Below are positions 1 through 64,000 of a stretch of 64,000 nucleotides of DNA, in pieces; the first letter of the stretch is position 1, and each line of letters starts with the position of its first letter. The DNA comes from Pontiella sp. (GTDB taxonomy: Bacteria > Verrucomicrobiota > Kiritimatiellia > Kiritimatiellales > Pontiellaceae). Below the pieces are notes generated by a model. It was not told the DNA's origin. It saw only the letters and a program-made list of their open reading frames with translations, and did no database searches. A program made the translations under genes and the position numbers. The stretch covers positions 217,508 to 281,507 of the forward strand of contig JBNKHE010000006.1 in NCBI GenBank assembly GCA_050290185.1, given 5' to 3'.

Positions 1-2
1 GA

Positions 3-581
3 ATGGATTGCGCTCATGACATCTCCGACCTTGAGATCGTAAGATTGATAGATCTGCCCCCAGCCCATCTTGGCAGCACGCATATCAAGAATGCCTTTGC
101 CTGTTTCGGCATCGAACAGAGCCTTTACGATATCCTCGTAAGAGGCCCCTTCGGGGAGCGTAGCTTGCGCCAATCCCAAGGCCAGCACCACGCCACCATA
201 TCCCAATTTCCCGGTCGTGTTTTCGACAACGATCGTTTGGTCCACGAGCTCGGTCTTTTGGACCTGGGTTACGGTTCCATCTTCATTGACGACATCGATC
301 ATAACAGGATTCCCCTCTTCGTCGACGACAGGGGTTTCAACCTGGATCACATAGCTTAACGAATCGCCCATGCGCAATGAATCAACCAGTGTTTTGGTAT
401 TCTCGCCGGCAAAATCCGTGAATTTTGCCTCGATCTTGGCGGGGGCCTTTCCTTCGCTACCGCTGAGGATCGTTTGTTCCGCGTCCTGCTCCATGGCGGC
501 ATCATCTGCATAAATGGCCGGAATAAGCATCGCGAGAGCGGCCACACCTGTCAGTACTCGTGTATATGCCTTCGTAATCAT
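3..581 (-). CDS. Secreted hypothetical protein, runs off the left edge (missing from the ORF track)
   Basis: Manual translation from ATG at 581 with GGAGG RBS: MITKAYTRVLTGVAALAMLIPAIYADDAA...MGWGQIYQSYDLKVGDVMSAIH. Open to the window edge; signal peptide. Confidence 0.8.
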   Translation of the reverse strand, partial: MITKAYTRVLTGVAALAMLIPAIYADDAAMEQDAEQTILSGSEGKAPAKIEAKFTDFAGENTKTLVDSLRMGDSLSYVIQVETPVVDEEGNPVMIDVVNEDGTVTQVQKTELVDQTIVVENTTGKLGYGGVVLALGLAQATLPEGASYEDIVKALFDAETGKGILDMRAAKMGWGQIYQSYDLKVGDVMSAIH

Positions 582-594
582 TACTACCTCCTGA

Positions 595-1443
595 TTAGGG
601 TTTTAAGGTCAATTGAAGACCCCCTCCTATATCGGAGCTACCCCTGCTTAAACCGATATAAATATAGGGTGTTATGCTCAACAACCTGGTTGCTTTATAG
701 TTCAAATAGGAAAAAATATCAAGCGGATCTTCCATGCCACCGATGGAGGCCTGCTGATAGTCCAGAGATGTCCCGATATGAATACTGCGCGATTGTCGCC
801 AATCGGCGCCGACCGAACAAGAGATGGAGTTATTTAAATCAACTCCTGGAGGATCGCCCCTCACTTTATAAGCCAAGGTCGCCATAGGGGTAAGCCGACC
901 CAACGGATACATGTAATCGAACTGCAGCACTTCATCGAATTCCCCAGTGCCCAACCCCTTGTTTTCATCCGCCGTGGGTATTTTCAGCTTTCCAGTAACG
1001 TCGAGAAAGCCGAGTTCGTAAGGAAAGACATCAATCCCGTAGGTCATCGAGACCCATGTATCACCGATCCCGGATTCTCTTTGTGACACCCCCGCCACAC
1101 CGCCATTAACCACCGTTCCGGGCCCATCGATGCTGATCCAGGAAACAGAAATCTGTCCGCTGTAACTGCCCTTTTCGTATCCCAGCCGGTATGGAACATA
1201 CAGGATGGTGGTTTCTTCGTTATCGTTGTACTCACCGGAGCTGTAATCGAATCCGCTCGAATACTTAAACTGGCCATCTTCCGCGGCAACGGATCCACAA
1301 AAAACGACCGGCAAAAGCAAAAACAGCAGCAGGCGAGAACGATAAAAACCGCTCCGGCTTTTTGACCAAAAAGAAACCACAAACCATGTGGTGGTTTTAA
1401 ATATTGTTTTCACCAGGAAAAATATAGGCCGAATCAAGAACAT
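595..1443 (-). CDS. Putative outer-membrane beta-barrel / transporter-like protein
   Basis: 282 aa ORF with signal-like segment, alternating beta-strand pattern, KLKIPTADENKGLGTGEFD motif and C-terminal GGGLQLTL. Confidence 0.65.
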   Translation of the reverse strand: MFLIRPIFFLVKTIFKTTTWFVVSFWSKSRSGFYRSRLLLFLLLPVVFCGSVAAEDGQFKYSSGFDYSSGEYNDNEETTILYVPYRLGYEKGSYSGQISVSWISIDGPGTVVNGGVAGVSQRESGIGDTWVSMTYGIDVFPYELGFLDVTGKLKIPTADENKGLGTGEFDEVLQFDYMYPLGRLTPMATLAYKVRGDPPGVDLNNSISCSVGADWRQSRSIHIGTSLDYQQASIGGMEDPLDIFSYLNYKATRLLSITPYIYIGLSRGSSDIGGGLQLTLKP

Positions 1444-1453
1444 AGTCCGCTCC

Positions 1454-2491
1454 CTATGCAGTTCCGTTCTTCGGGCCGGCGAGCGCCTTGGTGGAAAGCA
1501 GGCCGCAGGCGGCGTAGATATCCTGTCCGCGCGAGGCGCGGATGGTGGTGAGCAGGCCTTTGTTGTTCAGCTCGTCCTTGAACCATTGCAAGGTTTTCTC
1601 GTCGGTTGCCTTCAGCGGGGTGCCGGGCACGGGATGGAAGCGGATGAGGTTAATGCGGCAGCGGATGCCGTTCAACAGGCGGCAAAGTTCCTTGACGTGC
1701 CGGGCCGTATCGTTGAGTCCGTGGAATACGATATATTCGAACGAGACGCGGCGCTGGCCGCCGAAATCCCATTTCCGGATCACGTCGATGACCTCTTCCA
1801 GCGGATAGGCGATCTGCACGGGCATCAGCTGCTGACGCTCCTCATGGAAGGGCGTGTGCATGCTGATGGCCAGGTGCGCTTCGCTTTCGTTGAGGAAGCG
1901 AACCAGCCCCGGCGTGATCCCGATGGAAGAAACGGTGATCCGGCGCGGACTCATGGCGAAGCCCCAGTCGGACGTGAGGATCTCAATGCTTTTGAGCACT
2001 TCGTCAAGATTGTCGAACGGCTCGCCCATGCCCATGTAGACAATGTTGGTGACTTCGTGACGCTCGGGAATGCTGCGGATCTGGTTGACGATGTCGCCGG
2101 CGGAAAGCTGCCCCTGAAAGCCCTGCTTTCCGGTCATGCAAAAGAGGCATCCCATCTTGCATCCGACCTGCGAGGAGACGCAGACGGTCCGGCGCTCCTT
2201 GAAGGGTATCATGGCGGTTTCGATAAAGTTTTCCGTCGCGGTCTCGAAGAGATATTTTTTGGTGCCGTCGACACTCTCCTGCACCTTGGCCGGCGCATGC
2301 AACCCGAAACAGTAGTGTTCCTCCAGCAGATCACGTGCTTTTTTCGACAGGTTGCTCATGTCGGCAATGGCGTCGATATCCTTGTGATACAGCCAATCAG
2401 CGAGTTGCTTGCCGGTAAACTTTGGAAGGCCGAGGCCGACGGCCAGCTCGGTGAGTTCGCTAAGTGTTTTTCCAAATAATGCGGGTTTCAT
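1454..2491 (-). CDS. rlmN: 23S rRNA m2A2503 methyltransferase RlmN (radical SAM)
   Basis: CVSSQVGCKMGCLFC, MGMGEPFDN and DIYAACGLL motifs; start taken at MKPALFGK. Confidence 0.95.
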   Translation of the reverse strand: MKPALFGKTLSELTELAVGLGLPKFTGKQLADWLYHKDIDAIADMSNLSKKARDLLEEHYCFGLHAPAKVQESVDGTKKYLFETATENFIETAMIPFKERRTVCVSSQVGCKMGCLFCMTGKQGFQGQLSAGDIVNQIRSIPERHEVTNIVYMGMGEPFDNLDEVLKSIEILTSDWGFAMSPRRITVSSIGITPGLVRFLNESEAHLAISMHTPFHEERQQLMPVQIAYPLEEVIDVIRKWDFGGQRRVSFEYIVFHGLNDTARHVKELCRLLNGIRCRINLIRFHPVPGTPLKATDEKTLQWFKDELNNKGLLTTIRASRGQDIYAACGLLSTKALAGPKNGTA

Positions 2492-2528
2492 GACGTTGAC
2501 CTTGCGATGGTGCAGCGGCGGAATCGAG

Positions 2529-3164
2529 TTAAAAATAGATTTCGACAACAATGTTCGTGAAGGGAATCCCCTTGGAAATCAACAGGTCGCGCACCTCGAC
2601 GCACATGGTCGCCTGCCCGCAGATATAGTATTTCCGGTCCTTCGGCAGTTCGTGCAGTTCGAGGTACTGGTTGATGCGCCCGCGGGGAATGCCGTCGACG
2701 TCCTCTCCGGAGCAAAAGCGGTGATACTCTTCGCCCAGTGCGGCTTTCCACTCCTCGCTAAAATAGAATTGATTCGCATGTCGGACGCCGTGGAGCAGAA
2801 TCTGGTTTTCGCCCATTCCGGAGCGAAGCATGCTGTAGAACGGCGCGATGCCGGTGCCGGTGGCAATCCAGACGGCGGGATCGGATGTCCCGATAAAACT
2901 GCCTCCCGGCTCGGAAACCCACACCTCGTCACCCGGCTTGAGTTGGGCGAGCCGTGGCGTCAGCGCCCCGTTCTCCTTGATATTGAAGAGGATCCGAAGC
3001 TCGTTTTCCTTGTTTCCGCTGCAAATACTGTAAATGCGCGGCGGCAAATCGTCGCCCAACCCGACCTTGACGGTCTGGCCGGGATTGAAGTCGTGCCGTC
3101 GTTCGACCGCCAGCCAAAAAACACCGGGTGCGATTTCATCGTTTCGTAGAATGATCTGCTTCAT
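2529..3164 (-). CDS. FAD/NAD(P)-binding oxidoreductase, ferredoxin-NADP reductase-like
   Basis: RIYSICS, IATGTGIAPF and YYICG motifs; C-terminal aromatic EIYF. Confidence 0.9.
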   Translation of the reverse strand: MKQIILRNDEIAPGVFWLAVERRHDFNPGQTVKVGLGDDLPPRIYSICSGNKENELRILFNIKENGALTPRLAQLKPGDEVWVSEPGGSFIGTSDPAVWIATGTGIAPFYSMLRSGMGENQILLHGVRHANQFYFSEEWKAALGEEYHRFCSGEDVDGIPRGRINQYLELHELPKDRKYYICGQATMCVEVRDLLISKGIPFTNIVVEIYF

Positions 3165-3295
3165 GAATTTATCGATATTCGTTCAGGGATTCGAAGGGGC
3201 AGACCATCGGGGTTTCGTCCCGTCCCCGTCAACCCCATTAGACCTGAAAAGGCCAACGGAAGATTTTACCTGACCGGTGGTATGGCGGTTTCATT

Positions 3296-4300
3296 CTATC
3301 TGCTCGCGGCAACGTCCACCAGCACCCGCCGCGTCAACTGCGCCTTGAGCATTCCCGCAATCTTCTCTTCCAGACCATTGAGCCCAACCTCATCGACCAT
3401 TTCCTCCAGCCGGTCCGGCTTCCAGGCATTGGCCATTCGCTGCCAGGCCGCGGTCCGCCTGGTCATCGCGCATTCCGCCGAATCGATCCCGATCAGGCGT
3501 ACGCCACGCAGAATGAAGGGAAATACATTGACCGGCAGGTCCGATGAACCCACCAATCCGCAGCAGGTCACGACCCCGCCGTAATTCGTTGCCTTGATAG
3601 CTGCGGCGAGGGTTTCGCCGCCTACACAGTCGACCACGCCGGTCCAGCGCGGTTTCATCATTGGCCGTTCGCTTCCTTCGAGTACGCTGGCCCGCTCGAT
3701 TACCTCAGTGGCGCCGAGCCCTTTCAGGTAATCGGTTTCCGAAAGCTTGCCCGTCGCAGCCGTCACCTGAAAGCCGGCCTTTGCCAGCATGGCCACCGCC
3801 AGACTTCCGACGCCGCCGGTCGCACCGGTGACCAGCACCGGCCCCTGCTCCGGGGTCAGACCGCTTTCAACCAGTTCCTGAACCGACAGCGCCGCGGTCA
3901 GGCCGGCGGTGCCCAGCATCATACTCTCCTTGATGCTCAAGCCTTCCGGCAAGGGGACGGCCCAAGCAGACGGAACCCGGATCATCTGCCCAAACCCCCC
4001 ATCGGTCTCCATTCCCAGATCATAGCTGGTAACAATCACCTTGTCTCCGGGCTGAAAGCGGTCGTCTTCGCACGAGACCACCACACCTGCGGCATCGATC
4101 CCCGGCGTATGGGGAAAATTGCGGGTCACCCCCGGATTTCCGGTGGCGGACAGGGCATCCTTGAAGTTCAGCGATGAATAATGAACCTCAACCAGCAACT
4201 CGCCCGCGGGCAGTTCTTCCACGGTACGCGTAACGATTTCCCGGGTATACGTCTTCTTATCAACCTGCTTGACCTGCAGGGCCTTGAAATTCTGATTCAT
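3296..4300 (-). CDS. YhdH/AcuI-family MDR oxidoreductase (acryloyl-CoA reductase-like)
   Basis: YSSLNFKDAL, PGIDAAG, GTAGLTAAL, VTGATGGVGS and PFILRGVRLIGIDS motifs. Confidence 0.9.
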   Translation of the reverse strand: MNQNFKALQVKQVDKKTYTREIVTRTVEELPAGELLVEVHYSSLNFKDALSATGNPGVTRNFPHTPGIDAAGVVVSCEDDRFQPGDKVIVTSYDLGMETDGGFGQMIRVPSAWAVPLPEGLSIKESMMLGTAGLTAALSVQELVESGLTPEQGPVLVTGATGGVGSLAVAMLAKAGFQVTAATGKLSETDYLKGLGATEVIERASVLEGSERPMMKPRWTGVVDCVGGETLAAAIKATNYGGVVTCCGLVGSSDLPVNVFPFILRGVRLIGIDSAECAMTRRTAAWQRMANAWKPDRLEEMVDEVGLNGLEEKIAGMLKAQLTRRVLVDVAASR

Positions 4301-4352
4301 ATCATCCCCTTTCCTTAGGATTTTCCATCGTAGCGTAAGCGGGGTATTATGT

Positions 4353-4373
4353 CTACGCAGCCGCGATGTTGAC
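4353..4373 (-). repeat. leuS 3'-tail copy 6 (short, degenerate)
   Basis: GTC AAC ATC GCG GCT GCG TAG = VNIAAA* versus leuS VNIAVS*; intergenic, same strand as leuS. Confidence 0.5.
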
Positions 4374-4386
4374 TCGTGTTGCAGCC

Positions 4387-6384
4387 TCAGTCAACCCAGG
4401 GACGGGCCTGTTTAAAGACGAGGGTACCATCGGCCAAAAACTTGAATTCCACCTCCATCGCAAAATCAGGCCGGCCTTCGGCACCGTATGCCCGCTGGAA
4501 ATGATCGTGCACCCGCTCCAACTCATCAGCCAGCTGAACCGCCTGGGTCTGCGACAGCACATGACTGCCTTTTGGTATCAGATTGGAATGGCGAATATAC
4601 TGGATCTCGTATTCGCTCTGACCGCTAAGTTCGGAAATCAGGAATTCATCCGGAACAACCCCATCATCCGGATTGGTCACCAGCGATTCGCCCACCTGTA
4701 CGTTGACATAGTATCCCCGCCAGTCGGAATCATACAGGTTCCGGGTTACGGCCACCCCGTTGGCCGATTCGTCGCGATAGCTTGGATGGCACAGGACCCC
4801 CATGGCGGAGCGGAGGTGATCAATCCGGTAGAATTCGCGCTCCTCAAACGCCCGGAAACTCCAATTCCCGGCCCAGATCTGCTTGATCGTATGGCTCAGA
4901 TGCCCTTCATCGGGCTTGTGCGTTTTTGAATCATAGAGCCCGGCCCCGCTGAAGCCCTCAAGATCTTCCACATTCGCACTCGAGCGGCATCGGATCCGCG
5001 TATCCGGCGCAAACCGATGTTGCAGCGCCCCCAGTGCTTCCATCATGTCGGGCGGCAGGGTTCCGGCCCGGATCTGTCTGCGAAACTTTTTCAGGGCATC
5101 TTCCCGCACCACCTCATTGGTCTTGAAAGCCGGATCGGCCATCATGGTTTCAGCCACGGCATAGAATCCGTTGGACTGCATGAAACGGTCGTACATCGAA
5201 AACGGCACCGCATAGCCCTCCGGCGCCATGCCACCGGGCATGATATGCCGAAGCTCGGCGACATTGGCCGACTTGGAACCATAGGCATCGTAGGCCGACC
5301 GCCCGATATCAGCCAGGGCCGCAATCGCCGATACGGAAAGATTGCGCACAGGGACCTGCGGTTTGGCGGGCCGGATCGATGCCTGGAACGTATCAACCTC
5401 CACCTGAGATGCGGGCTTAATGGTATAGCCATCGGGCGTGAGTTCAAAACGCACATTCCGCCCGATCAGCGGCTGGATCTCCGGCCGGGTGGAGGCATTC
5501 CGGATATACGCATTGGGAATACCGTCCTGCCGGGCCTTCAGGTTGACGTGGGAGAGCGGCGTCTGCGGATCTTCCGTAATGAGACCGGCAACACAGGCAA
5601 GATCATTTGGCACCGACCGGAAAATCACGATATCGCGCGGCGTCAAGCGGATCCCCGGTTCTGCCACCATCAATCGACCATAGGCACAACCTAAATGGAG
5701 AGGACATTCCTGCCGGCTCCCCAAAAGCTGATCCGTCGAGATGGTCCGCACGCAAGAGTTGCTGTAAGCCGCCCGTTCCTCCTCGAGCAGGATTCGTTGC
5801 GTCTCCCCGCTGGGATGATACAACAGGCGATCCCCGGCAAACGGCATGGCTTCGGCAATGAGTCTGTAAGCGGTTTCCACGAACGGAAAACCCACGGGAT
5901 CGGAAGGCCAGAACTCGAGGGTGTAGACGCCGGCCGTCTCCCGGTCGTCTGTCGGAACCGAAACGCGGTCATGCGCAATGATGCTTCCCGCCAGATTTTT
6001 CCGGTTCCGGTCCCGAAAGTAGGTGACGGCTTCAAATGCATCGCTTCCGTCGCTGTATCCAAGAATCTCGCGGGCGAAGCAGTAATGATACACATGCTTT
6101 TTCGAATTCATGAAATAGAGCCTGGGCCGATCCGAACCAGCATCCATGATGACAAACTTGAGTTCAAACACCCCGTAGGCGCCCGGAACATCATCGCGAC
6201 TGGCCAGCATCTCAAAACTCAGCCGGTCCGGGACCTCCAGCGCCCCGTCCGACGGAAGCAATGGCTTTCCGTTAATCAGCGGGCGTGACGACGCCTGCGG
6301 GACCGGATCAGCGTCCGCAGCCCGCGCGGTGATTGAAGCCAGCACACAGCAAAGAATCAACCACGCTGTTTTCAGTTTTGGCAT
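4387..6384 (-). CDS. Secreted PEP/pyruvate-binding (PPDK N-terminal ATP-grasp) domain protein
   Basis: Signal peptide; YGSKSANV, RCRSSANVEDLEGFSGAGLYDS and EVEFK...KQARP motifs. Confidence 0.85.
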   Translation of the reverse strand: MPKLKTAWLILCCVLASITARAADADPVPQASSRPLINGKPLLPSDGALEVPDRLSFEMLASRDDVPGAYGVFELKFVIMDAGSDRPRLYFMNSKKHVYHYCFAREILGYSDGSDAFEAVTYFRDRNRKNLAGSIIAHDRVSVPTDDRETAGVYTLEFWPSDPVGFPFVETAYRLIAEAMPFAGDRLLYHPSGETQRILLEEERAAYSNSCVRTISTDQLLGSRQECPLHLGCAYGRLMVAEPGIRLTPRDIVIFRSVPNDLACVAGLITEDPQTPLSHVNLKARQDGIPNAYIRNASTRPEIQPLIGRNVRFELTPDGYTIKPASQVEVDTFQASIRPAKPQVPVRNLSVSAIAALADIGRSAYDAYGSKSANVAELRHIMPGGMAPEGYAVPFSMYDRFMQSNGFYAVAETMMADPAFKTNEVVREDALKKFRRQIRAGTLPPDMMEALGALQHRFAPDTRIRCRSSANVEDLEGFSGAGLYDSKTHKPDEGHLSHTIKQIWAGNWSFRAFEEREFYRIDHLRSAMGVLCHPSYRDESANGVAVTRNLYDSDWRGYYVNVQVGESLVTNPDDGVVPDEFLISELSGQSEYEIQYIRHSNLIPKGSHVLSQTQAVQLADELERVHDHFQRAYGAEGRPDFAMEVEFKFLADGTLVFKQARPWVD

Positions 6385-6421
6385 TCAGTACCCTTGTCCT
6401 CTTTATCGACACCCCGGCCAA

Positions 6422-7684
6422 TCATTCCTGCGCGTTGGAGTCAACAAACCAACCGCTGTAGTTGACGTCATGGCGATCCGCGATTGCCCTCATGTATTTC
6501 GAGTTCTTGAAGACAGCATTCAGATTGGAAAGCGTTACCTTGCCGCGCAGCACAAGCAGGTAGTATCGGCTTCCATCCCGAGCCTTTTCCTCGGATATCT
6601 CGCCAACCTTGAAGGCCGTTTCCCCTATTTTTGAAACCAGGGCCTCCAGCGGTGGCTTTTCATCCGACCACAAGTAATACGAAACCACCTGCTCGCGGCA
6701 AATATCCGTTCCGCGGGAGCGAACGGTTGCGAGGGTTTCCAAATCCTCCGACTCATGCTGGGCAGCCCAAAAGCGGTCATAGGTTTGCTGTAGCTGTTCC
6801 TGTGTGACCTGAACGGTTTCCGCGCCGGCGCAATTCGCGATCTGTTCCGCCAAAAACTCATTCAAAGGATACAACGCATCAAAGTGCGAGGCGCCTTTAA
6901 TAGCAAAGCAGTGTAGTTTTGGATTCTTGTTCGCCGCCGCCATCTGTTCCAACTGCCCGATGTTCCCGCCGCTTCCTTCGATCAGATAGGTGGGCGATGA
7001 AATCGCGTTGATATAGACGGCCGGAGACCGAAGCGCATCCTCCTTCTTGTTCGCCGGATCATAGTTCACCGAATCCGGCCCATAGGCCGACGGCGCCGAT
7101 ACGGCACCAAATGCAAATACGGCCTTGAACTCCTTCGTGGCCTCGGCCGTCAGCAGCGCCAACGTTCCGCCTGTGCTGTGGCCGCCCAGATAAATCTGCT
7201 TTGGGTCGACATAAGGTACTTTTTGAAGATATTTCAGTGCAGCCAAAACATCGTCTACTTCCCCCAGAAACGATTCCTGTTTCCCCGGATTTCCGCAGCT
7301 TCCCCGGAAGCTGGGATACATCATCACCACGCCGGCTTCATGATATGCCAGCGCGGATTGATCATTGTCATAGGAGGAGGGCTCCCAGATCCATTCGCCT
7401 ATACCACCCGGAGGGAAACCGCCCGTTATCCAGATGATCGCCGGATATTTTTTATTCACGTTCTCGGGCCTACTTAGATAGGCCTGCATATCACCGATCG
7501 CTGTTGGATACTTTACGATGGAAAACGCACTATCCGGCGGCTTGGCCAAGGCGCTCTTGTCGCTGATTGTGCGAACCAGCTCCGTCTTAAAGCCCTTGCG
7601 CGCCTCAAGAAGCGCAGTTTCTGCAGTTCCGCCATATACCAGGGAGAAGAAGAATGTGAACGTTGCGATCAGTTTGAATTTCAT
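6422..7684 (-). CDS. Secreted alpha/beta hydrolase (S9 peptidase-like) with small C-terminal RraB/DUF695-like domain
   Basis: GGHSTGG nucleophile motif and GASHF His motif; C-terminal YSGW. Confidence 0.85.
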   Translation of the reverse strand: MKFKLIATFTFFFSLVYGGTAETALLEARKGFKTELVRTISDKSALAKPPDSAFSIVKYPTAIGDMQAYLSRPENVNKKYPAIIWITGGFPPGGIGEWIWEPSSYDNDQSALAYHEAGVVMMYPSFRGSCGNPGKQESFLGEVDDVLAALKYLQKVPYVDPKQIYLGGHSTGGTLALLTAEATKEFKAVFAFGAVSAPSAYGPDSVNYDPANKKEDALRSPAVYINAISSPTYLIEGSGGNIGQLEQMAAANKNPKLHCFAIKGASHFDALYPLNEFLAEQIANCAGAETVQVTQEQLQQTYDRFWAAQHESEDLETLATVRSRGTDICREQVVSYYLWSDEKPPLEALVSKIGETAFKVGEISEEKARDGSRYYLLVLRGKVTLSNLNAVFKNSKYMRAIADRHDVNYSGWFVDSNAQE

Positions 7685-7813
7685 GGTTCTCCTTTTATAT
7701 AATATCGCGTACAGGACGCATGCATATGCGATCCGTTAGCCCGTTGTACCATTCATGGATTCGTGACAAAATACGAAACGTTTAAGATCAACATCAAGGG
7801 ATGGAGCGGAAGG

Positions 7814-7879
7814 CGATGAAACTGCAATGTTCACCAAACACCCCGAAACCACAATCACCTTGCGGATGATTTTTCCATC
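7814..7879 (-). repeat. leuS 3'-tail copy 5
   Basis: Translates DGKIIRKVIVVSGCLVNIAVSS (stop decayed to TCG) versus leu[22 protein letters not shown]. Confidence 0.9.
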
Positions 7880-8440
7880 GGGAAAACCGTACCTTTTGGC
7901 GGGTTTGACGGCAGCTTCACTTTTGTCGTTGGAGGCTCAGGCAGGACTCATTGATGCTGCGGCCAACTAATGTGATTTTTGCCACGAAAAGGCACAAGGA
8001 TTCACAAAAAGAAAGCACGCAGTTTTGTACTCCCCGTTAGCTTTGCATTTTCCTGCCAGCTTATCTTTACCAAAAGATGCACAAGAGACTCATAACCATG
8101 AGAAGCATAAAGGATTCAATGCGTTCCTTTTTGCGTATTGGAAGCGTTCACTACGTTCCTTATCTGCTTCGCAGATTATCGGCGCGTTGTTTCGCGAGGG
8201 TTAAAATCCATTGGGTTTGGACTTTGCCGCGCCAGGTCGTTTGTGACTATTCGCTCGTAACTTTTCATTCACAATATTTAATCGCCGGAGCAATAGTTAC
8301 TGACCCAATCCGCATCGCACATCAACCCATTCAACTTCCCGTCTAATCTCACAACAAAATATTGAGCTTTCATTTTGAATATATAATTATGCTCTCTTAA
8401 ACACATCTCATGTGTATTAAATCATAGAAAGGTTGTTTCC

Positions 8441-8977
8441 ATGAAAATCGCTCGTCTCATCAAGTTTAGTCTCATGTCCGTTGCGACCATCACCCTCCTT
8501 ACCGGATGCGGTACAATTTCCGGCATTAACGCTTCTAAAGGACAAACTATAAGGAATGCATCCAAGTACGATCAGATTGCCGTAATGGATTTCTCCAATA
8601 AAACAGCGAAGAAAAACGCAGGCGTCATTTTTGCCGATCGTATTGCTGACAAACTGGAAGCTAAAGGCGGATTTAAAAACGTTACGCGTAATAAGCCGGA
8701 GGGTAATGCGCTGGTCATATCCGGCACGATCACGCGTTGTGAAGATGGTAATGCAACTGCACGTATGTGGATTGGATTGGGCGCGGGAAGCTCATACTTT
8801 GACGCCGATGTAAAGTTTAGCGGGAATTTGGAATCCAGTGAATGGGGCACCATAACGGTTGATAAAAACAGCTGGGTGCTGGGTGGTGCAGTGGCGGCAT
8901 CTCAGGATGTAGATTATTTCATGAATGAAGCTGCAGATAAAATATGCGAAGAGCTTGAGAAGACAACCACATTATAA
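8441..8977 (+). CDS. Lipoprotein, DUF4410-like
   Basis: Lipobox LLTGC; GNATARMWIGLGAGSS motif. Confidence 0.8.
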   Translation: MKIARLIKFSLMSVATITLLTGCGTISGINASKGQTIRNASKYDQIAVMDFSNKTAKKNAGVIFADRIADKLEAKGGFKNVTRNKPEGNALVISGTITRCEDGNATARMWIGLGAGSSYFDADVKFSGNLESSEWGTITVDKNSWVLGGAVAASQDVDYFMNEAADKICEELEKTTTL

Positions 8978-9009
8978 TCACGCTGACCACAAGATCGGAA
9001 ACAACAAAC

Positions 9010-9669
9010 ATGAAGAAGAAACAACTACTCATCCTCCCGCTCTTAGCCCTTGTATTTCTTGAAACAGGTTGTACGTCCTATAGCTTCCGAGGCGCTCATG
9101 CCACACCCGCCCCGACAAATCCCGTTAGTCTGGATAAAAAATACAAACTGACAAGCTACAACAATAGTTTCAAGGCATCTGCAACTCCCTGGTCCATAAC
9201 CGGCTACGGAGCAATCAAGCTCTCCAAAAGAGATATTGAAAGACAACTCGTCGATCAATATCCCAATTACTTCACCCGCGATGAACAGGGGATTCCAATC
9301 AAAGTATCTGTTGATCTCGAAAACACGAAGCGACACATGTGGGGCCTCGTGCCCTATTTGGCAACCCTCGGAATCTATCCCGCGAGGATTATAAATTTTG
9401 AGGACGACTGCGCGGTTACCGTCAGCGTTCTCAACGCAAAAAAAACGGGAAATGTACGTTTCCGAAGCAACTCATGGCTCAGTGTCTGGACACCGTTCGG
9501 TTTAACAAGAAAAGATAAACCGGATAACTTTACAGGCGAACACCGACACGGCAGTGGTGTTATGATCGCGCCACACCTAAGCTCCAAATGCGCAACCGAC
9601 CAGAAGGAAACCTATTTGGTCGAAGTATGCGATGAAGTGGCCGCAATAATTATGTCTTGGCCCAACTGA
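9010..9669 (+). CDS. Hypothetical lipoprotein
   Basis: Lipobox-like ETGC; 219 aa, follows the previous lipoprotein. Confidence 0.75.
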   Translation: MKKKQLLILPLLALVFLETGCTSYSFRGAHATPAPTNPVSLDKKYKLTSYNNSFKASATPWSITGYGAIKLSKRDIERQLVDQYPNYFTRDEQGIPIKVSVDLENTKRHMWGLVPYLATLGIYPARIINFEDDCAVTVSVLNAKKTGNVRFRSNSWLSVWTPFGLTRKDKPDNFTGEHRHGSGVMIAPHLSSKCATDQKETYLVEVCDEVAAIIMSWPN

Positions 9670-9699
9670 CCGTCGACACTCGCTGGTTAAGACGGAAAG

Positions 9700-9731
9700 A
9701 ATGACTGGGTTTCATATTCCAGTCATTTTTT
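9700..9731. terminator. Hairpin terminator between lipoprotein gene and leuS-tail copy 4
   Basis: AATGACTGG...CCAGTCATT stem followed by a T-run. Confidence 0.7.
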
Positions 9732-9734
9732 GCG

Positions 9735-9800
9735 TTACGAAACCGCGATGTTCACAAGCCGGCCGGAAACGACGATGACTTTGCGAATGGTTTTTTCTTC
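9735..9800 (-). repeat. leuS 3'-tail copy 4
   Basis: Translates [21 protein letters not shown] (TAA). Confidence 0.95.
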
Positions 9801-9847
9801 CGAATGAGGCCTCGTTGCCGAGTCCAACCCGGCTCATGGGGCGAGCC
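9801..9847. repeat. Conserved cassette-end motif (copy B) with hairpin
   Basis: CGAATGAGGCCTCGTTGCCGAGTCCAACCCGGCTCATGGGGCGAGCC, about 80% identical to 15664-15709. Confidence 0.85.
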
Positions 9848-9930
9848 CCTATTGGACTTTACCGGAGACCATGTTGCACGAAAACAGCGTTGAGTTAGCC
9901 CCCGCTGTGGATTCTAATGGGTGAAACATT

Positions 9931-11712
9931 ATGAAGATTCTACTGATCACACCTCCGTTGCTTCAACCCAACACGCCTTATGCCGCCACGCCGCTGCTCA
10001 CGGCGTGGCTGCGGAATAACGGACATGATGCGGTTCAGGCTGATCTTTCGCTGGAACTGTTGCTTAAACTTTTTTCCAGGGAGGGGGTGGCGGCGCTCTG
10101 CCGAACGCTGGAAGCGTACCCGGAGGCGGAGGCTTTTCTGGAAGCAGAGCCGGATTATCTTGAGACCATTGATGAGGTGATGGCCTTTTTGCAGGATCAA
10201 AATCCGGCGGCTTCCAAACAGATTGCGCGGCGCGGCTGGCTTCCTGAAGGCCCGCATCTCTACCATGCCTACGAGCAGGAGGAGCAGTTCGGATGGGACT
10301 TTCGCGGCCTCGACGAGGCGGATCGCGCACGGCATCTGGCCAGTTTGTATCTCGACGACCTCGCCGAAGCCGCCAAACTGGCCGATCCGAATTTTGGTTT
10401 TTCCCGCTATGCGGAAAAGCTCGGCGCCAGCCTTCCCCGGTTCGGAAAACTACAGGAAACGCTGGAGGCGCCCCCGTCCCTGTTTTCTTCTTGGCTGGTC
10501 GATCTGACAGACAGGCAACTGCAAAAACATGCGCCGGACATGGTGGCTCTGACGGTTCCATTTCCGGGATGTCTCTTAGGGGCGCTAACCATTGCCCGCC
10601 GAATCAAACAAACCGTTCCCGATATGCACGTCACCATCGGCGGCGGTTATGTGAATACGGAGCTACCCGAACTGCGCGATCCCTCCATTTTCGATTATGT
10701 CGATTCCATCACCCTCGATAGCGGCATGCTTCCGTTGCTGCAGCTGGCCAATCAAGCCACACCCATCCGAACCTTTGTCCGCGAGGGCGGAGCGGTTCGG
10801 TATTATGAAGACGCCGCAACACCCATTGCCCACAACGCCTTGCCCGCCCCCGTATATGACGGTCTTGAGCTGAACCGCTATTTCGGCCTCTTTGAAATGC
10901 TCAATCCGGTTACACGGCTCTGGTCGGACGGGCGCTGGAACAAGCTTATGCTGGCGCACGGCTGCTGCTGGCGCCGCTGTGAATTCTGCGATACGTCGAT
11001 CGATTATATCCGCCGCTACGACCCCGCCGAACCGTCCGTGATCTGCGACTGGATCGAAGCCATGATTGCGCAGAGCGGTTTTAACGGATTCCATTTTGTG
11101 GATGAATCCCTGCCGCACGATCTACTGGACGGATTATGCGATGAAATCCTGCGCCGCGGGCTGGAGATTGAGTGGTGGGGCAACATTCGTTTTGAAAACC
11201 GCTTTTCAAATGCGCTGATTCAAAAAATGGCCGCCTCAGGCTGTATTGCCGTAACCGGCGGCTTGGAAACCTGCAACGACCGGACCTTAAAGCTGATGCG
11301 CAAAGGTATTACGGTAAACGGCGCAACTCAGGTGCTTGAAAATCTGGCCGATGCGGGAATCCTGACCCACGCCTACCTGATGTATGGGTTTCCAACCCAG
11401 ACCGAACAGGAAACGCTTCAGGCGCTGGAAACCATTCGCCGCCTGTTTGATGAAGGCATCCTGCACTCCGCCTTCTGGCACTGTTTTGCCCTGACCGCAC
11501 ACAGCCCGATCGCATGTGATCCCGAGAAATATTCCATCGCGCTGAAAGAGCCGCCGCCTGCCGACTTTGCCCGCAATGAAATTCCGTTCGATGGACACTT
11601 CGACCACGATCCAAAAATTATCGGCGAGGCCCTGCGCGTTGCCACCTACAACTATATGCACGGCATTGGCTTCGACCGCCCCGTTGATCAGTGGTTGGAC
11701 GCTAACCCCTGA
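9931..11712 (+). CDS. B12-binding-domain radical SAM protein
   Basis: NTPYAATPLL, IGGGYVNT, CCWRRCEFCD (CxxxCxxC) and FHFVDE motifs. Confidence 0.9.
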   Translation: MKILLITPPLLQPNTPYAATPLLTAWLRNNGHDAVQADLSLELLLKLFSREGVAALCRTLEAYPEAEAFLEAEPDYLETIDEVMAFLQDQNPAASKQIARRGWLPEGPHLYHAYEQEEQFGWDFRGLDEADRARHLASLYLDDLAEAAKLADPNFGFSRYAEKLGASLPRFGKLQETLEAPPSLFSSWLVDLTDRQLQKHAPDMVALTVPFPGCLLGALTIARRIKQTVPDMHVTIGGGYVNTELPELRDPSIFDYVDSITLDSGMLPLLQLANQATPIRTFVREGGAVRYYEDAATPIAHNALPAPVYDGLELNRYFGLFEMLNPVTRLWSDGRWNKLMLAHGCCWRRCEFCDTSIDYIRRYDPAEPSVICDWIEAMIAQSGFNGFHFVDESLPHDLLDGLCDEILRRGLEIEWWGNIRFENRFSNALIQKMAASGCIAVTGGLETCNDRTLKLMRKGITVNGATQVLENLADAGILTHAYLMYGFPTQTEQETLQALETIRRLFDEGILHSAFWHCFALTAHSPIACDPEKYSIALKEPPPADFARNEIPFDGHFDHDPKIIGEALRVATYNYMHGIGFDRPVDQWLDANP

Positions 11713-13288
11713 GAATAAACTGCTCGGCGGCCTTCATTCCGTCGAGCGCGGAACTGACGATTCCGCCGGCATAGCCCGAACCCTCACCGCACGGATACAA
11801 TCCCTTGGCGGAGCAGGATTCGCCGTTTGGATCGCGCAGCATCCGGACCGGGGCCGAACTGCGGGTTTCGGCGGCATAGAGTGTCGCCTCCTCCAGCCGG
11901 GTGTCGTTCAGCTCGCGCAACATCCTGGGGATAGCCGACTGCAGCGTTTCGGAAACAAAGTCCGGTAGCATATTCTGAAGCAGCGCCGGAACCGCTCGGG
12001 TACAGGAACGTTCCCCGGGAAGGTCGCCGACGCTTCCTTCCAGAAAATCAATGAGCCGTGCAGCGGGCACTCCGTAATCGGAACCACCCGCTTCAAAGGC
12101 CGCGCGTTCCATCTTTTTCTGGAACTCGACTCCCGCCAGTGCAGGATTTCCCGCTTCATGCCCAAAATCCGCCATATCCACCGGAACCAGAAAGGCCGCA
12201 TTGCCAAACGGCTTGTCTCGCGCCGATAGACTCATCCCGTTGGTGGTCAACATTCCTTCCGAAGAGGCGCAGGAAATAACCAGGCCACCGGGACACATAC
12301 AGAAGCTGTAGCAGCGGCGGGCATTCCCCTCTTCCTTCCGGGTCAACCGGAAACTGGCGCTACCAAGGTTCGGAAGCTTTGCCCAGCGGCCATACTGTGC
12401 CGTATCAATCCGGTGCTGCGGAATTTCGAGCCGTACGCCAACCGCGAAAGGCTTGGCTTCGATCGCTACATTGCTTTCGGCCAGCATGGAATAGATGTCG
12501 CGCGCACTATGGCCTGTCGCGAGGAAGCAGGCATCGGTGCGGATTTCCTTGCCGGAAACCACCACCCCTCTCAGTGCGCCGTTTTCAATCTGGATCTTCT
12601 CCAGTCTGGAATTAAACGCACAAGCTCCGCCCAATTCCCAGATCCGGTTGCGGACGGCGGGAATAATCTGCGTCAAATCGTCGCTTCCGATATGCGGGGC
12701 GGAATCAATCAGGATGTCGGGAGACGCACCGCAGGCGACCAGTGTTTCAAAAAAGCGGCGGATGCGGGCGCGGTCTTTTGAGCGCGCCGTCAGCTTCCCG
12801 TCGGAAAAGAGCCCTGCACCACCCTCGCCATAAAGGACGTTGCTTTCCGTATTGAGCTCCCCGCTTTTCCAGAATGCTTCAACCTGCTCCGAGCGAGCAT
12901 CAGTTTCCGCACCACGCTCAATCAGCAAGGGTTTATACCCCGCCTCCGCCAGCGTCAGCGCCGCCATCAGCCCGGCCGGCCCGGCACCGATCACAACCGG
13001 CGGATGTTCGCCCTTAACATGGTCCGGGAAAACGAGTGCAGGCTCCGGCTTCGGGGTCTTTTCAATCTGATTGGGTTGCAAGCGCGGCGGTTTACCCCGG
13101 TAGTCGACGTCCACCGAAAGAATGTAGCGCGGCTCTTGATCCTTTTTTCGGGCGTCCAGCGAACGTCGGATAATTTCAAGGTTATCAAGCTGCTCTTTTC
13201 CGCATCGAAGCTTCCGGCAGATCGCCTTAAGCACATCGCTCTCGCCGTAGGCCAGTCGCACAGATAGTTGGTTGATTCGTAGTTTCAC
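11702..13288 (-). CDS. NAD(P)/FAD-dependent oxidoreductase (COG2509-like)
   Basis: VIGAGPAG, GEGGAGLFSDGKL, YSFCMCPGG and GEGSGYAGGIVSSA motifs. Confidence 0.9.
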   Translation of the reverse strand: MKLRINQLSVRLAYGESDVLKAICRKLRCGKEQLDNLEIIRRSLDARKKDQEPRYILSVDVDYRGKPPRLQPNQIEKTPKPEPALVFPDHVKGEHPPVVIGAGPAGLMAALTLAEAGYKPLLIERGAETDARSEQVEAFWKSGELNTESNVLYGEGGAGLFSDGKLTARSKDRARIRRFFETLVACGASPDILIDSAPHIGSDDLTQIIPAVRNRIWELGGACAFNSRLEKIQIENGALRGVVVSGKEIRTDACFLATGHSARDIYSMLAESNVAIEAKPFAVGVRLEIPQHRIDTAQYGRWAKLPNLGSASFRLTRKEEGNARRCYSFCMCPGGLVISCASSEGMLTTNGMSLSARDKPFGNAAFLVPVDMADFGHEAGNPALAGVEFQKKMERAAFEAGGSDYGVPAARLIDFLEGSVGDLPGERSCTRAVPALLQNMLPDFVSETLQSAIPRMLRELNDTRLEEATLYAAETRSSAPVRMLRDPNGESCSAKGLYPCGEGSGYAGGIVSSALDGMKAAEQFILRG

Positions 13289-13361
13289 GCCGATCCCTTA
13301 AATAATTTTCAGCAATCTATTCTCAAAATTTCAGCCGTGCAAGACGGGACGGGTTAATACA

Positions 13362-13397
13362 GAAAGGCCCCTTTGTGGACAAGGATGCGGGGCTTTC
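13362..13397 (-). terminator. Terminator-like hairpin after leuS-tail copy 3, homologous to the true leuS terminator
   Basis: GAAAGGCCCC...GGGGCTTTC; shares the CGGGGCTTT arm with 16993-17001. Confidence 0.6.
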
Positions 13398-13417
13398 GAG
13401 TTCTTGAGGTGGTTCGA

Positions 13418-13435
13418 CTACGAAAGCGCGATGTT
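13418..13435 (-). repeat. leuS 3'-tail copy 3 (truncated)
   Basis: NIALS* followed by TCGAAC, the same six bases that follow the true leuS stop. Confidence 0.75.
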
Positions 13436-13482
13436 GCCAGGTTCGATAGCGCAGGGTAATAGCAAAATCATTATTTGGCACT

Positions 13483-13525
13483 TCGTTGCCCCGCATGCGC
13501 GGAGCCTCTTTCGCCCTACAGGCTC
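13483..13525. repeat. REP-like hairpin element
   Basis: Minus strand GTAGGGCGAAAGAGGCTCCGCGCATGCGGGGCAACGA; 23/25 identical to 63224-63248. Confidence 0.7.
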
Positions 13526-13554
13526 AGGTCATAGGACCGATCCCTGCCCGCTTA

Positions 13555-14607
13555 TTAAATCTCCTGTGAGGGTTTGCCGAAGTCCTTGATCGTCGCTTCA
13601 AGCGGTGTGCCACTGTATTTCTTCAGAAGTCTGGCGGCATCTCTTTCCTGACTAGAAGTGCAAGGGTTGTTGCGATAGTCCATGACATCGGTGTTGAAGT
13701 ACTCGTCGGCAAAATCTTCCATATCATCCAGCCCATCGATATAGGTTTTTACCTTCGGATCCATCTTGAGCTTGGCGAGAAGTTCTTTTGCCTGTGCGGC
13801 GTGTGGCGCCTTTCTAACCTCCGCAAGCACCGATGCGTTTTCATAGGCAAAGTAGGGATCGGTTTCATATTTGGCCTCGATTTCGCCGAAGAGCATTTCG
13901 GAAAATTCGTCTAGCTCGGCTTTACTGCCCTTCTTTGCGAGGTATTTCCCATTCAGCCAGGTAATGGCATCAAAAATCAGGTCTTCGCCGGCCCAGACGT
14001 GTCCGCCTGGGAAATAGCGAAGACGACCGTCCTTTTTAATGCGCTTTTGGAATGTGATGGTCATGTCCCAGCGGTTGAAGCAATAGCCTCCGCACAGCCC
14101 GTAGGCCAGCGCATCGTTTTGATAGTTATTCCCAGAATCTCCGGCCCCGCATGGAATAATTCCGATGATGTTGCTCTTCATCTTATTCGCCAACCAGAAA
14201 GCCTCGCGGCCACCGCCGGAAAAGCCGGAGGCGTAGCAACGTTTTTCATTCACATGAAAGTGGTCAAATACATCCTCGACCATGGCTTTGATGGCTTGTT
14301 GCGATTTATCGTTGCGGTTGCTCGACTCCCTGGACATTACCAGAATCCAGTTGTTCTTCTCTGCGCCGCGAACATAGCGCTGAATTCCGCTACCTTTCCC
14401 GCCGCCCGGATGCATGACGAAGAGAACCGGATATTTATCAGCTCGGTTGGTGTCATAGCTGGTCGGGAGGTATAGAAGGTAGGAGAAGTCCCGATCGTCC
14501 TCGCACTTGATCCCCTCAATAATCTGACCGGTCTTGTGTTCCTGGGCAAACAGTGAAGATGAAAGAGCAATAAGCAGAGCGGATGCGGCAAGACATTTTT
14601 TAATCAT
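13555..14607 (-). CDS. Secreted esterase / alpha-beta hydrolase
   Basis: Signal peptide MIKKCLAAS; YLLYLPTSY, SGFSGGG and FPGGHVW motifs. Confidence 0.85.
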   Translation of the reverse strand: MIKKCLAASALLIALSSSLFAQEHKTGQIIEGIKCEDDRDFSYLLYLPTSYDTNRADKYPVLFVMHPGGGKGSGIQRYVRGAEKNNWILVMSRESSNRNDKSQQAIKAMVEDVFDHFHVNEKRCYASGFSGGGREAFWLANKMKSNIIGIIPCGAGDSGNNYQNDALAYGLCGGYCFNRWDMTITFQKRIKKDGRLRYFPGGHVWAGEDLIFDAITWLNGKYLAKKGSKAELDEFSEMLFGEIEAKYETDPYFAYENASVLAEVRKAPHAAQAKELLAKLKMDPKVKTYIDGLDDMEDFADEYFNTDVMDYRNNPCTSSQERDAARLLKKYSGTPLEATIKDFGKPSQEI

Positions 14608-14726
14608 AACTTTTCCTTCGGCATAAGATTGGTTAATCCCTGAAAAGACAATGACACTCCTAAGGAGGAGGACGCAAATCAAAAGCGATACCTCTCCGCC
14701 AGCAAGATGTAACCGAGATCCCCGAT

Positions 14727-14780
14727 CACCAGCCGCCCGGGGACGACGATGACTTTGCGGATGGTTTTTCCTTCGAGTCA
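14727..14780 (-). repeat. leuS 3'-tail copy 2 (3'-truncated)
   Basis: Translates [17 protein letters not shown], with TGA at the Trp position; begins 10 bp after the stop of 14791..15522. Confidence 0.95.
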
Positions 14781-14790
14781 GAGATGTATG

Positions 14791-15522
14791 TTAAACCTCG
14801 ACTACGCCCTTGCAATCGGGATAGGCGGAACAGCCCCAGAATGAGTTGCCGGCGTTCTGGCCGGAACGGGCCGTGCGGAGCACCATCGGCTTGTTGCATT
14901 TCGGGCAGGCGGGAACCGGGTCGTTCGTCTTTTGTTTCTGGCGCTCCTTCAAGCGTTCGGCGGCTAGCAACTCGCTATAACCGCCCTCGGAAACAAACTG
15001 CTCCTCCAACGCCGCGATCTGCTGATCGAGTAGAAAGTTGGTCTGGTGGATCAGGCAGATCAGCGCGTTGGCCCGAACCGCCGGGTTTTCATGCTCCAGC
15101 CATTCGGCATAGAGCATGGAGCGCTCCTGATCCGTCAAATCAGCCAGATTGGACCGATCCTCCCGATCTTTCTTGAACTTCCTCGGCACATTCCGCACCG
15201 CAAGAGCTTCCGCCGAGTTCAGCTCCCACATTTCCAGCCGCCGATGCCGCAGGAAATCCTCGTAGTCGAGCAGGAGTTCTTCAAGGCTGGCCCGCGCAAC
15301 ATTCACCAGCCGCAGTTCCGTCTGGCTGGAGGTGGCGGAAGCCCGGCTTCCCTCCGCAATGTTCTGCCGCCCGCTCCGCGCGGCCTGCACCATCTGGTCG
15401 ATGGTTCGCGAACGGGAATCGACAAACTTTTCACAGAACCAAACCGTGGCATCATAGATGATCGTCGCCGTCTGGAACGTCGCCAACTTCCGGTATCCCC
15501 CGCTCTTCCGTATTTTTCCCAT
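14791..15522 (-). CDS. Four-helix-bundle (23S rRNA IVP-like) protein with suffix domain and topoisomerase-type C4 zinc finger
   Basis: DQMVQAARSGRQNIAEGS, ARASLEELLLDYEDFLR, GGYSELL and CPKC...FWGCSAYPDC motifs. Confidence 0.9.
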   Translation of the reverse strand: MGKIRKSGGYRKLATFQTATIIYDATVWFCEKFVDSRSRTIDQMVQAARSGRQNIAEGSRASATSSQTELRLVNVARASLEELLLDYEDFLRHRRLEMWELNSAEALAVRNVPRKFKKDREDRSNLADLTDQERSMLYAEWLEHENPAVRANALICLIHQTNFLLDQQIAALEEQFVSEGGYSELLAAERLKERQKQKTNDPVPACPKCNKPMVLRTARSGQNAGNSFWGCSAYPDCKGVVEV

Positions 15523-15597
15523 GCCTTCCTCCAGTAATTCGTCCGATTTGTCAGATCCGACTGATTACCAGAGAAAGATATTCTTTAAAAGAACGGT

Positions 15598-15663
15598 CTA
15601 CGAAACCGCAATATTCACCAACCGGCCGGGGACGACGATGACTTTGCGGATGGTTTTGCCTTC
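15598..15663 (-). repeat. leuS 3'-tail copy 1
   Basis: Translates [21 protein letters not shown] (TAG). Confidence 0.97.
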
Positions 15664-15709
15664 CGAGTGAGAACTCGTTGCCGCGACCAACTCAGCTCAT
15701 GAGCGAGCT
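15664..15709. repeat. Conserved cassette-end motif (copy A) with hairpin
   Basis: CGAGTGAGAACTCGTTGCCGCGACCAACTCAGCTCATGAGCGAGCT; homologous to 9801-9847. Confidence 0.85.
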
Positions 15710-15781
15710 AGGACTAGTCTTTTTTTCAGAAGCGAAGTCTGAAAACATTATTTCATAGGATCGCCCCCGGTTCGGCGGCGG

Positions 15782-15811
15782 AAAAAAGGAGCCGAGACAA
15801 CACTCGGCTCC
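15782..15811 (-). terminator. Rho-independent terminator of the DUF2188 unit
   Basis: Minus strand GGAGCCGAG-tgttgt-CTCGGCTCC-TTTTTT. Confidence 0.8.
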
Positions 15812-15824
15812 GCGCTTCATAATC

Positions 15825-16046
15825 CTATCCCTTGGGAGGATAGGGATCTTTTCGGTAGGTTCGTTCTTCCCGAATTCTACCATCAGGACGGTGAACAAAC
15901 ACCTGACCTTTCCGCGGTATCGCGAGATCACGCGCCTGATCAAGTGCTTCGGATTGAGTTCCTGCGACTGAAGAACAGCGTGATGCGCCTTCGCGCTTAA
16001 CACCCCATTGATCACCGTTTTTCACTACATGATACTTTTCTTTCAT
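15825..16046 (-). CDS. DUF2188-family protein
   Basis: YHVV...WGVKREGA.R.S....TQ.EA...AR...VHRPDGRIREERTY..DPYPPKG pattern; AAGGAG RBS. Confidence 0.9.
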   Translation of the reverse strand: MKEKYHVVKNGDQWGVKREGASRCSSVAGTQSEALDQARDLAIPRKGQVFVHRPDGRIREERTYRKDPYPPKG

Positions 16047-16105
16047 TATCTAGCTCCTTGTTAGTTTAGAGCTGGGAGGAGGCTTCCTCCTCCCAGCAGT
16101 TTGCC

Positions 16106-16210
16106 TTATACGTAGAAGCAGAACGGTTTCCCGTCGCGTCTGTACACTCGGCGCTTAGTGATGTAGTGCACGAAATATTTGCAATACACCTTGCGTCGTG
16201 GTTTGCCCAT
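16106..16210 (-). CDS. 34-aa basic/aromatic small protein (below the ORF-track cutoff)
   Basis: MGKPRRKVYCKYFVHYITKRRVYRRDGKPFCFYV* with a perfect AAGGAGG RBS 6 nt upstream. Confidence 0.75.
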   Translation of the reverse strand: MGKPRRKVYCKYFVHYITKRRVYRRDGKPFCFYV

Positions 16211-16251
16211 TTCGGGCCTCCTTACGGCATTGCCGCTTAAGAGTTTCCTTC

Positions 16252-16388
16252 TTGACGCATTAGGCAGGAGCTGAGATAAACAAGCTTTGAAACGGAGCTA
16301 CTGCCTAGTGCATCGGCTCTTGTCATCGGTACTGGTAATACCTATGACACCGACAGCTGTTAACCCTCGAGGTTAGCAGCTTTTTTTA
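16252..16388 (+). ncRNA. Candidate ~100-nt antisense RNA with its own promoter and terminator
   Basis: TTGACG-17 bp-GATAAA (16252-16280); hairpin TGTCATCGGTA...TACCTATGACA; terminator GCTGTTAACC...GGTTAGCAGC-TTTTTTT. Confidence 0.5.
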
Positions 16389-16835
16389 TACTTCGTCATG
16401 CATAGCATCCTCCCTTTCATTATCTTCATTCGAATCAGCATCTAAACGCACGATGACAATCATCTTTTCGGCATAGACCTCTGGATCGTATGAAATTGTT
16501 TTTTTTGAATAGTTTATTCCACAATAATCGAGGAAAGCCTTTGCCGCTACATGAGCCGTTAGATTGTCAGTATCGTTAGGGTTAGAAGGCCGTAATTGTA
16601 GCTTTGCAACGTCCTCTATTTTTTCTTGGGTAAATCCCAAAGCGATTGCATTGCGGTTACGATCATAATAAAGCTCCACGAACCAGTCCCCGTCTTTTAT
16701 CCCAAGGCGTTTCAGTAATCCTTGCGATAAGCCTATATGGCCTTGTTTTCGAATACTAACCTTCGATACGTAGCTTCCTTTAACATTTCTGAATCGCTCG
16801 AATTCGAACCCCTCAATTGTTCTTCTCGTTCTCAT
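16386..16835 (-). CDS. Hypothetical protein (mobile-element-type, AT-rich)
   Basis: ORF with FERF...KVSIRKQGHIGLSQG...LYYDR; start taken at MRTRRT. Confidence 0.75.
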   Translation of the reverse strand: MRTRRTIEGFEFERFRNVKGSYVSKVSIRKQGHIGLSQGLLKRLGIKDGDWFVELYYDRNRNAIALGFTQEKIEDVAKLQLRPSNPNDTDNLTAHVAAKAFLDYCGINYSKKTISYDPEVYAEKMIVIVRLDADSNEDNEREDAMHDEV

Positions 16836-16910
16836 ACCAGCACCTGAACAAATTCTTTTATCCGTGTCAATTAACAAATTGTGCCTTTCTGCGACCACCA
16901 AGCGGCTTGC

Positions 16911-16928
16911 ACCACAATATATTGTGGT
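16911..16928. promoter_or_regulatory. Perfect 18-bp palindrome matching the NrdR-box consensus
   Basis: ACCACAATATATTGTGGT versus acaCwAtATaTwGtgt. Confidence 0.6.
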
Positions 16929-16973
16929 TATTCCATGTTTTTAAATTAACCAGATGTTCTATGAGATGTTTAT

Positions 16974-17002
16974 AAAAAAAGCCCCGAAAATACGGGGCTT
17001 TT
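16974..17002 (-). terminator. leuS terminator
   Basis: Minus strand AAAAGCCCCG-tatttt-CGGGGCTTTTTTT. Confidence 0.85.
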
Positions 17003-17029
17003 GTGCATTAGACATATGATTGAGTTCGA

Positions 17030-19552
17030 CTACGAAACGGCGATGTTCACGAGGCGGCCGGGGACGACGATTACCTTTCTAACCGTCTTTCCTTCTAACC
17101 AGGATTGGACCTTTTCGGCGGCGAGGGCGATGGCTTCGATCTCTTCCTTAGTGGCGGAGGTGGAAACCTTGATCTGATCGCGGACCTTTCCGTTGACCTG
17201 GACGGCCATGCCGATTTCATCGCGCTTGAGGGCTTCTTCATTCACGACGGGCCAGTCGGCATTCATGATGCCGGCGGCGTGGCCGAGTTCAACCCACAGC
17301 TCTTCGGCGATGTGCGGCGCGAAGGGCGAGATGAGCAGGATGACGTTTTCAATGGCATCGCGGAAAACTACCTTAGCGGATTCGGAACTGTCGTCCGAAA
17401 TCTTGAGGGCGTCGATGGCGTTCATCAGTTCCATGATCGCGGCAATGGCGGTGTTGAAGGTGAAGGCGCCGTCGAGTCCGCGGGTGATCTGCAGGATCGT
17501 TTCGTTGGTCTTGCGGTAGAGGTCGCGTTCGGCGTCGGCCATGTCGGCGATAACCGGCTTTTTGCCTTCAACCGACTTCAGCAACTCGAGGTTGTCGGCG
17601 ACGCGGCGCCAGATGCGTTTGAGGAAGCGGGATGCGCCTTCCACACCGGAGTCCTGCCACTCGGCTTCCTTTTCGGGTGGACCGATGAAGAGCGTGTAGA
17701 GGCGGACGGTGTCGGCGCCGTATTTCTTCAGCAGTTCTTCGGGACTAACCACATTTCCCTTGGATTTGGACATCTTGTAGAGGTTTCCGTCGGGGCCCTT
17801 TTTACAGATCATACCCTGCGTAAAGAGGTGTTTGAACGGCTCGTCAAAGTCGATCAGGCCGAGATCCTTGATGGCTTTGGTGAAGAAGCGGGCATAGAGC
17901 AGATGCAGAATGGCGTGCTCGATGCCGCCGATATATTGGTCGACCGGCATCCATTTGTTGGAAATTGCGGAATCGATCGCCTGCGAAGCATCCTGTGCAC
18001 TGAGATAGCGTAGGAAATACCAGGAGGAATCGACGAAGGTGTCCATGGTGTCGGATTCGCGCGTGGCTGCCCCGCCGCATTTCGGGCAGGTGCAGTTCAT
18101 GAAGGATTCCGAGCCCTTGAGCGGCGATTCGCCTTCGGCCTTGAATTCAACATCGGTCGGCAACAGGATCGGAAGGTTTTCTTCCTTTTCCGGAACCACA
18201 CCGCAGTCGGTGCAGTAAACCATCGGAATCGGTGCGCCCCAGTAGCGCTGACGGGAAATGAGCCAGTCGCGCAGGCGGAAGTTAATCTTTCCGGTGCCAA
18301 ATCCTTTTTCTTCGGCGAGGGCGATCATCTGCTTGATCGCTTCGCGGTTGTCCACGCCGGAAAAGTCACCGGAATCAACGCAGGTGCCGTCTTCGGTATA
18401 GGCGTCTTCCATTTCGTCAAGAACGAGCGAGCCTTCCGGATTCTGGATGGAAAGCTTGATCGGCAGGTCATATTTCTTGGCGAAGGCAAAGTCGCGGGTG
18501 TCGTGCGCCGGAACCGCCATGACCGCGCCGGTGCCGTACATGAGGACATAGTTTCCGACCCACAGCTCGATTTTTTCGCCGTTGTAGGGGTTGATCAGGT
18601 AGCGCCCGGTAAAGCGGCCTTCCTTCTCCACTTCGTCGGCTTCGCGGTCGAGGTTGGTGAGCTTGGAGCTGGCCTTGATAAATTCGAGCACCTCTTCTTC
18701 CTGCGGCAGGCCGGCGATGAGGTTTTTCAGCTCAGGATGTTCGGGAGCCAACGCCATATAGGTGCAGCCGTAGATGGTATCGACGCGGGTTGTGTAGCAG
18801 GCGATTTTATCAACATTGTCCCCTGCCCCGTCTTCGCGCGGCACGATCGGGAAGTCGATTTCCGCGCCTTCGGAGCGGCCGATCCAGTTTTTCTGCATGG
18901 TCTTCACGCGGGTCGGCCAGCCGTCGAGCGTGTCGAGATCATCGAGCAGGCGCTGGGCATAGTCGGTGATTTTGAAGAACCACTGGTCCATCGATTTTTG
19001 GTCGACTTCGGAGTCGCAGCGCTCGCAAGCGCCGTCGACCACCTGCTCGTTGGCCAGTACGGTCGCGCACGACGGGCACCAGTTGACGTTGGAATTCTTT
19101 TTATAGGCGAGGCCCTGTTTGTAGAACTGGATGAAAAGCCACTGCGTCCATTTATAGTAGTCGGGCATGCAGGAGGTGACTTCCTTGTCCCAGTCATACA
19201 TGCAGCCCCAGGCGCGGAGCTGTTCTTTCATGGTGGCAATGTTGGCGGTGGTATATTCCGCCGGCGGTGTGCCGGTCTTGATAGCGGCATTTTCGGCGGG
19301 CAAACCAAACGAGTCCCAGCCCATCGGAGTCAGCACATCGAAACCCTGCATCTTCTTATAGCGCGCAACGGCATCGCCAATGATGTAGTTGCGGCCATGA
19401 CCCACATGGAGCTTGCCCGACGGATACGGGAACATCATCAGGCAGTAGTACGGGTTTTCCGCCGCCGCCAGATCGGTATTAAAATCGCCGTTCTCGTCCC
19501 AGAAGTTCTGCCACTTCTGTTCAATCTCGTTGTAGGGATAATCGTTGTTCAT
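17030..19552 (-). CDS. leuS: Leucine--tRNA ligase
   Basis: [13 protein letters not shown] (HIGH), [23 protein letters not shown] and KMSKS motifs. Confidence 0.99.
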
Positions 19553-19819
19553 TGCCGGACTCCGTTCAAATTCCTAAAGAGCGGGCATATTAGGGATTTA
19601 GCTATACATTTCCACCTTCAAAGGGCGGAAAATTCGCGGACTTACGGAAATAGATTGATGCGGGACTCATTTAAATATGCAGCTTTGCTCGCGTAATCCA
19701 CCATGCTTGCATGAGTGGACGGGATTGGAACCTTGCGACAGCAAGGGTGCGTCCTCCAATGCCTTATTGATTGAAGCAAAGCTTGAAACATTCACTGAAT
19801 GCGGAGAGAAATTGAAGAA

Positions 19820-20224
19820 TCAATCCAAGGTCTTATCAACCCGACAGGCAGTTGGTTCGCTGGGGCGGAACGGGCGGATGAAGGCTTCGGAAAAGTCGTA
19901 CCCGCCCATGAAGTCCTCGATGGAATCCTCGTCGGTTTTGCCGAGAAGCCCCTGATTGATCAGGTTGAAGACTATATTGCCGAAGTCAATGCATTCGTTG
20001 ATCCCCCACTCGGAGAGCACCAGCTTGGAAACAGGACCGTATTCCTTTATCGCATACTCACGCATGCCTTCAAGCAACTCCTGACCGCTAACGTGGCGGG
20101 GTTTGTCCAGCTGGCTCACGGTATGGTCGAGTCCTTCACGGACAAACAGATAGGCTTCTGCGGTATATCGTCTATCCGATTCGAGGATCGGAGCCAGTAA
20201 ATCATCTATGGTTTTGTACGTCAT
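19820..20224 (-). CDS. Minf_1886-family protein (PVC-associated)
   Basis: DRRY..EAY.FV...L, RHVSGQELL, DFGNIVFNL and DSIEDF motifs. Confidence 0.85.
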   Translation of the reverse strand: MTYKTIDDLLAPILESDRRYTAEAYLFVREGLDHTVSQLDKPRHVSGQELLEGMREYAIKEYGPVSKLVLSEWGINECIDFGNIVFNLINQGLLGKTDEDSIEDFMGGYDFSEAFIRPFRPSEPTACRVDKTLD

Positions 20225-20229
20225 GGTTT

Positions 20230-20643
20230 CTATAAATTGTTTTGCAATTTCTCGGCCAACTCGGCCATTTCATCGAAATCGTTGTATTTTTTTGGGTTCC
20301 AGTTCCAGTGGTGGCCATCGCCGTTAAACCGTGGAATAACGTGCACGTGAATATGGGCGACTTCCTGCCCTGCCGCTGTTCCGTTGTTTTGCATAATATT
20401 GACTCCATCGGCACCAAGTCCGTTCATTTGAGCCTGGGCCACCCGTTTGGCGATACTATGCAGCTTGGCCAGTACATCGTCAGGCGTTTCGGTCACCGGA
20501 TCGTAGTGCTTTTTGGGAACAACCAAAGCGTGCCCCTTGATGATCGGGGCTATATCCATGAATACCAGCACATCGTCGTCCTCATAAACGACGGTCGATG
20601 GAATTTCCTGAGCTATGATTTTGCAGAAAATGCAGTCATTCAT
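20230..20643 (-). CDS. HIT family nucleotide hydrolase
   Basis: CIFCKI and GQEVAHIHVHVIPR motifs. Confidence 0.95.
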   Translation of the reverse strand: MNDCIFCKIIAQEIPSTVVYEDDDVLVFMDIAPIIKGHALVVPKKHYDPVTETPDDVLAKLHSIAKRVAQAQMNGLGADGVNIMQNNGTAAGQEVAHIHVHVIPRFNGDGHHWNWNPKKYNDFDEMAELAEKLQNNL

Positions 20644-20824
20644 GGTTTTTCTCAACTTTTTCCAAGCCGGCAGGTGAATATGTTTCCGGCGTGTCGTGTT
20701 TCAGATACCAGTAACGTGCAATGAGACCCAACAGAAAAATGGCACAGATTACGAGGATGTATTGTTTTTCCTGATCCGAAAGCCAGAAACCGGCCTGCAG
20801 GGGACTGGGTTTGTTTTTCGCCAT
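20636..20824 (-). CDS. Small membrane protein
   Basis: One TM helix; overlaps the HIT start. Confidence 0.65.
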   Translation of the reverse strand: MAKNKPSPLQAGFWLSDQEKQYILVICAIFLLGLIARYWYLKHDTPETYSPAGLEKVEKNHE

Positions 20825-20938
20825 GTCGGTAAACATAGCATTTATTCTTATTAATTTAAGATCAATGTTTTCCGTTGATTAATATTCATTAAAAACCATG
20901 GGTATTGGTTTCCGGCTCATCACACTCCCTTGGATCGA

Positions 20939-21643
20939 TCAAGCCGTCGGAGGCGTTGGAGGCGCTGTCACATCTGCAGAACCGGACGATGGAGGTGCTG
21001 AGGGCGTTGTTGCATCTGCAGAACCGGACGGTGGAGGTGCTGAGGGCGTTGTTGCATCTGCAGAACCGGACGGTGGAAGTGGCGGTGTATTGGTCGGTTG
21101 GCTGCTCCCTGGGATTGGCGGCATTCCTGCACCAGGTCGGCGACCGTGCTTACGGAAGAATTCCCGCGCTTTCTTCATCAAGAGATCGTTTTTTTCCTTC
21201 CCGAGAATCCGCTCCATTTCCATTCGGTTGCGCACGAGGATTTGCAATTGTTCGGTCTGGGCATCCGAGATCTCCTGGATTGCAAGATCCAACTCTTCCA
21301 TGGAAGCTCCACTTTCCTGTAGTTTTGAAAGCTCGCGACGCGCTTTGTTTATGCGCTTCCAATTGGCCTTCATTTTTTCCATGTGGGCTTCCTGCAGGAC
21401 TATAATCTGCTGGCGCTGTTCTTCGGTTACCCCGATTTCCTTAAGTGCTTTTTCCATGAGCTTCAGATGCCGCTTCTTGAATTCCCGACGTTTTTCTTCC
21501 GTGGGTTTCTGGCGCTTCTGGCCATCTGCAGCGGCAGCTCCTGAAACGGGTACAGATTCAGGTTGGCTGATCTGGTTGGTTTCCTGCGCCAGGACCGGCA
21601 GGGCCAAAGCCGTTACTACCAGCATGATCATTTCGTTTTTCAT
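20939..21643 (-). CDS. Periplasmic Spy/CpxP-like helical protein with Pro-rich repeat tail
   Basis: Signal peptide, IGVTEEQRQQI motif, coiled coil and PPPSGSADATTPSA repeats. Confidence 0.75.
   Translation of the reverse strand: MKNEMIMLVVTALALPVLAQETNQISQPESVPVSGAAAADGQKRQKPTEEKRREFKKRHLKLMEKALKEIGVTEEQRQQIIVLQEAHMEKMKANWKRINKARRELSKLQESGASMEELDLAIQEISDAQTEQLQILVRNRMEMERILGKEKNDLLMKKAREFFRKHGRRPGAGMPPIPGSSQPTNTPPLPPSGSADATTPSAPPPSGSADATTPSAPPSSGSADVTAPPTPPTA
20971..21077. repeat. 42-bp tandem repeat, about 2.5 copies (coding)
   Basis: Unit CATCTGCAGAACCGGACG(A/G)TGGAGGTGCTGAGGGCGTTGTTG. Confidence 0.95.
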
Positions 21644-22002
21644 ATCTCTTTCTCCCGAGCGTACGAGTGTATAACGCATCTTCCATACCTCTATTGTCTA
21701 CAAAAGCCTAAACTTTTTTTACCCGCTATACGCATTCCAACCTTTCTTCATACCAACATCTTCCAAGAGATCCCGCCCGTTTAAAGAAATCGAGGACGTT
21801 CCCAAGAGAAACATAGTAAAATCCATGTTTTTTCCCATTTGGATAGCTTCAGTACAGTGAATTGGCTGTTGTTAATCGATTAACCCGGGCACAACATATT
21901 TAAATTCCATGTGTTACGATGACCACAGACTTTGATCTGACATTTTTGTGCTCATAATATCTGAACATGCAGGGGCTCATCTTGTGCCTCTATCAATTTT
22001 TA

Positions 22003-22137
22003 TAACAACATTTAGTGGTATCAGTTTTTTAGGGTGCTTTTTTTTTCTAATCCCTTGAGGGATCCAATGACATTCTTTACCTTCCAACCTCGCATTACAA
22101 ATCAGGAAACCACTGCCTGTTAATAACTTGTCAATAA
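22003..22137. promoter_or_regulatory. dnaA upstream region: NrdR-like box and DnaA-box-like sites
   Basis: TAACAACATTTAGTGG (22003-22018); TGTTAATAA (22118) and TGTCAATAA (22129). Confidence 0.5.
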
Positions 22138-22175
22138 CTATGGTATGCCTGTTAAGGGGAAAGTTTTAGGTACAA

Positions 22176-23561
22176 ATGGAGAAGAATTGCCCTAGCGTCT
22201 GGGAGGACGCCTGCAAACAGCTTAAGGGAATCCTTTCAAGCGATATTTATGAACGGTGGATTGCCGTCATTCAATGTATTCGCGAAACGGAGAAGTCTTT
22301 GCAACTGGCTGTTGCCAACGATTTCTACAAGGATTGGCTCGAAGAAAACTATTTTCCAATGATCCGCAAGGCCGTCATGGTGGTCAGTGGAAAGGAAATG
22401 GATATTTCCCTGGAGGTCGATTCCAGTTGCTTTGATGTTGTCAGGGAGGAAACGGAGGCGGAAAGCCAATCTCCTATTTCGATTCCGACGCTTGGTTTTG
22501 GAAAATCCAAGCCAACTCATAATCTGAATCCCAACTATACCTTCGATTCGTTCGTGGTGGGTGCTTCGAACCAGTTTGCGCATGCAGCAGCCCTCGCAGC
22601 GGCTAATTCCCCGTCCAGAACCTATAATCCGCTTTTTCTCTATGGCGGCGTTGGATTGGGGAAAACCCATTTGATGCAGGCTATCGGAAACCATATTGCC
22701 GCGAAGAAGCCCCGCGCCAAGATTTGCTATACGACCTGCGAATCCTTCACCAACGAATATATTGATGCCATTCAGAACAGCGGTGTTTCTGCGTTCCGCA
22801 AGAAATACCGTAAAATCGATATGTTGCTGATCGACGATATTCAGTTTCTCGATGGAAAAGCCGGCCTTCAGGAAGAGTTTTTCCACACCTTCAACGCCCT
22901 ATTTGAAAGCCATAAGCAAGTTGTACTGACCTCGGACCGTACACCGAGCGAAATGGCCGGGCTTGCCCCGCGCCTGATTTCCCGGTTCGAGTGGGGCCTG
23001 GTAACGGAACTGGGTAAACCGGATGTCGAGACCCGCTCTGCCATTCTACGGAAGAAGGCCGAACTCCTTAACCTTAATATCGACCACGCGTTGCTTGATT
23101 ATCTCGCCGAACGCGTATCATCGAATATCAGGAGTCTGGAAGGCGCACTAATCCGCGTAGCCACCTTTATATCGCTGACCAACCAGCATGTGAACATTCA
23201 GAAAATCGACGAGTTGCTGCACGACCTGCTGGATAAGGAATCAAAAGCCGCCGTCAACGTAGAAATCATTCAGCGCACGGTAGCCGAGCATTTTGACCTC
23301 CGTCCCTCGGATATAACGGGAAAGAAGCGCTCAAAGGATATTTCCTGGCCGCGTCAGATTGCGATGCATCTTTCCAGAAACATGACTTCACAGTCGTTTC
23401 CGGTTATCGGTGAAGCATTCAACCGCAACCACGCCACGATCTTATATGCAAACGAACAAGTGTCATCGAGAGCAAAGGAAGACCAGGCATTGCAGCAAAC
23501 CATTGCTATTCTAAAAGACAAGGTAAACAAAAACTGCGCCAAGGCATCATGTCAAGGATGA
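22176..23561 (+). CDS. dnaA: Chromosomal replication initiator DnaA
   Basis: YNPLFLYGGVGLGKTHL, LLIDDIQFL, QEEFFHTFN and RQIAM...NHATI motifs. Confidence 0.99.
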   Translation: MEKNCPSVWEDACKQLKGILSSDIYERWIAVIQCIRETEKSLQLAVANDFYKDWLEENYFPMIRKAVMVVSGKEMDISLEVDSSCFDVVREETEAESQSPISIPTLGFGKSKPTHNLNPNYTFDSFVVGASNQFAHAAALAAANSPSRTYNPLFLYGGVGLGKTHLMQAIGNHIAAKKPRAKICYTTCESFTNEYIDAIQNSGVSAFRKKYRKIDMLLIDDIQFLDGKAGLQEEFFHTFNALFESHKQVVLTSDRTPSEMAGLAPRLISRFEWGLVTELGKPDVETRSAILRKKAELLNLNIDHALLDYLAERVSSNIRSLEGALIRVATFISLTNQHVNIQKIDELLHDLLDKESKAAVNVEIIQRTVAEHFDLRPSDITGKKRSKDISWPRQIAMHLSRNMTSQSFPVIGEAFNRNHATILYANEQVSSRAKEDQALQQTIAILKDKVNKNCAKASCQG

Positions 23562-23679
23562 GACCGCAGTATGGAACCCATGATCTGAACCGTCACTTCG
23601 CTGGCGGTTTTTTCATATTTAGAGTGCGTTCGTTCATCCATTTGTTTGACACCATGAAAGCGTCATTCATAATCCATGG

Positions 23680-23900
23680 CTCTGTTAATAGTTCAGGGAT
23701 AACCTGTGGGTATATTCTTAATAAATCTAATAACCGGTAGTTCTGAACAGATGAGGGTATTTATCCACTTTTTATCAACAGGGTTATCCACCTTTTCAAA
23801 CTTTTACGGGTGACTGGGTTACGTAAAATTGGTACGTTCTGAAGCGGTTATTTACAGACTAATAATAATAGTGAATTTATAAATAGGTTATATATATATA
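23680..23900. other. oriC (dnaA-dnaN intergenic)
   Basis: DnaA boxes TTATCCACT 23761, TTATCAACA 23772, TTATCCACC 23784, TTATTTACA 23848; then TAA-TAA-TAA-TAG trios and an AT-rich unwinding tract. Confidence 0.85.
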
Positions 23901-23915
23901 ACGGGAGGCTTGTTA

Positions 23916-25010
23916 ATGAAGTTCAGCATCGAGAAGGATCAGATTCTTGAAGCACTGCAAAAAGTGCAGTCCATTGTCGGTCAACGTACCACCTTGCCCA
24001 TTCTTTCGAATGTTCTGCTCGAAGTGAGAAATGGAAGATTGACGCTAACAACAACCGATATGGAAGTCAGTGTTCGTACAAGCATAGAAGCTGATATCCA
24101 GCGCGATGGTGCAACCACCCTTCCAGCTCGTCGGTTCTTCAGTATTTGCCGCGACCTGCCAAACCATCAGGTTGAAATCGATATCAGCAATGATGATGTG
24201 GCTGAAATCATATCCGGTTCCTACAACTGCAAACTTGAAGGGCTTTCAAATGACGATTTTCCGCCTATGCCTACATTCGAAGAGAGTTCGTCCTATAAGC
24301 TGAAGCAGGGTACACTGAAGGATATCCTCCAGAAAACCTCCTACGCAGCCTCTACGGACGAATCCAGGGCTATTCTTAATGGGTCCCTGATGGCCTTCCG
24401 CGATAACAAACTTACTGTGGTGTGCACCGATGGTCGCCGGCTTGCGTTGGTTGAGCAGGAAATTGATATTTCCGACGCTGCGGAATTGGATATCGTTGTT
24501 CCCTCTAAGACCGTCAACGAATTGATCAAAACGCTCGATGAAGACGGCGATGCTGTAATAAAGACCTCGGCCACGCAGGTAGCTTTTGAATTCGGAAACA
24601 TCTTCGTTATTTCAAAGTTGATTGATGGGACCTATCCCAACTACCGCCAGGTTATTCCATCGCAGTGCGAAGAACGGATTGCGGTTGATCGCGAAATGCT
24701 TCAAAGCGCAGTACGCCGTGTTTCTCTCATGCTTGATGATCAGGCGGCATCGGTAAAGATTCAGATTACGGAAAACCGGATGGAGCTGATTACTTCATCC
24801 CCGGAAGTCGGTGAATCTCATGAAAGTGTTCCGGTAAAGTATTCCGGGAAGGATATCACGATCGCCTTTAATCCTGCGTTCCTGATGGCTCCGCTGAAGC
24901 ATCTTGACAGCGATGAAATCTACCTGGAACTCTCGGATGAACTAAGTCCAGGGGTCATAAAGACCAACGTACCTTTCCTCTATGTGATCATGCCGATCCG
25001 CGTGAGTTAG
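23916..25010 (+). CDS. dnaN: DNA polymerase III beta clamp
   Basis: TLPILSNVLL, TDGRRLA, KLIDGTYPNYRQVIP and VIMPIR motifs. Confidence 0.99.
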   Translation: MKFSIEKDQILEALQKVQSIVGQRTTLPILSNVLLEVRNGRLTLTTTDMEVSVRTSIEADIQRDGATTLPARRFFSICRDLPNHQVEIDISNDDVAEIISGSYNCKLEGLSNDDFPPMPTFEESSSYKLKQGTLKDILQKTSYAASTDESRAILNGSLMAFRDNKLTVVCTDGRRLALVEQEIDISDAAELDIVVPSKTVNELIKTLDEDGDAVIKTSATQVAFEFGNIFVISKLIDGTYPNYRQVIPSQCEERIAVDREMLQSAVRRVSLMLDDQAASVKIQITENRMELITSSPEVGESHESVPVKYSGKDITIAFNPAFLMAPLKHLDSDEIYLELSDELSPGVIKTNVPFLYVIMPIRVS

Positions 25011-25038
25011 AGAAAAGTTTTGCGTGGGAGCAGAGGAA

Positions 25039-25113
25039 TGGTTGCCGAACAAGGACTCGAACCTTGACTAAGCGAGTCAGAGTCGCTTGTGCTGCCAATT
25101 ACACCATTCGGCA
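25039..25113 (-). tRNA. tRNA-Gln(CTG)
   Basis: TGCCGAA acceptor stem, anticodon arm AGCGA-CTCTGAC-TCGCT, GGTTCGAGTCC, encoded CCA. Confidence 0.97.
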
Positions 25114-25174
25114 TGGATGAGTGCGGAAAAGTAGCCATTAACACCGCTGTGATCAAGCAGGTTTCATAAAAAAA

Positions 25175-25414
25175 ATGTCTTCGGGAACCCAAAAGAAAAT
25201 CATCCGTTTGCTAGGCGTTGGATTCGATGCCGATGATGGGCATATCCGCGTAACAAACGCGGATAAATATGATGTTCTGATGGGATCGGATGAAAGCCAT
25301 GAGTACATAACTCAACTGATCGGCAAGATAGAAGCGGAACTCGAAAAACGCGGCTTGAACTTAGATGATCTAAATCCGGATGAGCTAAGTGAAATTGTAA
25401 AATCACTCATCTAA
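25175..25414 (+). CDS. Small hypothetical protein
   Basis: 79 aa; LLGVGFDADDGHIRVT...GSDESHE motif. Confidence 0.75.
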   Translation: MSSGTQKKIIRLLGVGFDADDGHIRVTNADKYDVLMGSDESHEYITQLIGKIEAELEKRGLNLDDLNPDELSEIVKSLI

Positions 25415-25443
25415 GGATTAAAACTCTGGCGGCAAGGTCCCGA

Positions 25444-26421
25444 TTATTCCCAGACGCCATAAATCGGCATGGAGCAATCCGGGCAGGTTCCATTCTTTAT
25501 CACGTTTTTCATTACGTGGTAGCCATGCCGCTCGATCAGGATCTTCTCGCAATTTGGACACCAGGTCTGCTCCCCTGCCCCATCAGACATATTGCCGACA
25601 TAGACAAACTTCAGTCCGCATTCGATAGCGATCTGCCGTGCGCGCAGAATTATTTCCGTGGGCGTTGGCGGGAGATGCTTTAATTGGTTTTGAGGAAAAA
25701 ACCTCGAAAAATGAAGGGGTGTCGATTCTCCAAGATGTTCCACGACCCAATCGCAAAGCTGCGTTGTTTCATCTTTCGAGTCATTCAATGTTGGAATCAG
25801 TAGATTGGTTATCTCAAGCATCACGCCACATTCCTTCATCACTTCCAGTGCTTTAAGCACGGGTTTAAGTCTCGCATCGCAAATATCCCGGTAGAAATCG
25901 TCGGAGAATGACTTTAGATCGACGTTGGCGGCATCCACATATTGGCAGATATGACGCAATGGTTCGGGATTGATGAATGCAGCGGTAACCAGAACATTCT
26001 TGATTCCAAGTTCTGATGAGGCCTTACAACAATCATACGTATATTCGTACGAAACCAGGGGTTCGGTATAGGTATAAGCTATGGACGGACAATCCCGTTT
26101 TTTTGCCATTTCTACGACATTTTCCGGGTAAACGTCCGATCCGCCTGCACCATATTGAGCGCTTTGTGAAATTGTCCAGTTTTGACATTGCTTGCAATGG
26201 AGATTACATCCGGCCGTCGCGAGGGAGAGAATTTTCGATCCAGGAAGAAAATGGTACAGAGGCTTCTTTTCAACGGGATCTATGTTTAGCGAGCAAGGGT
26301 GCGCATAGGTCGTGCACTGTATCCTTCCACCTTTGTTCTCACGAACCCGGCAATCACCGATTTCACCCGGTGCTAAATCACATCCTTTTGGGCAAATCGT
26401 GCATCTAATTCTCGTCTTCAT
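25444..26421 (-). CDS. amrS: AmmeMemoRadiSam-system radical SAM enzyme
   Basis: DPVEKKPLYHFLPG, GCNLHCKQCQNW, IAYTYTEP and PLHFSRFFP motifs. Confidence 0.9.
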   Translation of the reverse strand: MKTRIRCTICPKGCDLAPGEIGDCRVRENKGGRIQCTTYAHPCSLNIDPVEKKPLYHFLPGSKILSLATAGCNLHCKQCQNWTISQSAQYGAGGSDVYPENVVEMAKKRDCPSIAYTYTEPLVSYEYTYDCCKASSELGIKNVLVTAAFINPEPLRHICQYVDAANVDLKSFSDDFYRDICDARLKPVLKALEVMKECGVMLEITNLLIPTLNDSKDETTQLCDWVVEHLGESTPLHFSRFFPQNQLKHLPPTPTEIILRARQIAIECGLKFVYVGNMSDGAGEQTWCPNCEKILIERHGYHVMKNVIKNGTCPDCSMPIYGVWE

Positions 26422-26767
26422 CCTTTGTGCTTTCAGTGAAGAGGCTATCCAAGCCTTCAAAAGCTGAAAAGCCCCCGAGTTTTATAGCGCTTTCCGCCGA
26501 ACTTCCATACCCCTTCATTTTGTGTTTTTCATGTTCGTGATCATGACAATAAACACATAGGAGTTCCCAGTTGCTGCCATCAGGAGGATTATTCTGATGG
26601 TTGTGATCTTTATGGTGAACGGTCAGCTCTTTCAATTTAGCCCCGGAAAACTCTCGGCTGCAGCTTCCACATACATGTGGAAAGAGCTTCAGGGCCTGGG
26701 CGCGATACCCCTTCTCCCTTTCAGCCATTTCCTGTTGAATTCGTTCAAATTTACTGGGATTTTTCAT
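26405..26767 (-). CDS. YajD-family HNH nuclease
   Basis: LTVHHKDHNHQNNPPDGSNWELLCVYCHDHEH motif. Confidence 0.92.
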   Translation of the reverse strand: MKNPSKFERIQQEMAEREKGYRAQALKLFPHVCGSCSREFSGAKLKELTVHHKDHNHQNNPPDGSNWELLCVYCHDHEHEKHKMKGYGSSAESAIKLGGFSAFEGLDSLFTESTKDEDEN

Positions 26768-27612
26768 GAGAGAATACTCCGTAATGCAGGTTGCAGACTG
26801 GCATACTTGAACTCGTAGCCAGATTTAATCAGTTTTTCAGGGTACACCTTTGCACTGGATAGCAAAAGCGCATCAGCCATTTCTCCAAAAAGCAGGTGTG
26901 CCGCAAACGACGGCATGGGTAAAATAGTCGGTCGCTTGAGTATTTTACCAAGTGTTTTTGTAAATTCCATATTGGTAACAGGTTCTGGTGAAACCAGATT
27001 AACCGGTCCATGTATGCGTGGGTTATCAATCAGGTACCGAATAACAGCCACTTCATCGTCCAAACTAATCCAGCTCATAAACTGTTTACCCGTTCCAAGT
27101 ATACCTCCCCCACCCAACTTGAAAGGAGTAAGCATTTTATTAAGTGCCCCACCTTTTGAGCTCAGTACTATACCGGTTCTGATCTGGACAGTCCGCACTC
27201 CCGCATCTTCAGCCGATTGGGTTGAATCTTCCCATTTTTTGCAAACCTCAGGAAGAAAACCGATCCCTGGCTGACTCGATTCGTTGAGTATTTCTCTTCC
27301 TCTATCCCCATAATATCCTATGGCTGAAGCACAAATAAAAACGGAAGGTTTCGATTCGCTATCGGAAATCTGGTTAGCCAGCTGCGTCGTTCCTTGAACA
27401 CGGCTTTCTTCAATTCTCCTTTTTTTTCGGGGAGTCCAGCGACCGCTGGCTATATTTTCGCCAGCTAAATGAACTACGGCGTCCACACCTTTGAAATCAA
27501 TGGTTTCCTCATAGCTTCGCGGCAGGGCTATTACCTCATGTCCATCCTTCTCTAGATCAGCTGTAAGTGCTGCCCCAACCAAGCCAGATGATCCAGAAAT
27601 AAAAATTTTCAT
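26764..27612 (-). CDS. TIGR01777-family NAD-dependent epimerase/oxidoreductase (YfcH-like)
   Basis: ISGSSGLVG, HLAGENI..RW, SAIGYYG and GKQFMSWI motifs. Confidence 0.92.
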   Translation of the reverse strand: MKIFISGSSGLVGAALTADLEKDGHEVIALPRSYEETIDFKGVDAVVHLAGENIASGRWTPRKKRRIEESRVQGTTQLANQISDSESKPSVFICASAIGYYGDRGREILNESSQPGIGFLPEVCKKWEDSTQSAEDAGVRTVQIRTGIVLSSKGGALNKMLTPFKLGGGGILGTGKQFMSWISLDDEVAVIRYLIDNPRIHGPVNLVSPEPVTNMEFTKTLGKILKRPTILPMPSFAAHLLFGEMADALLLSSAKVYPEKLIKSGYEFKYASLQPALRSILS

Positions 27613-27746
27613 CTCGTTGTTCCTTCGTTTCTTACACGTAGAATACATTTCCAAACTGATTTTTACAATGATTCATCCATCTGCGCCTGATCTCTTCCCG
27701 TTAACTAAATAGATTCAGATTATGAAAAATGTAAAAAAGGTCGATA

Positions 27747-27771
27747 TGGAGGGACGATGTCCTCATCGTCT
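27747..27771 (+). repeat. REP-like palindrome (GGAGGGAC family)
   Basis: TGGAGGGACGATGTCCTCATCGTC; relatives at 47129-47180. Confidence 0.6.
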
Positions 27772-28042
27772 GTTCTTCGGCATAGCTCGGAACAGCCGGT
27801 CAACACGATCGCTGGACGCGCTGGCACCCAGTCACTAAAAAAAAATAAATTCGGCCTCATCTTTATGGAAGTCGATTCTAAATATTTTACGGCTGGAACA
27901 ATAGGTCGATTAGTTCTTTCATTTACATACATCTCGGTTGCTTTAATTGTCGGCTGAACACTATTATTCACAACTCGTTGTTGACCACTGGATTATCTAC
28001 TGCAACTATCCGTCCCTTTCCAAAGGGATTGTAGGTTAATAT

Positions 28043-29932
28043 ATGAATAAGTCTTTATATAATGTAATAGTCGTGGGAGGTGGCCATGCCGGTTATGAAG
28101 CTGCGCTCGCATCCGCACGTTTAGGTGCCAAAACATTACTGGTAACGCTGAATAAATCTTTGATTGGAAGACTTCCATGTAATCCATCTATCGGCGGGAT
28201 TGCCAAGTCACATATCGTGTCTGAACTGGACGCCTTGGGCGGTGAGTTGGGAAGGAATGCTGACTATACTGGAATACAATATCGAATGCTGAACACCCGT
28301 AAGGGTCCAGCAGTGCAATCCAACCGACTTCAGTGTGATAAGGATTTATTCCCTATTCGGATTCAAGCTGTTTTGGGCATGCAGGAAAATCTTGATATTC
28401 TGGATGATGCAGTCACATCCATTCGGGCTAAAAATGGAAAAATCATAGGAATTACCACGCGTTCAGCGGGTGATATTGATGCTGATTCTGTCGTTATATG
28501 TACAGGTACTTTCCTGCGGGGAAGAGTATTGATTGGTATGAAAAGTATCAATCAGGGCCGTATGGGCGAGGAATCTTCCGAAGAGCTGTCGGCTTCATTC
28601 AGCCGATTTGGATTTGAACTCGGACGATTAAAAACGGGAACTCCGCCGCGGATTCATAAGGACTCCGTCGACTATTCGAAAATGGAAGTACAGTTTGGAG
28701 ATGATCCCCCACCCTTCTTTTCACGAATGGCCCGCAAGGAATGGAAAATGTTCCACGTGGAACAGGCGGGATGTACTGATGAGGAAATTAAACGTATGTT
28801 CCACGTGGAACAACGGGATCTTCACCCCTGGATGCCCGGAAAGGACCAGATTCCTTGCTACTTGACCCATACGAATGAAAAAACGCATCAGATTATCGCG
28901 GATAACCTCGAAAAAAGCGCGATGTATGGTGGAATGGTAGAAGGAACGGGGGTTCGTTACTGTCCGTCCATCGAGGATAAGATCGTCAAATTTTCCGGTC
29001 GGGATTCGCATCACGTCTTTGTTGAGCCTGAAGGGCGAAATAATATCCGCCTGTATCCGAATGGAACTTCAAATAGTCTGCCGGAAGACGTACAAGAAGA
29101 AATGATTCATTCTATCGTGGGATTGGAAAATGCAGAGATTCTCCGTCCTGGATATGCGATCGAGTATGATTATGCTGATCCAACCCAGCTTTTCCACACA
29201 TTGGAGACAAAACGCGTCGAAAACCTCTATTTTGCAGGCCAATTGAATGGAACTACCGGTTATGAGGAGGCTGCTGGACAAGGATTTGTTGCTGGAACGA
29301 ATGCAGCTCTGAAGTCACTGGGTCGCGAACCCTTCACATTGAGCCGGAACGAGGGCTACATCGGAGTATTAATAGATGACCTGGTAACAAAGGGAACCGA
29401 TGAACCGTATCGCATGTTTACTTCACGCTCGGAACACCGTCTAACGCTTCGGCAGGATAATGTTTATTACCGGCTCCTTGAAAAAACAAAACAGATAGGG
29501 ATCGTTGATAACATGGATATTAACGAAATATCACAGCAATGGAATGAGATCAATATTGAAAAAATCCGCCTGGAAAAGGTCTTTTTCGAGGGAAATTCGC
29601 TAGCTCAGATCTTACGCCGTCCGGAACTGTCCTATGATGAATTGCCACAGGAAAAATCTTCCCTGGATCCCGATGTTAAAAAGCAGGTAGAAATAGAAGT
29701 AAAGTATGCTGGTTATATTAAACGCGAGCAGGAACGTATTGATTCGTCTAAAAAGCAGGAAACCCGATTGATACCTGCTGACTTTGATTACGATACCGTA
29801 AAAAGTATGAGATATGAACCGCGTGAAAAGCTGAAGAAGATTCGGCCTGAAAATTTAGGTCAGGCGGCTCGTATATCAGGGGTTAATCCATCCGACATCA
29901 CAATTTTAGGAATGTGGTTAAGCAAGCAATAG
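28043..29932 (+). CDS. mnmG: tRNA U34 carboxymethylaminomethyl modification enzyme MnmG/GidA
   Basis: [33 protein letters not shown] and [16 protein letters not shown] motifs. Confidence 0.99.
28749..28764. promoter_or_regulatory. parS site 1 (inside mnmG)
   Basis: Perfect palindrome TGTTCCACGTGGAACA. Confidence 0.9.
28797..28812. promoter_or_regulatory. parS site 2 (inside mnmG)
   Basis: Second TGTTCCACGTGGAACA, 48 bp after the first. Confidence 0.9.
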
Positions 29933-31250
29933 AAATAGTATAATTGTATGCAGATGAATAAAAACCCCGAGAATTTTTGGAGGAAGTAATAAAACGTACC
30001 GGAAAATCCGGTCTTTTAAGCTCGGGATGAATGGCTCCAAGTTTATTGCCTGTAGGCCGGAACATGATCGAACTCCCTGTTTAGGTATATTTTCTTAGAT
30101 AGCTTAATACCAGTGTATTATTACGGTTCGTTGTTCCTACATTCGTGACAAGGTATAATCGGCCGTTGCATTTGGCCGCTTTAGATTGCAGGAAGTGACT
30201 GGTCGAAGACCATCCTGCCGGGACTCTTAAAGTAAAATCATAGCGAAATATAAAATATTAGCCGCTCGACAAAGGCTACAAGGTCTCTCGGACTCAATCA
30301 TTCCAGCCTTGTAAACCTTATTTTAGTAGCATTCAGTTATAACCATATTTTCCCCAATCAGGCAGTTTTTACCCCTACGATGAAGTATTCGCAAAGGGTA
30401 GGGGGGGCGTCACTCGATTAAAACTGGCGGCGAGAGAGTCACGTTCACGTTGCGGATTTCAACGCTGTGATAGAATTACAGAGGTCCGATTCGGCTCACA
30501 TTAACGAGCGTGGCGAAACCGAAAAAATCCGGATAAACATACAGAATTAAAATCAGTTCCTGAGACGGGGAGGATGATTTGTATAATCGTCAATTCCTTA
30601 ATGTCATTCCATTCGGATAAAACCCTTTACCGCTCTAAATTGTTCAGCTCATACCCATATTTAGAGTGAGGAAAAATAGTGAATTGACTCCTTTCAGCCA
30701 AACAATCTGGATATTGTGCCAAGCTAGCGCACTGGCAGGCTGCAATCTACAACCGAAAAATACCGCTAGTGATCGTGAGCATTACGTTAACCTTATATTT
30801 TAGTAGTACATACATAAATAACTGGTAATAAAGGATAAATACAAGTTATGAATCAAAACGATCTATTCCTAATACGAAGGAAAAACCCTATGCAAGTCGC
30901 ACGATAATCCAGACATCGCTACGATCTATGAAGATTGTCTCGGTGGGCCACTCGGCTATCTATCGCACAAGCTTCTCCACACAAAATACATCGAAAAGGA
31001 GCTAATATAAGAAGAGGGCGCATCGGTAAGCACATCATCGTCGGGGTGCATAGAGTAGATCGCAAAAAATATGCTGCACAAGTGCAGGAAATTTTCACGC
31101 GGTACCGTTCGCTGAGCCGTACGCGCTTGGGGCTGTGCGCGATAATTATTTTGTCCCTGATCATTTTGTCGATGTTTTCCCTTCAAGATTCGTTTAATTT
31201 TGGGGTTGCGTTCACAAAGTTGAATCATTAGTTTTCGCCTCTTCTCGAAT

Positions 31251-31326
<76 letters not shown>

Positions 31327-31331
31327 TTTTC

Positions 31332-31358
31332 AAGGCCCTGTTTTTCAGGGCCTTTTTT
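31332..31358 (+). terminator. tRNA-Lys terminator
   Basis: AAGGCCCTG-ttttt-CAGGGCCTTTTTT. Confidence 0.8.
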
Positions 31359-31417
31359 ATTTGGAATCGTCCCTCCGTCTTTACTGATAATATCGTTGAT
31401 GTTCAAAGGAGAAGGGG

Positions 31418-32029
31418 ATGCAAACAGTGCTTGAACTGTTAATCCATGGCCTGCACTATCTGCGCTTACCTGATTTCCTAGGAGTAAAAATGAGTTTGCA
31501 ATGGATTGCCATTCTACTGGGTGTTTTAGCCACTGCTGGTGGACTGATCGGAATATTTAAGCCGGAGATGATCAATCGCTTTGCTGAGTTGTTTCCACGG
31601 AGCATTGTTCCTGCATGGGTCCTTACTGCACTTTGTTGCTTTCTGGGTGCCAGAGAAGCATTAGCCATGAATATGGGATTCCTGGATTCCTATAAAATTT
31701 ACATCTACCTGCTTGCGCCCGTTGTCTTTGTTGCAAGCATAACGTATTTGAAGGAATTGCTGGCCCCGCGGGCACTGGGTGGTTTTTTACTGTTGATCGC
31801 GGTTCCCATTGTACGAACAGCCTCATTGTCGGGGAAACCTATGTTCCAGATTATAGTTGCACTGGTGTACTTATGGATTATCTATGGATTGATTCTTCTT
31901 CTTTCGCCGTGGTGGTTCCGGAAATTCTATAAACCATTTCTGGGAAACAGTGGTCTGTTCAAGGCAACGGCAATAACGAAGACCGCAGTTGGTCTCGCAT
32001 TAATTCTTCTTGGCGTCATTGTGTATTAG
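31418..32029 (+). CDS. Multi-pass membrane protein
   Basis: About six hydrophobic helices; LLAPRALGG and LSPWWFR motifs; true start may be 31490. Confidence 0.8.
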   Translation: MQTVLELLIHGLHYLRLPDFLGVKMSLQWIAILLGVLATAGGLIGIFKPEMINRFAELFPRSIVPAWVLTALCCFLGAREALAMNMGFLDSYKIYIYLLAPVVFVASITYLKELLAPRALGGFLLLIAVPIVRTASLSGKPMFQIIVALVYLWIIYGLILLLSPWWFRKFYKPFLGNSGLFKATAITKTAVGLALILLGVIVY

Positions 32030-32046
32030 ACATCACGAGGCTTCTA

Positions 32047-32787
32047 TTACTGGTCAGAAGTGTCCAAAACCGGCTGATCGGTTTCTTCGTCGAGGGATTT
32101 TCCGGCTGACTCATCTTCTCCTTTGAGGGCCTTTTCAGATTCCCATGCCCGCTGACACTTTTGAATCTGTTCCGTATACTCATCGACCATTTCCTCGGTG
32201 ATACCCTGTCCGTATCTGGTTGCGATCCGGGCCATCTGTTCAATGGCTCTCAATGCCTTTTCATATTGACCGGTCACATAATAGGCTTCGGAAAGCGTAC
32301 TCCAAACATGGTGGTCGTTCGGAGCAATCGCCATGGCCTCCTGGGCGAGTTTAATCGCGGCTTCTCCGTCCCGGAATGAAGGGTCCTCAGCGGTTGAGTA
32401 GAGCCAGGCAAGATTGTTTTTCAGTTGAAAGTCGTCGGGATATTCCGCAATCAGCTTTTTAAGTGAGGTTTCCGCCTTGGCGTATTGCTTTGCACTAATG
32501 TAGACGTGGGCAATAATAAAACGCGCATTCTTGTTCAAAGGATCAATTTCCAGGATACGTTCATATACCCCTATTGCGGATGTATAGTCTTCTTCATCGA
32601 AGTACACCGATGCGACTTGCAGTAAAAAATCGATGCGCTCTTGATCGGTACGACTATCGATTTGCAAGCCACCGCTAAGGGCCGATGTTGCAGCATTGGT
32701 TACCTCCGGTTCATTTTGTTCCTGCGCAAAACCGGCAGGCGTAAACATGATGCTTAACAAGATGATGGCGCGGGTGGCTGGCTTCAT
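32047..32787 (-). CDS. Secreted TPR protein
   Basis: Signal peptide; TPR pattern including NNLAWLYST. Confidence 0.88.
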   Translation of the reverse strand: MKPATRAIILLSIMFTPAGFAQEQNEPEVTNAATSALSGGLQIDSRTDQERIDFLLQVASVYFDEEDYTSAIGVYERILEIDPLNKNARFIIAHVYISAKQYAKAETSLKKLIAEYPDDFQLKNNLAWLYSTAEDPSFRDGEAAIKLAQEAMAIAPNDHHVWSTLSEAYYVTGQYEKALRAIEQMARIATRYGQGITEEMVDEYTEQIQKCQRAWESEKALKGEDESAGKSLDEETDQPVLDTSDQ

Positions 32788-32795
32788 TAAAACTC

Positions 32796-33749
32796 CTAAT
32801 TTGCATTGCCGATTTCGACATGTATTGCTGCGGGCTCGGTTTTGACAAGCTGGAGCCCGCTGGGAAGGTCTACGATTACCGGCAGATCATAGCCGGTATT
32901 TTCGGCCAGTCCAGTACAGCTTACATAAGCGAAAAGTTCAGCGGACCGCAGTTGATCAACCCGTTGCTGCTGCCCGATGACGGTCACATTGATCGCCAGG
33001 GGCTGGATATCGAAACGGCGGCGTTCTCCCGGATTGCATAGAATCCGTACCGGGACTTTCTCGAAAACCGCCGTGCTGTTGTGGGCATCGAGCGTGAACT
33101 CAACGGATACCCGTTCAGGTTCCGTTTGCAGCCGTCCACCCTGGGGCAGGGCGATCCGTACATTCTCTTTGAAGGAAGACTGCCGGTTTTTGAGATCGAT
33201 GGGCTCGGTACGGATATTATCCATCTTTTCAAGCTGCTGCTGTGCACCTTTCACCAGTACGGTTGCCGGCTTGCAGACTATACTCGCAATTTCAAAACCC
33301 TCCGGGAGAGACCCATTGAGTGCCGCTTTGACGGGAAGTGGTTTTTCCATCTCCCGATCGAGTTTTATTTCGATTTCCGCGGGATTGAACCGGAGTACGC
33401 GTGCGCCCGTGGGATTATTCTTCAGAAATATCGGATGAAGTTGAATGACCATGGCCTTTCCCTGTTCCGGATCGCTTACCGGAATCACGATGCGCAGTTG
33501 CTCGCGGTTGAGATCTCGAATGTCTTCCCGGGATCCTAAAAACCGGATATCTATGGTATCCAGTGATTTATCCAATACTGCCCAGCCTTCGGGAGCATCC
33601 ACTTCAACCGCTATATTGGAAACCGGAAGCTCAAACCCAATGTTGCGCCTGATCGCCTGCCACGCAAAGAATGACAGCAAGAAACACAGTAACAGAAGCC
33701 ATTTTTCCTTCCGCAGTTGGTTCCAGAATCTGGAAAATCGATCATTCAT
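32796..33749 (-). CDS. cdaR: CdaR/YbbR-domain protein
   Basis: N-terminal TM, repeated YbbR beta motifs (P..V.V.G); overlaps the cdaA stop. Confidence 0.85.
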   Translation of the reverse strand: MNDRFSRFWNQLRKEKWLLLLCFLLSFFAWQAIRRNIGFELPVSNIAVEVDAPEGWAVLDKSLDTIDIRFLGSREDIRDLNREQLRIVIPVSDPEQGKAMVIQLHPIFLKNNPTGARVLRFNPAEIEIKLDREMEKPLPVKAALNGSLPEGFEIASIVCKPATVLVKGAQQQLEKMDNIRTEPIDLKNRQSSFKENVRIALPQGGRLQTEPERVSVEFTLDAHNSTAVFEKVPVRILCNPGERRRFDIQPLAINVTVIGQQQRVDQLRSAELFAYVSCTGLAENTGYDLPVIVDLPSGLQLVKTEPAAIHVEIGNAN

Positions 33750-34596
33750 CCGACGTCTCTTTCACGGTCATTAAGGCGGTATCGGACAGCGCGGCCTCGC
33801 CCTTCTGGATTTTTTCGCGGAAGCGGGCCAGACCTGTACGTTCCCGCCGCAACATGGAGGAAAGCATGCGCCGCAGGCGTTCTTCTTCCAGGCCCCGGCG
33901 AATCTTTCCGTTGTAGGCAATGGAAATGGCTCCCGTTTCCTCGGATACAACGACGACGATGGCGTCGGTTTCCTCGGTAATCCCTATAGCGGCCCGGTGG
34001 CGTGTGCCGAGCTTGCTTTGATCTTCCTTTTGAGAAAGGGGAAACAGGCAACCGGCGGCGCATATACTATCGCCGGAAATAATTACACCCCCGTCGTGGA
34101 GCGGCGTGTGCGGAAAAAAGATGGTGGCCAGCAGCTCGGTGCTCACGGTGCTGTGCATTTTAGTTCCCGTATCCTGAATGGCACGCGTTCCGATTTCCCG
34201 TTCGATGGCAATCAACGCACCGATCTTGCGGTTGGAAAGAATCATCACGGCCTGCATGATCGGCTCCACCAGACTCATTTGCGATGACATGCCGCTTGAC
34301 CGCCAGGGCTGGCGACCCAGCCGGGCCAATGCACGCCGGATTTCGGGCTGGAAAATCACTACGACGGCCAGACTGATGTAGAGCATCAGCTTGGAAAGCA
34401 ACCAGTTCAACACATCCAGATGGCTCAGGCTGGTGATGGCGAAGAGGATCACGAAAAGCATGATCAATCCAGACAGAATCGCCGAGCCACGCGTACCCTT
34501 GAAGAGCCGGAAAACAAAATACATCATAGTGGCCAGGATGAGAATTTCGATCCATCCCGTCCAGTCCGGCAGTTCAAGAGCTTTTATCCATTGCAT
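33742..34596 (-). CDS. cdaA: Diadenylate cyclase CdaA/DacA
   Basis: Three TM helices; FQPEIRRAL, PLHDGG and GTRHRAA motifs. Confidence 0.95.
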   Translation of the reverse strand: MQWIKALELPDWTGWIEILILATMMYFVFRLFKGTRGSAILSGLIMLFVILFAITSLSHLDVLNWLLSKLMLYISLAVVVIFQPEIRRALARLGRQPWRSSGMSSQMSLVEPIMQAVMILSNRKIGALIAIEREIGTRAIQDTGTKMHSTVSTELLATIFFPHTPLHDGGVIISGDSICAAGCLFPLSQKEDQSKLGTRHRAAIGITEETDAIVVVVSEETGAISIAYNGKIRRGLEEERLRRMLSSMLRRERTGLARFREKIQKGEAALSDTALMTVKETSDE

Positions 34597-35453
34597 TACA
34601 GATCACCGAAAGAAAGTGTATCCAACATACGGCAAACATCGCAAGTGTCTAATACATCATGCACGCGCAAAATATGTGATCCATGGGTCACGGCCCATGC
34701 TGCAACTCCAAGGCTGCCTGCCAGACGGTCTTCTGGCCGTGGGCGTCCCGTAAGCTGTCCGATGAAGCTTTTGCGCGATGCGCCAACCAGAACAGGGCAA
34801 CCGCATAACGTCAGTTGCGGCAGGTTGCGCAGCAGTTCGAGATTGTGTTCGACGGTCTTGCCGAAGCCGATCCCCGGATCGATTGCGATCCGGTTGGGGG
34901 GCACCCCATGTTGATCGGCAAAATCAATGCGCGACTTGAGATAAGCGCATACTTCGGCCGTCACATCTTTGTAGACCGGGTTTTCCTGCATGGTGCGCGG
35001 TGTGCCCTTCATGTGCATCAAAACCACACCGGCTCCTGATTCGGCGGCAATTCTGGCCATGTCGGGGTCGGCTTCGAACGCGGAAACATCGTTGATAATA
35101 TCGGCACCGGCCGCGATCGCTGCGGTCGCAACGCTGGCCTTCGTTGTGTCGATCGATAGGGGAATATCAGACTGCGCCCGGATTCCACTAATGACCGGAA
35201 CCGTTCGCTGGATTTCCTCATCTTCGGATACGGAACCGGCACCGGGGCGGGTCGATTCCCCGCCAATGTCGATGATATCAGCGCCTTGTTTCACCATTTC
35301 AAGCGCATGCTGCACAGCAGCCGTTGGATCGATAAATTCGCCGCCATCGGAAAATGAATCGGGCGTTACGTTCAGAATGCCCATAACGAGCGTACGTTCG
35401 CCTAGCTTGATGACGCGGTCGCGGCAAATCCAATTGAAGTGTTTGCGGTTCAT
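34596..35453 (-). CDS. folP: Dihydropteroate synthase
   Basis: MGILNVTPDSFSDGG, GGESTRPG, IDPGIGFGK, SRKSF and LRVHDV motifs. Confidence 0.98.
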   Translation of the reverse strand: MNRKHFNWICRDRVIKLGERTLVMGILNVTPDSFSDGGEFIDPTAAVQHALEMVKQGADIIDIGGESTRPGAGSVSEDEEIQRTVPVISGIRAQSDIPLSIDTTKASVATAAIAAGADIINDVSAFEADPDMARIAAESGAGVVLMHMKGTPRTMQENPVYKDVTAEVCAYLKSRIDFADQHGVPPNRIAIDPGIGFGKTVEHNLELLRNLPQLTLCGCPVLVGASRKSFIGQLTGRPRPEDRLAGSLGVAAWAVTHGSHILRVHDVLDTCDVCRMLDTLSFGDL

Positions 35454-35463
35454 GATGGACTAC

Positions 35464-36234
35464 TTATAACACGACTTTCAGGCCGTCCCAAGGCACGGTT
35501 ACGGTATCGCCCAGCCGGGCTTGGAGATCGTGGTGCTCGGAGCAGTGGGTGAGGTGGGTGATGAACGATTGCCGGGCTCCAATATGAGCGAGTTGTTCGA
35601 TGCATTGATCGATATTAAAGTGGGTAGGGTGCTCCTGCGGACGCAGGCCGTCGAGAATCATGGCGTCCAAATCGCCAAGCAGGAGCATCGTTTCTTCAGG
35701 AATGCGGTTGCAGTCGGGAATATAACCCAGCCGTTTGTCATCGCCCTCAATGAGGAAGCCGTAAATCATTTCCTGGCCATGCCAGACGGGTAGGGGGGTA
35801 ATCCGCACATCGCCTACAGCAACCGGTTCGGTCTGTTCGGTGAACTGCACACGCGGTACGCTCTCAAAGCTGTAGCTCGGTTTGTCGACATAGTCGAATT
35901 TCTTGCGCATCAGCTGGATTGTTTCGGCCGATCCGTAGACCGGGATATGCTGTTCCTGCAGGGTGCTGAAGCGCCGGACGTCGTCGAATCCGAAGATATG
36001 GTCTGCATGGGGATGAGTGAGAAACACCGCATCCACGCGCTCGACGCCGAAGGTTAGCACCTGGTCTCGGAAATCCGGCGGTGTATCAAACACCAGATAT
36101 TGGCCGTCGGTTACGACGTAAAGACTGCAACGCCGCCGCTTGTTCTTGATGTCGCCGGACATGCAGACCGGACATGAACACCCGATCATGGGGATGCCGT
36201 GCGAGGTTCCGGTTCCTAGGAAAGTGAACTCCAT
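35464..36234 (-). CDS. Metallo-beta-lactamase-fold hydrolase (PhnP-like)
   Basis: FLGTGTSHGIP..GCSCPVC and THPHADHIFG motifs; start taken at MEFTFLG. Confidence 0.9.
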   Translation of the reverse strand: MEFTFLGTGTSHGIPMIGCSCPVCMSGDIKNKRRRCSLYVVTDGQYLVFDTPPDFRDQVLTFGVERVDAVFLTHPHADHIFGFDDVRRFSTLQEQHIPVYGSAETIQLMRKKFDYVDKPSYSFESVPRVQFTEQTEPVAVGDVRITPLPVWHGQEMIYGFLIEGDDKRLGYIPDCNRIPEETMLLLGDLDAMILDGLRPQEHPTHFNIDQCIEQLAHIGARQSFITHLTHCSEHHDLQARLGDTVTVPWDGLKVVL

Positions 36235-36235
36235 A

Positions 36236-37000
36236 TCAGGCCACCGTACAATGCCGCACCAGCGCCTTGCTGCGCGGGAAGATGATATCGAACCGGTCGG
36301 GCAGGGGGGCGCCAATGTTGATATCGGGCTGGAACGCAACATTGCGCAAGAGGAGATACTTGCCGGAATACTCCTGCAGCAGGCCCGCAAATTCGATCAC
36401 CTGGCCGTCTTCGAGCATTTCAACGATCACCTGTTTGCTCAGATATTTTTCCAGCACCGGTTCATAGGCGTTGGGAACCGTTCCCAGCAGGGTATTGCCG
36501 ATCTCCCCGGCGCGCTTGTCCGCTCCGGCCACCTTGCCGATCGGCGTGCTCTTTTTCATGCTGCCGATCAGCATTCCCATGGATTGCGAAACGGCATCGC
36601 GCAACGTATTGAAGACGTTCCATAGCCAACGCTTAAACCGGCGCAGCAGCGAGGGGTTGGCGATGCGCCGGATCTCCTTCTGCCATTTTTCGTATTCCGC
36701 GGTTCCGGCAAGCGGCGGTGGCTGGAGGATTTTTTTGATGCCGTCGACCTCCGGTGAATAGAGCACGTAGCTGGCTTTCTTGAAGCCCGATTCGTCCGCT
36801 TCCGGATGCTCGAACACCAGCTCCATGGCTTTCGGATAGGCAATAAAACGACCCCACATCCATTTTCCTGATTCCATCCGGATCATAACCGGATGCCGGT
36901 TGAAATATTTCAGACAGCGGTCGCGTTTGCGCCGGGTGGCGATTGCGGTAATCGTTGCCGCCACGAACAACAGAATCATGGGGATCCAAAAATCGAGCAT
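36236..37000 (-). CDS. Hypothetical membrane-anchored protein
   Basis: 254 aa, N-terminal TM; coupled to the downstream MBL gene. Confidence 0.8.
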   Translation of the reverse strand: MLDFWIPMILLFVAATITAIATRRKRDRCLKYFNRHPVMIRMESGKWMWGRFIAYPKAMELVFEHPEADESGFKKASYVLYSPEVDGIKKILQPPPLAGTAEYEKWQKEIRRIANPSLLRRFKRWLWNVFNTLRDAVSQSMGMLIGSMKKSTPIGKVAGADKRAGEIGNTLLGTVPNAYEPVLEKYLSKQVIVEMLEDGQVIEFAGLLQEYSGKYLLLRNVAFQPDINIGAPLPDRFDIIFPRSKALVRHCTVA

Positions 37001-37118
37001 CTGTATTTCCTTCCGTGTAACTGGTCGTCTTTACGTTGATAAAGAAAGTGGTGTCCTGTTGGACACCACGCAATACACGGAAGCGACTGGAATTAAAAGC
37101 CTCTTTCCGGTTCTTTAC

Positions 37119-37337
37119 CTAACCCGCGGTGTGTTCGCGGTAGTGGCTGTCGCGCCAGCAACGGGGAAGCTGTTCGCCCGAGGGGAAAAGCAGATCCGAC
37201 TTCTCGTACTTTCCTACATCCATCGTATCTTCCCCGGCTTGTGTACGGGCGGACACCCGCTCGACGAACGGGTCGAAGATTTCCTGCAGATCGAGTGCTT
37301 CAACAAGATCTTTCGTTGGTGCATGTCTTAAAAACAT
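37119..37337 (-). CDS. Small conserved protein (FPSGE.LP.CW family), paralog 1
   Basis: MFLRH...DLVE...AGE...FPSGEQLPRCWRDSHY. Confidence 0.85.
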   Translation of the reverse strand: MFLRHAPTKDLVEALDLQEIFDPFVERVSARTQAGEDTMDVGKYEKSDLLFPSGEQLPRCWRDSHYREHTAG

Positions 37338-37360
37338 ATCGAACCTTCCTCTCTTCAGCG

Positions 37361-37579
37361 CTATGCGGCCGCATGTTCGTTATAATGGCTATCCAGCCAG
37401 CACAACGGCAATGATTCCCCCGAAGGGAAGATCAGCTCTGTTTTCAGGAAGTTTTCGGGTCGGTTAACAACCTCTCCGGCATAGGACCGGGCCCGAATAG
37501 TGGGTGATGCGGAGTTGATGACATCCGTAAGGTCAACGACCTCGACCATATCTCCCGTAGGAACATGTTTTAGATACAT
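37361..37579 (-). CDS. Small conserved protein (FPSGE.LP.CW family), paralog 2
   Basis: MYLKH...DMVE...AGE...FPSGESLPLCWLDSHY; GGAGG RBS. Confidence 0.85.
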   Translation of the reverse strand: MYLKHVPTGDMVEVVDLTDVINSASPTIRARSYAGEVVNRPENFLKTELIFPSGESLPLCWLDSHYNEHAAA

Positions 37580-37662
37580 GACTTACCTCCATCGCTTTAT
37601 TTCCCTTTTTGACCCAGATGGAACAATAAAGGTTCAAACCGCGGATGAATGGGCCATGACGG

Positions 37663-47898: not shown

Positions 47899-48208
47899 CC
47901 AAACCTTTCTGGGGATATAGCGCCGCAGGCCGGAAAATCAAGAGGCCGGATGTTTTTCCTGCACACAAGAAGGCTGTTCGATGGCCCTCCAATTTAGAGC
48001 TATTTCGGTTTCCCGCACCTCTTTTGAAAAGGTGTTTGTGGGAGATTTTACCATAAAAAAATAAATGTGTGGGGGGATTTGCCACATTATAAACAAAAAA
48101 TTAATGTAACATAAATAATATATATAAAGAAGAGTTGTATAAATATGAAGGTGGCTGGTAGAAGTATAACCTACTTGTGAAAGATGATTTCTAAAGATAT
48201 AGGGGGGA

Positions 48209-51200
48209 ATGATTATGAAACATACGAAACGATTGGTTGTTACGTTGTTTTCAATGTTGACGGCATTGGTGGCCGGGATTCCGGTTGCGCAGGCCACAAC
48301 TATCGCTCATTGGGATTTTAACTCCGTGACTGCCGCAGATGGCGCATTCATGCCGGGAAACGGGGTGCGGGCTGATCTGGACGGCGACGGGGTCATGGAT
48401 TCAGATGATTTCGTCATCAGTGCGTTCGACCTCTCGGGCAACGGAAACCACTTGACCGTATGGACCTCCGAATGGATGAAATGGAGTTTAGACAGTATTC
48501 AGGGCGATTTCAGCATGCAGTACTTCAATCCCTGTACAGCTGCGTCCACTGATTCCTCCTTCAATCCCGGTATAACTGGAACCGATGCCGAGACTATCAC
48601 CCCCTCCCAGTGGACGGTTGAGGCCCTTTTCAAACTGGAACGGCTTGATCGCTTCTGTACGGTTGTTGGTCGTGACGGCAGGTTCCCCGACAATGCTGCG
48701 GCTTTTTATCTTACCGTACGTGGCACTGACTTGGCGGTTGAATACAGAGACGTGGACCAAGCCGTTCATACGCTGCAGGTTCCGGTCAGCATGAAGCCGA
48801 ACGTATGGTATAGTGTGGCAGCCGTCAGCGACGGGACTATACTTTCCCTTTACCTCAACGGCAAAGTGATCGGTTTGCTAGACCTGACCGAAACCGGAAC
48901 AGACACAACTCTAGCGAAGGGCGATGGTACTTGGAGCGTAGCCCGGGGCATGTGGAACGGCGAGCACATCGACCGTTTTTTCGGGACCATAGACGAGGTG
49001 GCAATATCGGATACGGCCCTACGTCCGTCTACGTTTGTTATTCCTCAGATTTCGGTTGGTCCCGACAGTGATCAGGATGGCATGAGCAATGACTATGAGA
49101 ACCTCTTTAAACTTGATGCAAATAACAGCTCCGATGCACAGGAAGATCCCGATGCGGATTCTCTGGCTAACTTCGCCGAATCTATCCTGAATACGGACCC
49201 TCATGCGGCTGATACCGACGCCGATGGGCAGAACGATGATGTTGACTATGCACCGTTGAGCCGTGCGGTGATGTGGTGGGGACGTTCTGATTTAATCAAT
49301 AGCGATATTTACGACTACACTGGGCCCGACTGGTGGATCGGATCAGGAAAATTCGGCGGTATCTGCACCAATGATAGCTGGATGGTTCCGTCCGGCGAAC
49401 ACGGACAGCTCTACATTGACATAGACCGTAGTCTGGTGGTCAGTAACCTCATGCTTAACCTGTTTCATCAGGACGTGGCCGACTGTCAGGTCTACCTCGA
49501 TCTGGGCGATGGCGAAACCGTGGTGGCTGAAAACCTGTACGGGGACATAGCGGATGGTGATGGGAGCCAGGATCTGAGCCGCTTTATGCTTCCGTTGGCT
49601 GCCTATCCGACTGCCTCGCGGATCATTATCGATGCAACCGCAAATGCCGAACCCTATACGGTCTGGGCAACTACGCTGTATGTGGATGACGATGCGGATG
49701 GTCTGGATGCATTGCAGGAAGTTCAGTTCCATACGCTGGATAGCAACGCTGATACTGATGGGGACAGCTTGGCCGATTATACAGAAATCATGGTCGAGGG
49801 CACAGACCCCATTAATCCCGATACGGACCATGATGGCTATTCGGATGCGGAAGAACTTTATGGCTTGGGAAGTTCTCCTTTCGTGCCCATGTGGAAAGAA
49901 GGCGGGATGCCCGGTGTACTTCAGGTGGAACGCTGGTTCAACAGCGAAGGCATTACCATCGGTTCGCTCGCCGCCGACTGGCACTTCGGGGCCATGGCCG
50001 ACGACTGCATACTGGTGAACACCACCGAGTATGCCCCGGAAACTCTCAGCCACGCGGACCAGTACGGCATCCGGATGCGGGGCACCATCACTGCTCCGGC
50101 GACCGGTGAGTACACCTTTCAGCTTACCGGCGACGATGCGGCCCAGGTCTGGTTCTCGACGGATGCGAGCCCCTACAACCGCAGCCTGTTGCTCGATCTG
50201 AAGGCGTGGACCGGGTTCCGGAATCTTGAAAGTGTGCGCTCTCCATCCGCCAAGGTAGAACTGACCGCCGGGGATGCCTACTATTTCGAGATCCTGATGA
50301 AGGAACATGATAGGGACGAGCACGCCAGTTTGTGGTGGACCCTGCCGGGATCAACCATTCCCGAAATCATCGGATCGAACTATCTGTACAGCTACGTCGC
50401 TCCGGTCGACGACGAAGATGCGGATGGATTGCCCGATGCCTGGGAAGAAGCAACTGGTCTAGCCCCGGATCTGGCCAACGGCGGCGGTCTGCGGGATGCC
50501 GATGGGGATTCCTACTCCGATTTTGAGGAGTATTTCTATGATCTCGATCCAACCGTGCCCGACGAGGATACCGACGGACTTTCCGGCGGCGATGAAATAA
50601 CGGTAACGCTGACGGATCCGCTAAAGGCGGACACGGATGACGACGGCATTCCCGACCTGACCACGGCTCTGACGATCAAAGGATCCGACTACGTGGACTG
50701 CCGCGAAACGCATTTTGCGGCTACATGGTCGAGCGACGGCACGAATGCCATTCTCAAGGAGGCCAATGCCGCGCCCTGGGTTATATACAACCTTTCCGTC
50801 ACCAATGCCGGCATGTACCGGTTGGCGGTCGATGCCTCCAACCTCTACACCTACACGGCCGGCATACACGCCCGTGAAATCCGGCTGCTCGTGGAGATTG
50901 ACGGCACCGTGATCGATGAACTCTGGATGAACCACACCCCGGCTCTTCCCACCTACACCTGCTTTACTCCCTGGTTGTCGACAGGCAACCATACGCTCAA
51001 GCTCTCCGTTCTGACGACCTGGTGGTCGACCGGTCCCTTCCAGATCCACGGCATCGAACTGGGAGCGATCAATGGGGTGGACAGCAATGGCGATGGCATC
51101 CAGAACTGGGAGCAGGCCATTCTCGATAAGGGACTCGATAGCGATGGCGACGGTCTTTCCGATATGGATGAGATTCTGGTTTATGGTACCGGCGTGCTCA

Positions 51201-52885
51201 GTTCCGACAGCGACCATGACGGACTGACCGACAAGGAGGAACTTTCTTTTTACGGTTCCGATCCGCTCAATCCCGATTCGGATGGTGACGGAGTGATTGA
51301 TGGTGTGGAGGCGAAGGAAACCCTCACCGATCTGCTGTCGTCCGAATTTGACGGTTCGTCGGTAACCGTGCTGACGGTGCCAGGCGTCCAGACCAACGTT
51401 GCGGCAGGAAAATGGAACGCCGAAGGAACGGAGATTGTTTCAAAAGATCGCCGGGGCTATCTCGAATATACCATGGATTTTCCTGCACAGGATCTCTACT
51501 GCCTCAATATCAATGCGGCGCATCTTTGGGAAAAGATCAGTTGCTCTCCCGCCGAGCCGGTTGAAGAGAGCGCCTTCCTCGTGTATGTGGATGGCATCTT
51601 TGTCGGCGAATATCCGATGGTTGGGGCCGATGGCATCTACGAGGATGTTCGTGCCTTCCTTCCGGTGCTCCCCGCCGGGGAACACACCGTGCGCCTGTTC
51701 TGGGACAACGTCCATGTCCGGCTGGCGGTGCAGATCAAAGAACTTAAGCTCCTGACGCTCGGTGGACCGGATGAAGACGGCAACGGCGTCAAGGACTGGG
51801 TGGAAGCGTCCCTCAATGCCATGGCCGGAGTCGATGGGATCAGCCAGTCCTATGTCTCTCCCGCCTGCATTGAGGGGGATGCCCGCTATGTAGGATTGAT
51901 GGCGGTTTCGGGAGGAATCACGAATCCGCCTGCAGCCATGCAGTCGGCAGGGGAACGCTGGTATGCCGATCTCCCGCTCTTCGAAGACGGCACCACGCAT
52001 GCCATGGCGAGTTTTCAGAACGGGGCGCTCGAAGTGCCGTTCAGCATAGACTGGACGCCCTATAACATCATCGCACACAACGGGGAAACGCTCTATATCC
52101 GCAAGGGCGACAGTGTCAAGTTCGTTGCCCTTCCCGTGGATGCCAACGGGGGACAGTTTGAGCTGGGATACGAGCTTGAAGTAGGCGGTACAGTAGAAAA
52201 TTCGCCCAACACGCAGCCGCTGGTCAGGACATTCCCGGATGCCGGAACGTTTGTGGTCAACGGTACCTACACGCATGGTAACGACGTGGTTGCCGGATCG
52301 GTTACTGTTGCTGTGCTCGATGGAAGTTTCCCCGAAGAAAATCCCGCCTGTCTCGTTGGCAAGCAGCGCGAATGGACCTTTGAAGGCATGCCTGCCGGCG
52401 TTAGCTACGAAACCGATGCATCGGTTGAAATGGTGGTTCAATCAGTCCCGTCAACCAACAACCAACACTCAACAACGGTTTCATTCGAAGCCCACGACGC
52501 CAATGGGACTCACATGATGGTCGCAAGAACATCTCCCGGCGGCCCCATACTGGATGCTGTAAAGCTCTCCTCCTGCTGGATCCAGAATGCCGCCGACGGC
52601 TATTTCTGGACGATCGACTCCTTCGAGGACAGCGAGCTATGGGAAGTTGAATCCATCGAGCAGAACCTTCCGCCCACCGTGAATCTGCGAATCAAGGTCA
52701 TCGTCGGCGGAGTCATGCTGGACGACTACACATTGGAGCGTTGGGTCACGAACGCCGACTACGACGGGACTGGCGTCTACCGCTTCCGCCTGCTCCATCC
52801 GAACAATGTCGCAACCTCCGTCTGCCACACGTTCATGACCTACCAGAACGGGCAGTTCATTGGGGAAATCTTCGGTGGTGAATAG
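48209..52885 (+). CDS. Large secreted/surface protein: LamG-like, PA14 and DxDxDG Ca-binding repeats
   Basis: Signal peptide; WTVEALF...WYSVAAV...LYLNG...GTIDEVAI (LamG); YGIRMRGTITAPATGEYTF.L.GDD (PA14); many DTDGDG repeats. Confidence 0.9.
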   Translation: MIMKHTKRLVVTLFSMLTALVAGIPVAQATTIAHWDFNSVTAADGAFMPGNGVRADLDGDGVMDSDDFVISAFDLSGNGNHLTVWTSEWMKWSLDSIQGDFSMQYFNPCTAASTDSSFNPGITGTDAETITPSQWTVEALFKLERLDRFCTVVGRDGRFPDNAAAFYLTVRGTDLAVEYRDVDQAVHTLQVPVSMKPNVWYSVAAVSDGTILSLYLNGKVIGLLDLTETGTDTTLAKGDGTWSVARGMWNGEHIDRFFGTIDEVAISDTALRPSTFVIPQISVGPDSDQDGMSNDYENLFKLDANNSSDAQEDPDADSLANFAESILNTDPHAADTDADGQNDDVDYAPLSRAVMWWGRSDLINSDIYDYTGPDWWIGSGKFGGICTNDSWMVPSGEHGQLYIDIDRSLVVSNLMLNLFHQDVADCQVYLDLGDGETVVAENLYGDIADGDGSQDLSRFMLPLAAYPTASRIIIDATANAEPYTVWATTLYVDDDADGLDALQEVQFHTLDSNADTDGDSLADYTEIMVEGTDPINPDTDHDGYSDAEELYGLGSSPFVPMWKEGGMPGVLQVERWFNSEGITIGSLAADWHFGAMADDCILVNTTEYAPETLSHADQYGIRMRGTITAPATGEYTFQLTGDDAAQVWFSTDASPYNRSLLLDLKAWTGFRNLESVRSPSAKVELTAGDAYYFEILMKEHDRDEHASLWWTLPGSTIPEIIGSNYLYSYVAPVDDEDADGLPDAWEEATGLAPDLANGGGLRDADGDSYSDFEEYFYDLDPTVPDEDTDGLSGGDEITVTLTDPLKADTDDDGIPDLTTALTIKGSDYVDCRETHFAATWSSDGTNAILKEANAAPWVIYNLSVTNAGMYRLAVDASNLYTYTAGIHAREIRLLVEIDGTVIDELWMNHTPALPTYTCFTPWLSTGNHTLKLSVLTTWWSTGPFQIHGIELGAINGVDSNGDGIQNWEQAILDKGLDSDGDGLSDMDEILVYGTGVLSSDSDHDGLTDKEELSFYGSDPLNPDSDGDGVIDGVEAKETLTDLLSSEFDGSSVTVLTVPGVQTNVAAGKWNAEGTEIVSKDRRGYLEYTMDFPAQDLYCLNINAAHLWEKISCSPAEPVEESAFLVYVDGIFVGEYPMVGADGIYEDVRAFLPVLPAGEHTVRLFWDNVHVRLAVQIKELKLLTLGGPDEDGNGVKDWVEASLNAMAGVDGISQSYVSPACIEGDARYVGLMAVSGGITNPPAAMQSAGERWYADLPLFEDGTTHAMASFQNGALEVPFSIDWTPYNIIAHNGETLYIRKGDSVKFVALPVDANGGQFELGYELEVGGTVENSPNTQPLVRTFPDAGTFVVNGTYTHGNDVVAGSVTVAVLDGSFPEENPACLVGKQREWTFEGMPAGVSYETDASVEMVVQSVPSTNNQHSTTVSFEAHDANGTHMMVARTSPGGPILDAVKLSSCWIQNAADGYFWTIDSFEDSELWEVESIEQNLPPTVNLRIKVIVGGVMLDDYTLERWVTNADYDGTGVYRFRLLHPNNVATSVCHTFMTYQNGQFIGEIFGGE

Positions 52886-52954
52886 GAGAATATAGACGGA
52901 GAACAGAATTTAGTATGTTGAAAAACTAAGAAGCCATTCTTTGGGGAAATAACT

Positions 52955-54349
52955 ATGAAATATCTACATAAATACAGGGACCAGTTGTTCATTTATCTCT
53001 CGATTCTGGTCGTAGGGATCGGCTTTGTAACTGTCTTTAGCAGTTACGCGCTGAATTGCCCTCCAGGGGAGACTGAGCGGACTTGCAACTGCACTGTCGG
53101 CCCCAGTACCTGTGGTGGTAAGTTTTGCGGTACCGCTCCGGGCAAGTGCGATGTTTGCGCAGCCTTAGGCAGCGATTGCACTCTAACTCCTCCGTGTGGC
53201 AACTGCAGGTCCCACTGTAATCATGGTCCTGGCGAAAGTGGTGCTGCTGGTAGCAGCAGTTCATCCTCCTCTTCTTCCAGTAGCTCTTCTTCGAGTAGCG
53301 GTGGTGGCGGTGGTGGCGGTTCATCCTCCTCGTCTTCGAGTAGCGGTGGTGGCAGTTCATCCTCCTCGTCTTCAAGCAGCTCATCGAGCTCCTCGTCTTC
53401 AAGTAGTTCGTCTTCCAGTAGCAGCAGCTCCTCGTCTTCGAGTAGCTCGTCTTCCAGTAGCAGCAGTTCCTCGTCTTCGAGTAGCTCTTCCTCCGGTGGT
53501 TGTTCCGTGAACATAACCGCACCGACTGCTAATCAGAAGTTGACGCTATCATCGCTTAATACAACTATTATAACTTTGACAGCGACTCATACGGGGCTAT
53601 GTGGTCAAGATCCTGTTTGGGTAGCAAGTGGATTTGATTTTCCAAATGGAAATCAGGGCACGTCGGTTGCGATAAACAAAACTAGTTGGCCTGCGGATAA
53701 TTCCTTCTTTGGGGAAAAGACGGTTAACTGTAGCTGTGCTGGTGGTGGTAATGACGATGAATCCGTGAGGGTGTATTTTGATCCAGATGTTGTTATCGAT
53801 AATAAGCCAGCGTGGTTTAAATATTGGCAAAGTGTGGTGGCTGGGTTGAGCTCGTTTAACTATCAGGAGACTCTCCCCAGTGATCCGGGTTACGATACAT
53901 TTGGAGCTTGCGATTCACAGTTTAGTAGTTATTGGTATATTTCTGTTTCCTGCACGCTATATATCGCAAAAATCGCGCCCGACATAGGTGTTGCAACTTA
54001 TAGGGTTGATAATGTTGATCATGTGGTGAAGCATGAATTTGGGCACAAATTTGTGGATGAAGAATTCGCGCGGCTGAGAAAAGCAGTCTATGATACTTGG
54101 CGTTATGCTGCCACACATAATCCGTATGAGAAAGGAAGTGCCGACTCAGATGCATATATAATCCAAATCGCTGCCACGCGAGATGCGGATTTTCTAGCGA
54201 TAGATCCTGATGGAGACCAGGTTCCCATTGGGTTCGATCTTAACGCGGGCGGTGAAGATGATGAAAATTATGCGGTTTATTATGCGAATAACGCTCCATC
54301 AGGAGTGAATGACGCTGATTGGAGTAAAGGAGGCAAGAATGACAATTAG
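52955..54349 (+). CDS. Secreted protein: Cys-rich domain, poly-Ser linker, HExxH zinc-peptidase-like domain
   Basis: N-terminal hydrophobic segment, Cys-rich region, ~80-residue Ser/Gly tract, HVVKHEFGH. Confidence 0.8.
   Translation: MKYLHKYRDQLFIYLSILVVGIGFVTVFSSYALNCPPGETERTCNCTVGPSTCGGKFCGTAPGKCDVCAALGSDCTLTPPCGNCRSHCNHGPGESGAAGSSSSSSSSSSSSSSSSGGGGGGGSSSSSSSSGGGSSSSSSSSSSSSSSSSSSSSSSSSSSSSSSSSSSSSSSSSSSSSSSSGGCSVNITAPTANQKLTLSSLNTTIITLTATHTGLCGQDPVWVASGFDFPNGNQGTSVAINKTSWPADNSFFGEKTVNCSCAGGGNDDESVRVYFDPDVVIDNKPAWFKYWQSVVAGLSSFNYQETLPSDPGYDTFGACDSQFSSYWYISVSCTLYIAKIAPDIGVATYRVDNVDHVVKHEFGHKFVDEEFARLRKAVYDTWRYAATHNPYEKGSADSDAYIIQIAATRDADFLAIDPDGDQVPIGFDLNAGGEDDENYAVYYANNAPSGVNDADWSKGGKNDN
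53250..53496. repeat. Low-complexity poly-Ser/Gly coding tract
   Basis: Repeated AGYAGY-TCN units such as TCCTCGTCTTCGAGTAGC. Confidence 0.95.
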
Positions 54350-55394
54350 AGTATCTCTACTCGTAATATGTATGACCGTGGCGCTTCCAGGTTTTGCTGA
54401 TGAGACTGATAAAGTTGCAGAGGCTTTATATACCGAAGTTCAAATGAAAGTTGAAAACGACCAGTATGCGGCCGTTAGCATAGGGTATCTTCGTGGATAT
54501 CTGAAAGAAAGCGGCTCTCTTCAGGAGACAATGGATAGGTCTCTACAGCTCGCGAAGCTATACGGAGGTAAGAACCCATCACTCTATTTCTTGTTATTAG
54601 AGTGCAAAAACAAGAATCAGGTGCGCGAGCTTCTAAGGAGAGATATAGATGCTGGCGGGTGGACGCAGGATTCTAGCCCAAAGCTTTTAGTGGATCTAAT
54701 CTGCTCTTATTTTGAGGTTGTAATCGAACAACAGAAAATAGGACTAACCTCGAGTAAGAATGCGCCCTTTCATTTAGAATTTCAACTCGAGCAAGTATCG
54801 AGCAATTCCTGCAATGTTATTGTCGAAATATCGAACCAGAGCGGTAGTGGTCGTTATTTTATGAGTTCGCCCGATACGATGGATTATATCAATATCAAAC
54901 GTATTGATGGTGTAGTTGTTCCCCCTGTGCAACGCAAATCTCCTGTTGTTCCCGTATTCTTAAATTCAGGAGAAAGTATCGTTAAGAGAAGTTCTCTGCA
55001 TCTGGAGGAAAGTAATTCGTATACTTCCAGTTTGAGATATAAATATCCTAGCCATATACAAGGTATGCAGACGCCTTTTCAGTACTTTTATGGATCAAAC
55101 ATTCCTCACCTTGACATAAATGGCGAGATAATAGCTTTCGGTACTAACGCTGTTCCGTTGAATATTTCTGCAAAATATGACGAAGAAGAGCTGTATTCTA
55201 GGCTGGCAGCCAATAATTTTGATAAAAACAGAATGCCGTGGGCACAGGCCCACGAACGAATAAGAATAGCACGGGCAACGGAAACTCCGATTACAACTGC
55301 AAACGCGCCATTTCTTCAAGAACCCGTGCGTGATTGGTATGAACCTTTTTTGATTATCAGTTCAACTCCCCAAGAAGTTCTTGTTGGAAAGTAG
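54339..55394 (+). CDS. Secreted hypothetical protein, translationally coupled to the upstream gene
   Basis: AAGGAGG RBS; ATG overlaps the end of the upstream gene; signal peptide MTIRVSLLVICMTVALPGFA. Confidence 0.8.
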   Translation: MTIRVSLLVICMTVALPGFADETDKVAEALYTEVQMKVENDQYAAVSIGYLRGYLKESGSLQETMDRSLQLAKLYGGKNPSLYFLLLECKNKNQVRELLRRDIDAGGWTQDSSPKLLVDLICSYFEVVIEQQKIGLTSSKNAPFHLEFQLEQVSSNSCNVIVEISNQSGSGRYFMSSPDTMDYINIKRIDGVVVPPVQRKSPVVPVFLNSGESIVKRSSLHLEESNSYTSSLRYKYPSHIQGMQTPFQYFYGSNIPHLDINGEIIAFGTNAVPLNISAKYDEEELYSRLAANNFDKNRMPWAQAHERIRIARATETPITTANAPFLQEPVRDWYEPFLIISSTPQEVLVGK

Positions 55395-55601
55395 GTCGGA
55401 CCTGAATGGTGCTATATTAAGGCGTGGAACAACAAGGCTTCCTCAGGAGAAAAAGTTGTAAGCTTGGAGGTTGTCCTTCTGGGAAAGTTACATGATCCAT
55501 TGTTGACGGAAGGGGGCGGTTCTTTAGAAATGGACCATTCGTCCAAAAATGGGTGTTATGCTGAAGATGCCAATAGTCGGATTAATGCATAAGGGTGAAC
55601 G

Positions 55602-56651
55602 ATGAAGATCAAATTATTATCTGTGTTTGTATTGGGGTTTCTTGCAATTGGAAGTGCTAATGCATTGGAGAAAGAATCACTAACAACCTTGGCCGCACAA
55701 GGAGATCCAGACGCTCAATATGAACTGGCCTGTTCATACCAGGAGGCCGCTGATCCTCGATGCTATAAATGGTTCCTGTTGGCTGCTAAGCAAGGGCATG
55801 TCCAAGCGCAACACCATTTGAGCGTCTCATATTATCGGGATAAAAACTATGTTGATGCATATGCATGGGCGTTGATCGAAGATTTGAGCGGATATGATGA
55901 GGATAAAAAGAAGTTAGACTCAGAGTTGTTGCAGCCCACAAAAAGCGAGGCGTTTAATCGGGCAAAGAAGTTAAGCTCGGAGTTTGCCGCTTCCACTGAA
56001 ATTATCGAGGCGTTGGATTTTCATGAGGCGAGCATTCAAGACGTAGTTCTTTATGTTTCTACTTACATAAAGGTGAGAGATCTTGATTTGGACGGTTTTT
56101 CGATCAGATTAGGAGATTTTGGGAATCCTTCAATGGCTCGTCCTGTCACACTCTCGATGAGAGAGCTGTCATTGCGCAATTGTTTGGAGGGAGTGGGCGA
56201 GGCTTCTAACCTGTCGTGTCGCTTTGTGGATCGCGGTGTGGTAATTGAAGCTCTGGATTTGTCCACATTGAAGGGTCTTGACCAATATTTGAACCGACTT
56301 TTTAAGTCTATTGATTTAAGATCAGATGGGTTTGTATTTCATTTTTCCGACAGAGGTTTGAAGTATCGAGTTGAAGATAGTGAAGATAGTGAAGATAGTG
56401 ACGGTAGTGCTGGGCTACAATATGCTTCCCTGGATACAGAGGTCGTCCTCCCGTTCAGTAAAGAACTGGTAGTTAGAGATTTTAACTATGATATATTCAT
56501 TCAACCGTTAACTATGAAATCAGAACGGAAGGGCTTTTTTGTCAGAGCTGTTGCTGGCGGAGTGGATAAGACTGAAAAACGGGTTCTGTACTGGGATACT
56601 GATGCTTCGAAATCATCGCAAAGAGTGCGTTTAGCTGCTATCGGAGAATAA
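55602..56651 (+). CDS. Secreted Sel1-repeat protein with STN-like domain
   Basis: LAAQGDPDAQYELA and AAKQGHVQAQ repeats; LDFHEASIQDV...PVTLSMRELSL. Confidence 0.8.
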   Translation: MKIKLLSVFVLGFLAIGSANALEKESLTTLAAQGDPDAQYELACSYQEAADPRCYKWFLLAAKQGHVQAQHHLSVSYYRDKNYVDAYAWALIEDLSGYDEDKKKLDSELLQPTKSEAFNRAKKLSSEFAASTEIIEALDFHEASIQDVVLYVSTYIKVRDLDLDGFSIRLGDFGNPSMARPVTLSMRELSLRNCLEGVGEASNLSCRFVDRGVVIEALDLSTLKGLDQYLNRLFKSIDLRSDGFVFHFSDRGLKYRVEDSEDSEDSDGSAGLQYASLDTEVVLPFSKELVVRDFNYDIFIQPLTMKSERKGFFVRAVAGGVDKTEKRVLYWDTDASKSSQRVRLAAIGE

Positions 56652-56798
56652 ACGACCAATCGTTGCCACATCTAATTCACGTGTGCAAAAAATCCTTTTT
56701 TTGTCTTAAGCTTTAAGACTAGCGCTTGAAATTTTATTTAAAAGTGGCAGGCATTATTTCATTTATACATTTCTGATTAAAATCTCCATAATTGCAAG

Positions 56799-58340
56799 AT
56801 GACAAAGATGTTGGAAAGACTGAGATATTCCTTGCGGTTTATTGCTTGCGATTCAGGTTCTGCTTGGGAAAAATCAATTATTCATGCTGAGCTAATTGTT
56901 CTGTTGCTATGTATTTCGTATTTCGTATTTGTTGCTAATTATGATAGCCCTGCAGCACTATTTTGGGACGAAAATTATCATATTGCATCGGCTCAAAAGT
57001 ATTTAGACGGTGTTATGTACATGGAGCCCCATCCACCTTTGGGGAAGCTTCTGATTGCCCTTGGTGAAAAAATAACGGAACCGAACGGGTATATCGCTCC
57101 TGAGGAATTCAATAGTTTCAGAATTTCTGATTGTATCAAATCGGTCCCCCAGGGCTTTTCCTTTGCGGGATTCCGCTTATTTCCAGTCATTTTCGCGGTG
57201 CTTAATGTTCTTCTTATATACATGATATTATTTGTATTGAGCAAAAATCCTCTATTTTCTTTTTTGTTTAGTTTTTCATATTTGTTCAATAACGCGGTGG
57301 TTGTGCATTTTCGAGGAGCAATGCTTGACGGTATTCAACTATTTTTTATTTTGGGAGTTGTTCTGTTCTGGCTTTTTCAGGCGGAGAGGCGGGAGCATAT
57401 TCGCTGGCACAGCTATATTTCAGGCGGAATTATTGCCGGGCTTGCCATGGCGGTAAAACTGAATAGTGCGATTATTCTCCCATTGTTTGTGCTCATTTAC
57501 TGGTATGAGGTGAAGGATGTATTCTTTCATTCACTCAAGTCGAAGAAATATTCTTTGCTATGGCAAATTTTCCTCAAAGGCTTAGGGCGTGCATCTCTGG
57601 CCCTTGGATCCATTGCATTTGTTTTCTTCCTTGTCTTTTTTATTCATACTTCCCTGGGAAAGTCCATCGGAGGGAATACCTACAATGCTTCCTCAGAATA
57701 CATAGAGATAATAAAAAAAGGTGGGGTAGGCGAGCTGAAGAATTTTCCTGTAATGATGAGAGATAACTGGGAGTATATGTCTCATTATCATGAGGGTGTT
57801 CCCAAGTCAGATGACAATGGGAGCTATCCCTTGGAATGGATCTTGATGAACAAATGCATTAATTACAGATGGGAGAGTGATGGTACATATGTGCGTTACC
57901 TTTATCTTGTAGGAAATCCTCTTGTTTGGTACGCAGCTATTGCAGGAGTTCTCCTGAGTTTGTCTCTGGTTCTTACCCATTTTATCTTTGCTGGGGTAAT
58001 AGAGGATAAGCGTCTGTTTCATTATATTTCGTGTTTTCTGGCCCTATACTGTGCGTATATGTGGGCAATGAGTCAGATAGGCCGGGTTATGTATATGTAT
58101 CATTATTTTATTCCTCTGCATTTTTCTCTAGTGCTTTTTTTTCTTGTTTTTCTCTATATCTTTCAGTCGGGCTTGAGGGGCGGGTCGCTAAGAATTTACA
58201 GTTGTTTGTTTGTTCTATTATTTATGCTTGGGAAAACATTCATATTTTATGGTCCACTTACATATTACAAGCCAGTTTCCAGCCAGCAATTTCAGGAGAG
58301 GGTTTGGAGCGAACACTGGGGATTGCGGGATGTTAAATAG
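56799..58340 (+). CDS. Lipid-carrier-dependent protein O-mannosyltransferase (PMT/GT39-like)
   Basis: FWDENYH, HPPLGKLLIALG, SYPLEW, GNPLVW and RVMYMYHY motifs. Confidence 0.9.
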   Translation: MTKMLERLRYSLRFIACDSGSAWEKSIIHAELIVLLLCISYFVFVANYDSPAALFWDENYHIASAQKYLDGVMYMEPHPPLGKLLIALGEKITEPNGYIAPEEFNSFRISDCIKSVPQGFSFAGFRLFPVIFAVLNVLLIYMILFVLSKNPLFSFLFSFSYLFNNAVVVHFRGAMLDGIQLFFILGVVLFWLFQAERREHIRWHSYISGGIIAGLAMAVKLNSAIILPLFVLIYWYEVKDVFFHSLKSKKYSLLWQIFLKGLGRASLALGSIAFVFFLVFFIHTSLGKSIGGNTYNASSEYIEIIKKGGVGELKNFPVMMRDNWEYMSHYHEGVPKSDDNGSYPLEWILMNKCINYRWESDGTYVRYLYLVGNPLVWYAAIAGVLLSLSLVLTHFIFAGVIEDKRLFHYISCFLALYCAYMWAMSQIGRVMYMYHYFIPLHFSLVLFFLVFLYIFQSGLRGGSLRIYSCLFVLLFMLGKTFIFYGPLTYYKPVSSQQFQERVWSEHWGLRDVK

Positions 58341-58581
58341 ACAGAATATTTTAATAATACTGACACTTATTCTTAGTATAAGCATTCTTATTTTGACTAG
58401 ATAGTTGATCGTTCAGTGTAGCAGGGTGATGTGTGCGGTTGGGTGTTGTGCCCAAATATTCGGAAACAAATCCTCGGATTAAGTCAAGATAACGGAAGCT
58501 TATGTAGGACTGATCTTATTTATAAGTTCTTTCGATGCAACTTATCTAGGCAAGATCTATAGATAGTTAACTTTTGATGAG

Positions 58582-64000: not shown

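What the first reader, a model, noticed from the sequence alone, without database searches (positions are those of the whole stretch)
4353..17101. Array of cargo cassettes delimited by six copies of the leuS 3' end: candidate tail-replacement gene-capture system
Seen: the end of leuS ([23 protein letters not shown], 17030-17101) recurs on the same strand, always between genes. Copies: 15598-15663 ([21 protein letters not shown]), 14727-14780 ([17 protein letters not shown]), 13418-13435 (NIALS*), 9735-9800 ([21 protein letters not shown]), 7814-7879 (DGKIIRKVIVVSGCLVNIAVSS), 4353-4373 (VNIAAA*). The four long copies all begin at the same point (L-E-G), differ largely at synonymous positions and tend to decay with distance from leuS. 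Each interval holds 1-3 unrelated genes: the DUF2188 unit, a four-helix-bundle protein, an esterase, an FAD oxidoreductase plus radical SAM, two lipoproteins, and a hydrolase plus PPDK-domain protein. Known: islands integrating at 3' ends of protein-coding genes (guaA, trmE) restore the gene and displace the old end, but they encode an integrase. Inference: successive insertions about 70 bp before the leuS stop each supplied a new tail and pushed the old one downstream. This would give an integron-like, chronologically ordered array of 0.8-3.6 kb units with no recombinase in it. I do not know of this being described for leuS.
Basis: partly seen in the sequence, partly recalled or inferred. Interest (0 to 1): 0.93.

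Follow-up and report, generated by a model that had tools for sequence, protein, structure and literature searches.

The report
Relic leuS tails mark insertion hotspot
Downstream of the essential leuS gene of this Pontiella bacterium lie five leftover copies of the gene's last codons separating unrelated gene blocks, which look like scars of repeated recombination-driven insertions, not like a dedicated gene-capture machine.

Summary
The repeats are real. Four long and two short copies of the leuS 3' end lie only downstream of leuS, and public contigs bridge most of them. Three details of the finding fail.

- **Start point:** the copies do not share one. Two carry a ~40-nt insert at -66, and leuS homology resumes beyond it. 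Relic boundaries in Pontiella run from -40 to -366.
- **Copy count:** two "copies" are halves of one tail split by the esterase block. There are five relics, and the order is not strictly chronological.
- **Uniqueness:** leuS is not alone. 17 of 2360 genes in this genome have a same-strand tail copy downstream, against 2 upstream.

No tyrosine or serine recombinase was found among 226 neighbouring ORFs.

Tail replacement is supported. Live and relic tails differ at 31 synonymous against 5 amino-acid-changing codons. The closest relative carries another block behind a chimeric tail.

Best reading: an integrase-free hotspot built by insertions with long target duplication, plus homologous recombination among the tails. 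It is not integron-like. This scan had already noted leuS-tail duplications on other DNA.

The parts
17030..19552 (-). leuS (840 aa), intact
   Evidence: ORF. Pfam tRNA-synt_1, editing domain and Anticodon_1.
17030..17101 (-). Live leuS tail (last 23 codons plus stop). Its first ~33 nt are recoded (TTA, AGA, GTA codons) compared with other Pontiella.
   Evidence: 54 of 66 identical to the consensus of 16 other Pontiella live tails. Alignments.
16950..17029 (-). leuS terminator-like hairpin with a T-run
   Evidence: Sequence. Aligns with the region after relic 13418.
15725..16949 (-). Block A: ORFs 16386-16901 (171 aa) and 15692-16015 (107 aa), no family
   Evidence: only a weak PHROG of unknown function. 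No nucleotide match in 40 relatives' loci.
15598..15724 (-). Relic tail 1: leuS about -86 to 0, interrupted at -66 by the ~40-nt element M (about 15664-15703)
   Evidence: 61 of 66 identical to the genus consensus, peptide unchanged.
14791..15522 (-). Block B: four-helix-bundle / Zn-ribbon gene (243 aa). With relic tail 1 it forms a unit conserved in five other Pontiella species.
   Evidence: Pfam and NCBIfam. 78-90% nt identity with L030, L027, L028 and L029.
14726..14781 (-). Relic tail 2, 5' half (leuS -73 to -18)
13436..14725 (-). Block C: 1.29-kb insert inside relic tail 2, with a secreted esterase-like ORF (13555-14682, 375 aa)
13340..13435 (-). Relic tail 2, 3' half (leuS -18 to stop) plus a leuS-type terminator
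   Evidence: Joined halves are 61 of 66 identical to the consensus.
9907..13303 (.). Block D: B12/radical SAM gene (9931-11712, +) and FAD-dependent protein gene (11702-13288, -). The same 3.4-kb module occurs in G010 and G055 in other contexts.
   Evidence: Pfam. 78-80% nt identity over 3.1-3.4 kb. In G015, G068 and G067 the FAD gene sits at a site that is empty in the window, near 37604-37662.
9735..9873 (-). Relic tail 3: leuS about -97 to 0, with element M (about 9801-9841) at -66
   Evidence: 0 of 300 shuffles.
7903..9734 (+). Block E: two lipoprotein genes, 8441-8977 (DUF4410) and 9010-9669, on the opposite strand
7814..7902 (-). Relic tail 4 (leuS about -92 to -4). Most decayed: stop codon lost, 47 of 66 identical to the consensus.
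4374..7813 (-). Block F: alpha/beta hydrolase-RraB gene (6422-7684) and PPDK_N-domain gene (4387-6384)
4353..4373 (-). Relic tail 5 (leuS -21 to 0, 17 of 21 identical); the weakest copy
3296..4300 (-). First gene beyond the array: acrylyl-CoA reductase family (YhdH)

Best explanation
The region downstream of leuS is an integrase-free insertion hotspot, comparable to an 'additive' flexible genomic islet. Foreign or relocated DNA enters through events that duplicate or replace the 3' end of the gene. Because leuS is essential, only products with an intact reading frame survive. Each event therefore leaves a live tail on the gene and a redundant relic tail behind the new block. This is the known class 'insertion with long and variable target duplication'; a Campbell-type single crossover of a fragment carrying a leuS end would give the same product. 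The relic tails then act as portable homology. Ordinary homologous recombination between tails, within a genome or with DNA from other Pontiella, stacks, swaps and deletes blocks and produces chimeric live tails. Later illegitimate insertions can land inside relics. Shown: the relics, their variable boundaries, the absence of recombinase genes, the allele-like divergence of tails, a chimeric tail in the nearest relative, a block inserted into a relic, shared blocks with conserved junctions in different arrays, and the same footprint at other genes. Inferred: the molecular pathway (RecA-dependent crossover or break repair), how the DNA arrives, and the direction of each event.
For: - **No recombinase.** 0 tyrosine or serine recombinase hits in 16 window ORFs (11 of them inside the array), 106 ORFs and 104 ORFs around the tail copies of 40 loci. 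The 10 Phage_integrase matches in the genome all lie on other contigs.
- **Variable boundaries.** Relic left ends run from -40 through -128, with four more at -208 (L037), -277, -328 and -366. 3'-truncated relics end anywhere from -17 to -34.
- **Relic tails are former functional alleles.** Synonymous-only against amino-acid-changing codons are 11:1, 11:1 and 9:3. Live tails show a lower same-codon fraction (0.52) than leuS overall (0.64) in 17 Pontiella.
- **Crossover inside the tail.** The window and G062 are identical over the first 47 nt of the tail; from there G062 matches G061 and carries G061's block.
- **Block C splits a relic**.
- **Shared junction, different neighbours.** The AAA_16 block keeps the same junction (its stop codon, then leuS at about -90) in L015, L028 and L035, with different downstream neighbours. 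In L028 the duplication spans the tail plus ~320 nt of the next gene.
- **Genome-wide pattern.** 17 genes have an intergenic same-strand tail copy within 20 kb downstream, against 2 upstream and 1 on the opposite strand. Gene heads give 8 against 8 and gene middles 0 against 2.
- **Filled against empty site at mfd.** The window has mfd, a Fic gene, then a relic (-133 to 0 plus ~50 nt of the native downstream). G062 has a single tail followed by that same downstream sequence.
- **Spread.** At least 17 of 52 other Pontiella species' genomes and 2 genomes of a sister family carry two or more leuS tails.
- **Literature.** Insertions with 46-423-bp target duplications and no mobility genes, some overlapping a gene's 3' end, are documented in PMC2853133 (passages read).
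Against: - For leuS, live and relic tails were clearly not identical when displaced (23% different, nearly all synonymous). A plain in-situ target duplication does not explain this. Foreign tails or later exchange among tails must be added.
- Recombination over 60-100 bp at 80-90% identity is inefficient.
- No excision or deletion variant was seen. The two joints touching tail copies in public contigs have short sides (24 nt) or 7 extra letters, and fit other strains' leuS. Contigs cannot show rare forms.
- Many left ends fall between -60 and -100. That may reflect a preferred region, or it may reflect detection limits and the instability of longer repeats.
- The genome-wide count used my own crude ORF calls in one genome. 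Some 'intergenic' copies may be remnants of paralogues (for example GH43 and the 217-aa gene).
- The trans-acting recombinase alternative cannot be excluded by sequence alone.
Confidence: 0.6

Rival explanations
1. Cis-mobilisable elements. The blocks are integrase-less cassettes (CIME-like, or Xer/IMEX-like) that a site-specific recombinase encoded elsewhere inserts into and excises from an att site in the leuS tail, accreting in tandem.
For: The same gene end is reused in at least 17 of 52 other Pontiella species and in a sister family. [quoted passage not shown] The genome encodes tyrosine recombinases elsewhere. Several left ends cluster at -84 to -100 next to unrelated blocks.
Against: There is no fixed junction: boundaries spread over more than 80 nt, with outliers to -366. 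No conserved cassette-end motif exists; the one shared motif, M, is an insert within the tail and also occurs away from leuS. 0 integrases in 226 ORFs. The same footprint at 16 other genes would require many specificities. No leuS-tail copy turned up in viral contigs.
Confidence: 0.13
2. Decayed classical islands. Each block is what remains of an integrase-bearing island or prophage that integrated in the leuS 3' end and later lost its integrase and most of its genes.
For: Cargo in relatives is island-like: restriction-modification, Fic, AbiEii, AAA_16/STAND, Schlafen.
Against: Not one intact or fragmentary integrase, excisionase or phage gene appears in 40 loci. PHROGs gives only one weak hit of unknown function. 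Blocks are very small (0.8-3.6 kb). Junctions vary. Block D is a chromosomal module of the genus, not island cargo.
Confidence: 0.08
3. Remnants of tandem duplications. Segments ending in leuS were duplicated (merodiploidy) and later mostly deleted, leaving second-copy tails.
For: Transformation-triggered tandem duplications by unequal crossover at repeats are documented (PMC3784515, abstract read). The FAD gene lies about 18 kb upstream of leuS in G015, G068 and G067, but downstream of it, before a relic tail, in the window.
Against: Block D matches the rSAM+FAD module of G010 and G055 (78-80% nt). It does not match the native-site arrangement, which has no rSAM gene. The other blocks have no second copy in the genome. 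Tails differ as alleles, not as recent duplicates.
Confidence: 0.05
4. Homing-endonuclease-type mobile ORFs that carry a substitute gene end, as in fungal mitochondrial 'gene hybrids'.
For: An HNH ORF lies between two tail fragments in one relative (L035).
Against: None of the window's 11 array ORFs has a nuclease domain. 1 of 210 ORFs in relatives does.
Confidence: 0.03

Closest known systems
Insertion with long and variable target duplication (Nobusato et al. 2000, recalled; Furuta, Abe & Kobayashi 2010, PMC2853133, passages read)
   Same: Gene blocks without any mobility gene are flanked by direct repeats of tens to hundreds of bp. The repeat is single-copy in the empty-site genome, its length varies, and it sometimes overlaps a gene's 3' end. 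Cargo is often restriction-modification or other addictive modules. The mfd-Fic case against G062 and the AAA_16 case in L028 fit directly.
   Different: Here the process is iterated up to five times at one essential gene. It is strongly biased to gene 3' ends genome-wide (17 against 2). At leuS the two repeats differ as functional alleles, so a foreign or exchanged tail is involved. Most of the window's cargo is not restriction-modification.
Tandem accretion of integrative elements and CIMEs at an att site in a gene's 3' end (ICESt1 family at fda; review PMC5704250, passages read)
   Same: An array of units separated by copies of the target gene's end. Units lack integrases. The old end is pushed downstream.
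   Different: CIMEs keep defined attL and attR cores made by a known integrase family. Here junctions vary and no integrase was found in any of the 40 loci.
Additive flexible genomic islands at tRNA/tmRNA genes (Alteromonas; PMC4898812, passages read)
   Same: A hotspot where cassettes of varied function accumulate. Partial repeats of the target gene follow cassettes. Related species share cassettes irrespective of phylogeny.
   Different: The target is a protein-coding essential gene. Those hotspots are described as site-directed, while this one shows no fixed site and no integrase.
Integron
   Same: An ordered array of small gene blocks next to a fixed anchor.
   Different: No intI, attI or attC. 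Blocks hold 1-2 genes in either orientation, with their own signals.

Membership tests
Integron | Tyrosine recombinase IntI encoded beside the array | tested here: not met
   No PF00589 hit in the 16 window ORFs. The 10 genome matches are all on other contigs.
Integron | Cassettes each end in an attC site and are mostly co-oriented and promoterless | tested here: not met
   3 of the 11 array ORFs, in blocks D and E, lie on the opposite strand. The only shared block-end motif (M) is in 2 of 5 relics and is an insert within the tail.
Site-specific tandem accretion / CIME | Every junction lies at the same att core | tested here: not met
   Left ends run from -40 through -128, with four more at -208, -277, -328 and -366, in the rows that are not live tails. 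In the window they are -73, about -86, about -97, about -92 and -21.
Site-specific tandem accretion / CIME | Related intact elements with a cognate integrase exist at the same site | tested here: not met
   0 integrases among 210 ORFs in 40 loci of 2 families. No leuS tail in viral contigs. More genomes could still hold one.
Insertion with long target duplication | Direct repeats over 30 bp flank the insert, and the repeat is single in an empty-site genome | tested here: met
   mfd: 133-nt repeat in the window, single copy in G062. leuS: the live tail abuts the four-helix-bundle gene in L002 and L040, while a block plus relic lies between them in the window, L027, L028, L029 and L030.
Insertion with long target duplication | No mobility gene in the insert; repeat length varies between events | tested here: met
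Insertion with long target duplication | Both repeats derive from the recipient's own target (near-identical at insertion) | tested here: inconclusive
   Compatible for mfd (11% divergence, 6 synonymous: 6 non-synonymous, 1 stop) and for L028. Not compatible for the leuS relics (31 synonymous: 5 non-synonymous).
Xer-dependent elements (IMEX, pdif modules) | A dif-like XerC/XerD site at each junction | not tested
   The Pontiella dif site is unknown to me, and I ran no search for it.
Homing-endonuclease mobile ORF with substitute gene end | An endonuclease ORF inside the inserted unit | tested here: not met
   0 of 11 window ORFs. One HNH ORF in L035 only.

The most novel reading that the evidence does not exclude
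Pontiella, and perhaps Kiritimatiellales more widely, has a general integrase-independent route of gene acquisition that docks incoming DNA onto the 3' ends of resident, often essential, genes such as leuS, mfd, uvrD and gap. Each event leaves a working gene end and a relic. At leuS, relic tails shared across species turn this into a self-propagating, recombination-driven cassette exchange site. It would be a functional analogue of an integron that needs only the host's recombination machinery.
Probability: 0.3. Interest if true: 0.75.

Novelty: new variant of a known kind. Interest (0 to 1): 0.5.

Why it matters
The mechanism of 'insertion with long target duplication' is still unknown (PMC2853133 only hypothesises double-strand breaks). 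A locus where the process has run at least five times, in a genus that includes named isolated strains, gives that question a concrete test bed. The genome-wide bias to gene 3' ends (17 against 2) adds a second handle. The result also warns that arrays of gene-end repeats need not mean an integrase or an integron-like system. It shows how essential-gene tails can become shared homology that lets accessory genes move between species.

Tried and rejected
- **Assembly artefact: rejected.** Contigs of 4 runs bridge 4 of the 6 copies and the live tail. 14727 and 15598 sit at contig breaks and rest on the genome assembly, plus the conserved tail-and-gene unit in relatives.
- **Excision variants: none usable.** The joint 15663>17445 (side 24 nt) and the joint 14777>17106 with 7 extra letters fit other strains' leuS, so I drew no conclusion.
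- **Rfam:** only two sub-threshold leader-like hits on the terminator.
- **Viral contigs:** no LeuS C-terminal fragment and no tail pattern.
- **Metagenome contigs:** the exact 28-nt live-tail word gave nothing. I did not use the second scan.
- **Nucleotide search of blocks A, C, D, E, F and the flank** against 40 relatives' loci: only block B and motif M matched.
- **Defence annotation of the window's cargo:** PADLOC gave nothing relevant.
- **The recurrent 219 + 392-aa pair next to leuS in relatives:** no Pfam, PHROG or PADLOC family. The atlas neighbours are hypothetical proteins. No sign of a recombinase.
- **The four-helix-bundle/Zn-ribbon gene as the mobile agent:** it lies next to leuS in only 2 of 80 loci found across phyla. 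Repeats of 35 nt or more flank it in 3 of 29 testable loci. I did not pursue it.
- **'leuS recently exchanged between the window and G062': dropped.** mfd is equally similar, 95.5% against 94%.
- **Literature:** the top 15 listed papers of a search for leuS / integrase / attB / genomic island had no occurrence of leuS. Searches for Pontiella islands and for additive islands found nothing on leuS arrays.
- **Boundary script:** the regex removal of M did not restore the upstream homology for the two window copies. For those I rely.

Full report
**1. The observation**

leuS (840 aa) lies on the minus strand at 17030-19552. The repeat finder returns a five-member family of 65 nt at 7815, 9736, 14710, 15599 and 17031 (72-86% identity to the reference copy). 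It also returns a 24-nt family that adds 4347 and 13412.

A profile built from the five copies hits the organism's 3.58-Mb assembly five times, all at this locus (E 3e-21 to 1.5e-17); the next hit has E 0.42. The 21-nt tail end with up to 3 mismatches occurs 3 times in the window, against none in 100 shuffles. All copies are intergenic and on the leuS strand.

Logan contigs from four runs of one study (which may include the source sample) cover the array. One 10.9-kb contig spans 2611-13536 without a mismatch. Other contigs bridge 7814, 9735 and the live tail. No listed piece bridges 14727 or 15598, where contigs stop. The copies are not an assembly artefact.

**2. Corrections to the description**

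- **Start point.** The claim that the four long copies all start at L-E-G does not hold. In 15598 and 9735 a ~40-nt GC-rich element (M) sits at -66. The 20-32 nt on its 5' side are again leuS-like, reaching about -86 and -97 (2 of 300 and 0 of 300 shuffles reach the observed score). The same insert at the same place is seen in displaced tails of two other species, L021 and L001. Copy 7814 reaches about -92 and copy 14727 reaches -73.
- **Copy count.** Copy 14727 covers -73 to -18. Copy 13418 covers -18 to +6 and is followed by a terminator like the one behind live leuS. Joined, they give a complete tail, [21 protein letters not shown], 61 of 66 identical to the consensus of 16 other Pontiella tails. 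The 1.29-kb esterase block was therefore inserted into an already displaced tail. The array holds five relics, not six, and is not strictly chronological.
- **DUF2188.** The label for the first block was not reproduced.

**3. Who and where**

Record titles of two related loci name the genus Pontiella, order Kiritimatiellales.

Among 52 other Pontiella species' genomes, at least 17 carry two or more leuS tails, and two genomes of a sister family do too. Those loci were chosen from the tail searches themselves, so this is a lower bound and not a rate.

Cargo between copies in relatives includes:
- a DpnII-like restriction-modification pair
- Fic
- AbiEii
- an AAA_16/STAND ATPase
- a C5 methylase with a HEPN domain
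- Schlafen
- ordinary enzymes

The window's own cargo is secreted hydrolases, lipoproteins and a radical-SAM/FAD pair. It gave no relevant PADLOC hit.

**4. No recombinase**

Pfam finds no tyrosine or serine recombinase in 16 window ORFs, 106 ORFs and 104 ORFs from 40 loci. The mobility-related hits are few:
- IS66 genes about 2.4 kb beyond the last relic in L015
- DDE_3 fragments 3 kb beyond leuS in L011
- one HNH ORF in L035

The genome's ten Phage_integrase matches are all on other contigs. Viral contigs hold no LeuS C-terminal fragment and no tail pattern.

**5. Junctions are not site-specific**

Among the rows that are not live tails at contig ends, the leuS homology of displaced copies starts anywhere from -40 through -128. 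Four more start at -208 (L037), -277, -328 and -366. Copies truncated on the 3' side stop anywhere between -17 and -34. This spread is hard to reconcile with one att core. It matches the 'long and variable target duplications' described for integrase-free insertions (46-423 bp; PMC2853133, passages read).

**6. Tail replacement is real**

Live against relic tails differ at these counts of synonymous-only against amino-acid-changing codons:

| Relic | Synonymous-only | Amino-acid-changing |
|---|---|---|
| 15598 | 11 | 1 |
| 14727 | 11 | 1 |
| 9735 | 9 | 3 |

By my own estimate, a duplicate decaying beside a constrained copy should give roughly 40% synonymous changes. The observed share is far higher.

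Relic 15598 is 61 of 66 identical to the genus consensus and encodes the consensus peptide. The live tail is only 54 of 66 identical, with unusual TTA, AGA and GTA codons in its first 33 nt. Across 17 Pontiella leuS genes the last 22 codons have a same-codon fraction of 0.52, against 0.64 for the whole gene. Tails are thus more shuffled than the gene body, not more conserved.

The nearest relative is G062 (leuS 94% nt identical, mfd 95.5%). It shares the recoded first 47 nt of the tail. It then switches to the G061-type tail end and continues into the 323-aa block that G061 also has. In G062, G061 and the window alike, a relic tail and the four-helix-bundle gene follow. Block turnover between close relatives is therefore bounded by the tail copies, with a crossover inside the tail.

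**7. Blocks move as units and junctions are inherited**

- The relic tail plus four-helix-bundle gene is a conserved unit in the window, L027, L028, L029 and L030. In L002 and L040 the live tail abuts that gene directly, which is the 'empty' state.
- The AAA_16 gene is followed within 22-25 nt by a tail starting near -90 in L015, L028 and L035, yet the downstream neighbours differ. In L028 the duplication covers the tail plus ~320 nt of the next gene, a classic long target duplication.
- Block D (rSAM + FAD protein, 9907-13303) is a 3.4-kb module also present in G010 and G055 in other contexts (78-80% nt). In G015, G068 and G067 the FAD gene sits at a site that is empty in the window, near 37604-37662.

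**8. leuS is not unique**

I took crude ORF calls for 2360 genes of at least 150 aa on contigs of at least 15 kb. I then searched for copies of each gene's last 90 nt.

| Part of gene searched | Same strand, intergenic, within 20 kb downstream | Same strand, upstream | Opposite strand, downstream |
|---|---|---|---|
| Last 90 nt (tail) | 17 genes | 2 | 1 |
| First 90 nt (head) | 8 | 8 | none listed |
| Middle 90 nt | 2 | 0 | none listed |

The other cases include:
- mfd (-133 to 0, with a Fic gene in between)
- a UvrD-like helicase (-112)
- gap (-67)
- pfkB (-84)
- an ArsA-like ATPase (-57)
- an Orn/DAP decarboxylase (-97)
- a multihaem cytochrome (-72)
- GH127 (-268, with AbiEii in between)

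For mfd, G062 provides the empty site. It has a single tail followed by the same ~50 nt that follow the relic in the window. Only leuS has more than one relic. Some of the 17 may be remnants of paralogues, and I ran the scan on this one genome only.

**9. Mechanism**

The best-supported reading (0.6) has three parts.

- **Primary events.** These are insertions with long target duplication, or equivalently single-crossover integration of a fragment carrying a leuS end. Selection on an essential gene keeps only products with an intact frame.
- **Secondary events.** Ordinary homologous recombination among tails, within the genome or with DNA from other Pontiella, stacks, swaps or deletes blocks and makes chimeric live tails.
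- **Later insertions into relics.** Illegitimate insertions such as block C and element M land inside relic tails.

Interchromatid unequal crossover triggered by incoming DNA is a documented way to obtain duplications (PMC3784515, abstract read).

The molecular pathway, the route of DNA entry and the direction of each event are inferred. No excision product was seen, and contigs could not show one.

**10. Rivals**

- **A trans-acting site-specific recombinase (CIME- or IMEX-like), 0.13.** It is favoured by the repeated use of leuS across the genus. It is disfavoured by the variable junctions, the lack of any integrase and the genome-wide footprint.
- **Decayed classical islands, 0.08.**
- **Remnants of tandem duplication, 0.05.**
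- **Homing-endonuclease cassettes, 0.03.**

These three fit less well, for the reasons given under Rival explanations.

**11. Comparison and novelty**

The closest known kinds are:
- long-target-duplication insertions (PMC2853133)
- tandem accretion with CIMEs at gene 3' ends (PMC5704250, passages read)
- additive flexible genomic islands with partial tRNA repeats (PMC4898812, passages read)

What is new here is the iteration at one essential protein gene, the allele-like relic tails, and the genome-wide 3'-end bias.

My searches found nothing in print on leuS arrays. The library is limited to open-access papers, and I recall the 2000 paper of Nobusato et al. without having read it here.

Earlier notes of this scan reported leuS-tail duplications in two other genomes and read them as old recombination relics. 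My results agree with that reading.

**Verdict:** a real and instructive structure, but not an integron-like capture system. It is a new variant of a known kind, interest 0.5.

Noticed in passing
window 15664-15703 and 9801-9841; also L001:1452-1502, L021:2158-2206, L022-L026: A ~40-nt GC-rich hairpin-like element ('M') is inserted at the same point (-66, within the bases TGGCTCG/GAAGG) of displaced leuS tails in the window (twice), G001 and G063. Diverged copies lie in intergenic sites far from leuS in five other Pontiella genomes. The window's genome holds only the two copies in the array. There is no Rfam match.
   Followed up: partly
G000 genome-wide: e.g. C3:331239-331371 (mfd), C2:310200-310287 (uvrD-like), C9:123861-123914 (gap), C2:88381-88457 (pfkB), C2:135832-135882 (ArsA-like), C1:793042-793130 (Orn/DAP decarboxylase), C8:162706-162777 (multihaem cytochrome), C4:33152-33244 (GH127): 17 of 2360 genes of at least 150 aa have an intergenic same-strand copy of their last 50-390 nt within 20 kb downstream, against 2 upstream. 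Unrelated genes (Fic, AbiEii, large surface proteins) lie in between. Gene starts and middles show no such asymmetry.
   Followed up: partly
window 14791-15522; L041-L120: The four-helix-bundle / topoisomerase-Zn-ribbon gene has more than 500 relatives, with 60-74% protein identity in Chlorobiaceae, Desulfobacterales, Nitrospirota and Chloroflexota MAGs. That suggests a horizontally mobile gene. Direct repeats of 35 nt or more flank it in 3 of 29 testable loci.
   Followed up: partly
window about 37604-37662 versus 11702-13288: The FAD-dependent protein gene is absent from the position it occupies in G015, G068 and G067 (a 60-nt gap in the window) and sits in the leuS array instead. The window's protein is closer to G010 and G067 (84% aa) than to the nearest relatives G062 and G061 (76% and 74%). 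This fits acquisition from another lineage.
   Followed up: partly
L035:4266-4910 (G045): A 160-aa ORF combines a DUF1731 C-terminal fragment with an HNH nuclease domain and sits between two partial leuS tail copies.
   Followed up: no
G011:C48 end and C62 start; G010:C208 end and C214 start; G013:C99; G023:C49: Several relatives' contigs begin or end inside a leuS tail copy, so these repeats break short-read assemblies. Copy numbers in MAGs are therefore lower bounds.
   Followed up: no
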